Shown piece after piece: positions 1-64,000 of a stretch of DNA of 64,000 nucleotides. Location: IMG/VR virus record IMGVR_UViG_3300028549_000249, positions 23,986-87,985 of that record; one strand, 5' to 3'. The notes beneath the pieces were generated by a model. The model saw only the letters and a list, made by a program, of their open reading frames with translations. It did no database searches and was not told the DNA's origin. Position 1 is the stretch's first letter. Each line of letters opens with the position of its first letter. This stretch comes from a virus. Lineage: Duplodnaviria; Caudoviricetes. The translations under genes were made by a program, and so were the position numbers.

Positions 1-1
1 C

Positions 2-379
2 GAGGACCCAGACGTCTGCGACTTCGTGATCCGCTGCCCAGAGTCCTACTATGACGTCGGTCTCATCCGCCACGAAGACGGACACTACGTCCCCTACTTC
101 GATAACTATCAGAGTGGTCCACGCGACACTCCTGAGTTCCACACTGGCAAGGAATCGGGTCCGATCTCTAACACGCTTGGGACAGGCAAGGGCGGGAATG
201 CTGGCCACTGGAACGGTCTGCGGGATTCCTCTGACGTCGTGCTCCATAGCATCGGCAAGTTCCTCCAAGAATACACCAAGGAGGCAACCATCGAAGCCGC
301 CTGCGCTGCGGGCCAGTCCATCGAATCCATGACAACGGACGATGATGGCAACATCCACCTCGTCCTTTCTGTTGACTGA
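2..379 (+). CDS. DUF1257-like protein (5'-truncated by window edge)
   Basis: Frame open from base 2 (EDPDVCDFVIRC..YDVG; GKFLQEY..EA; DGNIHLVL); next to a DUF2997-like ORF as is typical. Confidence 0.6.
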   Translation, partial: EDPDVCDFVIRCPESYYDVGLIRHEDGHYVPYFDNYQSGPRDTPEFHTGKESGPISNTLGTGKGGNAGHWNGLRDSSDVVLHSIGKFLQEYTKEATIEAACAAGQSIESMTTDDDGNIHLVLSVD

Positions 380-411
380 TTCTCACCAAACAACTCTAAC
401 AGAATAAGACC

Positions 412-615
412 ATGAGTAAATCAGTAACAGTCAAGATCGATGTCCTAGGTCGCCCGACCATCGAAGCGGTAGGCTTCTCCGGTTACGGGTGCAAGCAGGC
501 CACACAGCACCTCGTAGATGCGCTGTCGCATCGTGGCGAAGGAATTGTCGAAGTCGAGAAGCCAGAGCTTCACTACGCCGAAGAAGAGCCCCAAGAGATG
601 CACTTGGGAATGTAA
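412..615 (+). CDS. DUF2997-like protein
   Basis: VTVKIDVLGRPTIEAVGFSGYGCKQAT..L pattern; 67 aa. Confidence 0.6.
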   Translation: MSKSVTVKIDVLGRPTIEAVGFSGYGCKQATQHLVDALSHRGEGIVEVEKPELHYAEEEPQEMHLGM

Positions 616-640
616 CCTAACAACGAAGGAACTCCACACC

Positions 641-1057
641 TTGTCCCAAGTAATTACCATCTCGCCCGTCGGTTCCATCCTCGCCCTCAAAGCCAAGCGC
701 GGCGAAGGTCTGGACCTCCGCTCTCTCGGTCCTGTTGAAATCAGGCGCGTCACCATGATTGAGTTCTCTGAGACCTATCAGCTGTGGATGATCCGCTGGG
801 AGGATTGTATGGGGAACGCCATTTGGACTGTCGGCCACCTACGCTCGTTAGGTGTGTCGGTCCTCCTGACCCCAACATGCACCACAGTCGGAAACGCCCA
901 CTATCGATACGTCAATGTCGATTGCGCTCACATCCTCGGAAGGACGGACACCAGCCTCGAAGACGGGGTGATCTCCTTCCTAGAATATGAGGATGCCGTT
1001 GCCGTGGAAGTGGCAGTGATCAAACAGCTTCAACTCTCAGGAAAATTTGTTCGGTAA
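641..1057 (+). CDS. hypothetical protein
   Basis: ORF 518..1057; TTG start at 641 is a guess. Confidence 0.5.
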   Translation: MSQVITISPVGSILALKAKRGEGLDLRSLGPVEIRRVTMIEFSETYQLWMIRWEDCMGNAIWTVGHLRSLGVSVLLTPTCTTVGNAHYRYVNVDCAHILGRTDTSLEDGVISFLEYEDAVAVEVAVIKQLQLSGKFVR

Positions 1058-1072
1058 TTGTGGAGTTCCGTC

Positions 1073-1109
1073 AAAAAAAAGCTCGGTGGGGATTCCTCCT
1101 CACCGAGCT
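1073..1109 (-). terminator. hairpin with A-tract on its 5' side (terminator for minus-strand or bidirectional transcription)
   Basis: A8-AGCTCGGTG...CACCGAGCT, 9-bp stem. Confidence 0.4.
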
Positions 1110-1224
1110 AAGTTTAACATGAAACTGGAACGCAAAACCAGTTGGCCACAAACTACTCGAAATATCGCTCCAGTCAAAGCAATTCTTTACCCTGACCGAC
1201 CTTCATGGTTGAATCTCAAACCGC

Positions 1225-2625
1225 ATGAATAATCCCAAGGAACGCAATCCTTCACTCTCATCGCCTGTCTTCTACCGCGACTGGTCTCAGACCATAGACC
1301 GCCTCTGGCAGGGGCACCTCACCCCATTCGAGTTCGCGATTATACGCTTCATCTTCGACCGCACCGTGGGGTGGGGTAAGGAGTGGGAAAGGATACCACT
1401 CCGCCATTTTACAGAGGGCGTGATTTCTAAAGATGACAAGTGCCACGGGCGCTCATGCCTCAAGCCGACGGCGGTGAAGGCTGCGCTGGCTTCTCTGAGC
1501 GAAAAGGGAGCCATCCTGATCCAGCACGAATCCAACTGTAACCACTACTCCCTCAACTACGAATGGACCCCTATGAAGACCCCAAAACGATTGAAAACAG
1601 CCGAGAAGGAGGATTCTCTTAGTTGGTCGGATGGCGACTATCCCGTTGGTCGCGTGGCGACTAACTGCAAGTCGCGTGGCGACCATCATAAGAGGGATAA
1701 AGGAAAGAGCCTTCGGAAACCTCAAGATGCCGCAACCGCTGACGCGGTTGACGTATCTTCGGGAAGGGGAGAGATGAAAATCGAAACCAGAGCAGAACTG
1801 GAAGCATCGCTGAAGAAGGTCGAGTCCGCTTCTCGTGCAAAGCGGGATGCAAAGAAGCAGGATGGTAAACTCATCCGAGGTGACTCCGGTCGGGTCCCGT
1901 CCCTTTCCGCCATGAGACGAATCTGGGCCGACTTTCACTCCGCGCACTGCAAGCAGGTGCCTCACACTGCACTACCTAACAAATCACTGTTCATGCTCCA
2001 GTCTTACGCGAAGGAGTGGAACCTCCGCCATGAGGGTGTCGAGTGGGTGGACTTCCTTGGATGGGTGTTCGAGAACTGGGATGCGATCACCCGCACCTCG
2101 TTCCGGTGGATGTCACCAAAGCCGATCTGCCCTGATCCTCATCTCGTCGCCTCAGCGAAGCTCCGAGTCTATCTGGAGGATGGATGGAATCACCGCGAAA
2201 CCATTAGGGCCATCTATGCGCTCCCACCAAGGGAACGTGAGATCCGGTTTCTTATGTTAGAGCGCGGGATGTCTCGTGAGGTAGCCGAGAAGTGGGCCAC
2301 GGCGCGGAAGGATCAAGATGCCAAGATCGATGAGTTGGCTGCCGAGCATCGCAAGCTGGAAGTCGCCAAGAAATCGTTAGCCCTTGAGCGGACTGCGATG
2401 AGTGCTACAGCACGACGCATCAAGGATCAAATTGACCGTCGGTCAAGTGAGCGGGCGGGTCTGAATGCCATGACCGAAGAGGATGAGGCTTCCATCGAAG
2501 AGGGCATGAGGATCGGTCTCCGCAAGCGGCTGGCTGCCGACGCTAAAGAGCGCGAGAAGGAAGAGCATGTCAAAGCCCCTAGTCCGAAAATTGAGATCCC
2601 CATGTCATTCCCTAAGTGGGACTAA
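1225..2625 (+). CDS. replication initiator, lambda O-like N-terminal domain
   Basis: FAIIRFIFDRTVGWGKEWERIPLRHFTEG resembles the Phage_rep_O N-terminus; lies upstream of loader and DnaB. Confidence 0.6.
   Translation: MNNPKERNPSLSSPVFYRDWSQTIDRLWQGHLTPFEFAIIRFIFDRTVGWGKEWERIPLRHFTEGVISKDDKCHGRSCLKPTAVKAALASLSEKGAILIQHESNCNHYSLNYEWTPMKTPKRLKTAEKEDSLSWSDGDYPVGRVATNCKSRGDHHKRDKGKSLRKPQDAATADAVDVSSGRGEMKIETRAELEASLKKVESASRAKRDAKKQDGKLIRGDSGRVPSLSAMRRIWADFHSAHCKQVPHTALPNKSLFMLQSYAKEWNLRHEGVEWVDFLGWVFENWDAITRTSFRWMSPKPICPDPHLVASAKLRVYLEDGWNHRETIRAIYALPPREREIRFLMLERGMSREVAEKWATARKDQDAKIDELAAEHRKLEVAKKSLALERTAMSATARRIKDQIDRRSSERAGLNAMTEEDEASIEEGMRIGLRKRLAADAKEREKEEHVKAPSPKIEIPMSFPKWD
1626..1683. repeat. 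three iteron-like palindromic repeats inside the initiator gene (putative ori)
   Basis: GTCGGATGGCGAC 1626, GTCGCGTGGCGAC 1649 and 1671; 22-23 bp spacing. Confidence 0.55.
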
Positions 2626-2638
2626 CCTTCTAACAAAA

Positions 2639-3169
2639 ATGCAAAAAAGAACCGACGAACAAATCATTGAGGCACTCGCACTAGCTGGGGTGCCAAAACT
2701 ATACCGAAGAAAAGACGTAGGGTTAAAGGCGTCGTGTGGTGTGATCGGTAACTCGCTGTCTGAGTTGCTAAAGGCTGGAGGACATAGGGGTCTGCTAGAG
2801 GGCGGGGTGATCGAAATCCGTGGGACCTCTGTTGAGACTACAAAGGCATTCTACTTATTGGTTAGGGAGCTTGTAGTTCGTAACATGCCAGCGTCGGTGC
2901 TGTTCGCTGAGGACCTGCGTCCTTCTCGAATCACCGATGACATATACACTCAGCTTCTTGAGTATAAGATTCTAGCTGTGGAAGGGCTAACCCCGCATAA
3001 GTGCAATCCGTTCGGTGCCGAGGCTCAAACCGTGGAATATCGTCTCCGACGATGGTTGGATCAGGGTTTAGGTCTTATTATTTTGACCGATGGTCAAATT
3101 TCAGATTGCGGTGTGTGGAGCAAACGATTCTGTGATCTCCTCGAAGAAAGAAAAATCTCACTATTCTAA
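2639..3169 (+). CDS. degenerate DnaC/IstB-like helicase loader
   Basis: Between initiator and DnaB; GVPKLY, ILAVEGL, LIILTD fit the fold; no intact Walker A. Confidence 0.45.
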   Translation: MQKRTDEQIIEALALAGVPKLYRRKDVGLKASCGVIGNSLSELLKAGGHRGLLEGGVIEIRGTSVETTKAFYLLVRELVVRNMPASVLFAEDLRPSRITDDIYTQLLEYKILAVEGLTPHKCNPFGAEAQTVEYRLRRWLDQGLGLIILTDGQISDCGVWSKRFCDLLEERKISLF

Positions 3170-3171
3170 CA

Positions 3172-4440
3172 ATGTCAGCAGGAAAGAAATTCATACGGGC
3201 GGCGATTGAGGCTGGCGACCATAAGGCACTACGGAGAGCTGACCGTGATTGGTTCCGAGACGAGGAGCAGGCTGCCTTCGACTACGCCACCAAACACCTG
3301 AAGAATTACGGCTCCCTTCCCGCCGTGGATGTCATGGCAGCGGAGGGCCACCCTCTGCCTCCTACCAAAGGCAATGTTAGCACACAATACTGCTTGGATG
3401 TAGTTCGCCGACGCCATGCCTACAATGCCGTGAATGATCGGCACCCTCAGTTGGTCGAGTGCATGAAGAACAAAGACTTCGATGGTCTCCTCGACACGCT
3501 CCGAGTGATGAACAAAGAAGCGTCCTCCGTTCTCGAATCAGATAATTACGTCACCCTTAGTGAGGAGTTAGATGCTGTGGTGGCTGATTACCAGCAGGCC
3601 AAATACAATCCCGGACTTCAGGGCGTGGCGTTCGGCTGGAAGACGCTGGACGATGCCACAAGCGGAGCGCAGGGCGGTGACTTGATCGTGGTCGCTGGTA
3701 GGCCATCGTTAGGGAAGTCGTGGATGCTCTTGCAGATGGCGCGTCAGGCATCGTTGCAGGGGAAGAAGGTTTCCTTCACCTCCATGGAGATGAGCCTAAC
3801 CCAAATCGCCCGCCGCTGGCTGGGACTCCACATGGCAGTCAACCCTAACCTGATCAAGGAGGGCGAGTTGTCAACTTGGGGTGAGGAGCGGATGATGAAG
3901 ATGGTGGATGAGATTAAGGATGGCGCTCAGGTGAACTTGCTGGCGGGCGACATGAGCAAGAAGGTGTCCGGTATCGAAAACATGCTACTTGAGTTTGACT
4001 CAGACATCCTGTTCGTGGACGCCGCCTACTTGCTCTCCCCTTCCGGTGCGAAGAAGGGATACATCTCACGGTGGGAAGCGATCTCTGAGGTGGTCCGTGA
4101 ACTCAAGGCGCTCGCACTTCGGGTGAATAAGCCAATCGTGATCTCAGTCCAGTTTAACCGGAACCAGACTAACAACTCAACCAAGGAGCCTGACCTGTCG
4201 GACATCGCGGGTTCGGACTCCATCCCACAAGACGCGAGTATCGTGCTGGGTATCCGCAAAGGACCAGCGCCTAACCAGAATTGCCAGCGGATCATCGACT
4301 GCATGAAGAACCGAGAAGGTGACACACCGCGCTTCGCCACCGCCTTCTCATTCGCTCCAGTCAACTTCGATGAGGTGCCTCTGGTATCTGGTAACGATAA
4401 CACCGCCGCTGAGACCTTCGACTCGTCGTGGATGGAATGA
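3172..4440 (+). CDS. dnaB: replicative DNA helicase, DnaB family
   Basis: VAGRPSLGKS Walker A, SMEMS, FVDAAY, VQFNR, DIAGSDSIPQDA. Confidence 0.95.
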   Translation: MSAGKKFIRAAIEAGDHKALRRADRDWFRDEEQAAFDYATKHLKNYGSLPAVDVMAAEGHPLPPTKGNVSTQYCLDVVRRRHAYNAVNDRHPQLVECMKNKDFDGLLDTLRVMNKEASSVLESDNYVTLSEELDAVVADYQQAKYNPGLQGVAFGWKTLDDATSGAQGGDLIVVAGRPSLGKSWMLLQMARQASLQGKKVSFTSMEMSLTQIARRWLGLHMAVNPNLIKEGELSTWGEERMMKMVDEIKDGAQVNLLAGDMSKKVSGIENMLLEFDSDILFVDAAYLLSPSGAKKGYISRWEAISEVVRELKALALRVNKPIVISVQFNRNQTNNSTKEPDLSDIAGSDSIPQDASIVLGIRKGPAPNQNCQRIIDCMKNREGDTPRFATAFSFAPVNFDEVPLVSGNDNTAAETFDSSWME

Positions 4441-4485
4441 ATGCTTGCAAAGGATTAAGACCTAGAACATGATACGCAAAACGCA

Positions 4486-7458
4486 ATGAATCAGAAAACG
4501 CACGGGAAAGTTAATATCTTGGAGGGCGCTAAAGGGACTGTCCTCGTGGTTGTGGACGCGCCACCATACAAGGCATACGAAACAGGGGCAGTGATGTCTA
4601 ACCCAGCAATGAAGTTGTTCGGGTCAATGATCAAGCCGCTGGGTTTCGCTGCCGAGGACTTCACATTCATCACTCCGTGCCCTCCGGTGCCTGAGGAGTT
4701 TCAGAAGTCAGAATCGAAGATCGGAAAGTTCCTCGAAGAGCATCGCTCAGAGTTTCTAACAGTGGTGTCACACTACGCAGCCAAAGCCCGTGCCGTGGTG
4801 GTGATGGGTAAGTGCGGGAACCGTCAACTTGCGGGAAAGCCCACTCCGGTCACGAAGGTAAGAGGAACCCTAACGACTAGAACTGCCACTGGCAACCTTC
4901 CGGTCATTCCTCTGTTAGGCCCAGCTCACGTAATGACTAGACCAGAGAACAAAGAGCTGTTTGAGTCAGACGTCAGATTGATCGGTGCCCTCCGTGACTG
5001 TAATTGGTCCGCCGACGAATACCGCTCTACTGGCGATACCACTGGCTATCAATGGTGCTTGGATCTGGCTCCGGTTATCGCGTCCAAGCCGAAGGGCATC
5101 GCTATCGACTGCGAGACCGTCGGTCTGGATTGGCACAAAGAGGGGTTCAGGGTCCTAACACTTAGTATCACTACCTCAGCCGGTAACGCCTTCGTGGTCC
5201 CGCTTGACGCCGAATACTTCAACGACCCGAAACTCCGAGGTGAATCCAGCAAGCACCTGCCACTTTTGACCGATGGTCAAATCGCAAAACTCAAGAAGCA
5301 GGCTAAGACCCTCTTCAAGGATGCGGACGTTAGCGTGGTGGGGCACAACCTCAAATTCGACATTCACTGTCTTCACGCCATCGGACTTGAAGTCGAGAAC
5401 TGGTATGCGGACACGATGCAGCTCGCCTTCACGGTGGATGAGAACATGATGTCCAAGAGCCTCACGGAATGCACTCGTCGGTGGGTGCCTGCTCTTGCCG
5501 GGTACTCCGACCTCTTCGATGCAAACACCGACAAGGCAAACATGCAGACCGTCCCGCACGATGAGATGCTGGAGTATGCGGGAGGTGATACAGACGCCAC
5601 CATTCGCCTCGCATCAATCCTCCTCAAAGAAGCCAAGCAGGACACCAAGAACTTCAATACGTTCCTGAAGGTGCAGATGCCGACGCTCCGCGCCTTTGTC
5701 GAAGTCGAACGCAATGGTCTCCTCGTGGACAAGGAAGCTCTCAGATCATTCGAGGCCGAGTTAGACGTCATGGAGATCGAGCTTTACCATGAGTTGATTT
5801 CCCTCGTGCCAAAGAAGGTCCTAGCAAAGCACGAGAAGGGGTGGTCCTTCGGTTCCTCCGCATTCGTCCGCGACATCCTCTTCAGCAAAGACGGGTTCAA
5901 CCTCAAACCTCTCGTCTTCACCAGCACCACGAAGCACCTCCCCTACTACGAGAGAATCCCTTCCACCTCCGCCAAGGACCACTTGCCCTTCTTCGAGGAC
6001 AACGAGTTTGTCCAGAAGCTCATGCGATACTCTAAGCTCTCCAAGATGAAGAGCACGTATGTCGGATCTGAAGGGCGAAAGACGATCAAGAAATTCAACC
6101 GGACTGCGGGTGGTGTGGTCCCCGCTAGAATCCAGAACTACCTCAACCCCTACGGCATCGAATTGCCGATCAGCAAGTCCTTCCGAAGACGCCGCCCGTT
6201 AGAAGGACTAAAGACTAAGTCTGGTCTCCCTCTCAATCTGCCGCTCACTATCAAAGTTTCGCTGAAACATGCGATCCGTGTCGATAAGTTCGGCAACATC
6301 GAAGAGCACCTCATCGACCCGCCGTCCGGCTTCTATCAGAACCTACGATACGGCAATACGATCCATGCATCGTTCCTCCTCCATGGCACAGTTACAGGAC
6401 GCACATCTAGCAGAAATCCTAACTTGCAGAACATCCCAAAGCGCGGAGAGCTTGCGAAGAAATTCAGGAAAATCTTCATCGCCCCTGAGGGCTACACTCT
6501 GTTAGAGGCTGACCTTAGCCAAGCGGAAATTCGAGTTGCCGGATGGATGGCAAACGACAAGGCGCTGATCGAAATCTACAAGAAGGGTGGTGACGTCCAC
6601 TCTGCTACTGCGGCGGTTGTCATGGACATCTCTGAGGCGAAGTTCCTCAAAGGGCGGAAGGATGAAACCCCCCTGATGTCCGTCTTAAACGAATGGCCGG
6701 GAGCGGGAACATGGGTCAAGTCGTTCGGCAACAATGAGCGTCAAAAACTAACAGTCGCTCAGTTCTGCGACTTCAAACGCTATCAGGCTAAGGCTGTGAA
6801 CTTCGGGTTCCTCTATGGGATGGGAGTCCACGGGTTCCGTCGCTACGCGAAGATTGACTACGGCATCGATCTAACACTCGAAGAAGCAGAAGACATCCAC
6901 AGCAAGTTCTTCGCCAAGTATTCGGGTCTCCGCGCATGGCATAAGGGCATGAAGGACTTTGTTGAGGCTAACAAATACGTCCGCTCGCTTCACGGTGCGC
7001 TACGCCGATTGCAGTCCGTGGATTCTGACGACGATGCGGTGCAGAGCGGTGCTGTTCGCCAAGCCGTGAACTCTCCAGTCCAACGCTTCGCCTCCGACCT
7101 CGGACTCATGGCTTTGCATCGTCTGGTGCGTGATGCTCCGAAGGATAAGATCAAGCCGATCATGTTCATCCACGACGCTATCGTGGTAGCCGTTCGTAAT
7201 GACTATATCGAAGAGGGTGCAGCCGCTCTGAAGTATTACATGGAGTCGCCTCCACTCGAAGAATGGTTCGGCATCAAAGCCCCGTTTCCGATTGTTTCAG
7301 ACGTCTCCTCCGGTGCTAACCTTGGAGCGATGGAAGAGAGTGAGGGCCTTGTAGCTAAGGCTCCGCCGTGGGCGTCCGCTGGAGAGTCAGAGCCGTCGCC
7401 CGCCCTTGCCGAGGCGTGGAGAAAGAAGAAGCGCAGGGGAATCATCCTAGCCGACTAA
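4486..7458 (+). CDS. polA: DNA polymerase family A with N-terminal uracil-DNA-glycosylase-like domain and 3'-5' exonuclease
   Basis: Exo IAIDCET / GHNLKFD / YAGGDTDAT; pol motifs ADLSQAEIR, KAVNFGFLYG, FIHDAI; N-terminal ~180 aa UDG4-like (VVVDAPP, FITPCPP). Confidence 0.95.
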   Translation: MNQKTHGKVNILEGAKGTVLVVVDAPPYKAYETGAVMSNPAMKLFGSMIKPLGFAAEDFTFITPCPPVPEEFQKSESKIGKFLEEHRSEFLTVVSHYAAKARAVVVMGKCGNRQLAGKPTPVTKVRGTLTTRTATGNLPVIPLLGPAHVMTRPENKELFESDVRLIGALRDCNWSADEYRSTGDTTGYQWCLDLAPVIASKPKGIAIDCETVGLDWHKEGFRVLTLSITTSAGNAFVVPLDAEYFNDPKLRGESSKHLPLLTDGQIAKLKKQAKTLFKDADVSVVGHNLKFDIHCLHAIGLEVENWYADTMQLAFTVDENMMSKSLTECTRRWVPALAGYSDLFDANTDKANMQTVPHDEMLEYAGGDTDATIRLASILLKEAKQDTKNFNTFLKVQMPTLRAFVEVERNGLLVDKEALRSFEAELDVMEIELYHELISLVPKKVLAKHEKGWSFGSSAFVRDILFSKDGFNLKPLVFTSTTKHLPYYERIPSTSAKDHLPFFEDNEFVQKLMRYSKLSKMKSTYVGSEGRKTIKKFNRTAGGVVPARIQNYLNPYGIELPISKSFRRRRPLEGLKTKSGLPLNLPLTIKVSLKHAIRVDKFGNIEEHLIDPPSGFYQNLRYGNTIHASFLLHGTVTGRTSSRNPNLQNIPKRGELAKKFRKIFIAPEGYTLLEADLSQAEIRVAGWMANDKALIEIYKKGGDVHSATAAVVMDISEAKFLKGRKDETPLMSVLNEWPGAGTWVKSFGNNERQKLTVAQFCDFKRYQAKAVNFGFLYGMGVHGFRRYAKIDYGIDLTLEEAEDIHSKFFAKYSGLRAWHKGMKDFVEANKYVRSLHGALRRLQSVDSDDDAVQSGAVRQAVNSPVQRFASDLGLMALHRLVRDAPKDKIKPIMFIHDAIVVAVRNDYIEEGAAALKYYMESPPLEEWFGIKAPFPIVSDVSSGANLGAMEESEGLVAKAPPWASAGESEPSPALAEAWRKKKRRGIILAD

Positions 7459-7584
7459 ATTTGAACGTCGGTCAAAACAATCATCTAGTCGTAAAATAAT
7501 CCTTGCAAAGGTTTCGCAGCTACGATACAGTAGATCATCGGTTGGGGATTCCCGCCGAAAATCAAACATCAATCCGCATCACCC

Positions 7585-8121
7585 ATGGCCACTAAACGCC
7601 TCATCACCCACGCTGATAACGCAAGTAATTCAGCACCACCTGTCCGCAAGCGCACTCGCCTGATTGAAGGCGGCTCCGCCCCTACGGGCAAGGCAACTAC
7701 CAAGACCGCCTCAGTAGTAGCTAAGTCGATCGAAGCTACTCCAGTCATGCGAGAGCTTGCCACCTCTCACTTCTTCGCCAACGAAGAGGCTAACAAGCAG
7801 GCTGGTATTGCCAAGAAAGCACGGACTGAGCTATTCGCCGAGATGCTCAAAGTCGGGATCAAAGCGTTCACCGCCCCTGTCGAAGTCATTTCCAAGGCTG
7901 GCAAGATGAACCTCGTCTTGAAGGCTGAGATTGCTGCCGGACGGAATACGACTGTCATTGACACCGATAAGCTCCGCGCCCTCGTGGACGAGGCTACGTT
8001 CCTCAAGATCGTTAAGGCAACCGTGACCGATGTCACCAAGTTCGCAGGGACCGAAATCGTGGCACAATGCGGCGTCACCGTCGCAGGGGCCGAGAACGTG
8101 TCAGTCAAGCCCGCCAAGTAA
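7585..8121 (+). CDS. hypothetical protein with basic N-terminal extension
   Basis: 178-aa ORF behind the promoter at 7503. Confidence 0.75.
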   Translation: MATKRLITHADNASNSAPPVRKRTRLIEGGSAPTGKATTKTASVVAKSIEATPVMRELATSHFFANEEANKQAGIAKKARTELFAEMLKVGIKAFTAPVEVISKAGKMNLVLKAEIAAGRNTTVIDTDKLRALVDEATFLKIVKATVTDVTKFAGTEIVAQCGVTVAGAENVSVKPAK

Positions 8122-8159
8122 ACCTAACCGGAGGTTCAACCCCTCCGCCACCTATACTT

Positions 8160-8885
8160 ATGTTAGACCTAACTCTCGAAACCATCCTCGAATCCATCCT
8201 CACCCCAAGGACCTACAGTGTAGCTCCTGATGCGTGCGCCCGTGCAACCGTCGCTATCGACACCAGCCTAAACACATGCTCGAAGTCGTGCTCGTGCTGT
8301 GACTCCACTGCCGTTTGCTTGAAGACCGTTCGCAGCCTTGCTCAGTTCGCGTGCGAGGGTCCGCTTGTCGATTCCGAGCTGCACGGCTACAAACATTGGA
8401 TGAGTGTCTACCGCAATGCGGTGATGGTTGCCGAGGTCGCAGGTCTCCACACGTTCAGCCCCTACGCCGCAGAGGTCTCCCCTGATCTCGACTTTACCGC
8501 CGTGGCAATCCTGTTCGCGCTCTTCCACGACTGCCGACGCAACGATGATGGTCATGATGTCACCCATGGAGCGTTCGGCGCTCACGCCCTGCTCTCTTAT
8601 GTCAACAGCGGTAAGCTGGAGTTTACTGATGAGGTGATGGCAGCGGTGATGGCGTGCTCCGCGCATACCGTAGTCGAAACCCCAGCCTCCGACCTTGGAT
8701 TCACTGGAACTGAGTGGCTCGACAATCCTCTGATTACAGCCGCCGTAGGGATGTGCTTGGATGCTGACCGCATCGATCTTCGCCGCCTAGGGATCGAACC
8801 CAACCCTCGTTTCCTCTACCATAAGGCAGCCACCCTGTCCGTCTATTCAACTCTAACAAAGAACGAACCTATCTGTGGATTCTGA
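8160..8885 (+). CDS. HD-domain phosphohydrolase
   Basis: HGYKHW..V, LFHDCRR..D..D..HG, H-T, CLDADRIDL. Confidence 0.85.
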   Translation: MLDLTLETILESILTPRTYSVAPDACARATVAIDTSLNTCSKSCSCCDSTAVCLKTVRSLAQFACEGPLVDSELHGYKHWMSVYRNAVMVAEVAGLHTFSPYAAEVSPDLDFTAVAILFALFHDCRRNDDGHDVTHGAFGAHALLSYVNSGKLEFTDEVMAAVMACSAHTVVETPASDLGFTGTEWLDNPLITAAVGMCLDADRIDLRRLGIEPNPRFLYHKAATLSVYSTLTKNEPICGF

Positions 8886-9153
8886 GCCGTCAAGTGAGCC
8901 TTCAACCGAACTGGTGCTGTGTGGTCTGTCGGACGATTGCGATGGTGACCCAAGCCGAGTCTATCTGGTCCGTCCGATCTTCCTTAGAGCGGACAACGAT
9001 AAGTCCTTCGTTGGCGGTGGTCTCAGCTTTGTGTCATGCTGTGTCGGCAACGTCGCAGCCGACTGTCACCTTGCATGGCAGCCCTTGTTTGAGAATTGCA
9101 CGGGGTTTATGATTCGAGAAGTAACTGAAGACGTAGCCACATTACCGAAATGA
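8875..9153 (+). CDS. hypothetical protein
   Basis: Fills the gap and overlaps both neighbours; start uncertain. Confidence 0.4.
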   Translation: MDSEPSSEPSTELVLCGLSDDCDGDPSRVYLVRPIFLRADNDKSFVGGGLSFVSCCVGNVAADCHLAWQPLFENCTGFMIREVTEDVATLPK

Positions 9154-9539
9154 AAAAGCAAACTATAATCGCGCCTGAGGATGGGTGGAAGCCTAACTCC
9201 TTGTATCTCGTGGACGTTAGCTACAACCCTAACAATCCAGTCCACCGCTCCTACCTCTACACTGGATTCCTGAACGGGAAGGATGGAGGTCCGGGAGGCT
9301 ATCACTCTATCTGGAATGCGTCTTACGATCCACTCAAGATCGAGGATGCTTACTTCCTTCGTGCCGTCCGGCTGATCTCCGAGAACGAACTGGTGGGTGG
9401 TGAGTGCCGCCTTCCCGATGACGTCATTGCCGAGATTGAGCATTTCAAGGTCGCTGAATGGGAGTGTGACAAGTGCGGGACCACCAACGGGCCAGTAGAG
9501 AAGCTGTGCCATCAATGCGAGGAACCAAGGAATGACTGA
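9150..9539 (+). CDS. hypothetical protein with C-terminal RanBP2-type zinc finger
   Basis: WECDKCGTTN....LCHQC. Confidence 0.7.
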   Translation: MKKQTIIAPEDGWKPNSLYLVDVSYNPNNPVHRSYLYTGFLNGKDGGPGGYHSIWNASYDPLKIEDAYFLRAVRLISENELVGGECRLPDDVIAEIEHFKVAEWECDKCGTTNGPVEKLCHQCEEPRND

Positions 9540-10551
9540 AGGCAAACTACGCAAGCTGCTCAGTGAGTTGGGCGTCGAGGTAACTCATAAGAACCGCAAG
9601 GGCTGGCTTCTGTCGAAGTGCCCTTTTGCCGAGTTCACTCATGAGTTCGGGACTGATAGAAATCCGTCCTTCAACATAAAGACGAACGACGAAGGGTATT
9701 CTGGATTCAAGTGCTTCACTTGTAAGCAGAAGGGAAACCTATCAACTCTGATCAATAAGCTCGGTGATTTCCGAGGCAGGGATTACTCGAAGCTGGCGAT
9801 TCGTGCGATGCTCGAAGAGACTCCAGTTGACTTCAAGGACTTTGACGAATCGCGTGAGGAGGCGGCGTGGTCGGATGAGATAAGCTCAATCGACTCTAGC
9901 ATCTATCTGAAGATGTATCCGTCCGTATGGGATGACAAGCGCAGCCGCTCCTACCTAGAAGGGCGCGGGATCTCTCAGCGGACTGTCGATCTACTGGACC
10001 TACGCTTCGACTCAGAGCAACTCCGCGTGCTCTTTCCTGTGTATGGGTATGACCGCGCACTCTATGGGTTCACTGGCCGGACCATCCTCGACAAGGAGGA
10101 TTACCCCTCGCCTAAGTATCCTAAGGTGAAGGACTACGCAGGGCTGAAGAAGGATTCGCTGATCCTAGGGGAACACCTGATAGACCCAAGCAAACCGATC
10201 CTGCTAGTCGAGGGCCTGTTCGCTTTAGCTCACACGATTGAGATTGGCTGCCGTGAGTTTTGCAATCCGGTTGCCAGTATGGGCAGCTTTCTATCAGACC
10301 TACAGCGTGACATCATCGTGGACTATGACCAGTCGGTGTTTGTCCTGTATGACGATGATCTAGCAGGGCACGAAGGTATGTTCGGTGCCATCGAAGATGG
10401 GTATCACAATGGCGAGGGTGCTCTGGAGCATCTGCGTCCTCATGTCCCCACCTTCCAGTGCCTATACCCTGAAGACATTCACGACCCAGACAAACTCAAC
10501 AAAAGTCACGTAAAATCAATGGTCGTAGGTAATCTCAACGAGCAAGTATGA
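9532..10551 (+). CDS. dnaG: DNA primase (zinc-binding domain + TOPRIM)
   Basis: CPF..H..D.NPSF..FKCFTC; LLVEGLF; LYDDDLAG. Confidence 0.85.
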   Translation: MTEGKLRKLLSELGVEVTHKNRKGWLLSKCPFAEFTHEFGTDRNPSFNIKTNDEGYSGFKCFTCKQKGNLSTLINKLGDFRGRDYSKLAIRAMLEETPVDFKDFDESREEAAWSDEISSIDSSIYLKMYPSVWDDKRSRSYLEGRGISQRTVDLLDLRFDSEQLRVLFPVYGYDRALYGFTGRTILDKEDYPSPKYPKVKDYAGLKKDSLILGEHLIDPSKPILLVEGLFALAHTIEIGCREFCNPVASMGSFLSDLQRDIIVDYDQSVFVLYDDDLAGHEGMFGAIEDGYHNGEGALEHLRPHVPTFQCLYPEDIHDPDKLNKSHVKSMVVGNLNEQV

Positions 10552-10697
10552 TTATATGATTGCAAAGGACCCTCCACTATGTATTCTCACTCAGTCTGGG
10601 TTCGCCTTGACGAATTTGACCGTCGGTCAAAACACTCTCCATACGGGGAAAATAGCCCATTACGGGTAAACCAAATAACAAATAATACTACACTACC

Positions 10698-11663
10698 ATG
10701 GCTACTAAACGTAGAGCAATGCAGGCATCTGATGATGCACCACCGCAGTCCAACCGTCGGGTCGATAAGATGTTCGATGAGGAGGACAAGAAGGCCGAAA
10801 AGAAAGCACAGCAAGGCTACATGCCGCTGCGTGTGTGGCAAAAGCGCAAGGAGCAACTTGAGGTGATTGTCCTCGACAGCTCACTTGAGGATGCGTTCGC
10901 AATCCGCGAGCATAACATCCAAGGCAGTGATGGCAACTGGGGCAACTTTGAACGATGCGCTGCCGAGTCAGGCGAAGCATGCGCGTGCTGTAAGAAGTTC
11001 GGTGACACCGCATACGCCGTCCTGTTTCTAACCGTTCTGGTTCTCAAGGAGTGGACCTCCAAGAAGACTAACGAGAAACACGCCTACTCGAAGATGCTTC
11101 TCCCAATGAAGCGCGGACAGTTCAAGACATGGCGTAAGCTGGAGCAAATCGCACTCAAGAAACATGGCACCATGCGTGGCATGTATCTGATCCTTGAGCG
11201 TGAGGATGACCCTCAGTCGGTCGCTACTGGCGTTCCGGTTCCTCTGGACGATGGCACTGCCTTCGACCTCTACGACGAGGATGCCCTTGTCGAGGAGTTC
11301 GGTCACGGCGTGGTCAAAAACCGCGAGGGCAAGGTGATCAAGAAAGAGAACGAGGACATCGAAGTCTTCAACTACAAGAAGCTCTTTCCTGAGCCAGATC
11401 CGGCTGAGTTGCGTCAACGCTACGGCGTTGCGCCTGAGGCTGGTTCAAAGCAGTCTAACGCTGAGGCGTTCAAGGACGATCAAGACGATGATGAAATCCC
11501 TATGGAGCACAAGGCTTCCGAGCCTGCTGAGTCTCCAGGAGTTCGCCGTCGCCTCCGTAAAGCCGAGAGTGCTCCTGAGCCTTCCGGCCCTGTTCGCCGC
11601 CGCAAACGTCAGGAAACTGTCGTAGAGGATGAGTATACCGAGGACGATATTCCTTTTAAGTAA
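10698..11663 (+). CDS. single-stranded DNA-binding protein (gp32/gp2.5-like)
   Basis: H..C....C.CC zinc site, acidic tail ending EDDIPFK; located in replication module. Confidence 0.7.
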   Translation: MATKRRAMQASDDAPPQSNRRVDKMFDEEDKKAEKKAQQGYMPLRVWQKRKEQLEVIVLDSSLEDAFAIREHNIQGSDGNWGNFERCAAESGEACACCKKFGDTAYAVLFLTVLVLKEWTSKKTNEKHAYSKMLLPMKRGQFKTWRKLEQIALKKHGTMRGMYLILEREDDPQSVATGVPVPLDDGTAFDLYDEDALVEEFGHGVVKNREGKVIKKENEDIEVFNYKKLFPEPDPAELRQRYGVAPEAGSKQSNAEAFKDDQDDDEIPMEHKASEPAESPGVRRRLRKAESAPEPSGPVRRRKRQETVVEDEYTEDDIPFK

Positions 11664-11684
11664 ACCGCCTTGGTCCTGAGTAGC

Positions 11685-12146
11685 ATGAAAACTTGTTTCA
11701 AGTGTCAAAATAGCAAACCTCTTTCTGAGTTCTATACTCATAAGCGGATGGTGGACGGCCATTTGAATAAGTGTAAGACATGTACCAAGGCGAACACCAT
11801 GAGGGATAAGGAGCGAAACTCTTCTGATCCCGAGTGGGTTGAAAAGGAATACGCTAGGATGAGGGAGAAGTCGCGCCGTGCTCGTGAAAGCGGAACGGCT
11901 TCTCCTTCTGATCCTCAGGCTTCTGCTAGGTGGCGACAGAGGAACAGGGAGAAGGCTAGGGCACATAACCTAGTTGCAAAGGCTATAGCCTCCGGTGAAC
12001 TGATAGCCGAACCGTGTTGCGTCTGCGGCGAGAAGGCTCAAGCCCACCACGAGGATCATACAAAACCCCTTGAGGTGATCTGGTATTGTGTGACTCATCA
12101 CTCCGCACATCATGTAGGGGTTAGAAAACAACAAAGAAAACAATAA
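11685..12146 (+). CDS. free-standing HNH homing endonuclease with N-terminal zinc finger
   Basis: CFKC..KPLSEFY..CKTC; CCVCG..AQAHHEDH..PLEVIWYCVTHH. Confidence 0.8.
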   Translation: MKTCFKCQNSKPLSEFYTHKRMVDGHLNKCKTCTKANTMRDKERNSSDPEWVEKEYARMREKSRRARESGTASPSDPQASARWRQRNREKARAHNLVAKAIASGELIAEPCCVCGEKAQAHHEDHTKPLEVIWYCVTHHSAHHVGVRKQQRKQ

Positions 12147-12151
12147 GGGCA

Positions 12152-13570
12152 ATGGCAACTATCGATTCACTGGTATGGGTTCGCAGAGATGAAATCAAAG
12201 CGAGCGCATGGCCTATCATTGAGAAGGAGTTGCTCATTGTCCCGAAACCTCGTGCCACCTGCGCTTTCGAGTATGTCGATGGTGTAAAAAAGAAGGTGTG
12301 GCGCGAGGAGGAGACCGGAGGCCCGATTAACACTTTGGTTGAACGTGACGGACTCTACGGAATCCCTATCAACTATGCCATCCATACCTTAGGGCTGGAC
12401 CCTGAAGATGGCACCTCTCTGGGTCAGAAGGCGACTGTGGCGCGTCTTCCCGACCCCCACCACCCATCGGCTCCACCTAATCAGGCAAAGTTCTTCCGAG
12501 ACGTCCTTGAGGGTGTGATGGATTACGACGTAATACTCGCCTGCGCCCCTACCGGATCTGGTAAAACCGTTACCGTCCTGAATGCCGCTGGCACTCTACA
12601 ACGGACCACACTGATCGTGGTCCCTAACACTTTACTTGCAAACCAGTGGGTAAAGGAAATCAAGCTCCACCTTGGCCTTAACCCACGACACATCGGTTAC
12701 ATCGGCGGTGGTCGTGAACAGTGGGAGGGTAGGCGCTACGTGGTGGCAATCATCCACAACCTATTTCAACGGGAGTTCCCCGCTGAGTTTTACCGCTACT
12801 TTGGGTTCGTCGCATGGGATGAAGGCCACACGTTAGGCGCTCCTGAGTTCAGCAAGACGATGACCATGTTCCCCGCACGGTATAAGATTTCAGTCTCAGC
12901 AACTCCGGGACGTAAGGACGGACTCGACACACTGCTCTGGAATTACTTCGGACATCCGCGAGCCGTAGCCACCGCGCCTGCACTCGCCACGACATGCTGG
13001 AGGGTCCCCTTCCCGATCATAGGCGTGCCGAAGTGGATTGAGATGTGCAGGAATGACGTCAAGCCTATGAAGTGGCTGTCGCAGCTAAAGGTTAGAAACG
13101 ATTTACTCGTTCGCACGCTGATCTTCCTCTACAAGCGTGGCTACAGCGTGATTGCGATGTCCAAGTTCATCGACCATGTAGAGGTGATCCAGAAGATGCT
13201 CATAGCCGCTGGGGTCCCCGCTGATCACATTGGACAAATGACCCGCACCCAAGGCAAAAACTCTGTTAAGGTCGGTCAGGCTTACCTCGATTCCATGGTG
13301 GAGCGTCCCATTCTGTTAGGCACTTACTCCATGCTGAAGGTCGGATTCGATGACCCTAAACGCGATGCGGGAGTGGAGTTACTCCCTGTAGGCGACAACA
13401 TTCAAGGCATAGGCCGTGTCCGTCGCCCGTGCGCAGGAAAGAAAAAACCTTTGTGGTTCACCATTGAAGACTTGAACATTCCTTTGTTCGAGAGATACTC
13501 CAAGTCACGCCTCCGTGGATTTGCGGGCGCGAATGTAGAATTGAAAATACTAAAGGAAGGATCGATATGA
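12152..13570 (+). CDS. superfamily II DNA helicase (UvsW-like)
   Basis: APTGSGKT, DEGH, SATP, QGIGRVRR. Confidence 0.9.
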   Translation: MATIDSLVWVRRDEIKASAWPIIEKELLIVPKPRATCAFEYVDGVKKKVWREEETGGPINTLVERDGLYGIPINYAIHTLGLDPEDGTSLGQKATVARLPDPHHPSAPPNQAKFFRDVLEGVMDYDVILACAPTGSGKTVTVLNAAGTLQRTTLIVVPNTLLANQWVKEIKLHLGLNPRHIGYIGGGREQWEGRRYVVAIIHNLFQREFPAEFYRYFGFVAWDEGHTLGAPEFSKTMTMFPARYKISVSATPGRKDGLDTLLWNYFGHPRAVATAPALATTCWRVPFPIIGVPKWIEMCRNDVKPMKWLSQLKVRNDLLVRTLIFLYKRGYSVIAMSKFIDHVEVIQKMLIAAGVPADHIGQMTRTQGKNSVKVGQAYLDSMVERPILLGTYSMLKVGFDDPKRDAGVELLPVGDNIQGIGRVRRPCAGKKKPLWFTIEDLNIPLFERYSKSRLRGFAGANVELKILKEGSI

Positions 13571-14103
13571 ATACGAAACAAGGACGACCACGAGTCTACA
13601 AGACGGATAAGGAGCGCGATGCCGCTCGACGTTTACGCGATGCACAATACCAAAAGGAGTATCTGGCTGTTAGGCGCAAGCGTTACCAAGAGGACCCTGA
13701 ATACCGCAAGTGTGTGATTGAGCGCGAACGTCGCTCCTACCGCAAACGGAATCCAGAGTCGCCTTCCCGTCGTTTCGGAGCGAATGCTGGGAAGGCTAAC
13801 AGCTTTGCCTCGACCTACAGGGTCAAGGGTTCAAGGACCGCAGTCCGCGCCCTCACCATCACTCAGATGGCTGAGTTCCTCGGTGTGACTTCCAAGGTCC
13901 TCAACAACTGGATCTCTTGCAACAGGTTCCCTCGACCCTCGATGCAGGGCGATCCCGAACCAATACGCCTATTCTCCGTTCCCTTGGCTAACGAATTAGC
14001 AAAGCTCATGGCTGACGGCCTGAAGCATCGCTTCTCATTCCGTGAAACGGATACCGATCTCATTGTGAAGCTACACGCAACAAAGAACAGACAGAAAGAA
14101 TAA
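13567..14103 (+). CDS. basic DNA-binding protein with HTH
   Basis: LTITQMAEFLGVTSKVLNNWIS..FPRP excisionase/MerR-like HTH. Confidence 0.65.
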   Translation: MNTKQGRPRVYKTDKERDAARRLRDAQYQKEYLAVRRKRYQEDPEYRKCVIERERRSYRKRNPESPSRRFGANAGKANSFASTYRVKGSRTAVRALTITQMAEFLGVTSKVLNNWISCNRFPRPSMQGDPEPIRLFSVPLANELAKLMADGLKHRFSFRETDTDLIVKLHATKNRQKE

Positions 14104-14109
14104 CCTAAC

Positions 14110-14454
14110 ATGAATCCAATACGCAAACGGGCTCGTGCCACTGGAGCACGGGGCACTATCTCATCGTCTCGAACCGTCAAGAAAGATGGAGAGTCGAAGG
14201 AGAAGGTAACTGAAACCAGCAAGGAAATCACTACTCGACTTCCTGTATCGGACCCCGCCTACGTTCGCGTGGACGGTGGTATCACCAAGAATCTAGGGGA
14301 CTACAACTCAGCCAAGATTGGTGTGTCTGTGTCCCTCCCTTGCCTCCCAGACGAGAAGTCAATTCGTGAGTGCTATGCGAAGGCGTCCGCCCTTGTCGAT
14401 GAGTTCATGGATGAGGAGTATAAGGCAGCAATCGGCGAAACCAGTAAAGACTAA
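14110..14454 (+). CDS. conserved phage hypothetical protein
   Basis: GITKNLGDYNSAKIGVSV motif typical of phage replication regions. Confidence 0.7.
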   Translation: MNPIRKRARATGARGTISSSRTVKKDGESKEKVTETSKEITTRLPVSDPAYVRVDGGITKNLGDYNSAKIGVSVSLPCLPDEKSIRECYAKASALVDEFMDEEYKAAIGETSKD

Positions 14455-14458
14455 CATC

Positions 14459-15727
14459 ATGACTACCAAGCGCAGAAAAGAAATCGAAATACCAGCCGAC
14501 ATCCTTGAGCTAGAAAAGGCTTCAGCTAAATTACACGGGGAAGGGGTGGTGGTTCGCGGAAAGAATAAGAAGCTGGCTAACCATATCCCTACTGGTGTGT
14601 TCATCCTCGATTTTGCCCTCCTAGGAGGTGTGGCTCAGGGATACGTCGCCATGGTTTATGGCTATCACTCGTGCGGGAAGACCACGCGACTCCACGGGAT
14701 CATCTCTGAGTTCCAGAAGAAGCATCCTACTCAGTGGGTCGGTCTCATCGACGCCGAGGGAATGTATGATCCTGTGTGGGCTGAGAAGAATGGAGTCAAC
14801 CCAGACCGCCTTATCGTCTCGCAGCCTGAATACGGCGAGCTTGCTGTGGACGTCTATGAGGACATGCTGTCACGGCCAAGCATCGGCCTGATCATCATCG
14901 ACTCCATTCCTCACGTTGTCCCGATGAAGATCATCGAAAACAGCGCCGAGGATGACACCATGGCCGCGCCTGCTCGTCTCATGGGTAAGTTGTGCTCGAA
15001 GCTCACTATGGGTAATAACAAGGAGCGCAAACTGGGACACTGGGTCACGACCCTGTTAGTCAATCAGTGGCGGATGAAGGTCGGATTCGTGCTGGGGAAT
15101 CCTCAGACGCTTCCCGGAGGCATCCAGCTCAACCACATCCCCACCACCAAGATTGAGTTCAAGAAGAAGAAAACCCACCTAGGCAAGGACCGCTACGGTA
15201 ACGAATGCGCGGTGATGGATGAGTGCTCTTTCAAGCTGGAGAAGGTCAAGCACGGCCAATCACTTCGCTCTGGGGAGTATCAGTTGTATCTAACAGATGA
15301 CAACGAGGATGGGATGCGCGAGGCCCAAGTGGACAACGTGCCTACCGTCGTGGTGTTCGGCAAGAAGATGGGATTCATCACAGGGGGTGGTCAGAGCTGG
15401 AAGCTCCTCACAGAGGATCTCGAAGCCAAGGTCGCCCGTGCCGTCGCTGAGTTGAAGGCGAGAAACCTCAAGAACAAAAAGGAGACCACCGCCGCTGAGC
15501 TGAAGGCTGTAGCTGATGCTGCTAACTGCTTCACCAAGTTCCCCAGCCTCGACGGGATCAAGAAATATCTGTCCTCCGATGAGGAGGAATACCTCACCCT
15601 CGCCCGCTCCCTTATCGCAGCGCAGCGTGTGGCTAAAGGACTACCCGCCCTACCTCCCGATGGTTACTTGTTGGGGATTGGTCGCCTAGTCGAAGCTCCG
15701 CAGGTTGAGAGTATCGTCTCTGAGTGA
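14459..15727 (+). CDS. recA: RecA/UvsX recombinase
   Basis: IPTG...LDFALLGG, GYHSCGKTT, IDAEG, IDSI, LVNQWRMKVG..GNPQTLPGG. Confidence 0.92.
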   Translation: MTTKRRKEIEIPADILELEKASAKLHGEGVVVRGKNKKLANHIPTGVFILDFALLGGVAQGYVAMVYGYHSCGKTTRLHGIISEFQKKHPTQWVGLIDAEGMYDPVWAEKNGVNPDRLIVSQPEYGELAVDVYEDMLSRPSIGLIIIDSIPHVVPMKIIENSAEDDTMAAPARLMGKLCSKLTMGNNKERKLGHWVTTLLVNQWRMKVGFVLGNPQTLPGGIQLNHIPTTKIEFKKKKTHLGKDRYGNECAVMDECSFKLEKVKHGQSLRSGEYQLYLTDDNEDGMREAQVDNVPTVVVFGKKMGFITGGGQSWKLLTEDLEAKVARAVAELKARNLKNKKETTAAELKAVADAANCFTKFPSLDGIKKYLSSDEEEYLTLARSLIAAQRVAKGLPALPPDGYLLGIGRLVEAPQVESIVSE

Positions 15728-16293
15728 CTCACTCCATGGCTGAGATAGAGCTAACGATGGGTGAGTTTTTCCGCTTTGCACAAAACAAACACGAAGACCT
15801 CTGCTCGGTAAAAGGATGTCGAAACAAGCGCAAGCCTGATCGACGTCTTTGCTGTCGGTGTCACATGAAACTGTGGCGGGCCAGAAATCCTATGCGGGCA
15901 GCCTATCACGCTCTGAAACATGGAGCCAAGAGCCGGAAGATTAAGTTCACAATAACATTCGATGACTTCAAAGAAATATGCACGAACACTGGTTATCTAG
16001 CAGGAAGAGGCCAGTCACCCTCCGATCTCCACATGGATAGGATAAACCCTAATAGGGGTTATGAGGTTGACAACCTTCAGGTTCTAACTTGTTCCGAAAA
16101 TTCTAGGAAGGGGGCTACCGAGAGGTGGGTTACTTTGAAGTCAGGGAAGAAGATTCGACTGTGCGACATCCACCTAGGCGTTCCTGCCGTGGTGGATGAA
16201 ATACCGGAAGAGGACGAAGACGATGACCTCCCTATGTGGATGAAGGAGCCAACAAGCAAGCCTAGAGTTCTAACAGATAGTGAGCCGTTTTAG
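15724..16293 (+). CDS. HNH-type endonuclease
   Basis: MDRINPNRGYEVDNLQVLTCSENSRKG; N-terminal CxxxC..CCxCH. Confidence 0.7.
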   Translation: MTHSMAEIELTMGEFFRFAQNKHEDLCSVKGCRNKRKPDRRLCCRCHMKLWRARNPMRAAYHALKHGAKSRKIKFTITFDDFKEICTNTGYLAGRGQSPSDLHMDRINPNRGYEVDNLQVLTCSENSRKGATERWVTLKSGKKIRLCDIHLGVPAVVDEIPEEDEDDDLPMWMKEPTSKPRVLTDSEPF

Positions 16294-16294
16294 T

Positions 16295-16645
16295 ATGAAA
16301 GAACCAAAGAGACTCAAAGGCATGCACTCGGTCAGCCATGCGCGTTCCCGAAACCAAGAGCGTGCTCTAGCCAAAGCAGCTAACGGGCGTATCACCCGTG
16401 GTTCCGGTAATGGGTTCGAGAAGGGTGACGTCAGGGTGAAGGGTGTCTGTAGGATCGAAGCGAAGACCACTCAACACAAATCGTTCTCTGTCACCCGTGA
16501 GATGATCGACAAAATTGAACAGGCAGCAATATCCGCTGGCGAGCTTCCCGTGATCGTGGTTGAATTTATAGACGCGAAAGGAAAGCCAGAGGCTTCCGCC
16601 GTAGTGATGCCAGCGTGGGCGTTAGATTTAATAACACAAAAATGA
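16295..16645 (+). CDS. PD-(D/E)XK nuclease, Hjc-like Holliday junction resolvase
   Basis: QER, GSG...KGDV, IEAKTT. Confidence 0.75.
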   Translation: MKEPKRLKGMHSVSHARSRNQERALAKAANGRITRGSGNGFEKGDVRVKGVCRIEAKTTQHKSFSVTREMIDKIEQAAISAGELPVIVVEFIDAKGKPEASAVVMPAWALDLITQK

Positions 16646-17598
16646 AACTGCTAAGAAATCTCCAAGCTCAGGTCGCAGGTAAGTCGCGGCGAGCCAAGGC
16701 AAGAGGCGAGAAGGTAGAATCCGCTCCGGTTATCGACAACTACGTCGAGGACGGGTTCGTCACTCGTGAAGTCTGGAAGGCCGACTGTAAAGCAGAGAAG
16801 TCCCGTGGCGGCACCGGATACACTCACGGCTCCTCCCTCATTAACATGTGCGCAAGAAAGCACGCTCTGATGGCGCTGTTAGGTTCAGGCTATAAGCCCG
16901 TCCGCTCGGCAGACCGACTGCTCTGGGCCATCGGCAGGGCGGTTGAGAAGCACATCCGCACGGCCTTCATCGGTCAGGTCAAAGGTGCTGGAGTGATAGG
17001 CGTGTGGTCCTGTCGGTGTGGAAAGACCACTGATACGGGTTTTTGTCCGTCGGTCAAAATTAAGTGCTCGTGCTGCGGGCTGAAGCTGTCGAGCTATGGG
17101 GAGCTTACTGTGTTCGACCACGAGAATCGCATCGTGGGAAACCCCGACCTGCTCTACGCTAGGCCAGATACTAACAAGGTGCGCGTGAATGAAATCAAGT
17201 CGATGAACAAGAAGGACTTCGACTCTCTTACCACACCCAAAGGGGACCATGTATGGCAGGGTCTCATCTATCGGAGGCTGCTTGAAATCAACGATGTTGA
17301 CGTTGATGATTCAGTTGCGATCATCTACGGATGCAAGGACTACTCATTCAAAGGATCACCCTACAAGGAGTATACCGTCAAGGTAACCAAGCAGCACGAG
17401 GAGAACCTTGATAGGATGTGGGAGAAGGCGGGAGTGGTCGCTGAGTTTGTGGCTGCACTCAAACTCGGTGAAGAGACCAAAGAGATGTCGAAGCACCAGA
17501 AGCCGCTCCCTTCCCGCATACCTCAATGCTCCGCCGCTACCACAACCACAGCCAAGGGGTGCGATCAATGCTCCGCCTGCTTCTCACTAAAACAATGA
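16642..17598 (+). CDS. Cas4-like exonuclease (PD-(D/E)XK, predicted Fe-S)
   Basis: N-terminal CARK, GNPD, NEIKS, WQGLIY, C-terminal Cys cluster; inserted CxC..CxxC. Confidence 0.75.
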   Translation: MKLLRNLQAQVAGKSRRAKARGEKVESAPVIDNYVEDGFVTREVWKADCKAEKSRGGTGYTHGSSLINMCARKHALMALLGSGYKPVRSADRLLWAIGRAVEKHIRTAFIGQVKGAGVIGVWSCRCGKTTDTGFCPSVKIKCSCCGLKLSSYGELTVFDHENRIVGNPDLLYARPDTNKVRVNEIKSMNKKDFDSLTTPKGDHVWQGLIYRRLLEINDVDVDDSVAIIYGCKDYSFKGSPYKEYTVKVTKQHEENLDRMWEKAGVVAEFVAALKLGEETKEMSKHQKPLPSRIPQCSAATTTTAKGCDQCSACFSLKQ

Positions 17599-18185
17599 AC
17601 ACCATACTCGCATTCGACCAGTCGCTTACTTCCACCGGAGTGTGCGTGCTTGCTAACAATTATAGGATGTCTGATACCTTGACTCCGAAAGACCTGAAGG
17701 GAATCCCTAGACTATCGTGGTTCTCGAATCAGGTAAGGTTGCTTCTCGAACAGACCAAGCCGGTAGCCGTTGTCATGGAGGGTTACTCGTTCGGTTCCAA
17801 GTTCTCTCAGCCACACTCACTGGGCGAACTTGGAGGGGTGATTAAGCTGGTGATCAATGACTGGGCGGAGTCTAGCCCATCGACTGCATTCTACCTCATC
17901 CCTCCTACCACACTGAAGAAATTCGTTTCGGGGAAGGGCACCTCGAAGAAGCAGGAAGTCCTGATGCACATCTACAAGAGATGGGGGATTGAGTTTTCAG
18001 ATGACAACAAGGCGGACGCCTTCGCCCTCGCACTCGCTGGCTGGTGCCTATACTACGGAATGTTGCCAGATCCGTTCGGCTCGACTCTCAACAAAGAGAT
18101 GGCTGCATGCTTACCCGTAGGGCTATACGAGCCTTTAGTGGTCCCCTCAACGCCCGTGAGGAGGAGGTCACGAAAAGCACTCTAA
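17595..18185 (+). CDS. ruvC: RuvC-like Holliday junction resolvase
   Basis: ILAFDQSLTSTG, VMEGY, PTTLKKFVSGKG..KK, DNKADAFA. Confidence 0.9.
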   Translation: MNTILAFDQSLTSTGVCVLANNYRMSDTLTPKDLKGIPRLSWFSNQVRLLLEQTKPVAVVMEGYSFGSKFSQPHSLGELGGVIKLVINDWAESSPSTAFYLIPPTTLKKFVSGKGTSKKQEVLMHIYKRWGIEFSDDNKADAFALALAGWCLYYGMLPDPFGSTLNKEMAACLPVGLYEPLVVPSTPVRRRSRKAL

Positions 18186-18290
18186 CAGATGCAAATTATA
18201 TGCAACAACGATTTCTGTTAGACCAAACCCCCTAAACCGTCAAATTCTACCCGTGGAACTGAAAACCCACATGTTCCACGAAAATCGATA

Positions 18291-18405
18291 CCCCTAGATT
18301 GCTCTAGGATTGCTCAGGCCGCATCGACCCCTCTGTCTGGGATGGGTTGTCGGAATTTGAAAACAAAACGATCCTGGACGAAATCGACTTTTTGTTAGAC
18401 TAACA
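18291..18405. repeat. diverged copy of the 132-bp pre-promoter element
   Basis: CCTAGATTGC..GGAT, CGGAA, CGATCCTGGAC.AAATCGACT; ends in palindrome TGTTAG-A-CTAACA (18393-18405). Confidence 0.7.
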
Positions 18406-18567
18406 GACAATCATGACCTTTTCCTGTTAGAAGAAATTTGACCGTCGGTCAAATAATTGAAAATAATCCTTGCAAAGGTTCCCGCGCTACGTTATCAATT
18501 TTCCCGTCGGTGGTCCCGTTCCCATCACACCAATCAGAAGAGCGGAAATCATAAAACAAACACTACC

Positions 18568-19662
18568 ATGGCTAAGCCCACAAGTAAGCAGGAGTTCCAA
18601 AACGGAACTGAAGTCACGTTCGCAGGTTACGCAGCAGACGCCGAGGGCGGCGAGTTGCGTGCTGGCGATTCTCTAGTCATCCTCGGATTCGATAAGAATG
18701 ATGAGGTCTACAATGTCGAGCGCAAGTCCGACGGGATGAAGGATTCCCTCTACCCCGACGAGTTCACCGTCGCTGCCGCCACCGCTACCGCCAAGAAGGG
18801 TGCCGCGAAAGTTGAAACCAAGGCCGCACCGAAAGCCGAAGCCAAGGCAAAGCCTGAGGCGAAGCCCGTCGTGAAGACCGAGGCGAAAGCTGAAGCGAAG
18901 CCTGCGAAGCCTAACAAGGCTGAGAAGAAGGCCGCTCCTGTCGTGGTCGAGAAAGAGGAAGAAGAAGAAGAGGAAGAAGAAACCTACGTTCCTCAGCCGA
19001 AGTTCAAGGCCACGGTCTCTGTTACCGCTGCGGTCAAAGAAGCTGAGGGCGATTACCTCAAGGCCGCTCATGACCTCGCCGAGAAGGAAGCATGGACCAA
19101 GTTCACGTTCGGTGGCGTTCTCTCGAAGATCAAACGCGAGAACCTCCAAGTGACTATCATGTCAGACGAGAACGATGCGGAAGGAAACCCCATTCCGCTC
19201 TACACCGCTGACCTGTCAGGCTTCAACAGCTACGTCCGCGATGAGTTGAACGTCCATGACCGCAAGGCTCACAGCCTCGTGAACATCTACGAGAAGTTCT
19301 CGCAGATCACGACTGAAGCCAAGCTCAACAAGGTCGGTTGGACCAAGCTCCGCGAGCTGCTCCCTCTCGAACTCGACAAGGAAAACGTGGACGAATGGCT
19401 TACCAAGGCCAAGGACCTCCACACCTCCGACCTCCACGAGAGCGTTACGAAGACGCTTGTGGATTCCGGCACCGAAGTTCATGGTAAACGCCTCATGGCA
19501 GAGCAAGTGTCCTTCAAGTTCATCCTCTTCCAAGATCAGGGTGAAATGCTGAAGGAGGCCCTCGCCGAAGCCAAGAAGGTGATCGGCGAGGAGCAAACCG
19601 ATTCCATGGCGCTCAACCACATCATCACCGAGTGGCTCGGTGCGCTTCAATCGGAAGGTTGA
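18568..19662 (+). CDS. putative DNA-binding protein (small N-terminal domain, Lys/Ala/Pro linker, poly-Glu, HTH-like C-terminus)
   Basis: PKAEAK-type repeats, E9 run, KVGWTKLRELL; own promoter with adjacent palindrome. Confidence 0.6.
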   Translation: MAKPTSKQEFQNGTEVTFAGYAADAEGGELRAGDSLVILGFDKNDEVYNVERKSDGMKDSLYPDEFTVAAATATAKKGAAKVETKAAPKAEAKAKPEAKPVVKTEAKAEAKPAKPNKAEKKAAPVVVEKEEEEEEEEETYVPQPKFKATVSVTAAVKEAEGDYLKAAHDLAEKEAWTKFTFGGVLSKIKRENLQVTIMSDENDAEGNPIPLYTADLSGFNSYVRDELNVHDRKAHSLVNIYEKFSQITTEAKLNKVGWTKLRELLPLELDKENVDEWLTKAKDLHTSDLHESVTKTLVDSGTEVHGKRLMAEQVSFKFILFQDQGEMLKEALAEAKKVIGEEQTDSMALNHIITEWLGALQSEG

Positions 19663-19682
19663 TCCTAACGAAGAGAATAACC

Positions 19683-19720
19683 GGAGGCTCTACCGCTAAC
19701 ATGGTAGGGCCTCCCTTTTA
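19683..19720 (+). terminator. intrinsic terminator
   Basis: GGAGGCTCTACC/GGTAGGGCCTCC stem followed by CTTTTA. Confidence 0.75.
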
Positions 19721-19728
19721 TCAATACT

Positions 19729-20295
19729 ATGAAACTCTTCAATCAATGGAAACAACAGGCCGACCGCCTATATCGTGAGGTCTATATCCCCCACCTAGGC
19801 GACACCGAGCCTCACCGCCATTGCCTGTTCAAGGCGATGAGTGTCATGCTGTCCGCTCCGGTTGCGGAGGGTGCAAACCCCATGTTTCAAGCTGGAACTG
19901 CTAGGTGGAGAATGCAGCCCGATGAGGTTGAGGGTAACACCCACTTCGCCTACAAGTTCATTAAGTCGGAGGCCATCGCGCTTCTCGCCCGTGGTTTCTT
20001 TCCTGAGATGCACTGCTGGGTCTATGACAAAGCTAGCAACTGGATCATCGATATGTCCGCGCCAGATCAGCCGAAGCAGGCGGAGTCGATAATTGGCTGC
20101 CAATGGTCGCCGAAGCTCCTCCCCTTGCCGACCTTCGAGATCGTGCAGGTTGATTCAACCCCTCAGGACAGATTCGCTTATCAGGCTGACGGCTTTGCGA
20201 TGCAAGTCGCCTTCGACCTCATCCGTCAGTTTCATTCTGAGATTGGTATCTCAGTCCCTAACATAAGGAGGGAGTATGCCAAAGTCCCCGCCTAG
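19729..20295 (+). CDS. hypothetical protein, possible Cys-His-Asp (papain/transglutaminase-like) fold
   Basis: HCLF, PEMHCW, IID in that order. Confidence 0.45.
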   Translation: MKLFNQWKQQADRLYREVYIPHLGDTEPHRHCLFKAMSVMLSAPVAEGANPMFQAGTARWRMQPDEVEGNTHFAYKFIKSEAIALLARGFFPEMHCWVYDKASNWIIDMSAPDQPKQAESIIGCQWSPKLLPLPTFEIVQVDSTPQDRFAYQADGFAMQVAFDLIRQFHSEIGISVPNIRREYAKVPA

Positions 20296-20812
20296 CAGCG
20301 AAAGGCTAGAGCATGATGACCCTTCAGTCATTGTGGTTTACACCGATGGCTCATGTTGGCCAAACCCGAATGGTCTGGGAGGATGGTCCTTCTTCTGCTC
20401 ATACTTGTCCAAGCATGCAATCCGCTACGGATTCAGCGAGTCATCGACAAATAATGAGATGGAGTTGATGGCAATCCTTCACGCACTCCGCTACGTTCCG
20501 ATCACCGACTCGCCGCTGGTGATCTACACCGACTCCAAGTATTGCAGGAATGCGATAACAGATTGGGTTATTGGCTGGAAGGAATCGGGGTGGAAGACCG
20601 CAAGTGGTAGCGATGTCAAGAACCTAGAAATCATCCAAGAGATCCACAACCTGTTCAACCATCACCTGTCGCACAGGCGGCTGGAGCTTAGATGGGTGCG
20701 TGGTCATTCTGGGATACCTGAGAATGAGTTAGTTGATCAGTGGGCTAACCACGGAAGAACTAACCAAGAGACTAACTGGAAACGATCTGACCACCGAACA
20801 AAATGTCCCTGA
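20276..20812 (+). CDS. rnhA: ribonuclease HI
   Basis: YTDGSC, TNNEMELMA, YTDSKY, WVRGHSG...NELVD. Confidence 0.95.
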   Translation: MPKSPPSSERLEHDDPSVIVVYTDGSCWPNPNGLGGWSFFCSYLSKHAIRYGFSESSTNNEMELMAILHALRYVPITDSPLVIYTDSKYCRNAITDWVIGWKESGWKTASGSDVKNLEIIQEIHNLFNHHLSHRRLELRWVRGHSGIPENELVDQWANHGRTNQETNWKRSDHRTKCP

Positions 20813-22269
20813 AACATCCACCATTCGACCTCGACACGCTCGACCTGACTTACCTCCACAACGGGAAAAACACCAAGCAGATCCAGTGTGCTCACCTATC
20901 AATTTACCTCACCGCTTTGCTCACGCTCTCACATGGCCGAAGAGACTTGGTAGAGCTGGCTACGCTTTGGGCTTACTCGGCCTGCAAGGTGAACCTGTCG
21001 CCCGCGATCCAAGGCAAGTATCTTAGCGTGCAGACGGCTCAGGACTTCTACAATGGACTCCTAGATGAGATCCTTAGCCGTGGCGCGTCCGCAATGGTCC
21101 CTACGACCTATGGTGCTGACTCAGAGTTCAACGTGTGCTCCGTTCTCGTTAAGGCGGCTGCCGCCGTCCCAGATGAAGGGGCACCCGACTCCATGGGTTC
21201 AATGCTGGCAAAGGCAGGCATCACCAAAGATCAGGATGAGGTGTTCAAGTTCATAGGCAAGCTGTCGGGCGTCTCTGCCTATCTTGTCCGGCTGGTCCTC
21301 GAAGCCTGCCACTCGCCGACTGCCTACAAGGAAAGGATGACGGAAGCCTATCAGCTTGTGAATGAGGCGCTCCCCTCCACGTTCACTGGCTTGCCTACTA
21401 GCTTACTCAAGGTCGTGGCTGCATTGCAGTTTAAGACTTCACTCAAGGATGCGTGGGACGCTGCGGTTCCGGTGTTTTGCGGTAGTGCCGTGGACCTTCC
21501 ACCTGCACTCAAGAATACCAAACCACAGGCTAGGCGCGATAGGAGATGGAAGAGCGGGGACCTTGACGAGAAGCACATCGAGCTGAGGGATGTCCTAGCT
21601 GATAGGGAAGTTTCCGAGGCGTGCGCCGTCCTGTGTGAATCGTTCCAAGGGAAGCCTCAACACTCCATCCTGCTGGGGGCAACGGCAGCGGCGTTAGGTT
21701 ACATCCGACACAATTACGCTCAGTTTCTTCCGATGACTTTCATGTCACCGGAGGCATTCAAGAAATTCGAGGAGGACGGTAGGACAAAATCGGTCTGGGA
21801 GATCGCCGACAACGAAGGCATTGAGAATACGTGGCACCACCGACACTCCGATGCCCCGCTTAACGGTAGGGCGATCACTGACAAGAGGCTTTACGGTGAG
21901 CGCGGTGATTGGATTACCCATGGGGTAATTACTCACAGAGGGATGACCGACCAGATAGGGACCCTCGCCTCCATGTATGGGAAGATCGCGATCACTTGGC
22001 GTCCGCACATCCTCGCGTTCTCTACGGTGTGCGTCAATGATTCCACCTGCGCACCTTTCGTGTTCCCCGCTGATAGGCGAAACCTAGATAGGCTCCTGCT
22101 TCCATGGGTGATGGCGAAGATGATGAACTGGGACGTTGCGCACAAACAGCTAGGTGCTCACATAGTTTATCCGTTCGCTGGCGTGCAGTCCTACCCTAAC
22201 TTTGTGGAGTTCCAAGCTCATGCAAACCTTACCCTTAAGGACGTTCTCGACGTCATGGACCTCTGCTAG
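20803..22269 (+). CDS. hypothetical protein (488 aa)
   Basis: Long ORF overlapping rnhA; no family recognised. Confidence 0.75.
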   Translation: MSLKHPPFDLDTLDLTYLHNGKNTKQIQCAHLSIYLTALLTLSHGRRDLVELATLWAYSACKVNLSPAIQGKYLSVQTAQDFYNGLLDEILSRGASAMVPTTYGADSEFNVCSVLVKAAAAVPDEGAPDSMGSMLAKAGITKDQDEVFKFIGKLSGVSAYLVRLVLEACHSPTAYKERMTEAYQLVNEALPSTFTGLPTSLLKVVAALQFKTSLKDAWDAAVPVFCGSAVDLPPALKNTKPQARRDRRWKSGDLDEKHIELRDVLADREVSEACAVLCESFQGKPQHSILLGATAAALGYIRHNYAQFLPMTFMSPEAFKKFEEDGRTKSVWEIADNEGIENTWHHRHSDAPLNGRAITDKRLYGERGDWITHGVITHRGMTDQIGTLASMYGKIAITWRPHILAFSTVCVNDSTCAPFVFPADRRNLDRLLLPWVMAKMMNWDVAHKQLGAHIVYPFAGVQSYPNFVEFQAHANLTLKDVLDVMDLC

Positions 22270-22316
22270 AATATCCTTGCAAAGGTTTCGGCTTTAGCTA
22301 TACTAGGGTCAAGCGA

Positions 22317-23078
22317 ATGAAAGTAACTCCACAACTCGAAAAAGAACTAGCTCAGCTAAGGGACTGCATCGGCAATCCACCTTCAGACTACAAAGGTCTG
22401 TTAGAGATCCTCCCCGAGTCGCTGCGACCGTTCCTGTCCTTCGACTCGAAGTTGGGATGGGCGATGCTCAGGCATCCACTACTCTACTGCGTCCCTTTCC
22501 TCGGCCACAAATTTCAGCTTGATCAGATCACCCATAGAATCCCTATGCGTGAAGCCAAGATAAAGGAGTGCGCGGAGAAGGGTGACCTTGAGTCTATCAT
22601 CTACTTGCACGAGAGACCATACCGTGTGAACGCCCTGTTCAGCTACCGCCATGTAACGGCCAAGCTGAGCGATCCGCTTGCCGCCTTCTACACGGAAGTT
22701 GGTTCAGTCTGGATCGACTCCGAAAACATCTGGCAGGATAAGTCCGGCTGGTCCTCGGTGTGGGAGGAGGTTGCCAAGTCAGGCAAGGCCCACTTAACCA
22801 TGGAGGAGAGTGACCGTGAATTTTTGACCGTCGTTCAAAATAGCGCGGTGGAGGGCCGCATCAGAGTATTTCGAGGCGCAGTCCGAGGACGAAACCATCG
22901 TGGCTTGTCGTGGACAGTTGACCGGAAGATGGCTGCGTGGTTCTCTAAGCGTCTGCAAGACGGCAGGGTGTTCGAGCTGTCCGTCCCTCCCGATAATATC
23001 ATTGCCGGATTCAATGGCAGAAAAGAATCAGAGGTCGTGATCGACCCAAACTTTATCAGAAGAGCAAAACTAACCTAA
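22317..23078 (+). CDS. putative ADP-ribosyltransferase (R-S-E class)
   Basis: VFRG, LSWT..A.WFSKR, RKESEVVI. Confidence 0.55.
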   Translation: MKVTPQLEKELAQLRDCIGNPPSDYKGLLEILPESLRPFLSFDSKLGWAMLRHPLLYCVPFLGHKFQLDQITHRIPMREAKIKECAEKGDLESIIYLHERPYRVNALFSYRHVTAKLSDPLAAFYTEVGSVWIDSENIWQDKSGWSSVWEEVAKSGKAHLTMEESDREFLTVVQNSAVEGRIRVFRGAVRGRNHRGLSWTVDRKMAAWFSKRLQDGRVFELSVPPDNIIAGFNGRKESEVVIDPNFIRRAKLT

Positions 23079-23082
23079 CAAC

Positions 23083-23448
23083 ATGAGCTACGAACCAATA
23101 AAGACCGAGTTTCAATACGGCGGTGATGACCTGAAGCAGATAACCCGCGATGGCGACTGGGCAGTATACTCTCGGATAACTCCCGGAATCAAAGACCCCA
23201 AGACAGCGTTTGAGGTCGTGATCATTCAACGAAGAGAGGAGAAGGTTTTCGAGAAGAAGGTTGACGGCAAGGTTCAGCGCGATGTCTATCCACCAGCCGA
23301 AGTCTATCCGTCTTCTAGTCAGTGGGGTCTGTTCGGGTGGACCTACATGGGAGACGAAGCGGGAGCCATCAAATACATGCGAGACAAGATGACTGCGAGA
23401 TCCGTGGTCTCTGTAGCAATCCGCAAGCGTGAAAGGATAGTGCTATGA
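23083..23448 (+). CDS. hypothetical protein
   Basis: YPSSSQWGLFGWTY; basic tail IRKRERIVL. Confidence 0.7.
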   Translation: MSYEPIKTEFQYGGDDLKQITRDGDWAVYSRITPGIKDPKTAFEVVIIQRREEKVFEKKVDGKVQRDVYPPAEVYPSSSQWGLFGWTYMGDEAGAIKYMRDKMTARSVVSVAIRKRERIVL

Positions 23449-24026
23449 GGCTCTCTATCACTCCAGTCCACAACTCGAAGTATGAGATCGGCGTGTTCAT
23501 CCTCGCTTCCGTCATGGTCCTAGAGCCGATAGCTAAGCGATACGGGTTCGAGGCTCTGGGGCCTAACCCCGCACTCACAATCGACGCGCTGCTCAACATC
23601 CTCCGTTGCTGTGCCGCCACCGTCCTAGTGCTGGATCTGGTTCTGTTCTTCATCACGGATACCGTGTATCGAAACCTATCAGAATACATCACTTGGCTGG
23701 CTGTTCACGCCGAGCTTAGCCAGAATGCGGAAGCCATAGCTCGTGTGGAGTTCGAGAGGGAGAGGATTTCATCTAACAACTTTCTCGTCACTCTAGCCCA
23801 CAACGCGGAGTATGGGGCCAGTGAGGATCGCAGGGTGTCGCTTCAGATCGGCGTTATGTGCACCATCTTCTCCTGCCTCCTGTTTATGGATGCAGGGAAG
23901 CCGTGGGAGTGTGCATGGTGGATAGGAGCACTCGCGCTCCGGTTCTTGGTGATAGCAATAGCACAGTCCGCTTTCCGAGAAGCTCACGACATAGCCACGG
24001 CGCTATTCGAGGACTCTAACAGTTGA
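23445..24026 (+). CDS. membrane protein
   Basis: About four hydrophobic segments. Confidence 0.65.
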   Translation: MRLSITPVHNSKYEIGVFILASVMVLEPIAKRYGFEALGPNPALTIDALLNILRCCAATVLVLDLVLFFITDTVYRNLSEYITWLAVHAELSQNAEAIARVEFERERISSNNFLVTLAHNAEYGASEDRRVSLQIGVMCTIFSCLLFMDAGKPWECAWWIGALALRFLVIAIAQSAFREAHDIATALFEDSNS

Positions 24027-24069
24027 AATAATCCTTGCAAAGGTTTCAGCTTTAGTTCATCCTACGTGT

Positions 24070-24843
24070 ATGGCAACTCAAACACCACAATTCCTGCCAG
24101 TCTACTTCCGCTACGGCCTGTGTGCAGTCTACCCTTCGGATAAGGTCTACTTTGTCTGTGTGATCGCTTGCGGAACCGATCCCGGAGACAAGCTGTCCGA
24201 CGGCACTCCGTTCACCCCTAAGTTCATCGGGGTGATTGGTTTCGGCAGACGGACTGTAATGGAGGACGCCTTCAAGTCATCCATGGGTAAGGCCATCCAC
24301 CACAAAATAATTACAGGTGGCTACTCGAATATCAGCCCTACGTTTGAGGATCTTTGCTGCGTCGGCGCTGGGATCATCGACATGACTCAGCATTGCTCCA
24401 AGCCGATTGTAACCTCCTCACCATCTAACGAAGAAGCAAGCTCCTATGCCCTAGCGAGCGTGTTGTCAGATCGGCTAGGCACCAAGTTGAAGACTGGATA
24501 CCATGCAGGCGGCTGGGCACTCGGCAACGGGATCTCTCAGGTTAGCGCAAGCGTCCTGTCCTCCTTTGGTAACATATTCCCGACCTTGGGTCTGTGTATG
24601 AACCGATTGAAGGGCAGCACGGTTCATAAACCTTCCAGCCTCGAAACCCATATGGATATGAGTAAGATCATCACCAAGGCAACGAATGTGCAGAAAGTTT
24701 ACGATGTCAAGATGGGGACTACCTACGAGGGAAGCTTACTGAAAGCCGCTTACCCTGCGTGGACTCAGGTAACCAAGGAGAAGTCAGCCCCACCCAAAAC
24801 ACTGAAGGATAACCCACGCAAGAGAAGGCGTGTGATCGAATAA
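24070..24843 (+). CDS. hypothetical protein (leaderless start; tail shared with 52362..53189)
   Basis: ATG 6 nt after -10 box; ends PPKTLKDNPRKRRRVIE. Confidence 0.75.
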   Translation: MATQTPQFLPVYFRYGLCAVYPSDKVYFVCVIACGTDPGDKLSDGTPFTPKFIGVIGFGRRTVMEDAFKSSMGKAIHHKIITGGYSNISPTFEDLCCVGAGIIDMTQHCSKPIVTSSPSNEEASSYALASVLSDRLGTKLKTGYHAGGWALGNGISQVSASVLSSFGNIFPTLGLCMNRLKGSTVHKPSSLETHMDMSKIITKATNVQKVYDVKMGTTYEGSLLKAAYPAWTQVTKEKSAPPKTLKDNPRKRRRVIE

Positions 24844-24855
24844 CCTAACACCACA

Positions 24856-25488
24856 ATGAAACGCAAGAGGACCATAACTGATGAGATGAGGATTGCCTTG
24901 GATGCCGCCCTCAAGGACCCTACTAATCTAACAGAGAGGCAGATCGAAATAATCGAGGAGATGAAGCCTCGTCAGCTCAGACCGTGTGGGGCATGCACGA
25001 TGTGTTGCCGCGCTCCCACTATCGACGAAACTCTGATCAAAGCTGGTGACGTCATGGAGCCTAAGCCTCATGGCGTAACCTGCCAGTATTGCAACCTCAA
25101 GTCGGGATGCAATCGCTACGAGACCAGACCCTCAACCTGCAAAGGCTACGAATGCCTGTGGGGTCTCGGAATGATACCGGAGGAGCACTTCCCTGAGACT
25201 GTCGGTGTGTGCTGGACGCTACAGCCAACTCAAGATGAATCAGGGCTGATAGTGATGGGACATTGTTTCGATGTCGGAGCCGTCCTACATCACGAGCTAA
25301 CCCCTAACCTCGTGAATCACTTCTTCAGCAACGACATGATCAGCGCCGTTACTCTCCGGTCTGATAAAGAAGTCGTGGCGCTCTTGCCGTCTGGAATCAT
25401 CGCCCACGCTGAGATCGATCAGGATGATCCGATGAGGATGCGTGTTGATGCCTCAACCGAACACCTCTCCCGCTTCTCCATTGAGTGA
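24856..25488 (+). CDS. YkgJ/UPF0153-like CxxCxxCC cysteine-cluster protein
   Basis: CGACTMCC, CQYC...GCNRYETRPSTCKGYECLW. Confidence 0.75.
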   Translation: MKRKRTITDEMRIALDAALKDPTNLTERQIEIIEEMKPRQLRPCGACTMCCRAPTIDETLIKAGDVMEPKPHGVTCQYCNLKSGCNRYETRPSTCKGYECLWGLGMIPEEHFPETVGVCWTLQPTQDESGLIVMGHCFDVGAVLHHELTPNLVNHFFSNDMISAVTLRSDKEVVALLPSGIIAHAEIDQDDPMRMRVDASTEHLSRFSIE

Positions 25489-25564
25489 TTTGACCATCGG
25501 TCAAATTCTTCTAACAGTTCAAATAATCCTTACAAAGGTTCCAGCTTTAGCCAATCATCAGATC

Positions 25565-25762
25565 ATGTCCAACATAATCCCATTCCCCTCCTCGTCTAAG
25601 CCTGAGGTGCTCTTCAATTTTGAGTTCATCTATGACGGTGCGGTGAGCACCCACAGCTTCAAAGGGGAGAATCGGTGGTTCGCCGCTGTCAGAGCTAACA
25701 CCTTTGCATCACTCATGGCTCAACGCCTCCACACCGCTGTCTTCATTCTCCATTCTAACTAA
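25565..25762 (+). CDS. small hypothetical protein (leaderless)
   Basis: MSNIIPF start 6 nt after -10 box. Confidence 0.6.
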   Translation: MSNIIPFPSSSKPEVLFNFEFIYDGAVSTHSFKGENRWFAAVRANTFASLMAQRLHTAVFILHSN

Positions 25763-25770
25763 ACACCACA

Positions 25771-26727
25771 ATGCAATTCATCGTTACACTAACAAGCCGA
25801 GTCCAGAAATACATCAACTATGCGACTCCCGCCCTTGCCGCCGCGTGTAAGAAACTCAAGTTCGACATCGTTCAGATCAAGTTCGATGGGTGGTGGGCAC
25901 GGATCGTGATCAAGAACGGAGTGGCTCAGATCTTCTCTCGCCAGAACCAGCTCAAGGATACATTCCCCGCTGAAGGCGTCGCTGATATGGTTCTCCTTGG
26001 AGAGTATCTTAAGGGGACCAACAGGAGCACCTCTGATGCGTCCGCAGCCGACGTCGGTGGCGTGGTGATGGTGTTCGACGCACTACACTTCGGGAAGGAT
26101 GGATTCATCAACCTGCCTTACCGTGATCGTCACGATGCTCTGGTCAAAGCCAAGGCGGGTGGGTTGCTCCCTGAGTGGTGCCGCACCGTCATGTCGTGGG
26201 ATACTAACATGGCAGACAAACTCTGGGAGATGGACGTCGTAGCTTGTGGTGCCGAGGGCCTCGTCTTCCGCCGCTCCGAGGACAACTACCTCGACGCAAC
26301 GATTGGTCGGGTCAAGCAGGAGTTTAGTGTTGACTATGTAATAATGGGGTTCACCGAAGGTGGAGGCAAGCGAGCCAAGATGGCTGGCAACCTGATAGGC
26401 GGCCTATACGTCCCGTCCCTCTCGTTTGCAGAGGCCGCAGAGATTAGGGCGAAGTTCATCGCCAAGAACCCGAACGTGAAAGGGTGGACTGTGTATGGTC
26501 GCTCGAAGTTGGTTCCTAAGGTGAGCATCGGTGGTGGGTTCAACGACAGCGAGATGAAGGACCAGTTCGATAACTTCAGGAAGTATGCTGGTAGGGTGCT
26601 CGAAGTGAAGGGATGGCAGATTTTCGAGTCCGGTGCGATGCGCCATCCGAATGCTGTTAGAGAATCTAACGGGTCGATTAAGTGGCGCGATGATAAGTCG
26701 ATTTACGAGTGTGTTTGGGATAGCTGA
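25771..26727 (+). CDS. lig: ATP-dependent DNA ligase
   Basis: QIKFDG, LGEY, VFDAL, EGLVFR, RVK..DYVIMG, GGGF, MRHP..WRDDK. Confidence 0.9.
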   Translation: MQFIVTLTSRVQKYINYATPALAAACKKLKFDIVQIKFDGWWARIVIKNGVAQIFSRQNQLKDTFPAEGVADMVLLGEYLKGTNRSTSDASAADVGGVVMVFDALHFGKDGFINLPYRDRHDALVKAKAGGLLPEWCRTVMSWDTNMADKLWEMDVVACGAEGLVFRRSEDNYLDATIGRVKQEFSVDYVIMGFTEGGGKRAKMAGNLIGGLYVPSLSFAEAAEIRAKFIAKNPNVKGWTVYGRSKLVPKVSIGGGFNDSEMKDQFDNFRKYAGRVLEVKGWQIFESGAMRHPNAVRESNGSIKWRDDKSIYECVWDS

Positions 26728-26839
26728 GAAGCATCCCTAACAGAAATGCGTGTTTCGCGCTATGTTTTCCGAGGTAGAAAATCTTTCTAACAGTTGATTT
26801 TTTCGTTGCAAAGGTTTGTGTCGTGGGGTAGTCTCTTAC

Positions 26840-27280
26840 ATGTCAGGGGGCGATGCCCCGAATCGAATCCGAAATCACCACAATCCGATGAAATCGAACA
26901 CCACAAAACTCCTCCCATCCACCACGATCAAAGCAGCTCACACCCTCCGCAAAGAGATTGCTGAGAAGCACGGCGTGTCAGTCAAGTCTATCGCTTGGAA
27001 AGGCTGCATACGCGCAGTCGGTTGCAAGGGCCGCAAGAACATCGTTGACGCATGGAACTATCAGCTTGGCTCAATCGGCTTCAAAGTGAATCAGTTCCTC
27101 TGGTCAGCCGAGTGCCCCGTTGCTTTCACAATCCGCGACGTCGCCGACGCAACTGGATTCACGCTTGACCAACTCACACCGACCTTCGCTTTCCATGAGA
27201 GCTATGGCCACGTTCGCAATAACCGTGGATGGATGAGCGTTGTTGCCTCGCATCGCCCTTTCGCCCACCCCTTTGCTTGA
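26840..27280 (+). CDS. hypothetical protein
   Basis: ATG 5 nt after TAGTCT -10 box; alternative start 26888. Confidence 0.6.
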   Translation: MSGGDAPNRIRNHHNPMKSNTTKLLPSTTIKAAHTLRKEIAEKHGVSVKSIAWKGCIRAVGCKGRKNIVDAWNYQLGSIGFKVNQFLWSAECPVAFTIRDVADATGFTLDQLTPTFAFHESYGHVRNNRGWMSVVASHRPFAHPFA

Positions 27281-27315
27281 TCCTCAAACACCACTAACAA
27301 CTAGGAAACACCACC

Positions 27316-27963
27316 ATGAAACTCCAGAACCCAAAGGACAGCGCGATCATCGAGTCGCCATTTGATTCCCACTCCGACGCCGCCGCCAAACTCAACGAGC
27401 GGATTTCCGCAGGCGAGTTCCGCGACGCCACCTTCGCTACCAGCATCGCCACCTCTAAGTGCTACTCCGCCTCTCAGGCGTTCTGGCTGCACAAGCTCGC
27501 CATGGGTCGCCAACCTCAGGTCGCCGTTGCTAACGGATTGGACATGAGCGGACTGAAGGCCATCTTCGCCAAGGCATCCGCGCACCTGAAGTATCCCGCC
27601 ATCCTCCTCGCGGTAGGTGACGCCATCGTGAAGCTCTCACTCGCGGGTCCCCGCTCGCAACACCAAGGGCAGGTGATGGTGACCTCACCTAAGTATGGCG
27701 ACGCCTACTACGGACGAGTCGATCACGAAGGAAACTTCTATCAGGGCAAGGACAACTCGCCAGCAGTTCAGGCTATGGTTCGCCGGATGTCCGAAGATCC
27801 AGTTGCCACCGCCAAGGAGTTCGCTCGCCTAACGGGTAAGTGCTGCTTCTGCGGGTTGACCTTGAAAGATGAAAGATCAACATCAGTTGGTTACGGTAGC
27901 ACATGTGCAGATCATTTTGGGCTGCCATGGGGTAACGTCATCCGCAACCGGGCTTCTGAATAA
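27316..27963 (+). CDS. DUF6011-domain zinc-finger protein
   Basis: CCFCGLTLKDERSTSVGYGSTC. Confidence 0.7.
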   Translation: MKLQNPKDSAIIESPFDSHSDAAAKLNERISAGEFRDATFATSIATSKCYSASQAFWLHKLAMGRQPQVAVANGLDMSGLKAIFAKASAHLKYPAILLAVGDAIVKLSLAGPRSQHQGQVMVTSPKYGDAYYGRVDHEGNFYQGKDNSPAVQAMVRRMSEDPVATAKEFARLTGKCCFCGLTLKDERSTSVGYGSTCADHFGLPWGNVIRNRASE

Positions 27964-27992
27964 CACCTTGAGGTGTGGTGCCTCAACACAAA

Positions 27993-28035
27993 GCCTACCT
28001 TCTCGGATGTGGTGTCTGGGGGGTAGGCGTTTTTT
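27993..28035 (+). terminator. intrinsic terminator abutting a 17-bp palindrome
   Basis: GCCTACC...GGTAGGC followed by GTTTTTT. Confidence 0.65.
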
Positions 28036-28089
28036 GACCATCGGTCAAATTGGCTTGACCATTCCTTACTCATACTTAATCCTTCGCCT

Positions 28090-28509
28090 GTGCTACCACC
28101 TACGTTCCCATTCACTGCTGAGGGCATCAGAGATTTCGTTGACTCCCATCCTTGGAAGTTTGCAAAGACAATGCCATGGTGCCCGCACGAGTATCTTGTT
28201 AGGGACAAGAGTCGGAGGGATAGCGAGTTCCTCGACTTCATCGCCGCCATCCGTGAGTTCGGCTACGACGACACCTACATGGGAAAACCACGAGGCAAGC
28301 TCTTCCGCTACATGGACTTTGAAGGCATGAAGTATTGGACCATGGGTTGCGCCCTTGACGTAACGGTGGTCCTGAACCGCGCCGAGATTGAATGGGTGCC
28401 ACGCCCGATTGTTAGGAATCCGAAGCCATGGGTGGTCCTAGGCTGGGACGGCGACGATGATCCTGCTCAGGTCGCCCACTACCGCAGAGTGAGAGGAATG
28501 AAGCCATGA
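28090..28509 (+). CDS. hypothetical protein, first gene of modification operon (GTG, leaderless)
   Basis: WKFAKTMPWCPHEY..YWTMG..LNRA; TTGACC-17-AATCCT-6-GTG. Confidence 0.7.
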   Translation: MLPPTFPFTAEGIRDFVDSHPWKFAKTMPWCPHEYLVRDKSRRDSEFLDFIAAIREFGYDDTYMGKPRGKLFRYMDFEGMKYWTMGCALDVTVVLNRAEIEWVPRPIVRNPKPWVVLGWDGDDDPAQVAHYRRVRGMKP

Positions 28510-29144
28510 GATACCATACCGCAGTCCCGTCCGCTGGTCTTGAGGTTGAGGCGAAGCCCGCTGTTACTTTTCTATCCGGTAACCTCCTCGCCATTCAGAA
28601 CGACTTTGCCTTGAATGGTATCCCAGACCAGATGGAGGATTGCGATGTCATCTACGTCGAGCCTCCGTGGAGACGAGGCTACGAGGCATTCAACAAGAGG
28701 GCTTGGTCTACGTCGGGTGTTAGCTACGCAGACTTCATGCACTCGCTCGACTCGGAGCTTAGGGGCTTCAAGGGTCATGCCTATGTCGCCACCGGACCAG
28801 ATGGTATCCGCTCCCTTGTCGGCAGGATGGGTGAGGTCCCTTTCAGGATCGGTCCTCATGTCAAAGGGTCCGGCCTCCTCGCCTGTTACGGTCCCCGTCC
28901 CGGAGTCCTTGCTGGTCCACCGATGCACTGCTCCAAGTTCCTAGCAATGTTAGCTAAGAAGTATAAGAAGCTCGGTGACTTTTGTTGTGGCTACGGCTAC
29001 TCAGGGAAACTGTTCCTCGCCTACGGTGGGGAGTCGGCAGTTCTGGCTGACTTCAACGCAACCTGCATAGGTGTGATCCGCGATGAATACCCTAACTGGC
29101 CGAAGTCGCCAGCCGACATAAAACTCGAAGACCTACCCGTGTGA
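28506..29144 (+). CDS. small amino-methyltransferase-like protein
   Basis: IYVEPPW (motif IV) precedes DFCCGYG (motif I), beta-like order. Confidence 0.7.
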   Translation: MRYHTAVPSAGLEVEAKPAVTFLSGNLLAIQNDFALNGIPDQMEDCDVIYVEPPWRRGYEAFNKRAWSTSGVSYADFMHSLDSELRGFKGHAYVATGPDGIRSLVGRMGEVPFRIGPHVKGSGLLACYGPRPGVLAGPPMHCSKFLAMLAKKYKKLGDFCCGYGYSGKLFLAYGGESAVLADFNATCIGVIRDEYPNWPKSPADIKLEDLPV

Positions 29145-29794
29145 GTATTAAGACCTATATCCAGATGGTCCCTTCTCGGCAAGAGATCGTTGACGCGCTT
29201 ATCGTTCCGCGCCTGCAATCCTTCGACTGCATTGGTGAGGTTGTGATGTCCTCTGATGCTGAGTATAGGGGTCCGCTCTGGAACTTCATCCAGATTGCCG
29301 AGATGATAGCGGCCTCAGGCGAGGCTGGTCTTATCCTCCAAGACGATGTGATCTTCCACCCTCAGTTCGATGAACTGATGCCTGACATCATAGAGCACCT
29401 CCAGACCTTAGGTGCTGTGTCGCTCTTCTGCCCTCCTCGCAAGGACTTTGCTGATGCCTACGAAGCAGGCTTCAACTGGGTCGAGAACAGGAAGCACCTG
29501 TGGCAGCCAGCGATAGCTCTAACACCTGAGGTCACCACTGGGTTCCTCCGTTTTGCTTCCGAGCATACCGATGAGTTCGGCAAGGACGATGACGTTGCAC
29601 TTGGCGCTTACCTGAAGTCTATAAAGTCCTCCATGTGGGTGACCGTGCCTTCGATCATTCAGCACAACATAGCCGTAGGGAGCACCTTAGGTCATCCCCA
29701 AAGGATAGGGAACATCGGCGTCCGCACCACAAAGATTTGGCAGAAGAAGATGGACTCCAGCCACTTTAAGGAACTAAACAGCACTCGTATATGA
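29141..29794 (+). CDS. GT-A fold glycosyltransferase (GT25-like)
   Basis: LILQDDVIF, DDVALG, PSIIQH. Confidence 0.65.
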   Translation: MSIKTYIQMVPSRQEIVDALIVPRLQSFDCIGEVVMSSDAEYRGPLWNFIQIAEMIAASGEAGLILQDDVIFHPQFDELMPDIIEHLQTLGAVSLFCPPRKDFADAYEAGFNWVENRKHLWQPAIALTPEVTTGFLRFASEHTDEFGKDDDVALGAYLKSIKSSMWVTVPSIIQHNIAVGSTLGHPQRIGNIGVRTTKIWQKKMDSSHFKELNSTRI

Positions 29795-30402
29795 AAGTAA
29801 TTGGAAAGCACAAGGTTAGTAATTTGTCGGTCTCAGATCCGAGGGTATCTAACTTATTCGCGCAAGGCGAGAAGGCTAGCATCCTCTACGTCGATCCACC
29901 ATGGGGTGAAGGGAACATGAAGTTCTGGACCACGCTGATGAAGAAGCAAACCGGAGTTTCGGTTGAGCCTATCCCATTCACAGCGCTGATAGACTCCATC
30001 CTCCGCCTAGCTCTCTCCTACACTCACGGCATGGTCTTCATTGAAACTGGACTCAAGTGGGAAGCCCAGATCGCCGACGCGATGCGTGCCGCAGGACTCG
30101 GTGGGGTTAGGTCCCATCACCTAGTTTACCGGAGTGGTTCAGTGATGAAGCCATGCGTCTTCCTATCGGGTGCTACACCAAGCTCTAATCACTCAGGGTA
30201 TGCCCCGCATCCGTCCCTAAGTGGTGCCGCCCTTGTGGATGATGTGGTGCAGCATCACGCAGTCCCAGAGGGGATTCTACTTGATCCATGCTGTGGTATG
30301 GGATACTCAGCGAGAGCCGCCACCAATAACGGTATGCGGTTTTTCGGTAACGAACTGAACGCGAGCCGACTCGCCAAAACAATCAAAATCCTCGAACGAT
30401 GA
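29791..30402 (+). CDS. small amino-methyltransferase-like protein
   Basis: LYVDPPW, LDPCCGMG, FFGNELN. Confidence 0.8.
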   Translation: MKVIGKHKVSNLSVSDPRVSNLFAQGEKASILYVDPPWGEGNMKFWTTLMKKQTGVSVEPIPFTALIDSILRLALSYTHGMVFIETGLKWEAQIADAMRAAGLGGVRSHHLVYRSGSVMKPCVFLSGATPSSNHSGYAPHPSLSGAALVDDVVQHHAVPEGILLDPCCGMGYSARAATNNGMRFFGNELNASRLAKTIKILER

Positions 30403-31595
30403 AAGCACCTGATAGGCACGGCGGAGTAAAGGTCTACAAGAACCAGAACGTCTACGAGGCAGCCAAGGCGCGTATCCGCTGGGTGTTCGAGGAGTTCGAG
30501 GAGGTGTTAGTCAACGTCTCTGGTGGTAAGGATTCGACTGTGGTGTTCCAGCTCGCCCTTGAGGTCGCTACTGAGATGGGTCGCTTGCCGCTCGCAGTCA
30601 TGTGGTTAGATCAAGAGATGGAGTGGCAGGCAACGGCAGATTCCGTCAAGCAGATGATGAGCACTCCAGGAGTCAAACCCTACTGGTATCAGGTCCCCTT
30701 TCGCTCAGAGTCCGCCTCCTCGTCTGAGGAATCACGGCCTTGGCTATGGAATCCCGAAACGCCTGAGGATTGGATCAGACCGAAAGATCCGATGTCGATC
30801 CATGAGAACACTTTCGGGACCGATAAGTTCTACAAGCTGTTAGACAGAATCCCACTGTCGATCTTTCCCGGAAAGCACATCGCTCAGCTCACTGGGGTTC
30901 GCTGCGAGGAATCTCCGGTTCGTGCCCTTGGCTTGACCGTCGCCCCGACCTACAAGTGGGCAACGTGGGGCAAGAAGGGCAACTGGCAAGACTCGGTGCC
31001 GAAGGACCAACGCACGGAGCTGAATCGGTGTTGCACCATGCACCCGATTTATGACTGGACGTTCTCGGATGTCTGGGCCTCGATCAATAAGAACAACTGG
31101 CCTTACTGCAAGATTTACGATGAGTTCTATCGGTTCGGAGTTCCACGCCAAGAGATGCGTGTGTCGGCAGTCCATCATGAGATGTCGATCCGTTCCCTCT
31201 GGATCATGCAGGAGATTGAGCGTGACACCTATCAGAAGCTGGTCACCCGCCTTTCCGGTGCCGACAGCGGTGCCAAGTTCGGCCACATGGGTTACTTCCC
31301 AACCTCGGTCCCTACCATGTTCGGCGGGTGGGAGGACTACCGCGATTACCTGCTTGAGAATCTGATCACAAATCTGGAGTGGCGTGAGACCATGCGCAAA
31401 CAGTTCGCTGATCATGTCGAGCAATACAAGGGTTTGGTCGATCCTGATGAACTCTACATCGTCCACGTTAAGGCCATTCTAACAAATGACCATGACGGTA
31501 TCCGCATCGCAAACTTCACCAACGCACCAGACAAGATCGATCTCCGCATGGAGCAGCGCCGACGCGCTGAGGCTGCCACAGCCAAAGAAATTTGA
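30399..31595 (+). CDS. PAPS-reductase family protein (IbrA/YbdN-like)
   Basis: PP-loop SGGKDS, TGVRCEES, HPIYDW..SDVW. Confidence 0.85.
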   Translation: MKAPDRHGGVKVYKNQNVYEAAKARIRWVFEEFEEVLVNVSGGKDSTVVFQLALEVATEMGRLPLAVMWLDQEMEWQATADSVKQMMSTPGVKPYWYQVPFRSESASSSEESRPWLWNPETPEDWIRPKDPMSIHENTFGTDKFYKLLDRIPLSIFPGKHIAQLTGVRCEESPVRALGLTVAPTYKWATWGKKGNWQDSVPKDQRTELNRCCTMHPIYDWTFSDVWASINKNNWPYCKIYDEFYRFGVPRQEMRVSAVHHEMSIRSLWIMQEIERDTYQKLVTRLSGADSGAKFGHMGYFPTSVPTMFGGWEDYRDYLLENLITNLEWRETMRKQFADHVEQYKGLVDPDELYIVHVKAILTNDHDGIRIANFTNAPDKIDLRMEQRRRAEAATAKEI

Positions 31596-31619
31596 ACGTC
31601 GGTCAAAACCTCTACCACC

Positions 31620-32291
31620 ATGAAAGCACTCGAAGAACTATTCGCCGCAACCTGCAACAATCCTGAGGAGCGCCTCACCCTGATGCAGTCCGTCACCGAT
31701 TGGATGCACAAGAACGTGTCGCCTTTCCGCAGTCAACCTATCGGTAACGTCCGGTGGATTCCGATGGAGAAAGTAGTCAGCAATGACTACAACCCTAACA
31801 GTGTGGCTACTCGTGAGATGAGCCTGCTTTACACTTCGATCCTCCACGACGGATACACGCAGCCCGTGGTGGTCGTGTTCGACCCAGCCAAGTATCTTTA
31901 CGTTATTGTGGATGGGTTCCACCGTTACACAACCATGCGCCGTAACGCTGATATTGCAGGGCGGTGCCTGAGCCACGTTCCTTGTGTGGTCCTCGAAAAG
32001 GACATCAATGACCGCATGGCTTCGACTGTGCGTCACAATCGGGCACGAGGCAAACACTCCGTCGGCGGGATGGGTAACATGGTTTTCGAGATGCTTGAGA
32101 ACGGTTGGCAGGACGAGCAGATTTGTGCCGAACTTGGCATGGAGGCCGAGGAGCTGATCCGTCTGAAGCACATTACGGGGTTCTCGAAACTCTTCGATGA
32201 CGTAGATTACCGCAAGGCGTGGGAGACCAAGAATCAGCTCAAGCTGAAGAAGGAATGGAAGGCAGCCCACCCCGAAGATAAGATCGTTTAA
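31620..32291 (+). CDS. ParB/Srx-domain protein (IbrB/YbdM-like)
   Basis: NDYNPNSV, SILHDGYTQPVV, IVDGFHR, STVRHNRARGKH. Confidence 0.85.
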   Translation: MKALEELFAATCNNPEERLTLMQSVTDWMHKNVSPFRSQPIGNVRWIPMEKVVSNDYNPNSVATREMSLLYTSILHDGYTQPVVVVFDPAKYLYVIVDGFHRYTTMRRNADIAGRCLSHVPCVVLEKDINDRMASTVRHNRARGKHSVGGMGNMVFEMLENGWQDEQICAELGMEAEELIRLKHITGFSKLFDDVDYRKAWETKNQLKLKKEWKAAHPEDKIV

Positions 32292-32309
32292 CCTCTAACT
32301 TTCCATCAC

Positions 32310-32873
32310 ATGAAAACCAAGAAACTTAGCCTAACGGCCATCAAACCCTACGACGGCAATCCAAGGAAGATTTCTCCGGCTGCCGTTGCCGCAGTCCGCA
32401 AGTCAATCGAAGACTTTGGATACAACAGCCCGATCATCGTAGACGCCAACGATGTGATCATCATGGGACACACTAGGCACGCCGCCCTAACGGAGCTTGG
32501 CTGGACCGAGGTCACTGTGGTTGTCGCAGACCACCTGACCGAGATTCAAGTCAAGAAGCTCAGGGTGATCGACAATCGCGTAGGCGAACTCGCTGAGTGG
32601 GATGACGATCTCCTGCGTGATGAGGTTCGTGCTGTCGGTGCCGACGGCGAGATGGACGCTTGGTTCTCAGCCACCGACCTCAAGAAGATGCTCGGTGCCT
32701 TGGATGAAGTGCCGACCTCATCCTCCCCAACCGCACAGCAGATCGAACAGCAGCAGGAAACTAGCAGCTCACACTTCAAGAAGGAATCCGAGCGGAAGGC
32801 TTCTGAGATGCTTGAGGTGCCATGCCCCGCATGTAAGGAAGTGTTCTTCGTTGACTCGAAGCTCGCCGACTAA
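32310..32873 (+). CDS. ParB/Srx-domain protein
   Basis: YDGNPR, FGYNSPIIVD, MGHTR, DNRVGELAEWD, C-terminal CPAC. Confidence 0.85.
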   Translation: MKTKKLSLTAIKPYDGNPRKISPAAVAAVRKSIEDFGYNSPIIVDANDVIIMGHTRHAALTELGWTEVTVVVADHLTEIQVKKLRVIDNRVGELAEWDDDLLRDEVRAVGADGEMDAWFSATDLKKMLGALDEVPTSSSPTAQQIEQQQETSSSHFKKESERKASEMLEVPCPACKEVFFVDSKLAD

Positions 32874-32901
32874 ACCATCTACCAAGAAAGAACACACCAA
32901 G

Positions 32902-33495
32902 ATGAGTAACTCAAAAGCAATGAAGCCGATCAAGGTCAAGCTGACTCTGATCAAACCCTACTGGCGCAATCCTCGCAACAACGAGGCGGCGGTCAAAGCC
33001 TTAGTCGAATCTATCGGCGAGTTTGGCTACACGAACCCTATCGTGGTTGACGCGAAGAATGTGATCCTCGCGGGACACGCACGCTACCAAGCTCTGATGC
33101 GCCTTGGCTGGACTGAAGCAGAGGTGATCAAGGTCACCACTCTAACAGAAGAGCAATGCCGTCGCTTCCGCATCGCCGACAACAAGGCGGGTGAGCTTTC
33201 GGAGTGGGACATGGACAAGCTGAAGATTGAGATTGCCGAACTCGGATTCGAGGCGGTGTCCTTTTTCTTCGACTCGGACCAATGGAGGACCGTTCTGGAA
33301 ATCAAGGACCTGAGCGCCGAGAAAAAGGCTAACGAGGAAGAACTCAAGGCCGCGCACGCTGCGCACGAAAAGAAGGAGAGCGAGACAATCGACCTCCTCT
33401 GCCCTCATTGCCTTGAGGAAGTCGCATTCACCAAAGAGCAACTGCGCGAGTATGTTCGCTCCGCGCTTCCCGAAACGGGACCCGCTGAAGAGTGA
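32902..33495 (+). CDS. ParB/Srx-domain protein (paralog of previous)
   Basis: YWRNPR, FGYTNPIVVD, AGHAR, ADNKAGELSEWD, CPHC. Confidence 0.85.
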   Translation: MSNSKAMKPIKVKLTLIKPYWRNPRNNEAAVKALVESIGEFGYTNPIVVDAKNVILAGHARYQALMRLGWTEAEVIKVTTLTEEQCRRFRIADNKAGELSEWDMDKLKIEIAELGFEAVSFFFDSDQWRTVLEIKDLSAEKKANEEELKAAHAAHEKKESETIDLLCPHCLEEVAFTKEQLREYVRSALPETGPAEE

Positions 33496-33512
33496 CCTAA
33501 ACGCCTCAAATC

Positions 33513-33550
33513 ACCCGTATTTGACCTAATCAGTTGAATACGGGTTTTTT
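33513..33550 (+). terminator. intrinsic terminator ending the modification operon
   Basis: ACCCGTATT/AATACGGGT followed by TTTTT. Confidence 0.75.
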
Positions 33551-33658
33551 GTGCCCGTAGATTGCGTCAGGATCGATTAGGGCGCGTCGATGACCGTTAT
33601 GGGGTATCGTATCGGAAAAACATTTTGGAACGATTTGACTCTAACACTTTTCTAACAG
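33551..33658. repeat. pre-promoter element copy (left inverted repeat absent)
   Basis: Closely similar to 40632..40738; ends GACTCTAACACTTTTCTAACAG. Confidence 0.9.
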
Positions 33659-33733
33659 TTGAAATAATCCTTGCAAAGGTTCCCGCTTTAGGTCATCCTC
33701 AGGGCGTATCCAATCCATCCAATAAATCCCACC

Positions 33734-34064
33734 ATGACTGAAGTCGAATACACCATCGAAGGAAAGCCAACGAACTATCGCTCTTTCCCAAACCGCCGCC
33801 AAGCCGACCAATTCGTTACTCGACTTGAGAAGAAGTTTCCGAAAGTCAAAGTCACCTATTGGACCTAACATGAAGGCTGATCGTTCCACTCAACCCGATG
33901 AAGTTCGATTCCATAGTGGAACCAAAGTTGCCTTCGTGGTCGCTTGGGGAAACTGGAAACTCGACAACAGCGGACTTCATCGGTGGTGGGCGTTCAAAGC
34001 AGTCAAGCCTAACACTAAAGGAAAACACGCCATCCGCTACGGGTGGAAACGCATACTCCGATGA
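33734..34064 (+). CDS. two small hypothetical proteins (33734..33868, 33870..34064)
   Basis: Tightly packed ORFs behind the promoter at 33671. Confidence 0.55.
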
Positions 34065-34618
34065 ATCTCCCCGCACACTACTTCGGCGCTGACCTTCACC
34101 TCGGTCATCATAACATCCTAAAGCTGGACGGCAGGCCGTGGTCCGGCATCAACCTCCACGACCTCGCACTCACCCAGCGCATGCGTCCGCTAGATAAAGA
34201 CAAGAACCGATCACCGCAACTCTGGCTTCTCGGTGACGTTGGAACTCGCGCCGAGGACATCAGGCTCTTCATGCGCGACATCCGTCCTTACTGGTGGAAG
34301 ATCCACCTTATCCGTGGAAACCACGACGACAAGGCAGCGTGGAAGTTGCGGGACCTGTTCGACACTTATAATGAGTCGCTGTATGTTAGGGTGAGCGCCG
34401 ACGTCAAACTCTACCTCAGCCACTACGCTCACCGTGTGTGGCGTGGTTCAAACAGAGGGACCTATCACTTGCACGGCCACAGCCACGGTGCCCTTCCGCG
34501 AGTCGGCAGGTCGATGGACGTCGGAGTGATGCTCCATGATTACCGTCCGGTGCCTCTAACCAGAGTGGTAGCTGAGCTTGAGGGCAATTCACTAATCGAT
34601 CACCACGAAACCGAATGA
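34061..34618 (+). CDS. calcineurin-like metallophosphoesterase
   Basis: ADLHLGH, LGD, RGNHD, SHY, LHGHSH, DVGV. Confidence 0.9.
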   Translation: MNLPAHYFGADLHLGHHNILKLDGRPWSGINLHDLALTQRMRPLDKDKNRSPQLWLLGDVGTRAEDIRLFMRDIRPYWWKIHLIRGNHDDKAAWKLRDLFDTYNESLYVRVSADVKLYLSHYAHRVWRGSNRGTYHLHGHSHGALPRVGRSMDVGVMLHDYRPVPLTRVVAELEGNSLIDHHETE

Positions 34619-36486
34619 CACACGCACAAGCAGCCGCTTTCATCCAAGCTCAGACCGTCCTCGCCCAGATTGAGCTTCAGGGGATGGTCGCTCAGAATGC
34701 ACACAACGAAGGCATCAACCACCTGCCAGCATTCAAGCAGGCTGATTTCGAGGAGCTACGCGACAAGTGGGAGCATGTGCTCGGATACAATGCAGTCACC
34801 CTACTCTACCATAACTGTTATGACTACTGAGAATACGCAATACCGTGGGATGGATAACGTCCAACCCGTCCGCCAGATGACCCAACAAGAAACCGAGATC
34901 AAAGGGACGAGTGATGACCATGAAGGGGGTCAACGAAGCAGCCGAGCGTCACCTTCCATTGAAGATCCTCATTAAGCGGATCGAGGCGATGGTTCCAATT
35001 GAGCTGGTAGTTAGTCCTGCGTTGCTTTTCTTCATTGCCTGCCTTGAGGAGATGGACCGTCCAGGTTCCGCAGTCCTATGGGCCTACACACTGATGCTGC
35101 GGGCGTCCGAGGAGTTGGAGCCATGCGCCATCCATAACTTCGCGCAGTCCCGCTTTCCGATGGGAGTTCCTACCCGTAAGGCCATGGACGCCGCATGGGT
35201 CGCGCAGAAGCGCATTCCAGCCAAGGGAACATGGAGCCTGATAACGAGCTGGACATGAATGGCACATGGAATCCACTGATTAAAAAGATTCTTTCTAACA
35301 GTTGAATTATTTCCTTGCAAAGGTTTGGGATCTAGGTCAATCTACACGCATGTCCAACCCATCCGCAATCGCCCTCCCCGCCCTGTCCTACACCAGCGAA
35401 CAGGTAGCTCCAATTATGAAGCGCCTCCTCGCTCACATCAACACGATGAACGAGCAGCAACTCTTAGCTCATATTGTTGACGCTAAGGACGCCGTCCGCC
35501 GCGCCTTCTCGTTCACGATAGAAAATAAATACATGCTAGTCGTTTTTGGCTATGGCATCGTTCTCTATCGTGACGGCCAAGAAATCCATTCATCGAAGAC
35601 CACGATCACCACACTCTCCGCAATCCTCCGCAATTCCGCTCGCCGCTAATATCCAAACCTAACACCACACGACCATGACATCGATCATCATATTCAGCAC
35701 CGCCTTCCACAAGGGTGGTGAGCCAATAGCCCAGCGCCACCTAACCTACGACGTTGAGCCTAGGTATGGGGTAGGCGACTTGCTCGACATCATCTACGCA
35801 TCTGCCAACGGTGCCACGATGAAGTATGTTACCCTTGGTAGAAAAGACCCGAAGGCAACATCCGCCTCTGTCGGCGACGTCATCACTCTCCGCAAAGGTG
35901 AGGAGATCAAGCACTACATCATCGCCCCTGTGGGTTTCAAGGAACTCCCAGCCGAGGTGTTCAGCGCCCTTATGTTCCAGTTCACCAAGGACGACCAAAT
36001 CGACCCTCGTGGATTCTGGGGCCGCATCGCACGCCTTCCATTTCACGCCGTCGTTTGACCGTCGGTCAAATTCAACCAACTACACCCATGACCAAATTAT
36101 CCTTCTTAGTAATTTCCGATCTCATCACCCATAAGATCCGCGACTTACGCAACGTCTACGGACTGACCGATGAGGCCATGGAGAGTGATGCTAGGATCAT
36201 CGAATTGAACAAGGCGCAGGACGAGCTAAGTAGAGTTAGTTCTAAGTTGACCTCCGCTCTTCGCCGTGAGGAAGACCAAATCATCCTGCGCAAAGTAAAC
36301 ATAGAGCAGATGGAAGAATACAAGCAGCGTAGCACGTTGCTACTGGATGCACTCAAGATCATCCGTAAGGACACGATGCTGATCGGTGGGGATGGCGACA
36401 GCGCGTTAGGGTGTATCAATGAGGAGGTCCCTTCGAACATGGCACAAATAGCCATCAAAGCAATCGAAGCAGTGGGGGAGCAATGA
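34615..36486 (+). CDS. run of small hypothetical proteins (34615..34830, 34911..35258, 35350..35649, 35675..36058, 36088..36486)
   Basis: Co-oriented and closely packed; 35350 is a leaderless MSNPS start. Confidence 0.6.
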
Positions 36487-37175
36487 ACACTAAGGATCTA
36501 ACAGCTCTCCGCCGCAAGTGGTTCCTACATATGTGCCGTAGGGTGACTCTGGACCAGACCGTCTTTCACGGCTCGCCTACCGAGGGGATGTGGCAGATCC
36601 GCCGCGATAAGATGCTCCACCCGCAGGCACACGGGGAACTCCCGGGCGACTGGCTCTGCGTGTCGGTCAACGACAACATGCTCCACTTCTTCTCCGATGG
36701 CGAAGGCAACAATGGGTTCCACTCGTCTCCGGGGCCGCTCAACCTCATCCAGCTTGACCGGATGCACCATGCGCTTCTCACCCGCGAGTCCTGCGATCAT
36801 GTCACCCAATGGAAAGAGGACAGGCCACATGAGGTGATGCTCGCACAGCGCCTTGGCTATCTCGAACGGCAGAGGTTCGGCGAGGACTACCTCACCAAGG
36901 AGGAACTGGATGACATGCTACCCAAGGACATCGACGGCCTGCTCTTCCCGTGGGCCGAGCTAACACCTGAGGGTGATCGATTCTACTACTTCTGCAACAT
37001 CTACAATGACGAGTGCGAGATCGCTCTTACCGAACGTGGCTGCAAGAAGGTGTGGGCGGGAATCGAAGTCATCTACCATAAGGGGGAGGAATACGAGCCT
37101 GAGGTAGGGTGGAGGAAAATGATGCACGGGAGTAGGAGCCATGTCATGCGCAGGAAGGCAGAGCTTTGCTCATAG
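36483..37175 (+). CDS. hypothetical protein, weak ART-like signature
   Basis: VFHGSP near N-terminus, LCVS, ECEIAL. Confidence 0.5.
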   Translation: MNTKDLTALRRKWFLHMCRRVTLDQTVFHGSPTEGMWQIRRDKMLHPQAHGELPGDWLCVSVNDNMLHFFSDGEGNNGFHSSPGPLNLIQLDRMHHALLTRESCDHVTQWKEDRPHEVMLAQRLGYLERQRFGEDYLTKEELDDMLPKDIDGLLFPWAELTPEGDRFYYFCNIYNDECEIALTERGCKKVWAGIEVIYHKGEEYEPEVGWRKMMHGSRSHVMRRKAELCS

Positions 37176-37335
37176 AACGACCCGAGGGGTGCGCCCGCCC
37201 CTATCGTAGCTCAATCGGTATCGTGAGAAGGAGAGATTGACTCCCTGTGGGGTCCGGTGCTAAGGTCCCCAACGCAAAGCCACCCAAGGTAATTCGCGGG
37301 TCGCGTAACCATACCAAACAGGAATATACATCACC

Positions 37336-37995
37336 ATGAAGAAGACGGACAACCCTCCGCCTGCCACCGTAGCGGTTCGCAAGCGGACGAGACAACAGTC
37401 CCAGACCAAAGCAAGTGCTACTGCAATGGTCGAGGGCATCACAACAGACAAGGAACCAAAGAAATCTAACAAGCCAATCCATACCCAAGCGGGCACGGCG
37501 GTAACGGTAGATGCGTGCGGGAATCCTAAGGAAGCAGAAGGGAGACCAGACCGGAGGCGTGACCCCGAACTCGTTGCCTCCCTCCTCCAATACATCTTTG
37601 CTGGGAACCCATATAAGCATGCGTGCGTCTTAGCGGGCGTGGATGAGACCACGTTCTTCCGGTGGATGCGCGAAGGAAAGACCGCTGAGGAAGGCACGCT
37701 CGCCTATAGCTTTTACCAGCGCGTTAAAAGGGCCAATGCCGATGCCGCCCACAGGAACATGATGAGGATTCAAAAGTCCGTGCCAGGATGGCAGTCTTCT
37801 GCATGGTTCCTCGAACGCCGATTCCCTGATGAGTATGGTGCGACGTCGAGAATCAAACTCGGTAGCGATGAGGAGAATCCTCTCGTGGTCGGAACTGTCG
37901 GTCTCCAAGTGGACGACCGTGTGCTGTCTGACAAGGGAGCATTCGCCGCCCTCAAAGCGGTCCTTGCTCGCAAGCCCGAACTGCTGAACGGATGA
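37336..37995 (+). CDS. terS: terminase small subunit
   Basis: HTH ACVLAGVDETTFFRW; WQSSAWFLERRFPDEYG; upstream of TerL. Confidence 0.8.
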   Translation: MKKTDNPPPATVAVRKRTRQQSQTKASATAMVEGITTDKEPKKSNKPIHTQAGTAVTVDACGNPKEAEGRPDRRRDPELVASLLQYIFAGNPYKHACVLAGVDETTFFRWMREGKTAEEGTLAYSFYQRVKRANADAAHRNMMRIQKSVPGWQSSAWFLERRFPDEYGATSRIKLGSDEENPLVVGTVGLQVDDRVLSDKGAFAALKAVLARKPELLNG

Positions 37996-38110
37996 GCCTC
38001 CTGCCATTACTTGCCACCTTGTATTTCTCAGGGGCACAGACGAGTGGGATCATCATGCCGAAGATCCGAACCTATGCTGTGTCGAAGTTCGAGCCTCAGA
38101 GGAAACGTAG

Positions 38111-40609
38111 ATGAGTGCCCCTGAAGACCTGAGCCTTGAGGATGAGGATTTCGAGGAGCCGCTTCCCGACATCATCACCGCTCCGATTGAGCCACCTTTA
38201 ACAGATTCCGATCTGATGGAGGAGCAGGAATACGCGCAGGCGTTGGAGTTCCTGTGTGCAGCCGCCAAGGAGGACTTCCCTTCGTGGTTGAACGTCATGT
38301 GGCCGCAGATCGAAGGCACCACCTACATCATCTCCCGCTTCCACCAATACCTCGCCGAGCTGGTGCAGGATGTGGTCGCGGGGAATCGGTCTCCCAACCA
38401 ATCGGTCTCGGTGCCGCCTCAGCACGGTAAGAGCCGGATGCTGTCAGTTCGAGCCGCAGCGTGGATCTTGGGCCACTCCCCTGGAAAGCACATCGCCCTC
38501 ACAGGATTCTCGTTCAGCCTGCTTGCCGACTTCCTTCGAGAGATCAAGGACATTGTAGCTTCGCCGATGTATCAGATGGTCTTCCCGGGAGTGGTCCCCG
38601 TGGAGGGATACAACAGACAGGGGTCGGTCATGTTTTCTAACGGATCATCGATTCAGGTCACATCCGCAGGTTCAAAACTAACAGGACGACGGGTTGACTG
38701 GCTGATCGTGGATGACCCGCACGCCGGACGCTTCGAGGCCGAATCCGTGGGCAACCGTAAGAAGGTGGAGCAGTGGTTCTACGGCGACTGTATGTCGCGT
38801 CTGTCACCCTCAGCTAAGGTGTTCCTGATTGGAACGCGCTGGCACCCTGAGGATCTGCACGGGATCGTAACCGGAGCACAGAAGCAGCAAGAGCTGATAG
38901 ACGGCGGATTCGCGGAGCAGACCTTTGAGGTGACCAACCTGAAAGCCATCGCCGAGATGGGTGACCCTATAGGGCGTGAGGTGGGAGAGCCGCTATTCCC
39001 TGAGCAGCGACCACTGAAGTTCCTTCAGGCGCTCAAGATCAAGATGCCGGGATACGAGTGGGACTCTCAATACAACGGCACCCCTCGCTCCTCCACCGGA
39101 GATGTGGTGGACGTTAAGAAGATCAAGCTGATCGACATGGCCGATGTCCCCACCGACATTGAGTGGTATCGTGGATGGGACCCCGCCATCACGGACTCCT
39201 CGGCCGCCGACTTCACTGCGGGTGCGTTGTGCGCTTGCCGGATGTCTCCAGATGGGGAACCCATGGAGTTCTACCTCATCGACATGAAGCGAGAGCAAGC
39301 GGCGTGGGCGAAGATGAGATTCATGGTGATCGAAACTAGCAAGAACGACATGATGCGTGGCGCTCCTATCGGACGGGTAGGGATCGAAGGCGTGGGAGGA
39401 TTCAAGGCGGTGTTCGAGGATGTGAAGCGCGAGCTGATGGGTCGCCTGCATGTCGAGCCGCGAAACTTCCAAGGAGGCAAGCTCCTACGTGCTCAGCCAT
39501 GGCTCAACCTCGTGGAGGCCGGACGCTTCTACATGGTCCGAGCACCGTGGAACAAGGAGTTCATCCTTGAGCTTGAGAAATTCCCTCTGGGAAATCATGA
39601 CGACCAATGTTTGACAGTTAAGACTTTGATCTCGACATCCGAAGGGTTGAAGTGTATCGGAGATGTATGCGAAAACGAACTCGTCCTAACAAGAAAGGGG
39701 ATGCGCCGAGTGTTGTGGTCGGGGAAGACAGGAAGAGCGCCAGTGATCTCGCGTTACGGAATAGAGGGAACTGTAAGCCATCCAGTGTGGACGGAGAATC
39801 GGAGTTGGGTGCCACTGGGATCATTGCGGGATTCGGACCTTCTGGTTGTAGACGCGAATCAGTTAGATTCAAAGGTCGCTGGTATCATAGATACCCAGAC
39901 TCAAAACAAAAGGCGATCAGGCGATACTTCTATGCTCATGACTCTAATCGGAAAAGCCCACGCGCATTGCACCGCGATGTTTGGGAAAGTGCAAACGGTT
40001 GCGCCGTCCCTCTCGGTAGGCAAGTCCATCACAGGTTTGGAATCGATGATAATCGACCTGAAAGTCTCGAAGTCCTCACCACTGAAGAGCATGGTAGGAA
40101 GCATCGAAAAGACCCAAACTCAAATGCCGTCAACCGCAAGACTAGGTGGCGTGATAAGAAGCGAAAGCATCAAGAGGAAATCATCGCCAAAGCACAAGAG
40201 CGTAGAGAGCGACCCCATAAGGTCTATATTAGAGTCGAGCACGCAAAGCTCGCCTGCGAAGGCTGCGGTGCCACCATCTTCGACTCTCCAAACAGGAAGC
40301 ACAACCTCTGCCTCCCTTGTCAGCAACGAAAACGGCATGCCAGCCAATACCAACCAAGACCAGAGCGTCAGTGTTTGTGCGTGGTCTGCGACTCCACGTT
40401 TACTTCAGATAAGAGCGGGGTTGCTCGCTACTGCTCTGGAGCGTGCAGGCGTCGTGCCGCAATGCTCGGACAGCAAGTGCGACGTTTACAACCTGACGGT
40501 TGAGGGCGAACACGAGTTCTTTGCTAACGGAGTTCTAGTCCATAACTGTGATGCTGTTAGCATTTCCCGCGAGGGCCTAGTTGACGTCCCGAAGATACTT
40601 TTCGCCTGA
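38111..40609 (+). CDS. terL: terminase large subunit, intein-containing
   Basis: VPPQHGKS Walker A, LIVDDP Walker B, GWDPA, IEG, HDDQ|CDAVS nuclease motif split by the intein. Confidence 0.95.
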   Translation: MSAPEDLSLEDEDFEEPLPDIITAPIEPPLTDSDLMEEQEYAQALEFLCAAAKEDFPSWLNVMWPQIEGTTYIISRFHQYLAELVQDVVAGNRSPNQSVSVPPQHGKSRMLSVRAAAWILGHSPGKHIALTGFSFSLLADFLREIKDIVASPMYQMVFPGVVPVEGYNRQGSVMFSNGSSIQVTSAGSKLTGRRVDWLIVDDPHAGRFEAESVGNRKKVEQWFYGDCMSRLSPSAKVFLIGTRWHPEDLHGIVTGAQKQQELIDGGFAEQTFEVTNLKAIAEMGDPIGREVGEPLFPEQRPLKFLQALKIKMPGYEWDSQYNGTPRSSTGDVVDVKKIKLIDMADVPTDIEWYRGWDPAITDSSAADFTAGALCACRMSPDGEPMEFYLIDMKREQAAWAKMRFMVIETSKNDMMRGAPIGRVGIEGVGGFKAVFEDVKRELMGRLHVEPRNFQGGKLLRAQPWLNLVEAGRFYMVRAPWNKEFILELEKFPLGNHDDQCLTVKTLISTSEGLKCIGDVCENELVLTRKGMRRVLWSGKTGRAPVISRYGIEGTVSHPVWTENRSWVPLGSLRDSDLLVVDANQLDSKVAGIIDTQTQNKRRSGDTSMLMTLIGKAHAHCTAMFGKVQTVAPSLSVGKSITGLESMIIDLKVSKSSPLKSMVGSIEKTQTQMPSTARLGGVIRSESIKRKSSPKHKSVESDPIRSILESSTQSSPAKAAVPPSSTLQTGSTTSASLVSNENGMPANTNQDQSVSVCAWSATPRLLQIRAGLLATALERAGVVPQCSDSKCDVYNLTVEGEHEFFANGVLVHNCDAVSISREGLVDVPKILFA
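39608..40546 (+). mobile_element. class 1 intein (313 aa) in the TerL nuclease domain
   Basis: Starts C-L-T, block B TVSH, block F/G DVYNLTVEGEHEFFANGVLVHN, +1 residue Cys. Confidence 0.93.
39667..40503 (+). CDS. HNH-like homing endonuclease overprinted inside the intein in another frame
   Basis: LHRDVWE..G..P.G.QVHH...DNRPESL....EEH..H plus C-terminal CxxC zinc motifs; start uncertain. Confidence 0.8.
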   Translation: MRKRTRPNKKGDAPSVVVGEDRKSASDLALRNRGNCKPSSVDGESELGATGIIAGFGPSGCRRESVRFKGRWYHRYPDSKQKAIRRYFYAHDSNRKSPRALHRDVWESANGCAVPLGRQVHHRFGIDDNRPESLEVLTTEEHGRKHRKDPNSNAVNRKTRWRDKKRKHQEEIIAKAQERRERPHKVYIRVEHAKLACEGCGATIFDSPNRKHNLCLPCQQRKRHASQYQPRPERQCLCVVCDSTFTSDKSGVARYCSGACRRRAAMLGQQVRRLQPDG

Positions 40610-40631
40610 TTTGACCGTCGGTCAAAAATCG

Positions 40632-40738
40632 ATGCCCGTAGATTGCACGAGGATCGATCAGTATGCGTCGGGCAGTCGTATGGCTATGGTATCGGAATTG
40701 ACGTTGCGAACGATTTGACTCTAACACTTTTCTAACAG
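40632..40738. repeat. pre-promoter element copy (left inverted repeat absent)
   Basis: Follows TerL stop and the palindrome at 40610; similar to 33551..33658. Confidence 0.9.
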
Positions 40739-40786
40739 TTGAAAGTAATCTTTGCAAAGGTTTCGGGTTTAGGCTATCCTACGATC

Positions 40787-41690
40787 ATGTCCAATCCATC
40801 CCATGAAACCACCAAACAATCACCATGAAAGGAATCACAGTAACCGTCCATCTTGAGACCTGCCTTGACTGCACTCACTTGAAGTTCATGCTCGGCACTC
40901 CCGCCATCGGCGGAAAGGTTACTCATAGATATTGCGCTCACCCAGACACAGACGGCCCTTGCCCTTACGGTAAGCCCATTCACGTAACCAGAAAACCAGA
41001 TGGGCAGGTGAAGCCGCCTGCGATCCCCAAGTGGTGCCCGTTGAGGAGCGGGTCCTCCTATTAACCGAACCACCATGAACAAGATACCAATGCTAACAGT
41101 AGGCCAACTATACCACATGTCCGTGCGATTCATGAAGGAGTGTCCTGAGCCTAGCTCGGATTCATTCTTCGAGTGGACCAGAAACGACAAGCCGTTCTGG
41201 GATTACGTTTACTGTGTGTGCGCCCACCACTACAAACTCCACTGCTTCAGATCCTTTGAATGGAACTGCACCGAGGCCATCGCCGAGGGGTGAAGGTAAT
41301 CTGCATAACGCCAAAGCGTAGCAGAATCGCCAAGGTGTGCGCCTCCGTGTGCGTGGACTATTGGATGACCGAATTTAGGATCAACCCTCCGAAGTAATCT
41401 AACATGACAAATAGACAGAAAACTACCGTCAAGGCGGAGCACGCTGATCATATCAGCCACCTCGCCGTCAGTTCTTCGGCTCTGAAACCAACCATCTAAC
41501 AAATAAGAGTATGAATAAGATAATCAAGATCGAAGTGGTGCCCGACCCGAAGAAGCCATACAGCTACTTGCTGGGGATAACGTGGCGCACAGCCGATGGC
41601 ATGGCCGTCCACGACGAAAGCAGCATCCCGTCCCTTAGCTTGGTGTTGAAGCGCATCGAAGACTTCAAGGCGGAGAATCTGATCCGGTAG
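40787..41690 (+). CDS. leaderless mini-ORF (40787..40828) and small hypothetical proteins (40825..41064 Cys-rich, 41075..41293, 41511..41690)
   Basis: MSNPSHETTKQSP* overlaps the next ATG (ATGA). Confidence 0.6.
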
Positions 41691-41806
41691 TATCTAACAC
41701 TTGAAAATAATCATTGCAAAGGACTAACTTCGCTATCATGCTAGTATCTCTCGCCCGTAATGGGCATGAACCAATGAAAACAAACAACCGCTAATCAATC
41801 GAAACC

Positions 41807-42133
41807 ATGGCTACTAAACGTGCAACCAAGAAGGCACCCTCCAAGATGGAGAAGGTGAAGGGCGTCACTGAAATGACGAAGGAGAAACACAAGTTCGAGG
41901 GCTTCGCCGTCCGCGCCCAAAAGGGTGGTTACCATTTCCGCCAATACGTGTCAGCGTCCGCAAAGCTCGGCGCACCGAAGACCGTAGCCTATCAGGAGGC
42001 TGTCAATCTCCGCAACGCGCTGCAAGACGTCTTGGACGAGAAGAAGAACTGGCGTGCTAGTTCGCTCACCAAGGCTGCCTTGTCGGTGATCACCAAACTC
42101 GGCTTCAAAATCGAACAGGTGGCAACCGCATAA
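41807..42133 (+). CDS. AP2-like DNA-binding protein with basic N-tail
   Basis: GV...FEGFAVRAQKGG..FRQYVS...G..A...A..RN; own promoter at 41714. Confidence 0.5.
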   Translation: MATKRATKKAPSKMEKVKGVTEMTKEKHKFEGFAVRAQKGGYHFRQYVSASAKLGAPKTVAYQEAVNLRNALQDVLDEKKNWRASSLTKAALSVITKLGFKIEQVATA

Positions 42134-42458
42134 AGCATGCTCAGTGGTGTAGAGGGTTCGCGCCCTCTGCCCACATTTCAGCCCTGCGGCGACCCGAATA
42201 GGGACACCCAGAAATCAAATAGCCACGGGTTAGGGTTGAAATGTGGGTAAGCCTTCAAAGGATGCTTGAGTGCCGTCACCATGCGGAGCTGATCCTGAGT
42301 TGCAAAACTAACATCAAAGGCATTAACCCCACAGGACACTCGGGAAAGACCGAGACATCACATCTCAACCCTCGGGTCTGGTTTGGACTTCGCCTTGTGG
42401 GAGGCGAGAGAGCGGCGGGGACGCCAATCTCCCAGATCCGATGGTTGAGATGTGATGT
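42133..42458 (+). ncRNA. candidate structured ncRNA (~325 nt)
   Basis: 17-bp stem 42169-85/42232-48, ~27-bp stem 42355-81/42432-58 with G-U pairs, GNRA-capped hairpins; no credible ORF; strand inferred from G-U and GNRA. Confidence 0.6.
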
Positions 42459-42535
42459 TTTGACCGTCGGTCAAATTCTTCTAACAGTTGAAAGTAATCC
42501 TTGCAAAGGTTTCATCTTTAGGCCATCCTACGCGT

Positions 42536-45500
42536 ATGTCCGATCTGCCCCTAGTCCAACCCAACGCCGTCGCCTTCGATGTCACCGTAGAGGTGGTTCC
42601 CGAAAGCTGCCCGCCAACACTCCACATCACCTCCAAGGCGATGCACCATGAAGGCTACTGCCGCGCTTTCGCGGTGGGGGAATACGTCGCACAGCTCGCG
42701 TCTGAGTGGGCCTACATGATCGCTATCGGTGACACAGGCCGCATCACTCTCGAAACCCCCAACGACTAACAGCATGAACTCCACAGTCAAATCACTCGGA
42801 GGGCTTCTGCTCCTCCTCGCAGTATTAGCGCTGATCATCTGGGCCGACAACCACGCCCCGTTCGGCCTCGACATTGAGCGCCTGTTCCAGTTGGTGAACA
42901 CTTTCATCAAACCATGAAGACGTCACACGAAATTGTTAGCACCCGTTCGCACGGGCTGAAGCACTTAGACAAAGCTGTCGCCCTTATCGGACGCAAGGCG
43001 GTGATCGATAAGATCGCAGCCATCATCGCTGAGTTCGCAAACATACCAACCATGCCGCTCATCTTCGGGTGGGCCTACCGCAACGCGATCATTGAGATCC
43101 TCGACCCGAAGTGGGACATGTCATTGCCCTTCAACTCGGACGAGGCATTTACCGTGGATGAGATCGTATATCTCGAATCCTTCGGGATGAAGAACAACAC
43201 CGCGCACTATGGTCCACGTAAGAGTGGACCTCCTTTAGCGGATGCGATGGTCCTGAACTCGCCCACCAACGAGTTCGTTCCCTACCCCCTCGGAACCATC
43301 CGAGGCCCGTTCACTTGCGGTGTCGCTAACGAAGCGCATGGTGGGGTGCAGTTCCTCGTCAAGGCGGTGTGCGGATGGGTTCCCTTCATTGAGAAAGGAC
43401 ACACCACAGGTGAAGCCAAAGCTCGTGCGCGGGCCGAGGAATACGTCGCTCTAATGAAAGCCAACCAGTAAGCGGGATGAAAATCTTCAACAAGGATGGC
43501 AAGCTGAACTTCGTTGACGATCATAACGTCTTCGTGGGGTTCGATTACAATACGTGTTGCTGTGAGGACTACGGCTGGTTTCTAACACATGGAGATTTCG
43601 ATTGGAAGATCAAAGAGAATCAGCACAATGGGATCGACATCGATGGCTACCAGTTCGACACCAACTTCTTCAACTCTGAGCTGCCTGAGGGCGCTGACGT
43701 CGAGAGCGGCGGGTTCGCTACGTTCCGCCTCGTGCATCCATCCAAGCCTGAAGTGTTCCTAACTTTGTGGAACGCACACAACGGTTATTACTCTCACGGA
43801 TTCGAGTTTAGACGCGATTCCGAAATCATAACCGAAGGGTCAATCTAATATGAAAAAGAAACACAAACGCAAATTCGATATGTTCCAGCTCAAGCTAGAT
43901 GCCATGAACCATTCACTCACCACGATGCGGGTCGGGTGGCTACAGTTCGGGTCCTCCCTTGCCGACACTCAGCTCAGGGTCAAGAAGCTGGAGAACCCAC
44001 GCTACGTCGCTGGCGGGAATGCAATCAAGCACAAGTCCGAGGACGTCTATCAGATTCAGCCAATCACCTACGGGCCTTCTACTGGTCCTGAGGCAATCCA
44101 ACTCCTCCTCCGGTGTCGTGAGGTCCTTGCATACGATGATGGATCAAACCAGAAGGACCAACTCTTAACCGACCTCAGGAAGTTCCTCGGCTCCGCCTAC
44201 GTTCCAACCAAGGCAGAAGAATCCACCGCCGGTAGTCTCAAATTTGAAGAGGCCGATACCATGGTTCAGATGGTGAAGGAACCTACCGCTGAGGAACCAA
44301 GCCCTGAGAAGGTCGAGACATACAGCATAGGGAAGCTGTTAGATGTTCACCGTGGGCTGATCGAAGAAACCCCTACTGCTACTTCGAGGTCGGATACACT
44401 CGACAGACGGAGTGGATGGCTTGGCTGTGCTCGAACTCCAGTGGGAACGATCCAAACCGGAAGGTGCTGGCTGAGGGTCAGGGGCACCGCCAACGAAGCC
44501 TGCGCGTTCGCCCCGAGATACTACTCCAACAGAACGAAGGACGCACATGAGCCTACTTAAACGATTCATCTCCGAGAACGCTCGCTACCGGACCACAGGC
44601 GTGCTCCTGATTCCGGTAGCGGGCGGCTACCTCCTCCGCACAGGAATGCCGTCCTCTGAATCAAAGGAGCACATCTCTGCTCCTGTGCTCCCCTTCCGAA
44701 AACGCACACCACGACCATGAGCCTGAGAATACTGACCTTGGACCTCATCCACTACGGCAAGACCGTGTTCGATCCGTCGAAGTTCACTCCTGTGGCGAAC
44801 AGCGATTGCAACAAGCCGACGCATTACATCGATACCGTGAATCCGCGCACAGGGAAGATAGGGCGTTGTCATAGAAGCTCAGGGCTGTGGGCCTCGCCGA
44901 TTGACGCCGCCTATGGGTGGAAGGAGTGGGCGACCGATAACGACTTCATTACCGAGAGTCTGAATGAGTGGATGACATTCCGCTTGTCGAATGCGAACGT
45001 GCTGGTGATCAATAGTGAGGCCGACCTCGAACACCTGCTCTGGGACGAAAACCATCCTGTTTACGCTCAAGGGATACGGTTCGGCGACATGCGAGACCAA
45101 GGGGTGCAGGCAATCTATCTAACAGCTCGCGGTGAGCGGGAGACTAAGTGGGGACTGCTTCGGAGCCTCTACGGGTGGGACTGTGAATCGGTGGTGATCC
45201 TCGATCCCGCACCGCTCTCCCAGATCGGCTCAAGTGATCAGGCCCAAGATAATCTAACAGTTGAACAATTTTCTTGCAAAGGTTAAATACTTAGGCGATC
45301 CTTAGCACATGTCCAATCCATCCAATTCCCTGACAATCCCACTCGCCATGCGCTGCCGCCCAAAGAAGAAACCAGTCATCTCTAACAGTGAGATCACTGA
45401 GGAGCTGCGATACCGCACCAACTGGGTGAAATTCTGCGAGAAGCGCCTTGGCCTTGAGAGGTTGATTGCCTACCGCAAGGACGAGATCAGCCTGTGGAAC

Positions 45501-45784
45501 ACCAAGCTCCATAACGCCAGCCTCCGCCTCAATCAATGGAAACAGAAACACTGGATCACCGAATGAGAAAAGAGAAGTTCAAGGGCGGAGGGTTTGTCCT
45601 CCACGGAATACGGCCATGCTGGGTAACCTATGGCTGTCAAGTGTCGGCATGGTTCGACGAAACTGGGGTCCTACTCGACGTTGAAGTTCGCACCCCAAGA
45701 GGTGTCCGTCCAGCCAAGCGCAACGCTGCCATCTGGAACCACTGCAAGTCGCTAGGGCCGATCTGGAAAGGGGACCGCAAGTGA
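42536..45784 (+). CDS. run of accessory hypothetical proteins (42536..42769, 42774..42917, 42914..43471, 43477..43848, 43850..44560, 44717..45286, 45309..45566, 45563..45784)
   Basis: Co-oriented, often with ATGA overlaps; 42536 and 45309 are leaderless starts. Confidence 0.65.
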
Positions 45785-46068
45785 TCCTCCCCACAAACTA
45801 CGACGCCCTCAAACCGCACGAGCGGCGGGATGCTCGCCTTCAGTATATGAAGGAGCAGGACCTACTATGCGCTCACTGTGGGGCAAGCCTGATGGACGAG
45901 CCTGCTCAGGAGGCTAGGGGTTTCCTACTCGACGAATCCTCCTTTCCGCCCGACTTCTTCAAACACCCGATTCACCTGCACCATGATCATACCACAGGGC
46001 TAACAGTGGGCGCGGTGCATGCTCACTGCAATGGCCTCCTGAAACGCTACTTCAACGATAACTATTAA
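45781..46068 (+). CDS. endonuclease VII-like protein
   Basis: CAHCG...LHHDHTTGLTVGAVHAHCN..L. Confidence 0.75.
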   Translation: MILPTNYDALKPHERRDARLQYMKEQDLLCAHCGASLMDEPAQEARGFLLDESSFPPDFFKHPIHLHHDHTTGLTVGAVHAHCNGLLKRYFNDNY

Positions 46069-46108
46069 CTAGACCTTTAGAAATGAATCAAGTAATGGAA
46101 CCACAACG

Positions 46109-46339
46109 ATGAGCACACATCCAACCAAGGAACATTGGGCAACTCGAAGAAAGGAGATCCTCGGATTCCTACGGAAGTGCGCCGTCAACCATTACATCCA
46201 CGGGACGGACTCCCTACCAGCGCCGATCATCGCTTCGTTGAAGGTTGAGCTGAAGTCATCCAGACCCAAGGAGCTTCAGGCCGTCCTTCAGCAATATAGG
46301 GCCGAGGTTGATCGTCTCAATCCAGATCACGAAGGGTAA
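46109..46339 (+). CDS. hypothetical protein
   Basis: 76-aa ORF ending at the palindrome 46340. Confidence 0.55.
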   Translation: MSTHPTKEHWATRRKEILGFLRKCAVNHYIHGTDSLPAPIIASLKVELKSSRPKELQAVLQQYRAEVDRLNPDHEG

Positions 46340-46357
46340 TTTGACCGTCGGTCAAAT

Positions 46358-46609
46358 ATGAGCAACGCAATACGCAAAAGGACGAAGAGGGCAGTGCCGT
46401 CCACCAAGAGTGAATGGGTGGGGATGCCTGAGTTCGTTCAGGACAAGCAGGAGCCGTTCGCCAAGATCATCTTCAGGTTCGAGAATGACGAGGACCTTCA
46501 GAAGTTCGCTCGCCTTATCGGCCAGAAGCTCAACTCGAAAACCAAGAGCGCGTGGTATCGCCACAAGCCGCATCGCAGGGAAACCAAACAGGTATGGTCT
46601 AACAAATGA
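46358..46609 (+). CDS. small protein coupled to the TAGT-like glycosyltransferase
   Basis: WVGMPEF..IIFRF..D..F..LIGQKL..KTKSAWY; ATGA overlap with next gene. Confidence 0.7.
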   Translation: MSNAIRKRTKRAVPSTKSEWVGMPEFVQDKQEPFAKIIFRFENDEDLQKFARLIGQKLNSKTKSAWYRHKPHRRETKQVWSNK

Positions 46610-47469
46610 GATACCCCGTCTACGTCATCTCCAAGGGAAGGCCGTCGAGTTGTATCACGGCGAGGGCGCTGAAGAAGTGCGGGATTCCGTTCAGGGTGGT
46701 AGTCGAGCCTCATCAGGTCGCCGCCTACGCCAAACGCATCGAAGGCAAACTGCTACTCGTCCTCCCGTTCAAGGACCTAGGGCAAGGGTCTATCCCTGCA
46801 CGCAACTGGGTATGGGAGCACAGTATCTCCGAGGGGCACGAGCGTCATTGGATCTTGGACGACAACATTGAGGCATTCAATCGGCTGAACCGAAACGACA
46901 AGCCAGAGGTGCATTGTGACTCCACGTTCCGTGCGTGTGAGGACTTCACTGATCGCTACTCGAATGTCGGTCTATCAGGAATGAACTATTACTCGTTCTG
47001 CAAGACCACCGATCCGGTGCCGCCCTATTACCTGAACACGAGGATCTACTCGTGCATCCTCGTTAGGAACAATCTGCCTTTCCGGTGGCGTGGGAAATAC
47101 AATGAAGACACGGACCTGTCTCTGAGAGTTCTGAAGTCGGGAGAATGCACCATCTTGTTCAACGCTTTCCTGTGTGGAAAGATGACTTCGATGCGGATGA
47201 GTGGAGGGAACACCAACGAGCTTTACGACAAGACCGATAACCGGAAGGAGTTCGCCGAGTCGCTGGTCGAGCAGCATCCCGACGTCGCCAAGGTCATGTG
47301 GAGGTTCAACCGCTGGCATCACATCGTGGACTATCGCCCGTTCAAGGGCAACGTGCTCAAGAGAAAGCCGCTCGAAACATGGCCGACTGGCATTGACGAA
47401 TACGGGATGAAATTGGTGACGGTCAAAGGCCCTGAGGCGGTAAAAGCCGTCCGAAAACGATCCAGATAA
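46606..47469 (+). CDS. TAGT/GREB1-like glycosyltransferase (predicted DNA base glycosylation)
   Basis: YVISKGR, ARNW, WILDDNI, RIYSCIL, NEDTDLSLRVL, GGNT. Confidence 0.75.
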   Translation: MRYPVYVISKGRPSSCITARALKKCGIPFRVVVEPHQVAAYAKRIEGKLLLVLPFKDLGQGSIPARNWVWEHSISEGHERHWILDDNIEAFNRLNRNDKPEVHCDSTFRACEDFTDRYSNVGLSGMNYYSFCKTTDPVPPYYLNTRIYSCILVRNNLPFRWRGKYNEDTDLSLRVLKSGECTILFNAFLCGKMTSMRMSGGNTNELYDKTDNRKEFAESLVEQHPDVAKVMWRFNRWHHIVDYRPFKGNVLKRKPLETWPTGIDEYGMKLVTVKGPEAVKAVRKRSR

Positions 47470-47472
47470 ATT

Positions 47473-47604
47473 CTGTTAGAAAAGTATGCCTTAGATCGAA
47501 CGGAAATGCCTCTTCCTTGCGTCGGTAGTGTAGTCGTGGGTATCGTGCTGGAATCAGAAAACAAATCGATCCTGGACAAATCGACTCTAACACTTTTCTA
47601 ACAG
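47473..47604. repeat. complete 132-bp element with 13-bp terminal inverted repeats
   Basis: CTGTTAGAAAAGT (47473-85) ... ACTTTTCTAACAG (47592-604). Confidence 0.9.
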
Positions 47605-47652
47605 TTGAAAATAATCCTTGCAAAGGTTTCGGTTTTAGTGCATCCTCAGATC

Positions 47653-50600
47653 ATGTCCATTCCATCCATCGTTTGTGAAACGCTCCGAGACCGAGCGTCA
47701 ATGCTAGACGAGTTTTCCTGCGGGGAAGACGACGCCGAGCTTCTCCTCGAATACAAGGAAGAGGCTGAGGGTATCCAAGCCGCACTCGAAGCGGGCCTGC
47801 TCAACCGGATAGCCGCCGATTGCCTCATCTGGTATGCAGACCGAGACGGCTACTTCGAGGACCGCTCATGGCGCAGGCAAGTCAACCTCGCCTTCCACTC
47901 TGCGGGCATGCTGGAGAAGCATGACCCAAACACCATCCGCCTCGGCAGCAAACCAAAGCTGGTGGTGATCGAAGGAGAGAAATACGAATCCGCAATCTAA
48001 CACTTATGGCACTCGAACTCAAAACCGCGCCACCCGTCCCAAACAAGGTCGCGCTATTTCACTACCTGAAGACCTCCCGCATGGAGGCTCAGATATATGG
48101 GGCTGATCCACTGCCCGCCGCACTCGAAGAGGCAATCCTCGACGAACTCTGCAAGGAGAATCCACGCTCGCTAGACGAGATCCGCGCTCCCTTTACGGAA
48201 GCTCTCGCAAACCGCTACCGTGGCTGCGCCGATTAACTTATGAACAAGAACTACACCGAGGGCATTGACCCCAAGACTGGCGAATACTTCTACCGCGAGC
48301 ACAAGAGGAATGGCAGCCGCCCTACCCCGTTCATGCTCGACTTCATCAACCCTCGGCAGCAGCTCACAGGCTTGTGCTCTGAGGTGTGGATAGCCCGCAT
48401 TGAGGACATGATCCTCCACAAGAAAGCCCTGAAGATGCTGGGCGTCCTTCCCGACAACTACGAGCGGCGAGTCGAGAGGCAGATCAACCTGAAGGCCGTT
48501 ACCGCGATGGCTAGATTTAGAAAGAACCTTGAGTCGTGAGTTACGTCACCGCAATCGACAAAGACGGCAACACCATTCAGCTTCGGGGTGATCTAACACT
48601 AGAGGATCTGATGCGTATGGGTTTCGAGGTCCGGCTGCAAGCCAAGCCTCCAGTCCGGCCAACCATGGTCCTCCCGCTGCGGCGTGAGGAGATTGCCGAA
48701 CTCAAGCCCGTCCTGAAGACTCGGACCATGGAAGAGCGAATCAGCGACTACTGTGGGTTCAAGGTGGTTAGTAAGTCGCCGTTCATTCACCACGTAGCCT
48801 TATTCACTACAGGGAAGTTCGGCCAGTCCATCGTCCCTGTGATCATCCCAGCAAACATGACTAACGTCGCGCTGAAGGCTAAGTTGCCAGAGATCAAAAA
48901 GAAGCTGGTCGAGGCCATCCGCATGTCTGATGCAATCTACGAACTGAAGCACCGCAAGCGCGGTCCCTACAGCACGAAGAAGAATCCCAAGAAGCCAGCA
49001 CCCAAGTCATCAAAGGACCGAAAGAAATGAAGATCCGCCAACCATACAGATACCCTCTAACAGAGGAGAAGTTCAAGGCCCTACATAAAAGCCTGAAGGC
49101 GATATGTAAGTCATCGGACCTCCAATGCGACCTCGTAGATCGTAAGCCTCTCACCTATGGCTACAAGCTGGGTGTGTTCCTGTTAGGTTATCGGGTAGGC
49201 TTTTGCGGCGACGAGAAGGGGATCTCTGAAGCCAAGTGGGTCGAGGTCACTACGACCATCACCGCCCTGATCCTCGAAGCTATCCCAGAGGCGGAAATCC
49301 AAACCGACAATTTCAGTGAGACCAAGAAATTCGCCCTTAGATGGGAAGCCTACATACAAACCAGAGAACCCTAGTAGCCTACCGTCAATCCTATGAATTC
49401 ACACACCCCAACGTATCGCATCATCCTGCTATGCAGCAAAGATGATCCGAGGAAGCCGAAGAAGCGCCTCTTGCCTGAGAGGTTCACTAAGCGTCAGCAG
49501 GCCCGCAACTGGCTACGCAACAATTGGATGAAGCATGACGGCGAAGGTTTCCTGATCCGGCATCCTGATTTCACCGAGGAGCAAACCACCTACCTTAACA
49601 AGAAATGAATATCAGCCACGCCTACACGGGACAATGCCCGTCCTGCCATCTCACGAGAACAGAACTCACACCGAATGGGAGGACTAATACCATCCATCGC
49701 ACCTGCCATACGTGCAGGGCGAACATGGTCCTTCGTCGGGATGAGGCGCGAGACAAACCACTAAGGCAAGTTCACGACCTCAGGAGAGGCGTGTTCGGCA
49801 CGAGTATCGCAGACCTGATCATTGACAAATATCCAATAAAACCAGAACAATAAAGCAGCAACAATTATTTGATCCAGAGCCTAACATGCGATTCCGAGGC
49901 GCTGGTCATCGAAGGACCCACATGGGATCAGTGATGGAGGTAGTATGCGGGCTCCTTAAAATGCAACGCTTCCGGTGGCTCTTCGATCTATCAGCCGGAC
50001 GCGATGAACTCCAAGAAGCAACCCGTCGAGATCAAATCCGTGTGTGTCACATCGAAGCTGAAGGGCAAGTCGGTGCTCTATGACTTCCGGCTGGAGAAGG
50101 ATGCCAAGCATGCTCCGAGGCTGGCCTACGTGTTCGCCTGCCATCCTTCCGGTGGTAAGGGGCCCGCACGATGGGTGACTTCTTGGACCGTCTCTGTGGT
50201 CCGCTGGTCCTAGCTGTGGTTCCGGCATGGACGGTCCGCAAGCACGCCAAGGAGTTTCAGCTACGCACCATCAAATCCGAGAGGAAATCTAACAAGCGGG
50301 CTGGGTATGTGCGGGCTACATAGACGGGTATCGCAATCTTGAGGTGCATCACTACATCCGAGATGCCGAGTGCCTTGAGACACGAGAGTTCGAGCGGTGG
50401 GGTCGAAAGTTCTCCGCCGTGGTGATGCTCTACAAGAAGGACCCGTGGTCGCTCGACCCTGAAGATTTGACCGTCGGTCAAAATAATCTTCTAACAGTTG
50501 AAAATAATCCTTGCAAAGGTTTCGGATCTAGTCCATTCTACGTGTATGTCCAAGCGATCCATCCTCCGCAAAGTCAACTCCGCGCTCGCCGCACTTGGCC

Positions 50601-52017
50601 GAGTTTACCATCAGGGCCTCCCCTTGTCCGACATCGACGCCATCCTCGCCCCTTTCGATCTGAAGATGCAGGACGGAATCTACTGCGGCGACACTGGCGA
50701 GTGCGCCGAGTGCGTCGGCAACAATGTCTTCATGCGGATGCAGTGGTATCGCATGCCATCAGGACGCTTCGAGGTAACAGCTTACGTCTCCTAACATGAA
50801 CACTCCATTCAAGATTTCATTCAAGATGCAAAACGCGACAGGGCGCTATCGCTCCTTTCAGTTGAACTATTGCGACATCAAAGTGAACAAGCACGAGGTC
50901 GGAACCATCGCTGAACAGCGCGGTTCACGCGAGCTGGTCATCCGGCTGCAAGTGAAAGACGCCACCGTATACTGCGGGTGGAAGTGGGTTTCCCTCAGAC
51001 ACCGAGCCGAAGATTTCGTTTCGGCCAAGGCATACGTGAAGGAGAATCTCGAACGCATCCTTCGTGATGCGAAGCTCGAACTCAAAGACCCAGACTAACA
51101 TGAGCTGGTATCGCATCAGAACCACTCCAGAGCAGGAGGCTCAATTCGCCGCCGCCAAGGAGCAGCAGCGGGCTGATCTAACAGTAGGCAAGATCACCGT
51201 CCGCTGGAGCCAAGGTCGGTGCGGTTACGTCATCTGGTCCGGCAGGACGATGGTGCTCGGCCTTGAGATTTTCATCTCCGAGGCCGCTGCTTGGAACTGG
51301 CTGGAAGAAACCCACAACATAGTGATAGGGCAATGAAATCAACCCACCACTACCGGACATTCAAGACCTCAGGAATCCCGTGCTGCTTGACGGGGTTTGA
51401 ACGAATGAATGGAACCACACCGGAAGTTCTGGTAAGAACGCTGAGCAAGGTCGGGAAGGTCTACACCTCCGAGCCGATGACCTCAATCTGGATCGCTAAA
51501 GGATGTCTAACAGAAACCAAAACAAACCATGAGCCTAAAAATACAAATCGCAAGTCTCGCCGCACTCGAAAGATTGATCGGCGGTGATTCGACCATCGAA
51601 ATCGAAATCAGGAACTCCATCGTCCAAAACTTTGCCAACAAGCACCTGAAGGCGCTGGCGGGTGAAGCACTCGACGCGCGGTGCGTCGAACTGAAGAAGA
51701 ACCTAGCAGGTGAGGCCGAGAAGGTGCTCATCTCTCAGTTCGGCAGGCTGGAAGAGAACGGCAGGCATTACAAGCCGACGCTGGTCATCAACGAGGAAAC
51801 TCGCACAGCGTTAGCGAACGCTGCAAGCAGCGCAGCCGGAGAAGTCCGCACGGAGTTCATTGCACTTGTCGGCAGAACCATCACCAACATGATGATGACG
51901 CGCTTCTCGGAAGAACGGATAGAAAGGATGATCGATGAGCGATTCAAGCATGGGGTCGAGGAGATCGTTCGTGAGAAAGTCGAAGAACGACTCAAGGCGC
52001 TCAAGGATGCTCTTTGA
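47653..52017 (+). CDS. run of accessory hypothetical proteins (47653..48000, 48006..48236, 48240..48539, 48536..49030, 49027..49374, 49393..49608, 49605..49853, 50004..50213, 50546..50794, 50796..51098, 51100..51336, 51529..52017)
   Basis: Co-oriented small ORFs; 47653 and 50546 are leaderless starts. Confidence 0.65.
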
Positions 52018-52035
52018 TTCCAACCAACTCAAACC

Positions 52036-52296
52036 ATGATCTACTTCCAATACCTCAGCCTGTGCCTGCTTCTCGCCTCAGGGTTCGCTCAGGCTGCACC
52101 AGAGCAAGTCCGCGATGCTTCGGGCCGCCTCATCTATGAGAGCAAGGTCAAGCGTGACAGGCGAGGTAATGCGGTGATCGAAAAGCGGGACGCCTCAGGG
52201 AGGCTCATCTCTCAGGAGACTACGAACCGCAACGGATCAACCACTAGGGATGCCTCTGGTCGGTTGATCGAAACAAAGAAAAGAAACCAACGCTGA
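52036..52296 (+). CDS. small exported protein with three RDASGRLI repeats
   Basis: Signal-peptide-like N-terminus (LSLCLLLASGFAQA|A); repeats visible in translation. Confidence 0.65.
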   Translation: MIYFQYLSLCLLLASGFAQAAPEQVRDASGRLIYESKVKRDRRGNAVIEKRDASGRLISQETTNRNGSTTRDASGRLIETKKRNQR

Positions 52297-52361
52297 GCAT
52301 CTCACTATTGAATTGCAAAGGACTAACTTTCCGCTATCTTTCCGCTTGAGGGCACCCAACC

Positions 52362-53189
52362 ATGGCTAATTCTAACAACAACGACATCGACTTTTCTGGG
52401 TCAGCTCTGACCTTGGAGAAGCTGCTGAAGGCGAAGAAGTTCTTCATGGGGCACGATGATGATACTCCGCTGATGGTGCCAAAGCTCGGATGGGATGACA
52501 TTAAGGATCAACTAAAGGAGAAGAAGGTCAAGCCGTGGTCCGATGACATCTACTCAGATGAGATCATGTCGCCAATCGTCAAACTGGCCAAGAAGTATAC
52601 CGGAATCGCCGCCGACCCATCATCCGTAGCGGAATATCTTCAGAAGTGTGCGGACGAGAAGCAGGCGCAGGTCGAGAAATACAAGGCTGGGTGGGACGAA
52701 CCATTCATGCCTCAGCTCTACGAAGACTACTCTAAATATCCGGCCAAGATAATCGCAGCGATCAATGCGCTGAAGATACACACGACGGAGCAGAAGTCGT
52801 TTACGGACATGTATGGCAACACCACTGGTGTCGCCCATTTTGGAGGTAAGGTTCATGAGTTCATTGTCATGGAGTCTAGTCTGTCGATAGAATCTAGCGA
52901 CTCCTCGGAGTTATCGGTGGTGGTCGATGGGCCAGCCAACTTCGACACCTCTCTACTCTATGAGACGGTGATGGCCGCTTGCCCTTCCGCCATCATTACA
53001 CAGGCCGACGTCGAGTGGTCCAAATCCTACTCTACCATTAAGCTCATCATCTACCTGCCTAACAACAATAAGCCAATCTCCCCTACAAACTACAGGCCCA
53101 AGAAAAAGACCGAACCTCCAGCTCCAGTCGCTCCACCTAAAACACTGAAGGATAATCCTCGCAAACGCAAACGCACCATAGAACTCTAA
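52362..53189 (+). CDS. hypothetical protein (tail shared with 24070..24843)
   Basis: Behind the promoter at 52313; ends PPKTLKDNPRKRKRTIEL. Confidence 0.75.
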   Translation: MANSNNNDIDFSGSALTLEKLLKAKKFFMGHDDDTPLMVPKLGWDDIKDQLKEKKVKPWSDDIYSDEIMSPIVKLAKKYTGIAADPSSVAEYLQKCADEKQAQVEKYKAGWDEPFMPQLYEDYSKYPAKIIAAINALKIHTTEQKSFTDMYGNTTGVAHFGGKVHEFIVMESSLSIESSDSSELSVVVDGPANFDTSLLYETVMAACPSAIITQADVEWSKSYSTIKLIIYLPNNNKPISPTNYRPKKKTEPPAPVAPPKTLKDNPRKRKRTIEL

Positions 53190-53193
53190 CACC

Positions 53194-53712
53194 ATGGCAA
53201 TGATTTACGGAAAAAACAATATAGTGTTCGGAGTCAACCCGTCGCTCTCCGCCGAGCGCGTCAGCCTGCCTGACGATGTGGTATTCTGCAAAGTCGTGAT
53301 ACGACCTGATGACTTCGCACACGCATTCGTCATTCGTAGGAAGGGGTCCACTCTGATCACTGAGAAGTGGTATCTCGGAATAAGCGAGGAAGATGCTACC
53401 GTGATGATTCTCTCCATACTCGCCGAGTCTAACGGAAAATACAATGACGAGTGGGCTGAGATTGTCCGTGCTGGGCACCTTCAGACCATCATGCGTGGGG
53501 ACCTGCCAGTCGATGAGCGCGTGCTCATGTTCTGGCACGGCAGGTGGGGAATAGGGATTCTCGACTCCGGCCTGTCCCTCGGCTATCTGGTCCTCACGTT
53601 CGAGCAGGTCAGGCAATGCCGGATCTACGACAGGGCGGAGATCGAATACCTTCCATGGGTCCGCTTACCTGAACCCATTCAACAAGAAGAAAACAAAACT
53701 AACAAACAATAG
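53194..53712 (+). CDS. hypothetical protein
   Basis: 172-aa ORF, ACACCATG start context. Confidence 0.65.
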   Translation: MAMIYGKNNIVFGVNPSLSAERVSLPDDVVFCKVVIRPDDFAHAFVIRRKGSTLITEKWYLGISEEDATVMILSILAESNGKYNDEWAEIVRAGHLQTIMRGDLPVDERVLMFWHGRWGIGILDSGLSLGYLVLTFEQVRQCRIYDRAEIEYLPWVRLPEPIQQEENKTNKQ

Positions 53713-53713
53713 T

Positions 53714-53968
53714 ATGAGAATGATCGGAAACAAGGTCCTCGTCTTAATGAGGAAACGGCAGGAAACTGCGAGCGGGATTGCTATCCCTACGCAGTGGCGG
53801 ACAGTCGAACAATGGGGCGAAGTGAAGTCCGTGGGCGATAAGGTCACCACCATCAAAGAGGGTGATCTGGTGTTCGTTGAGAGCACCCAAGGAACCCACT
53901 TCGCCAAAGGCGAGGATGATTTCATCATTCTCGAAGAGGATAAGGTCAAAGCCAAACTGGAGGAATAA
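53714..53968 (+). CDS. groES: co-chaperonin GroES (Cpn10)
   Basis: GNKVLV, ETASGIAIP, GEVKSVG, KEGDLV, FIILEEDKV. Confidence 0.88.
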   Translation: MRMIGNKVLVLMRKRQETASGIAIPTQWRTVEQWGEVKSVGDKVTTIKEGDLVFVESTQGTHFAKGEDDFIILEEDKVKAKLEE

Positions 53969-54004
53969 CACCATGCCGATCCTGAATGCGAACTCATCGA
54001 AGTG

Positions 54005-54172
54005 GTGAAGCTGCGTGAGACTGAGAAGTCAGTCTTCGTGCGGAGCCTCGAAGATCCAAAGAAGGAAGCGCACTTCCCTCTATCCGAAACACGGTGGTCC
54101 AAGTTCAACGCCCACAGCAAGGTCGGTCTTCTCGAAGTCCCGACTTGGTTGCTTGACGACAGGGATTGGTAA
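54005..54172 (+). CDS. small hypothetical protein
   Basis: RETEKSVFV..HFPLS..LEVPTWL; GTG overlaps the stop of an 11-codon ORF from 53973. Confidence 0.45.
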   Translation: MKLRETEKSVFVRSLEDPKKEAHFPLSETRWSKFNAHSKVGLLEVPTWLLDDRDW

Positions 54173-54222
54173 CCAGCGCCCGACTATCATCGAATCTAAC
54201 TAAACGACTACAACTACAAAAT

Positions 54223-54570
54223 ATGAAATCACTATTCCAAACCATCGGCATCCTTGCGCTACTCATAATTACCGTCGTGGTATTAGGCGGCCTAGGGTGG
54301 GTCCTAACAGGAAACGACTTGGCGATGACCAAGTTCTTCGCCCCGAAGTATGAGCAAGTTCGCCGCGAGACGTTCGAGCAATCGAAAGCCTACCGTCAGG
54401 GGACAATCCAAGAGCTGCAAAACATGCAGTTCAAATACGAGCAAGCAGAACCAGCTCATAAGGCCGCTCTTGCCGCCATCATTCTCCGCCGCGCAGCGGA
54501 CTTTGAAGACCTACCACCGGACTTGCGCGGGTTCGTGCAACAACTGAAGAATACCCAAAAACAATACTGA
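54223..54570 (+). CDS. membrane-anchored coiled-coil protein
   Basis: N-terminal transmembrane helix, then APKYEQVRRETFEQSKAY. Confidence 0.7.
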   Translation: MKSLFQTIGILALLIITVVVLGGLGWVLTGNDLAMTKFFAPKYEQVRRETFEQSKAYRQGTIQELQNMQFKYEQAEPAHKAALAAIILRRAADFEDLPPDLRGFVQQLKNTQKQY

Positions 54571-54571
54571 T

Positions 54572-55072
54572 ATGAAAGTGAAACTCGCATTAGCATTCAT
54601 CGCCCTACTCCTGTCCTCATGCCTTGAGGTTAGCACCAGCAGCGACTCCGAGGAGCAGAATAATCAGGAGAAAATCCTCCGAGAGGGAGTCTCGGCGGTT
54701 GGTCTTCCGGCCATCATAAACTTCCGCGAGAAGCGCCTGCTCAAGGACATCATTGAGATGCGGGACCAAGAAGGACTAACAACCTTCACCTACATCGTCG
54801 CAGAGCAAACCGGAAAACTGATCTTCTTAGGTGAAAGCATCGGTTACGGGATTCCGGCTGCGACTCAGTTCACTAATCCGCAAAAGATTGCTGAGAGGAA
54901 CACATACCAAAGTGGCTCCTACGCAATCCTCCCTCAGGCCGACCCTAACGGGCTGTTCTCTCCAGCTTCGGCAGAAGGAACGTGGGTGATCATGCGGGAC
55001 CGCAACGGTAACGCCACGCTGCCAGTTTACATCGAACCTCGTGTGATCGTGTCACCCTTCCGCTTGGATTGA
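54572..55072 (+). CDS. putative lipoprotein
   Basis: Lipobox LLLSSC; GYGIP..TQFTNP, PQADPNGLF..GTWV. Confidence 0.75.
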   Translation: MKVKLALAFIALLLSSCLEVSTSSDSEEQNNQEKILREGVSAVGLPAIINFREKRLLKDIIEMRDQEGLTTFTYIVAEQTGKLIFLGESIGYGIPAATQFTNPQKIAERNTYQSGSYAILPQADPNGLFSPASAEGTWVIMRDRNGNATLPVYIEPRVIVSPFRLD

Positions 55073-55083
55073 ACTAACACACC

Positions 55084-55731
55084 ATGCAAACGGAAAAAGA
55101 GAAAGTAGCGGCTATCGAGACGATAGTCGCAAACTCCGCCCGTGAGGACGCGATGCCTGACGATGCTCCCCGTGTGAACGCCTACGTCTGCGACAAATGC
55201 GGAACCGTGGCTTACTGCGTGGATGTATCCGAGGGCACGACCCCGATGGTTATCCCGTGCTTGTCTTCAGATGGCTCCAAGATCGTCCTCCTCGGGGGCG
55301 GTAAGGCGCATAGTTGCTCGGGCAACATGAAGAGCGCGTGGTATTCAGTCCGTCCGGGAGATGTGGACCTCGTGTCCATCCCCTACGAATGGCGGGCGGC
55401 TACCATTGAGAAATACAAGCAGTTCAAGAAGACGAGGCCAGCCTTGGCTGATCACATCATGAACGGCGGGCTGATGCTCCACAAGAGGACTAACAGCAAC
55501 GGCCCAATCCTAACCCATGGTGGTTTCTACATCAGGCCGGACGGCTCCCGCCTTACCGAGGATGAGGAGGATTCCATGATGTCAGGGATCGAAAGACTCA
55601 AGGTGTTCCTCAAGTTGGAGCTTACCATGATGAAGCGCGAGGCGAAGGAGCGTGACAACCATCGCGCTGCCAAAGTGAAGAAGCGTCGTGAGGCAAACAA
55701 GCGTGCCCGCTCCGCCCGAAGGAGAAGCTGA
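55084..55731 (+). CDS. hypothetical protein with zinc-ribbon-like motif and basic tail
   Basis: YVCDKCG; KVKKRR..ARSARRRS. Confidence 0.65.
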   Translation: MQTEKEKVAAIETIVANSAREDAMPDDAPRVNAYVCDKCGTVAYCVDVSEGTTPMVIPCLSSDGSKIVLLGGGKAHSCSGNMKSAWYSVRPGDVDLVSIPYEWRAATIEKYKQFKKTRPALADHIMNGGLMLHKRTNSNGPILTHGGFYIRPDGSRLTEDEEDSMMSGIERLKVFLKLELTMMKREAKERDNHRAAKVKKRREANKRARSARRRS

Positions 55732-55770
55732 GCTTGACGTAGGCCCATTCCTTAGCCATTCTGCCCACCA

Positions 55771-56610
55771 ATGAAAACGAACCCAAGCAGAAGTATCATC
55801 CTGATTGAGAACCCGTTGTGTGGCAACCTCAGTATGGCTAAGGGAATGGGTTTGACCGTCGGTCAAATGAAGTGGGCGGTCCCGTCAGCGGTTAGGGCTG
55901 AGGTCGGTGCCGATGTCTGGAAGGCTGCACTCAAGGCGGTGATGGTCTCGGTTCCGCTCGACCGATTCTACACTGGAGTCGCTTTGTCGGTGGTCACCAC
56001 GGAGGGGCGGTTGGTAGATGCTGGAGCGAACGAGGAGTTCATCGCTCTGGTAGACGAGATCCGCGAGGAGTCCGCCGAGGCCCGCGCTTCCCGTGTCCTC
56101 GCCCACCTGAAGCAGAACGGGTTTGAGGGTTCCCCTGTGTGGTTCCGCCCACAGAAGGAGTGGTTAGCTTCAAAGTTCGATCTGGTGATCGCTACTCACT
56201 TGATGCACGAGTTCTTCAACACGCATCCTGACTTCCGAGTTTCGGTGAAGTTCTTCCCTGCCATCAACAGAGGGTGGAAGGTGGCCAAGCTCAACAAGGA
56301 CGACCTGCCTTTGTTCCGCGAGGTGTATGCTGAGGACGAGACTCTATTCCGCCGCCTGATGGTTTACTCGCCACGACCTGAGAAGGTCCGCCTCATCTAC
56401 GGCTACTGCGCCACATGCGTTGCGCCTGCAAAACCCGAACTCGCGCCTATCGACCTGACATCCAAGGATGAAGAGGTTTCCGAGCCGATTCCGGTGGTCG
56501 AAGTGGCCGAGTATTCGCCAGAATCCGGCTCAGAGGTTGCTGAGGATGCACCTGATGAGGAGTCGGGTGATCAAGGCCCTAAAACTAAAAAGAAGCGTAG
56601 GCTTTCCTAG
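55771..56610 (+). CDS. hypothetical protein
   Basis: 279 aa; contains the palindrome 55851; TTGACG-17-CATTCT promoter upstream. Confidence 0.7.
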   Translation: MKTNPSRSIILIENPLCGNLSMAKGMGLTVGQMKWAVPSAVRAEVGADVWKAALKAVMVSVPLDRFYTGVALSVVTTEGRLVDAGANEEFIALVDEIREESAEARASRVLAHLKQNGFEGSPVWFRPQKEWLASKFDLVIATHLMHEFFNTHPDFRVSVKFFPAINRGWKVAKLNKDDLPLFREVYAEDETLFRRLMVYSPRPEKVRLIYGYCATCVAPAKPELAPIDLTSKDEEVSEPIPVVEVAEYSPESGSEVAEDAPDEESGDQGPKTKKKRRLS

Positions 56611-56661
56611 GCTCGACAACGGACCAGAGTGGGACATACTCACCAAGACCTAATCAACGCC

Positions 56662-58074
56662 ATGCCTAACGTCCTTTCTCGACTAAAACAAGTTTTCTCC
56701 AAGGAGCAAGAGCTTGACCTATCGGAAGCTACAAGCTCAGAGCTTGCCATGATGTCCCGACTTCCAGGACGCAAGGAGCGGGATTACATTGAGATGAGGC
56801 TCGGTGTTCCGATCAATAAGTTCTCGGACTTCTCCTCTTTCCTCTCATGCGGTAACAAAAACGTATGGGCGACATTCCGTGCCTGCCGGATCATCGCGTC
56901 AGTCATGGTTAGTGCTCAGTTCAAGCTCGTCAGTGAGCGTGACACCAGCGATGAGTTTGCTCGCAGAAGCGCATGGTTCCTCCAACGGCCAAACCCCTAC
57001 GACTCGTGGGAAGAGATCATGGAGATGTGGGTCTTCCACATGGAGTTGGTCGGTAACGTATACTGGCTCAAGGATGAACTCGACCTCTATGGTCGCCCCA
57101 AGGCAATCTACCCGCTGCTACCTCAATACGTGCGCGTGGTCCCTGATGCGAAGACCAAGATCGCCAAATACATCTACCATGTCCAAGGCAGGGAGATCCA
57201 TTTCCTCCCTGAGGACATCATCCACTTCAAGTCGGTCAACCCGACTAACATGCTGATCGGCATGGGTTCCATTGAACCGTCCCAGAGCATCTATAACAAC
57301 TTCATCAACAAGAACGTCCTCGAAGAGAAGTTCATGGAGAACGGTGCTCAGCCGTCCGGCATCCTTGTCCGTGAGGATGCGGTTGAGAACCAGCCTCAGT
57401 GGGAAGCCCTGAAGAAGAAGTTCATCGCCAACTACGGAGGTAAGAAGAACGTCGGCAAGACAGCATTCCTAAATGGCAAGTGGCAATACCATAAACTCGG
57501 TCTGTCCATGATCGAGATGCAATCGCTGGACCGCGAGAAGTGGGGCATCGAGCAAATCTTCCTCAACCACGGAGTGCCGCTTTCCGTCGCTGGTATTGAC
57601 GGCGCTTCCAACTACGCTACCGCCCGTCAGGACGAGATCAACTTCCGCCGCTACAAGGTGGTGCCACTGATCGATCTGTTAGTTGGCAAGATCAACTCCG
57701 ATGGATTCTTCCGCGCCCCCACGGAGGAGCACATCTCGTTAGGCTATGAGATGTCCGGCCTAGTGGACGTCGAACAGGTGTTGAAGGAATACCTTCCGAT
57801 GCTGAAGGCTGGCGTGATGACTGGCAATGAACTCCGCGAGCTCGCTGGACTGCCCTTGTCGGACAACATCATGCTGGACCAGTTCTTGATTCCCTCGAAC
57901 CTCATGCCGATTGAGATGGCAGGCTTCGGGGATCCGGCCTCCGCACTTGAGGGCGCTCAAGGAGGCAATGGCGACCCAGCTAACTTGGACGACAATATCG
58001 ACCCCGCCACGGGCAAGCCTATTGAGGACCCACCTAAGCCTCCGGTTCCACCGAAGGCTGCAAAACGTCGCTGA
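56662..58074 (+). CDS. portal protein (HK97-type)
   Basis: RPNPY, LVGNVYW, IYPLLP, IIHFK, NGAQPSGIL, IFLNHGVP. Confidence 0.92.
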   Translation: MPNVLSRLKQVFSKEQELDLSEATSSELAMMSRLPGRKERDYIEMRLGVPINKFSDFSSFLSCGNKNVWATFRACRIIASVMVSAQFKLVSERDTSDEFARRSAWFLQRPNPYDSWEEIMEMWVFHMELVGNVYWLKDELDLYGRPKAIYPLLPQYVRVVPDAKTKIAKYIYHVQGREIHFLPEDIIHFKSVNPTNMLIGMGSIEPSQSIYNNFINKNVLEEKFMENGAQPSGILVREDAVENQPQWEALKKKFIANYGGKKNVGKTAFLNGKWQYHKLGLSMIEMQSLDREKWGIEQIFLNHGVPLSVAGIDGASNYATARQDEINFRRYKVVPLIDLLVGKINSDGFFRAPTEEHISLGYEMSGLVDVEQVLKEYLPMLKAGVMTGNELRELAGLPLSDNIMLDQFLIPSNLMPIEMAGFGDPASALEGAQGGNGDPANLDDNIDPATGKPIEDPPKPPVPPKAAKRR

Positions 58075-58084
58075 TTCTAACATC

Positions 58085-59074
58085 ATGCCTCCACTGCTAC
58101 GTCAACCGCAGGCTTCTGCACGAGCAAACGCTCTGGCCACCCGACACCGTCCTTCTAACCTGAAGATATTTTTGCGGTATCGCAAGTCGGCGGTCCCTGA
58201 GGGTGGATGGACTCACGAGAACTTCGTGGGCAAGGCGCGAGTAAAGCTACGCCTCGACATGCTGTTCGTTCACCGCGCCGCCGTCGCTCGCATGATGCGC
58301 GGAAAGACGAAGGAGCTGGAGCGTGTGATCATCGGCCAGATCGAACGGATACTCGCCAAGGTTGAGCGTGGATACACCAGCCTCTATGGTGTCCCGCTGA
58401 AGGACGCAAAGGCGGAGGTTCACTTCGATGTCCCCTCGCACGCTTCAATGTGGGCGACCGCCATTGATACCGAGATGCAGAACGCAGGGCACGAGGTGTC
58501 GGTGGTCATGGGTCCGTCGCTCCAGTCCGTTGCCGATGACGTCTACGGTAAGGTTGCAATCCTCCTCGGCCACAAGCCAACCCGCAGGCAGATTCAGTCC
58601 CTCGGTGTTCGTGTCAGGACTTTGGCTAGAAACGTCACCCAGATAAACAACACCACCAAGCGCCTGCTTCAAGAGACCATAGCCGATTCGATGCGCCAAA
58701 ACCACACCGTGTTCGAGACCATCGCACAGGTAAGGGATAAGATTCCAAGCATCGCATCTAACAGGGTTGCTACCATCGTGCGGACTGAAGTTGGCCGTGC
58801 GTCGGACCAAGCCATCAAAGCCGCGATGGTGGACGGCGGGACCGTCACCCACTTCGATGTCATCGGCTGCCAGAAGGTTGAGCCTCGTGGTCCCACCTTC
58901 CAAGGGGTGCCAACATGCAACATCGAAGGGGTGCCTATCGCATACGAGAACCAGATTGAGTTCCACATCAACCACACTGGGTGCATTGTCGCCTCCATGT
59001 TCAGGACTCTGGCTGGTGAGGTTCCAGAGGATCCCGGACTCCATACAGGCGAAGAATTGCTCACGATTGAGTAG
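58085..59074 (+). CDS. head morphogenesis protein (Mu F / SPP1 gp7-like)
   Basis: INNTT..L, RVATIVRTEV, HINHTGC; follows portal. Confidence 0.75.
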   Translation: MPPLLRQPQASARANALATRHRPSNLKIFLRYRKSAVPEGGWTHENFVGKARVKLRLDMLFVHRAAVARMMRGKTKELERVIIGQIERILAKVERGYTSLYGVPLKDAKAEVHFDVPSHASMWATAIDTEMQNAGHEVSVVMGPSLQSVADDVYGKVAILLGHKPTRRQIQSLGVRVRTLARNVTQINNTTKRLLQETIADSMRQNHTVFETIAQVRDKIPSIASNRVATIVRTEVGRASDQAIKAAMVDGGTVTHFDVIGCQKVEPRGPTFQGVPTCNIEGVPIAYENQIEFHINHTGCIVASMFRTLAGEVPEDPGLHTGEELLTIE

Positions 59075-59083
59075 TTTCTACTT

Positions 59084-59215
59084 CTGTTAGAAAAGTATAG
59101 CCCTAGATTGCGCTAGGATGCCTCAGGGCGTGCCGATACCTTACTCATGGGTATCGTGTCGGAAATCCAGTTGCGAACGATCCTGGACAAATCGACTCTA
59201 ACACTTTTCTAACAG
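59084..59215. repeat. complete 132-bp element with 13-bp terminal inverted repeats
   Basis: CTGTTAGAAAAGT (59084-96) ... ACTTTTCTAACAG (59203-15). Confidence 0.9.
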
Positions 59216-59262
59216 TTGAAATAACCCTTGCAAAGGTTTTGGATCTAGGCCATATTGCGTGC

Positions 59263-60131
59263 ATGTCCAATCCATTCCTCCGCCAGTCCCGTTTGCCAGC
59301 CGTCCTTCCGGTAGTCACCGACAAGATGCTCCGCGAAGAAGCCGCCGCCTTTCAAGCCTACCGCGATTCTGAGGACGCCAAAAAATTCAAAGTCAAAACG
59401 CAGTTCGGGTTTTCCCGCTACTCCACCGAAGAGCAAGCCAAGGAGTTCGCCGCCACGCTCAAGGAGCCATACTGCATCCTTTCCTGTAAGTCTAACCACA
59501 ATAGAAAATACCACAATGAGCATCCAAGAAAAGTCGAGGCTACCTCATCCTACGCACAGCAACTCATTCGCGCAGGGTGGGCACGAAACGCCGCCATCGC
59601 TAACAGCCAGAACCTCCACCGCCTCTCCGACAAGAGGATGAAGGAGGTCGAAGCTCTTGTCCCAACCATCCACCACGACAGCAAATGAAACCAAGATTCA
59701 CTCAAGACGAGAAGAGCGCGTGGGTGCTCACGGCACTCACTCCGCTACTGGATTCAGGACACCCTACCCGAAGCGTGGGCGTCTCTGCACTCAGCCTCGT
59801 TTTATCGGCGAGTGCTAGAACGCGCTGCCGACCTCGGCTATGCCACTCGCCTAACCACACCCACTATGGGATGCCGCAGATACAAACTCCATAGCTAATG
59901 AAAACTTTCGCAGCCCTTAAAGAAGTGAGAGGAAAGATCCACCTGTGCGGCGAGGGCTGCACTTCGGTTGAGGCATGGGATGATGCGTTCGGACCTCTAG
60001 GTCTGGACCGTAGCCGCCGCGCCTTTGCCGATGGTGCCTACGTGAAGGAGGTCGATCAGTTTCAGTTGGCGCGTTACCGCCGTCGCCCTCTCAAACGCGA
60101 AGTGGCTGATTTGACCGTCGGTCAAAACTGA
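59263..60131 (+). CDS. accessory cassette of three small ORFs (59263..59688, 59685..59894, 59898..60131)
   Basis: Leaderless MSNPF start; inserted between head morphogenesis and protease genes. Confidence 0.6.
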
Positions 60132-60182
60132 GCTTGCCTCCTGTGAGTTGTCGGGGTAGTTTCATCGCAAGCTACTCCGACC

Positions 60183-61031
60183 ATGCCACTCATCCAAATT
60201 TTCAAGGGAGCAATCCCGCAGCCGCAGCCTGAGTCCAAATCACCGAACATCGGGAAGACGGCGTTCTTTCGGGTGTCCTCAAACGGGACCACCATTGCAG
60301 GTGTCCTGCGCGATGTGAAGGGGTCCATGGGAGTCATCGCCCTCGCAGTTCCTAACGGCGACGGCGTGTTGGTGGTCTCGAAGAATGCTACCTTGGAAGT
60401 TCCACTGGATAGCCTGAAGTTCGCAGAAGCCTCGTGCATCGAAGGTTGCGACGTCCGCGAGTGGGAGTCGAATCAACCTGTAGAGAACACGAAGTCAGTT
60501 GCGGTCAAGGATGGAGACGGAAACGTCGTGGACTATAAGGACGTCACCTTCGATGGTTATGGCTCCACGTTCCAAGGCACCACCCCTGAAGATCGCGATG
60601 GCGACTACATCCTCGAAAACGCTTTCGACGCCACCATGAAGGAGTTCAAGGCGAATCCGGTCATGCTCACCGACCACACTCGCAAGGTTGCTAACCTCAT
60701 GGGGTCCTACTCGAAGATCGGAAAGACGGCGCGTGGTCTCGCCCTCACTGGCAACATCACTAACAGCCCGCACCCTGACGCGAAGCACGTTCGCGCCCTT
60801 GTCGCCGAGGGGCACCTGAAGACCCTCTCCATCGGAGGAATGTTCTTCTATCTTGACGACTGGAAAGGCATCCAAGAGATCCGCCTCTATGAGGTTTCCC
60901 TCGTCACCGTGCCTGCGAATCCAGACGCGACGTTCTCGGTTCGCACTATCAATGCCGACACCGCTGAGAAGGCATTCGCCTTCCACTCGAAGCTCCACGG
61001 CGGAGAGGTCCGCTCCAAGATCAAATTTTAA
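60183..61031 (+). CDS. prohead maturation protease (HK97 family)
   Basis: FDGYGSTF, DRDGD, PVMLTDH, LSIGG, LYEVSLVTVPANPDA. Confidence 0.92.
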   Translation: MPLIQIFKGAIPQPQPESKSPNIGKTAFFRVSSNGTTIAGVLRDVKGSMGVIALAVPNGDGVLVVSKNATLEVPLDSLKFAEASCIEGCDVREWESNQPVENTKSVAVKDGDGNVVDYKDVTFDGYGSTFQGTTPEDRDGDYILENAFDATMKEFKANPVMLTDHTRKVANLMGSYSKIGKTARGLALTGNITNSPHPDAKHVRALVAEGHLKTLSIGGMFFYLDDWKGIQEIRLYEVSLVTVPANPDATFSVRTINADTAEKAFAFHSKLHGGEVRSKIKF

Positions 61032-61159
61032 CATTGACGAAACCGCCTAACGGTAACATCGTCACAACCAAGATTTCTCCTCACTCATCTGAACCCCAGC
61101 GGTAGTAAGGTTGATAGCGGAAAGCCAGACCAAACCAACCACTATACATTCGACTCATT

Positions 61160-62869
61160 ATGAAAATGAAACACGCTGAACTGCTCCGGTTGAAGGCTCT
61201 GTCCGCCAAGGCGGCTGCAAGCCTTACTGCCGATGAAGTGACGGAACTCGCTTCCCTCAAATCCAAGGCCGCTGCCGCAAGCATCGACCTCGCCAAGCTG
61301 GATGACGCTATCGAAGCTGCCAAGGCAGCCGAAGCCACCCAGATCACCGATGAAGACCTCACCGCCCTGATCGGCAAAGCGGTTACCGCTGCCATGAAGG
61401 AATCCGGCGTGGATGAAGACGGCATGGTCGATAAGATCAAAGCCGCTATCTCCGCTGTCGGTGCGAACGCCATCACACCTGAGAAGGTTTCCGAGATTGT
61501 CAAGGAGCACCTTGGCGGTCATGGCATCGATCAAGCAGCCCTCATCGCCGAGATCACCAAGTCCATTCCAAAGGACGCGCTGACCTCGACTGAACTTGCG
61601 AAGGCTCTCGACAAGTTCGCCGCTTCGATCCGTCAGCCCTCGAAGATGGTCTTCGACGATCCTTACGCCAAGGATTTCCCGATTGAACACCGCTCCGGTA
61701 ACTTGAGTGTTGCTGAGAAGCAGTTGCTCAACGTCTGCATGCAGCACGTTTCGCCTGAGAAGAAGTTGGAGATGAAGTCGAAAGGCATCACCATCCCAAC
61801 TTCGATGAACGACGGAATCACCGAAGAGCAACTGAAGGCAGCGCAAAACGCTGGCCTCGTTGCGATGAAGCGTGCTCGTCACCAAGCCCTCTACGGCAAG
61901 GCCCTCACCACTAGCGGTGCTGGTTCCGGTGCCGAGTTGATTCCTACCGACCTGTCGGGCGAGTTGATGACCCGCATGTATCTCGAAAGCCAGTTGGCTG
62001 CCGAGTTCGTGGCGTCGGAAATCGACATGCCTACCAACCCGTTCATGTTCCCTCTGACCACCGACCGCACCCGCTTCTACACGGGTTCGGAGGCTCCAGC
62101 GAACAACCCAACCGCGAGTGAGCCTACCACTGGCGACCTCACCTTGACTGCTTCCAAGCTGATCGGCATGTCCGAGTATAGCTACGAGGCAGACGAAGAC
62201 GCGATCATCGCTTGCTTGCCGCTCCTGTTGGAAAACATGAGTTCAGGTGCCGCTGACGCTCTCGAAGGTGCGCTCATTAATGGTGACACCACCGCTACCC
62301 ACATGGACGATGACACCGCCGCTGGCAACCACGCGAAGCTCTTCAAAGGCTTCCGTAAGTTGGCCCTCGCTGGTTCGTCCAAGAAGGTCCTCACGGGTGG
62401 CATCACCGCCGCTAACATCGCCGCAATGCGCAAGCAGATGCTCCGCTGGGGTATCCGCCCACGCGACCTGATGTTGATTTGTGGCTCTAACGGCTACAAC
62501 GACATCGTGAACCTTGCGGAGACCCTCACCTTTGACAAGGTGGGCAATGCCAACGCTGCACGCATCCTCACGGGTGAAGCTGGCAGCATCTATGGCATTC
62601 GCCTCGTGGTCTCCTCGCAAGTGCGCGAAGACCTGAATGCCACGGGTGTCTATGAGACCGCTGGTGTTCACACCCAAGGTTCGATCCTCATGGTTCACCG
62701 TCCGAGCTGGATGCTTGGTGTGCGTCGTGGTTTCACCGTTGAGGTGGATGTGGACAAGAAGCGCCAGATCAACTCTGTGATCGCTTCCTTCCGCCGCGCA
62801 TTCATGCCGAAAGAGCCACCCTCCGTGTCTCTGCCAACGGTGGTCCTCGGATATGGTTACGCCGCCTAA
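61160..62869 (+). CDS. major capsid protein (HK97 fold) with long N-terminal scaffold/delta domain
   Basis: Helical Ala/Lys N-terminus, GAELIPT..S, ALEGALINGD, IYGIRLV; follows protease. Confidence 0.88.
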   Translation: MKMKHAELLRLKALSAKAAASLTADEVTELASLKSKAAAASIDLAKLDDAIEAAKAAEATQITDEDLTALIGKAVTAAMKESGVDEDGMVDKIKAAISAVGANAITPEKVSEIVKEHLGGHGIDQAALIAEITKSIPKDALTSTELAKALDKFAASIRQPSKMVFDDPYAKDFPIEHRSGNLSVAEKQLLNVCMQHVSPEKKLEMKSKGITIPTSMNDGITEEQLKAAQNAGLVAMKRARHQALYGKALTTSGAGSGAELIPTDLSGELMTRMYLESQLAAEFVASEIDMPTNPFMFPLTTDRTRFYTGSEAPANNPTASEPTTGDLTLTASKLIGMSEYSYEADEDAIIACLPLLLENMSSGAADALEGALINGDTTATHMDDDTAAGNHAKLFKGFRKLALAGSSKKVLTGGITAANIAAMRKQMLRWGIRPRDLMLICGSNGYNDIVNLAETLTFDKVGNANAARILTGEAGSIYGIRLVVSSQVREDLNATGVYETAGVHTQGSILMVHRPSWMLGVRRGFTVEVDVDKKRQINSVIASFRRAFMPKEPPSVSLPTVVLGYGYAA

Positions 62870-62916
62870 GCCGGCCAAAAGATTCCAGTAGGGTGCCCTC
62901 CCTGATTGGTAGCACG

Positions 62917-62952
62917 CCGTCCATCCTCGAAAGGGGGTGGGCGGTTTGTTTT
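62917..62952 (+). terminator. intrinsic terminator after MCP
   Basis: 12-bp stem with GAAA loop, then TTTGTTTT running into the palindrome 62950. Confidence 0.8.
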
Positions 62953-63044
62953 GACCGTCGGTCAAATTACCGTTAGCGAATTTCGTATTGCTTACTAAGC
63001 CCCTCCGAGGTAGAACGTCTACGAGCTACCCGTCAGAGAAACAC

Positions 63045-63641
63045 ATGAAAAAAGTAAAATACCTAGGAAAGCCCGCCAACATAGGTAGGTTTGGGATGAT
63101 CGAAAAGGGCGCAGTGCTCGACATGTTTGAGATCGAATGGGATTCAGTCCTGAATGACTCAGACTATAAGTTGCTGTCCCCTCTCCCAACGAAACAGGAG
63201 AAGGAGGCCGCTTCCGCTGTGGCCCCTCTCCGCACCGAACAGTTCAACCTCACTTCTATCCCGTGGGATAGTTCGAGGTTGTTTAACCTGTTAGTCGCTC
63301 GGTTCTCACGCTCTCAGTGTGAGGTCCTACTCTCCGCCATGCGCTACGTCGGCTGCAAGATCCGAAAGGTATCCGAGATCGATAACCGCATGACCCTCGC
63401 CGACCTCGCAGTCGAAGCGTCCCGTCTTTCCGGCTGGAACCTTCTCGACAAAAATAAGTTGAATAGCTTTTCGGCCTTGGGGGTGTATACTCCAGCGAGT
63501 TCGGCCAAAGCTGCCCAACCCGAAGAGGTTAACCCCTCCGAGGACGCCGAAACAACTCTGCCGGACTCTCCGGTTGAACCAAAACAGGCAATCGCCACTG
63601 TGGTCCGCAAACGCGCACCTCGTGTGGTTGCCGCAACATAA
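63045..63641 (+). CDS. hypothetical protein (head region)
   Basis: ATG 63045; tail VVRKRAPRVVAAT. Confidence 0.7.
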   Translation: MKKVKYLGKPANIGRFGMIEKGAVLDMFEIEWDSVLNDSDYKLLSPLPTKQEKEAASAVAPLRTEQFNLTSIPWDSSRLFNLLVARFSRSQCEVLLSAMRYVGCKIRKVSEIDNRMTLADLAVEASRLSGWNLLDKNKLNSFSALGVYTPASSAKAAQPEEVNPSEDAETTLPDSPVEPKQAIATVVRKRAPRVVAAT

Positions 63642-63650
63642 CACAAGCCA

Positions 63651-63899
63651 GTGAACATCAACAAAGCAACACTCAGTAAAGCCCTAACAGACTTGGGCGC
63701 AGGGGAGCAGGCGGTGGGTAATGCCATCTCGCGCTTCGATCAATGCACTTCGGACGCAGAACGCACCGCGCTCTACACCGAACTCACCAAGAAGGCTGGC
63801 ACCAAAAAAGGCGGCCAAGACAAAGCCGCTCCGGTGGCCGATGAAGCCGCCGAAGGTGACCCAGAGCAGCCTGCGAAGGGCGTGGTGAAAACCAAGTAA
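63651..63899 (+). CDS. small hypothetical protein
   Basis: GTG start, 82 aa. Confidence 0.6.
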   Translation: MNINKATLSKALTDLGAGEQAVGNAISRFDQCTSDAERTALYTELTKKAGTKKGGQDKAAPVADEAAEGDPEQPAKGVVKTK

Positions 63900-64000
63900 T
63901 ACTTCGCCTAACAAGTAAACCTAGCAAAGTCATGCCACTCGAAAAGCCATATTGCTCTCTCCTCGATGTTCAGCGCGAAACCAAAAGCTCTGGTTCGGAG

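Follow-up and report, generated by a model that had tools for sequence, protein, structure and literature searches.

A genome-wide network of 17-bp palindromes in a phage from microbial mats and its putative reader, a phage protein with a ParB/KorB-type fold

The DNA described here belongs to an uncultured phage from microbial mats, whose virus record of 87,985 bp carries a 255-bp direct terminal repeat. All genes of the phage are on one strand. The window, meaning the whole stretch of 64,000 nucleotides that was analysed, covers bases 23986-87985 of the record. It contains 19 copies of the palindrome TTTGACCG(T/A)CGGTCAAA, ten of them exact (TTTGACCGTCGGTCAAA) and nine with one or two mismatches. 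These copies are given below in window coordinates, together with the proposed reader, referred to as gene X, and its promoter.

2431..2447, + strand: palindrome with 2 mismatches (ATTGACCGTCGGTCAAG) within the initiator gene (1225-2625), read as IDRRSS
3082..3098, - strand: palindrome with 1-2 mismatches (TTTGACCGATGGTCAAA), centre reversed, within ORF 2567-3169, read as LTDGQ
5265..5281, - strand: palindrome with 1-2 mismatches, centre reversed, within PolA (4486-7458), read as LTDGQ
7460..7476, + strand: palindrome with 1-2 mismatches (TTTGAACG...), 1 nt past the PolA stop, with a promoter core (7503) 26 nt on
10615..10631, + strand: exact palindrome in the gap between the primase and gp32-like SSB genes, with a promoter core (10560) ~46 nt upstream
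17042..17058, + strand: palindrome with 1-2 mismatches (TTTGTCCG...), intragenic in the Cas4-like exonuclease, read as FCPSVK
18437..18453, + strand: exact palindrome 16 nt upstream of the gene X promoter core, a candidate autoregulatory operator
18470..18500, + strand: sigma70-like promoter of gene X (TTGCAA, 17 nt, TATCAA), a consensus match only
18568..19662, + strand: gene X (P0003, 364 aa), the proposed palindrome reader
22823..22839, + strand: palindrome with 1-2 mismatches (...CGTTCAAA), intragenic in a 253-aa ORF (22317-23078), read as LTVVQ
25489..25505, + strand: palindrome with 1-2 mismatches (TTTGACCATCGG...) abutting the stop of ORF 24856-25488, with a promoter core (25530) 24 nt on
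28033..28049, + strand: palindrome with 1-2 mismatches (TTTGACCATCGG...) in the gap preceding an MTase/GT/IbrAB-like operon
31591..31607, + strand: palindrome with 1-2 mismatches (TTTGAACG...), its own TGA being the stop of the IbrA-like PAPS-reductase, with the IbrB/ParB_N gene 12 nt on
36054..36070, + strand: exact palindrome, its own TGA being the stop of ORF 35675-36058
40610..40626, + strand: exact palindrome abutting the TerL stop (40609)
42459..42475, + strand: exact palindrome with a promoter core (42501) 25 nt downstream
46340..46356, + strand: exact palindrome occupying the 18-nt gap between a stop (46339) and an ATG (46358)
50466..50482, + strand: exact palindrome with a promoter core (50511) 28 nt downstream
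55851..55867, + strand: exact palindrome at the 5' edge of ORF 55771-56610, just upstream of the portal gene
60110..60126, + strand: exact palindrome 5 nt short of the end of ORF 59898-60131, with the head protease gene downstream
62950..62966, + strand: exact palindrome 80 nt past the stop of the major capsid gene

A sequence-only reading of the window had listed the 19 copies, and every position is real, with a shuffle expectation of 0. Scanning beyond the window raised the total to 24 sites in the 87,985-bp genome, 14 of them exact, where 0 are expected; dinucleotide shuffles yielded 0.00 exact matches and 0.24 at ≤3 mismatches. In called ORFs, seven sites were observed, whereas 200 synonymous-codon shuffles averaged 0.5 and never exceeded 3. 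The earlier reading had counted at least seven intragenic copies, translated as IDRRSS, LTDGQ, FCPSVK, LTVVQ, and LTVGQ. These peptides are correct and five copies do lie deep inside long genes (2431, 3082, 5265, 17042, and 22823), but 55851 and 60110 are at ORF edges, the former being intragenic only with the longest start of its ORF. ORF 2567-3169, which holds one of the deep copies, is a putative helicase loader by position.

The majority of sites are found at gene ends, nine abut or overlap a stop codon, and seven precede a repeated sigma70-like promoter by 16–28 bp. Six window copies had been placed upstream of promoters; this holds for 7460, 18437, 25489, 42459, and 50466, located 16–28 nt before a TTGCAAAGG core, but is not clear for 28033, which has no TTGCAAAGG core downstream. 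The copy at 10615 lies past a TTGCAAAGG core, as had been read, and the one at 40610 forms the left end of a ~130-nt repeated cassette running to the promoter core at 40752. The distance from site to -35 ranges over 16–28 nt in this phage, a variation at odds with a phase-locked activator or a core-promoter repressor. Two other classes of element were rejected. The palindrome ends in AAA and is followed by no T-run or U-tract, unlike an intrinsic terminator, and a terminator scan gave 22 hits versus 17.7 expected, which is chance level, with 42459 the only site flagged. As to mobile palindromes of the REP/MITE type, the flanks are unrelated save for two copies of the cassette, and the intragenic copies are in frame and shaped by codons.

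Every relative examined, comprising phages HJ05 (Aeromonas), L338C (Rhizobium), RcDurkin (Rhodobacter), and SM1 (Pseudomonas) and several metagenomic contigs, carries its own dispersed palindrome. It reads TTTGCAAC-NN-GTTGCAAA in HJ05 (25 copies), TGCAAC-NN-GTTGCA in L338C (54 copies), TGCAATCGATTGCA in RcDurkin (49 copies), TGCAA(G/A)CG(C/T)TTGCA in SM1, TTTG(A/C)AC-N3-GT(G/T)CAAA in contigs L022-L036, and TTTGACC-N3-GGTCAAA in L030. No published description of these networks in this phage or its relatives was found in the literature. Certain placements recur: HJ05 and L338C also have a site directly after the PolA stop, L338C and RcDurkin have one near the 3' end of the initiator gene, and site 10615 has an orthologue at position 1486 of L030. 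This last relative, 60% identical, shares one intragenic site at the same codons, namely that in Cas4. The sole mismatch of the site at 17042 converts an in-frame TGA to TGT, whereas L030 escapes the stop through AGA instead; the site persists even though its six-residue reading differs at two positions between the phages. At the level of sequence comparison, its retention while amino acids differ supports selection on the DNA.

Spacing of the palindromes is more even than random in four genomes (CV 0.45–0.66 versus ~0.97, P≤2.5e-4). The arms are symmetric and only the centre base is polar: 22 of the 24 sites show T when read on the coding strand (P 3.6e-5), a bias left unexplained by a symmetric dimer. 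Polarity of the centre is also displayed by HJ05 (TG over CA, 11:3) and L338C (TT over AA, 13:2), and is absent in SM1 (5:5). Sites in HJ05 are positioned after intrinsic terminators and before promoters, and ∼14 promoters of L338C show a tight 8–9-bp coupling between site and -35.

Gene X is a core syntenic gene located just downstream of RuvC, and in 12 lineages the lineage's own palindrome lies 96–163 nt upstream of it. The family is unannotated and comprises ~2,800 clusters at 50% identity; its members in cultured phages include SM1 gp050, RcDurkin gp82, and L338C gp074. Modelling suggests an SH3/Tudor/KOW-like barrel (residues 14-68), a disordered, histone-H1-like K/A/P/E linker, a ParB/KorB-type HTH domain with recognition helix HDRKAHSLVNIYEKF (residues 230-244), and a C-terminal helical hairpin that would mediate dimerisation. 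The C-terminal domain model (mf7fddbc3837d, pLDDT 85.5) was aligned using VIA-align to ParB DBD-parS (6s6h_B; Z 8.1, 112 aligned, rmsd 3.7), Spo0J (1vz0_A; Z 7.5, 105 aligned, rmsd 3.3), KorB DBD-operator (1r71_A; Z 6.2, 108/114 residues, rmsd 3.5), and 8qa8_A (Z 5.2). Only 9 of 48,161 chains reached Z≥5, and the non-ParB remainder were Raf1 alpha-domains, which equal ParB in Z score. All Foldseek matches with probability >0.8 (0.8–0.96) were ParB or Noc, with E ~1; the best fold matches include 6s6h_B, 1vz0, and 7nfu, and Atlas structural neighbours bear HTH_ParB. The model thus supports a ParB/KorB-type DNA-binding fold, at the level of fold only because Z values of 6–8 are middling. Gene X belongs to no Pfam family, the Pfam HTH_ParB, KorB, and ParB_N and NCBIfam ParB models matched none of 25 homologues at E≤1, and a PDB profile search gave nothing significant. 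The ParB_N (Srx-like) CTPase domain had no hit in gene X, and ParB_N domains are confined to three separate proteins at 31620-33495. Prediction favours a homodimer (score 0.73 versus 0.00 for the best control), with contact agreement of at least 82% and pLDDT of at least 81; 20 of 30 solved homodimers reach this mark, as does 1 of 23 monomers.

The recognition helix of gene X covaries with the half-site. HDRKAHSLVNIYEKF pairs with TTTGACC (this phage and L030), ..RKADYFV.. and ..RTADYYV.. with TTTGCAC, ..R(S/T)AAYYV.. with TTTGAAC, and.YRKA.YLI.IYT.F with TGCAAC (HJ05 and L338C), in a comparison of about six site classes that is partly confounded by phylogeny. Two further proteins were put to the same test, the small HTH protein 13567-14103 and the IbrB-like ParB_N protein 31620-32291, and both have a helix unchanged across site classes. 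Four candidate readers had been named at the outset. Gene X fits by its fold, predicted homodimer, conserved upstream site, and covariation, whereas 13567..14103 drops out on covariation, 41807..42133 has no detectable DNA-binding family, and a host TetR-like factor is treated below. The broader proposal, selection on the DNA and a dimeric phage-encoded reader, is supported by the computation.

On this evidence it is probable, in our judgement, that the palindromes are putative docking sites, operator- or parS-like, for the gene X product, giving autoregulation and genome-wide control. A dimer would bind the DNA by reading two TTTGACC half-sites, and would control its own promoter via the site at 18437. 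Genome-wide control would run through the remaining 23 sites, which are evenly spread and for the most part located at the borders of transcription units. Promoter-proximal copies may modulate the repeated sigma70-like promoters, and gene-end and intragenic copies could act as roadblocks, insulators, or nucleation points for a nucleoprotein coat. Even spacing is compatible with an organiser role, and the promoter-proximal sites with regulation. More tentatively, the gene X family might represent CTPase-less ParB-HTH viral chromatin or insulator proteins with an H1-like tail, nucleating at parS-like sites spaced evenly along the DNA. In that case the genome of a lytic phage would be coated by gene X or divided by it into transcription domains, with roadblocks given a direction by the polar centre base. 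The domain that gene X lacks relative to canonical ParB might come in trans from the three separate ParB_N proteins.

It is unlikely that the sites are read by another phage protein, either an unannotated small protein or the Phage_rep_O-like initiator (1225-2625), which would use them as secondary origins or be titrated by them. The N-terminus of the initiator weakly matches Phage_rep_O (E 1e-3), lambda O sets a precedent by binding dyad-symmetric iterons, and the site near the 3' end of the initiator gene recurs in three phages; there are also many small ORFs lacking annotation. However, 24 evenly spread single sites do not resemble a clustered iteron origin, the two other HTH candidates fail covariation, and a ParB-type HTH, predicted dimer, conserved upstream site, and covariation are combined in gene X alone. 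Somewhat less likely again is a hairpin in RNA or single-stranded DNA, which might, for example, direct processing or stability where cistrons end, or mark one strand for priming or nicking. The strand bias of the centre base in three phages, the nine sites at stop codons, and the genes all on one strand are consistent with it, but variants break pairing without compensation or wobble, through recurrent A.G, A.C, and C.T mismatches (e.g. TTTGAAAC/GTTGCAAA in nine HJ05 sites). HJ05 sites lie between intrinsic terminators and promoters, where little transcript is expected, and the missing U-tract, chance-level terminator scan, and lack of polarity in SM1 also argue against a hairpin.

Polar signals for a DNA translocase or replication (packaging motor, fork traps, or Chi-like protection), as opposed to transcription control, are improbable. 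In favour are a centre-base polarity that runs in one direction along the whole genome, the even spacing, the direct terminal repeats, and the sizeable recombination module; yet the palindrome is otherwise perfect, no polar translocase signal is known to be palindromic, and both the -35 coupling in L338C and the conserved position upstream of gene X point elsewhere. Finally, a host transcription factor (TetR/RutR-like or other) is very unlikely, despite a superficial resemblance to the RutR box and of the half-site to a -35 hexamer (TTGACC, TTGCAA), because the differing palindromes of relatives track the phage protein rather than the host: HJ05 and L338C, from different bacterial classes, have one common motif, close relatives from similar samples carry differing motifs, and TetR_N had no hit in the ORFs scanned.

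If gene X does bind these sites, a siphophage group that includes cultured phages of Pseudomonas aeruginosa (Samunavirus), Rhizobium, Rhodobacter, and Aeromonas would possess a plasmid-style genome-wide protein-DNA network, undescribed for them. A function would be assigned to an unannotated protein family with thousands of members, the matched helix/half-site pairs would provide a natural series for the evolution of ParB-type HTH specificity, and short palindromes embedded in coding sequence would be accounted for. Phages that grow in culture allow the idea to be tested directly, and it bears on how therapeutic Pseudomonas phages are engineered and annotated; neither the sites nor gene X are at present visible in them.

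Several known systems invite comparison. Stoperators of cluster A mycobacteriophages, read by an L5 gp71-type repressor (PMC9283540, PMC6550527), resemble the present sites in number (~24–35 phage-wide) and in the location of many in short intergenic gaps at gene ends; their transcription-linked orientation bias may have a counterpart here in the polar centre base. They differ in being asymmetric and 13–14 bp long and in their reader, the two-domain, monomeric repressor that confers immunity in temperate phages. Here the site is a 17-bp palindrome, the predicted reader is a dimer with a different fold, and the ORFs scanned yielded neither an integrase nor an immunity repressor. Phages P1, with the dispersed operators of C1, and phiC31, with its conserved inverted repeats, likewise have one repressor serving many scattered 17-bp sites; both are temperate, the regulons maintain lysogeny, the repressor folds are unrelated, and the P1 sites are asymmetric. 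Chromosomal ParB-parS and Noc-NBS would share with gene X an HTH dimer that reads a palindrome, of 14–16 bp in their case, and a specificity switched by few residues in and after the recognition helix. As in ParB, KorB, and Noc, the cognate short palindrome is multi-copy on the replicon (24 here, variants covarying with the helix). However, parS sites are clustered near the origin for segregation whereas the phage sites are evenly spread, and gene X has neither the CTPase domain nor a match to a Pfam ParB model.

The closest analogue is KorB, whose OB operators (core TTTAGCGGCTAAA) are scattered on the IncP-1 plasmid RK2 (PMC11790492). The replicon is here probably a lytic phage, with 24–54 sites versus 12. 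Gene X is without the ParB_N CTPase domain and therefore, unlike KorB, would not be a CTP-gated sliding clamp. KorB has an SH3-like domain; that of gene X is N-terminal, and a histone-H1-like linker is present. A ParA/IncC or KorA-like partner was not found in the phage ORFs scanned, and no ParA-type Walker ATPase was detected among ~75 ORFs (Pfam/PHROGs; small ORFs only partly covered), the sole ATPase near the module being a classic AAA+ protein. The likeness lies in a short, replicon-wide palindrome with TTT...AAA ends, found both adjacent to and distant from promoters, and in the alignment of the modelled gene X HTH with the operator-bound KorB domain.

The exact palindrome TTTGACCGWCGGTCAAA occurs ten times in the window, against 0.00 occurrences in shuffled sequences in a pattern search. 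Allowing up to two mismatches recovered 19 places, the same 19 that the sequence-only reading had listed, and the shuffle expectation at up to three mismatches was 0.24 matches. The whole genome contains 24 sites, 14 of them exact. Seven sites lie in called ORFs; synonymous-codon shuffling, the codon-preserving comparison which that reading had proposed, left 0.5 on average and never more than 3.

The source record, of which the window spans bases 23986-87985, is 87,985 bp long, has a 255-bp exact direct terminal repeat and is rated complete in IMG/VR. G+C content is ∼54%, and the + strand carries all genes. Family scans placed siphophage tail genes, as a module, at the left end of the genome, and identified TerS, TerL, portal, protease and capsid genes and a replication/recombination module. 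Members of the latter are an AAA+ ATPase, a Phage_rep_O-like initiator, DnaB, PolA with a UDG-like N-terminus, primase and helicase, together with RecA, two Holliday-junction resolvases and a Cas4-like exonuclease. Among the ORFs scanned there was no integrase, repressor, RNA polymerase or ParA. Features referred to below are as follows.

Features of the window (window coordinates, + strand)
up to 1057 (genome 21345-25042): conserved trio of AAA+ ATPase (phrog_8638, 546 aa), weak DUF1257-match protein and 67-aa DUF2997-like protein
4486-7458: PolA
13567-14103: small HTH protein (phrog_19880)
18568-19662: gene X, proposed reader of the palindrome
28090-33495: likely DNA-modification operon, with methyltransferase-like ORFs and a glycosyltransferase
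30399-31595: IbrA-like PAPS reductase with DUF3440
31620-32291: IbrB-like ParB_N protein
32310-32873 and 32602-33495: two more ParB_N proteins with C-terminal Cys pairs, overlapping in different frames
38111-40609: TerL, 832 aa
41807-42133: ORF proposed earlier as a candidate reader
46606-47469: second glucosyltransferase

In all relatives the conserved trio precedes the replication genes. The N-terminus of PolA is a UDG-superfamily domain (residues 19-158, E 1e-4), also found in Pseudomonas phage SM1 and relatives, and this fits the presence of non-canonical bases in the phage DNA. Terminase profiles match TerL in separate stretches (34-499, 495-569 and ∼785-819), a pattern suggestive of an inserted element, for example an intein.

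The phage originates from microbial-mat metagenomes, where Logan contigs represent the same phage at ≥99% identity, with assembly breaks at repeats and no strain variation. Megablast of 7.5 kb against GenBank phages returned a 40-nt match only, and a locus search with PolA alone as query found no related loci. The exact 17-mer occurs once each in three other IMG/VR contigs, which is chance level. Full-text literature searches with motif strings and the names of the relatives retrieved no description of these palindromes in these phages, and the RcDurkin paper contains none.

The sites are not placed at random. Although ORFs cover 83% of the genome, 16 of the 24 site centres fall outside them (P 7e-8), and nine sites start between -5 and +2 nt from an upstream stop codon. 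In three cases the TGA within the palindrome itself serves as the stop of the upstream gene: 31591 and 36054 in the window, and 13481 in genome coordinates, which falls outside it. Seven sites precede a repeated promoter cassette, TCTAACAGTTGAAAATAATCC-TTGCAAAGG (∼22 copies), by 16-28 nt. The site at 10615 is ∼46 nt downstream of a cassette core. Five sites are deep within genes, all of them imperfect copies. Spacing between sites is much more even than random (CV 0.48 versus 0.96, P 2.5e-4). PolA also contains, at window 5112-5122, the 11-bp core without the TTT/AAA ends, GACCGTCGGTC, possibly an additional weak site.

The promoter cassette is ∼45 bp long and consists of one or two TCTAACA boxes, GTTGAAAATAATCC, TTGCAAAGGTTTC and a weak -10, often followed by ATGTCCAA. 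The ∼22 copies include those at window 7503, 18470, 22277, 24035, 25530, 26806, 33671, 35315, 40752, 42501, 45274, 47618, 50511 and 59228. Rhizobium phage L338C has an analogous cassette, TTGACAAAGGATCGGTTC...TTAGATT. Because AAGG after the -35 is kept in phages of different hosts, it is suggestive of a phage-specific promoter signal. At two sites, window 40610 and genome 10127, the latter beyond the window, the palindrome forms the left end of a repeated cassette of ∼130 nt (AAATC..GCCC.TAGATTGC.CGAGGA ... GCGAACGATTTG(A/G)CTCTAACA) that runs into a promoter, and in which a lone TTTGAC half-site adjoins the TCTAACA box. Over 24-44 kb, generic scans for promoters and terminators performed at chance level. 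The palindrome itself was rejected as a -35 element because no -10 lies at a fixed distance from it, and a sigma54 promoter was likewise rejected, the cassette having no GG at -24.

A collinear metagenomic relative (L030), with 50-72% amino-acid identity, allowed intragenic copies to be compared. It has five TTTGACC-N3-GGTCAAA sites, three of which are orthologous to sites of this phage: in the primase/SSB gap, upstream of gene X, and within the Cas4-like gene, where both sites occupy the same codons. In that frame the consensus palindrome would create a TGA, and each phage escapes it by a different single change. The site of this phage (17042) reads TTT TGT CCG TCG GTC AAA (FCPSVK), with TGA to TGT as its sole mismatch, and that of L030 reads TTT AGA CCA TTG GTC AAA (FRPLVK), so that two of six amino acids differ. 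In more distant relatives the corresponding residues form a variable loop flanked by cysteine pairs, with no site. Loss of intragenic copies at synonymous sites in relatives had been named as evidence against selection on DNA; retention in L030 instead favours it.

Cultured relatives were identified by tblastn with PolA (30-46% identity), and repeated palindromes were sought de novo in four of them. Each has its own.

Repeated palindromes of cultured relatives
Aeromonas phage HJ05: TTTGCAAC-NN-GTTGCAAA, 25 copies
Rhizobium phage L338C: TGCAAC-NN-GTTGCA, 54 copies
Rhodobacter phage RcDurkin: TGCAATCGATTGCA, 49 copies
Pseudomonas phage SM1: TGCAA(G/A)CG(C/T)TTGCA, at least 14 copies in 50 kb

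In HJ05, L338C and RcDurkin, examined as whole genomes, the sites are again evenly spaced (CV 0.45-0.66, P≤2e-4). About 14 L338C sites are followed, after 8-9 bp, by the -35 element belonging to a conserved promoter, and several HJ05 sites are between an intrinsic terminator and a promoter. Site positions are conserved among phages despite differing palindrome sequences: all four phages have a site separating RuvC from the gene that follows, three have one 1-6 nt past the PolA stop, three have one towards the 3' end of the initiator gene, and another conserved position is downstream of the AAA+ ATPase gene. Within the initiator gene the residues that the sites occupy do not align among the four phages, and only in three do the sites share the same variable C-terminal stretch.

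Gene X is a core gene directly after RuvC. Profile scans matched it to no Pfam or NCBIfam family. At E≤1e-3 its own family comprises 2,805 cluster representatives, with closer homologues (P0006 and P0017) on contigs of 86 kb and 91 kb. The AlphaFold model has an N-terminal SH3/Tudor/KOW-like barrel, a disordered K/A/P/E-rich linker, which in some homologues matches histone-H1-like models, and a helical C-terminal domain (pLDDT 85.5 when modelled alone). Just nine PDB cluster representatives match this domain at Z≥5, and four are ParB-family DNA-binding domains: ParB-parS 6s6h_B (Z 8.1, 112 aligned, rmsd 3.7), Spo0J 1vz0 (Z 7.5, 105 aligned, rmsd 3.3), KorB-operator 1r71_A (Z 6.2, 108/114 residues, rmsd 3.5) and KorB 8qa8 (Z 5.2). 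The other five are four Raf1 alpha-domains and one match (Z 5.1) that covers the C-terminal helical hairpin only. Foldseek E-values were ∼1, yet all rows with probability >0.8 were ParB or Noc, and HTH_ParB is present among ESM Atlas structural neighbours. No ParB_N CTPase domain was found in gene X. For the C-terminal domain a symmetric homodimer is predicted, scoring 0.73 versus 0.00 for the best control (contact agreement ≥82%, pLDDT ≥81), a mark that 20/30 solved homodimers and 1/23 monomers reached. Homologues in HJ05 (L010:21796-23586), RcDurkin (L015:22969-24264) and SM1 (L021:44202-45551) extend at the C-terminus into long tails rich in A/K/P, with RRK, GRKR or RGRK as the last residues, and the HJ05 homologue has the N-terminal barrel in three tandem copies.

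Scanning the gene X alignment against IMG/VR and JGI metagenomes gave 19 loci. In 12 lineages gene X is preceded, at a distance of 96-163 nt, by the palindrome specific to that lineage, and the recognition helix varies together with the half-site.

Recognition helices of gene X and half-sites
HDRKAHSLVNIYEKF: TTTGACC (this phage and L030)
AARKADYFVNLYEKF, APRTADYYVNIYECF: TTTGCAC
E(S/P)R(S/T)AAYYVDLYEMF: TTTGAAC
DYRKAMYLIKIYTHF, QYRKARYLITIYTTF: TGCAAC

This covariation is good circumstantial evidence for gene X as the reader, not proof, because the sample is small and related by descent. Together with the ParB-type fold, predicted homodimer and upstream lineage-specific site, it singles out gene X among the readers named from sequence alone. 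The small HTH protein (13567-14103), another of these, has a helix that differs between HJ05 and L338C despite their common motif, and (S/P/A)K(V/I)L(N/S)xWI is nearly invariant over contigs of different site classes; it was rejected as the determinant of specificity. The ORF at 41807-42133, also named there, gave no match in family scans. The recognition helix of the IbrB-like protein is unchanged across site classes, and this protein was likewise rejected. A candidate second operator, CCGTCGG at 18504, overlapping the start site of gene X, is probably due to chance, because the 7-mer is found nine times elsewhere.

We consider it fairly probable that the sites are docking sites for a dimeric gene X protein, which would also regulate its own promoter. 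What the network does we infer rather than read directly from the data. Promoter-proximal sites suggest a direct effect on RNA polymerase, most clearly in L338C, where the 8-9-bp spacing is fixed. Sites at gene ends, inside operons and within genes, taken together with the even spacing and H1-like tail, suggest roadblock or insulator action or a nucleoprotein scaffold. The reader could instead be another phage protein, such as the initiator. The centre base on the coding strand is T in 22 of 24 sites (P 3.6e-5), a bias that a symmetric reader does not explain, and polar translocase or replication signals are possible. This polarity is the sole point in favour of an RNA or single-stranded DNA hairpin, which is disfavoured by recurrent mismatches without compensation. 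A host factor, also suggested earlier, is very unlikely because HJ05 and L338C have one motif across bacterial classes.

Among known systems, stoperators have a similar distribution to the palindromes described here, but they lack the symmetry and their reader is a monomeric repressor (PMC9283540). The closest is KorB with its OB operators on RK2 (PMC11790492). Unlike KorB, gene X is without the CTPase clamp domain, has its domains in another order, carries an H1-like linker, is not accompanied by a ParA or KorA partner and resides on a phage, probably lytic. Both systems combine a TTT...AAA palindrome dispersed over the replicon with a ParB-type HTH reader, which for gene X is predicted.
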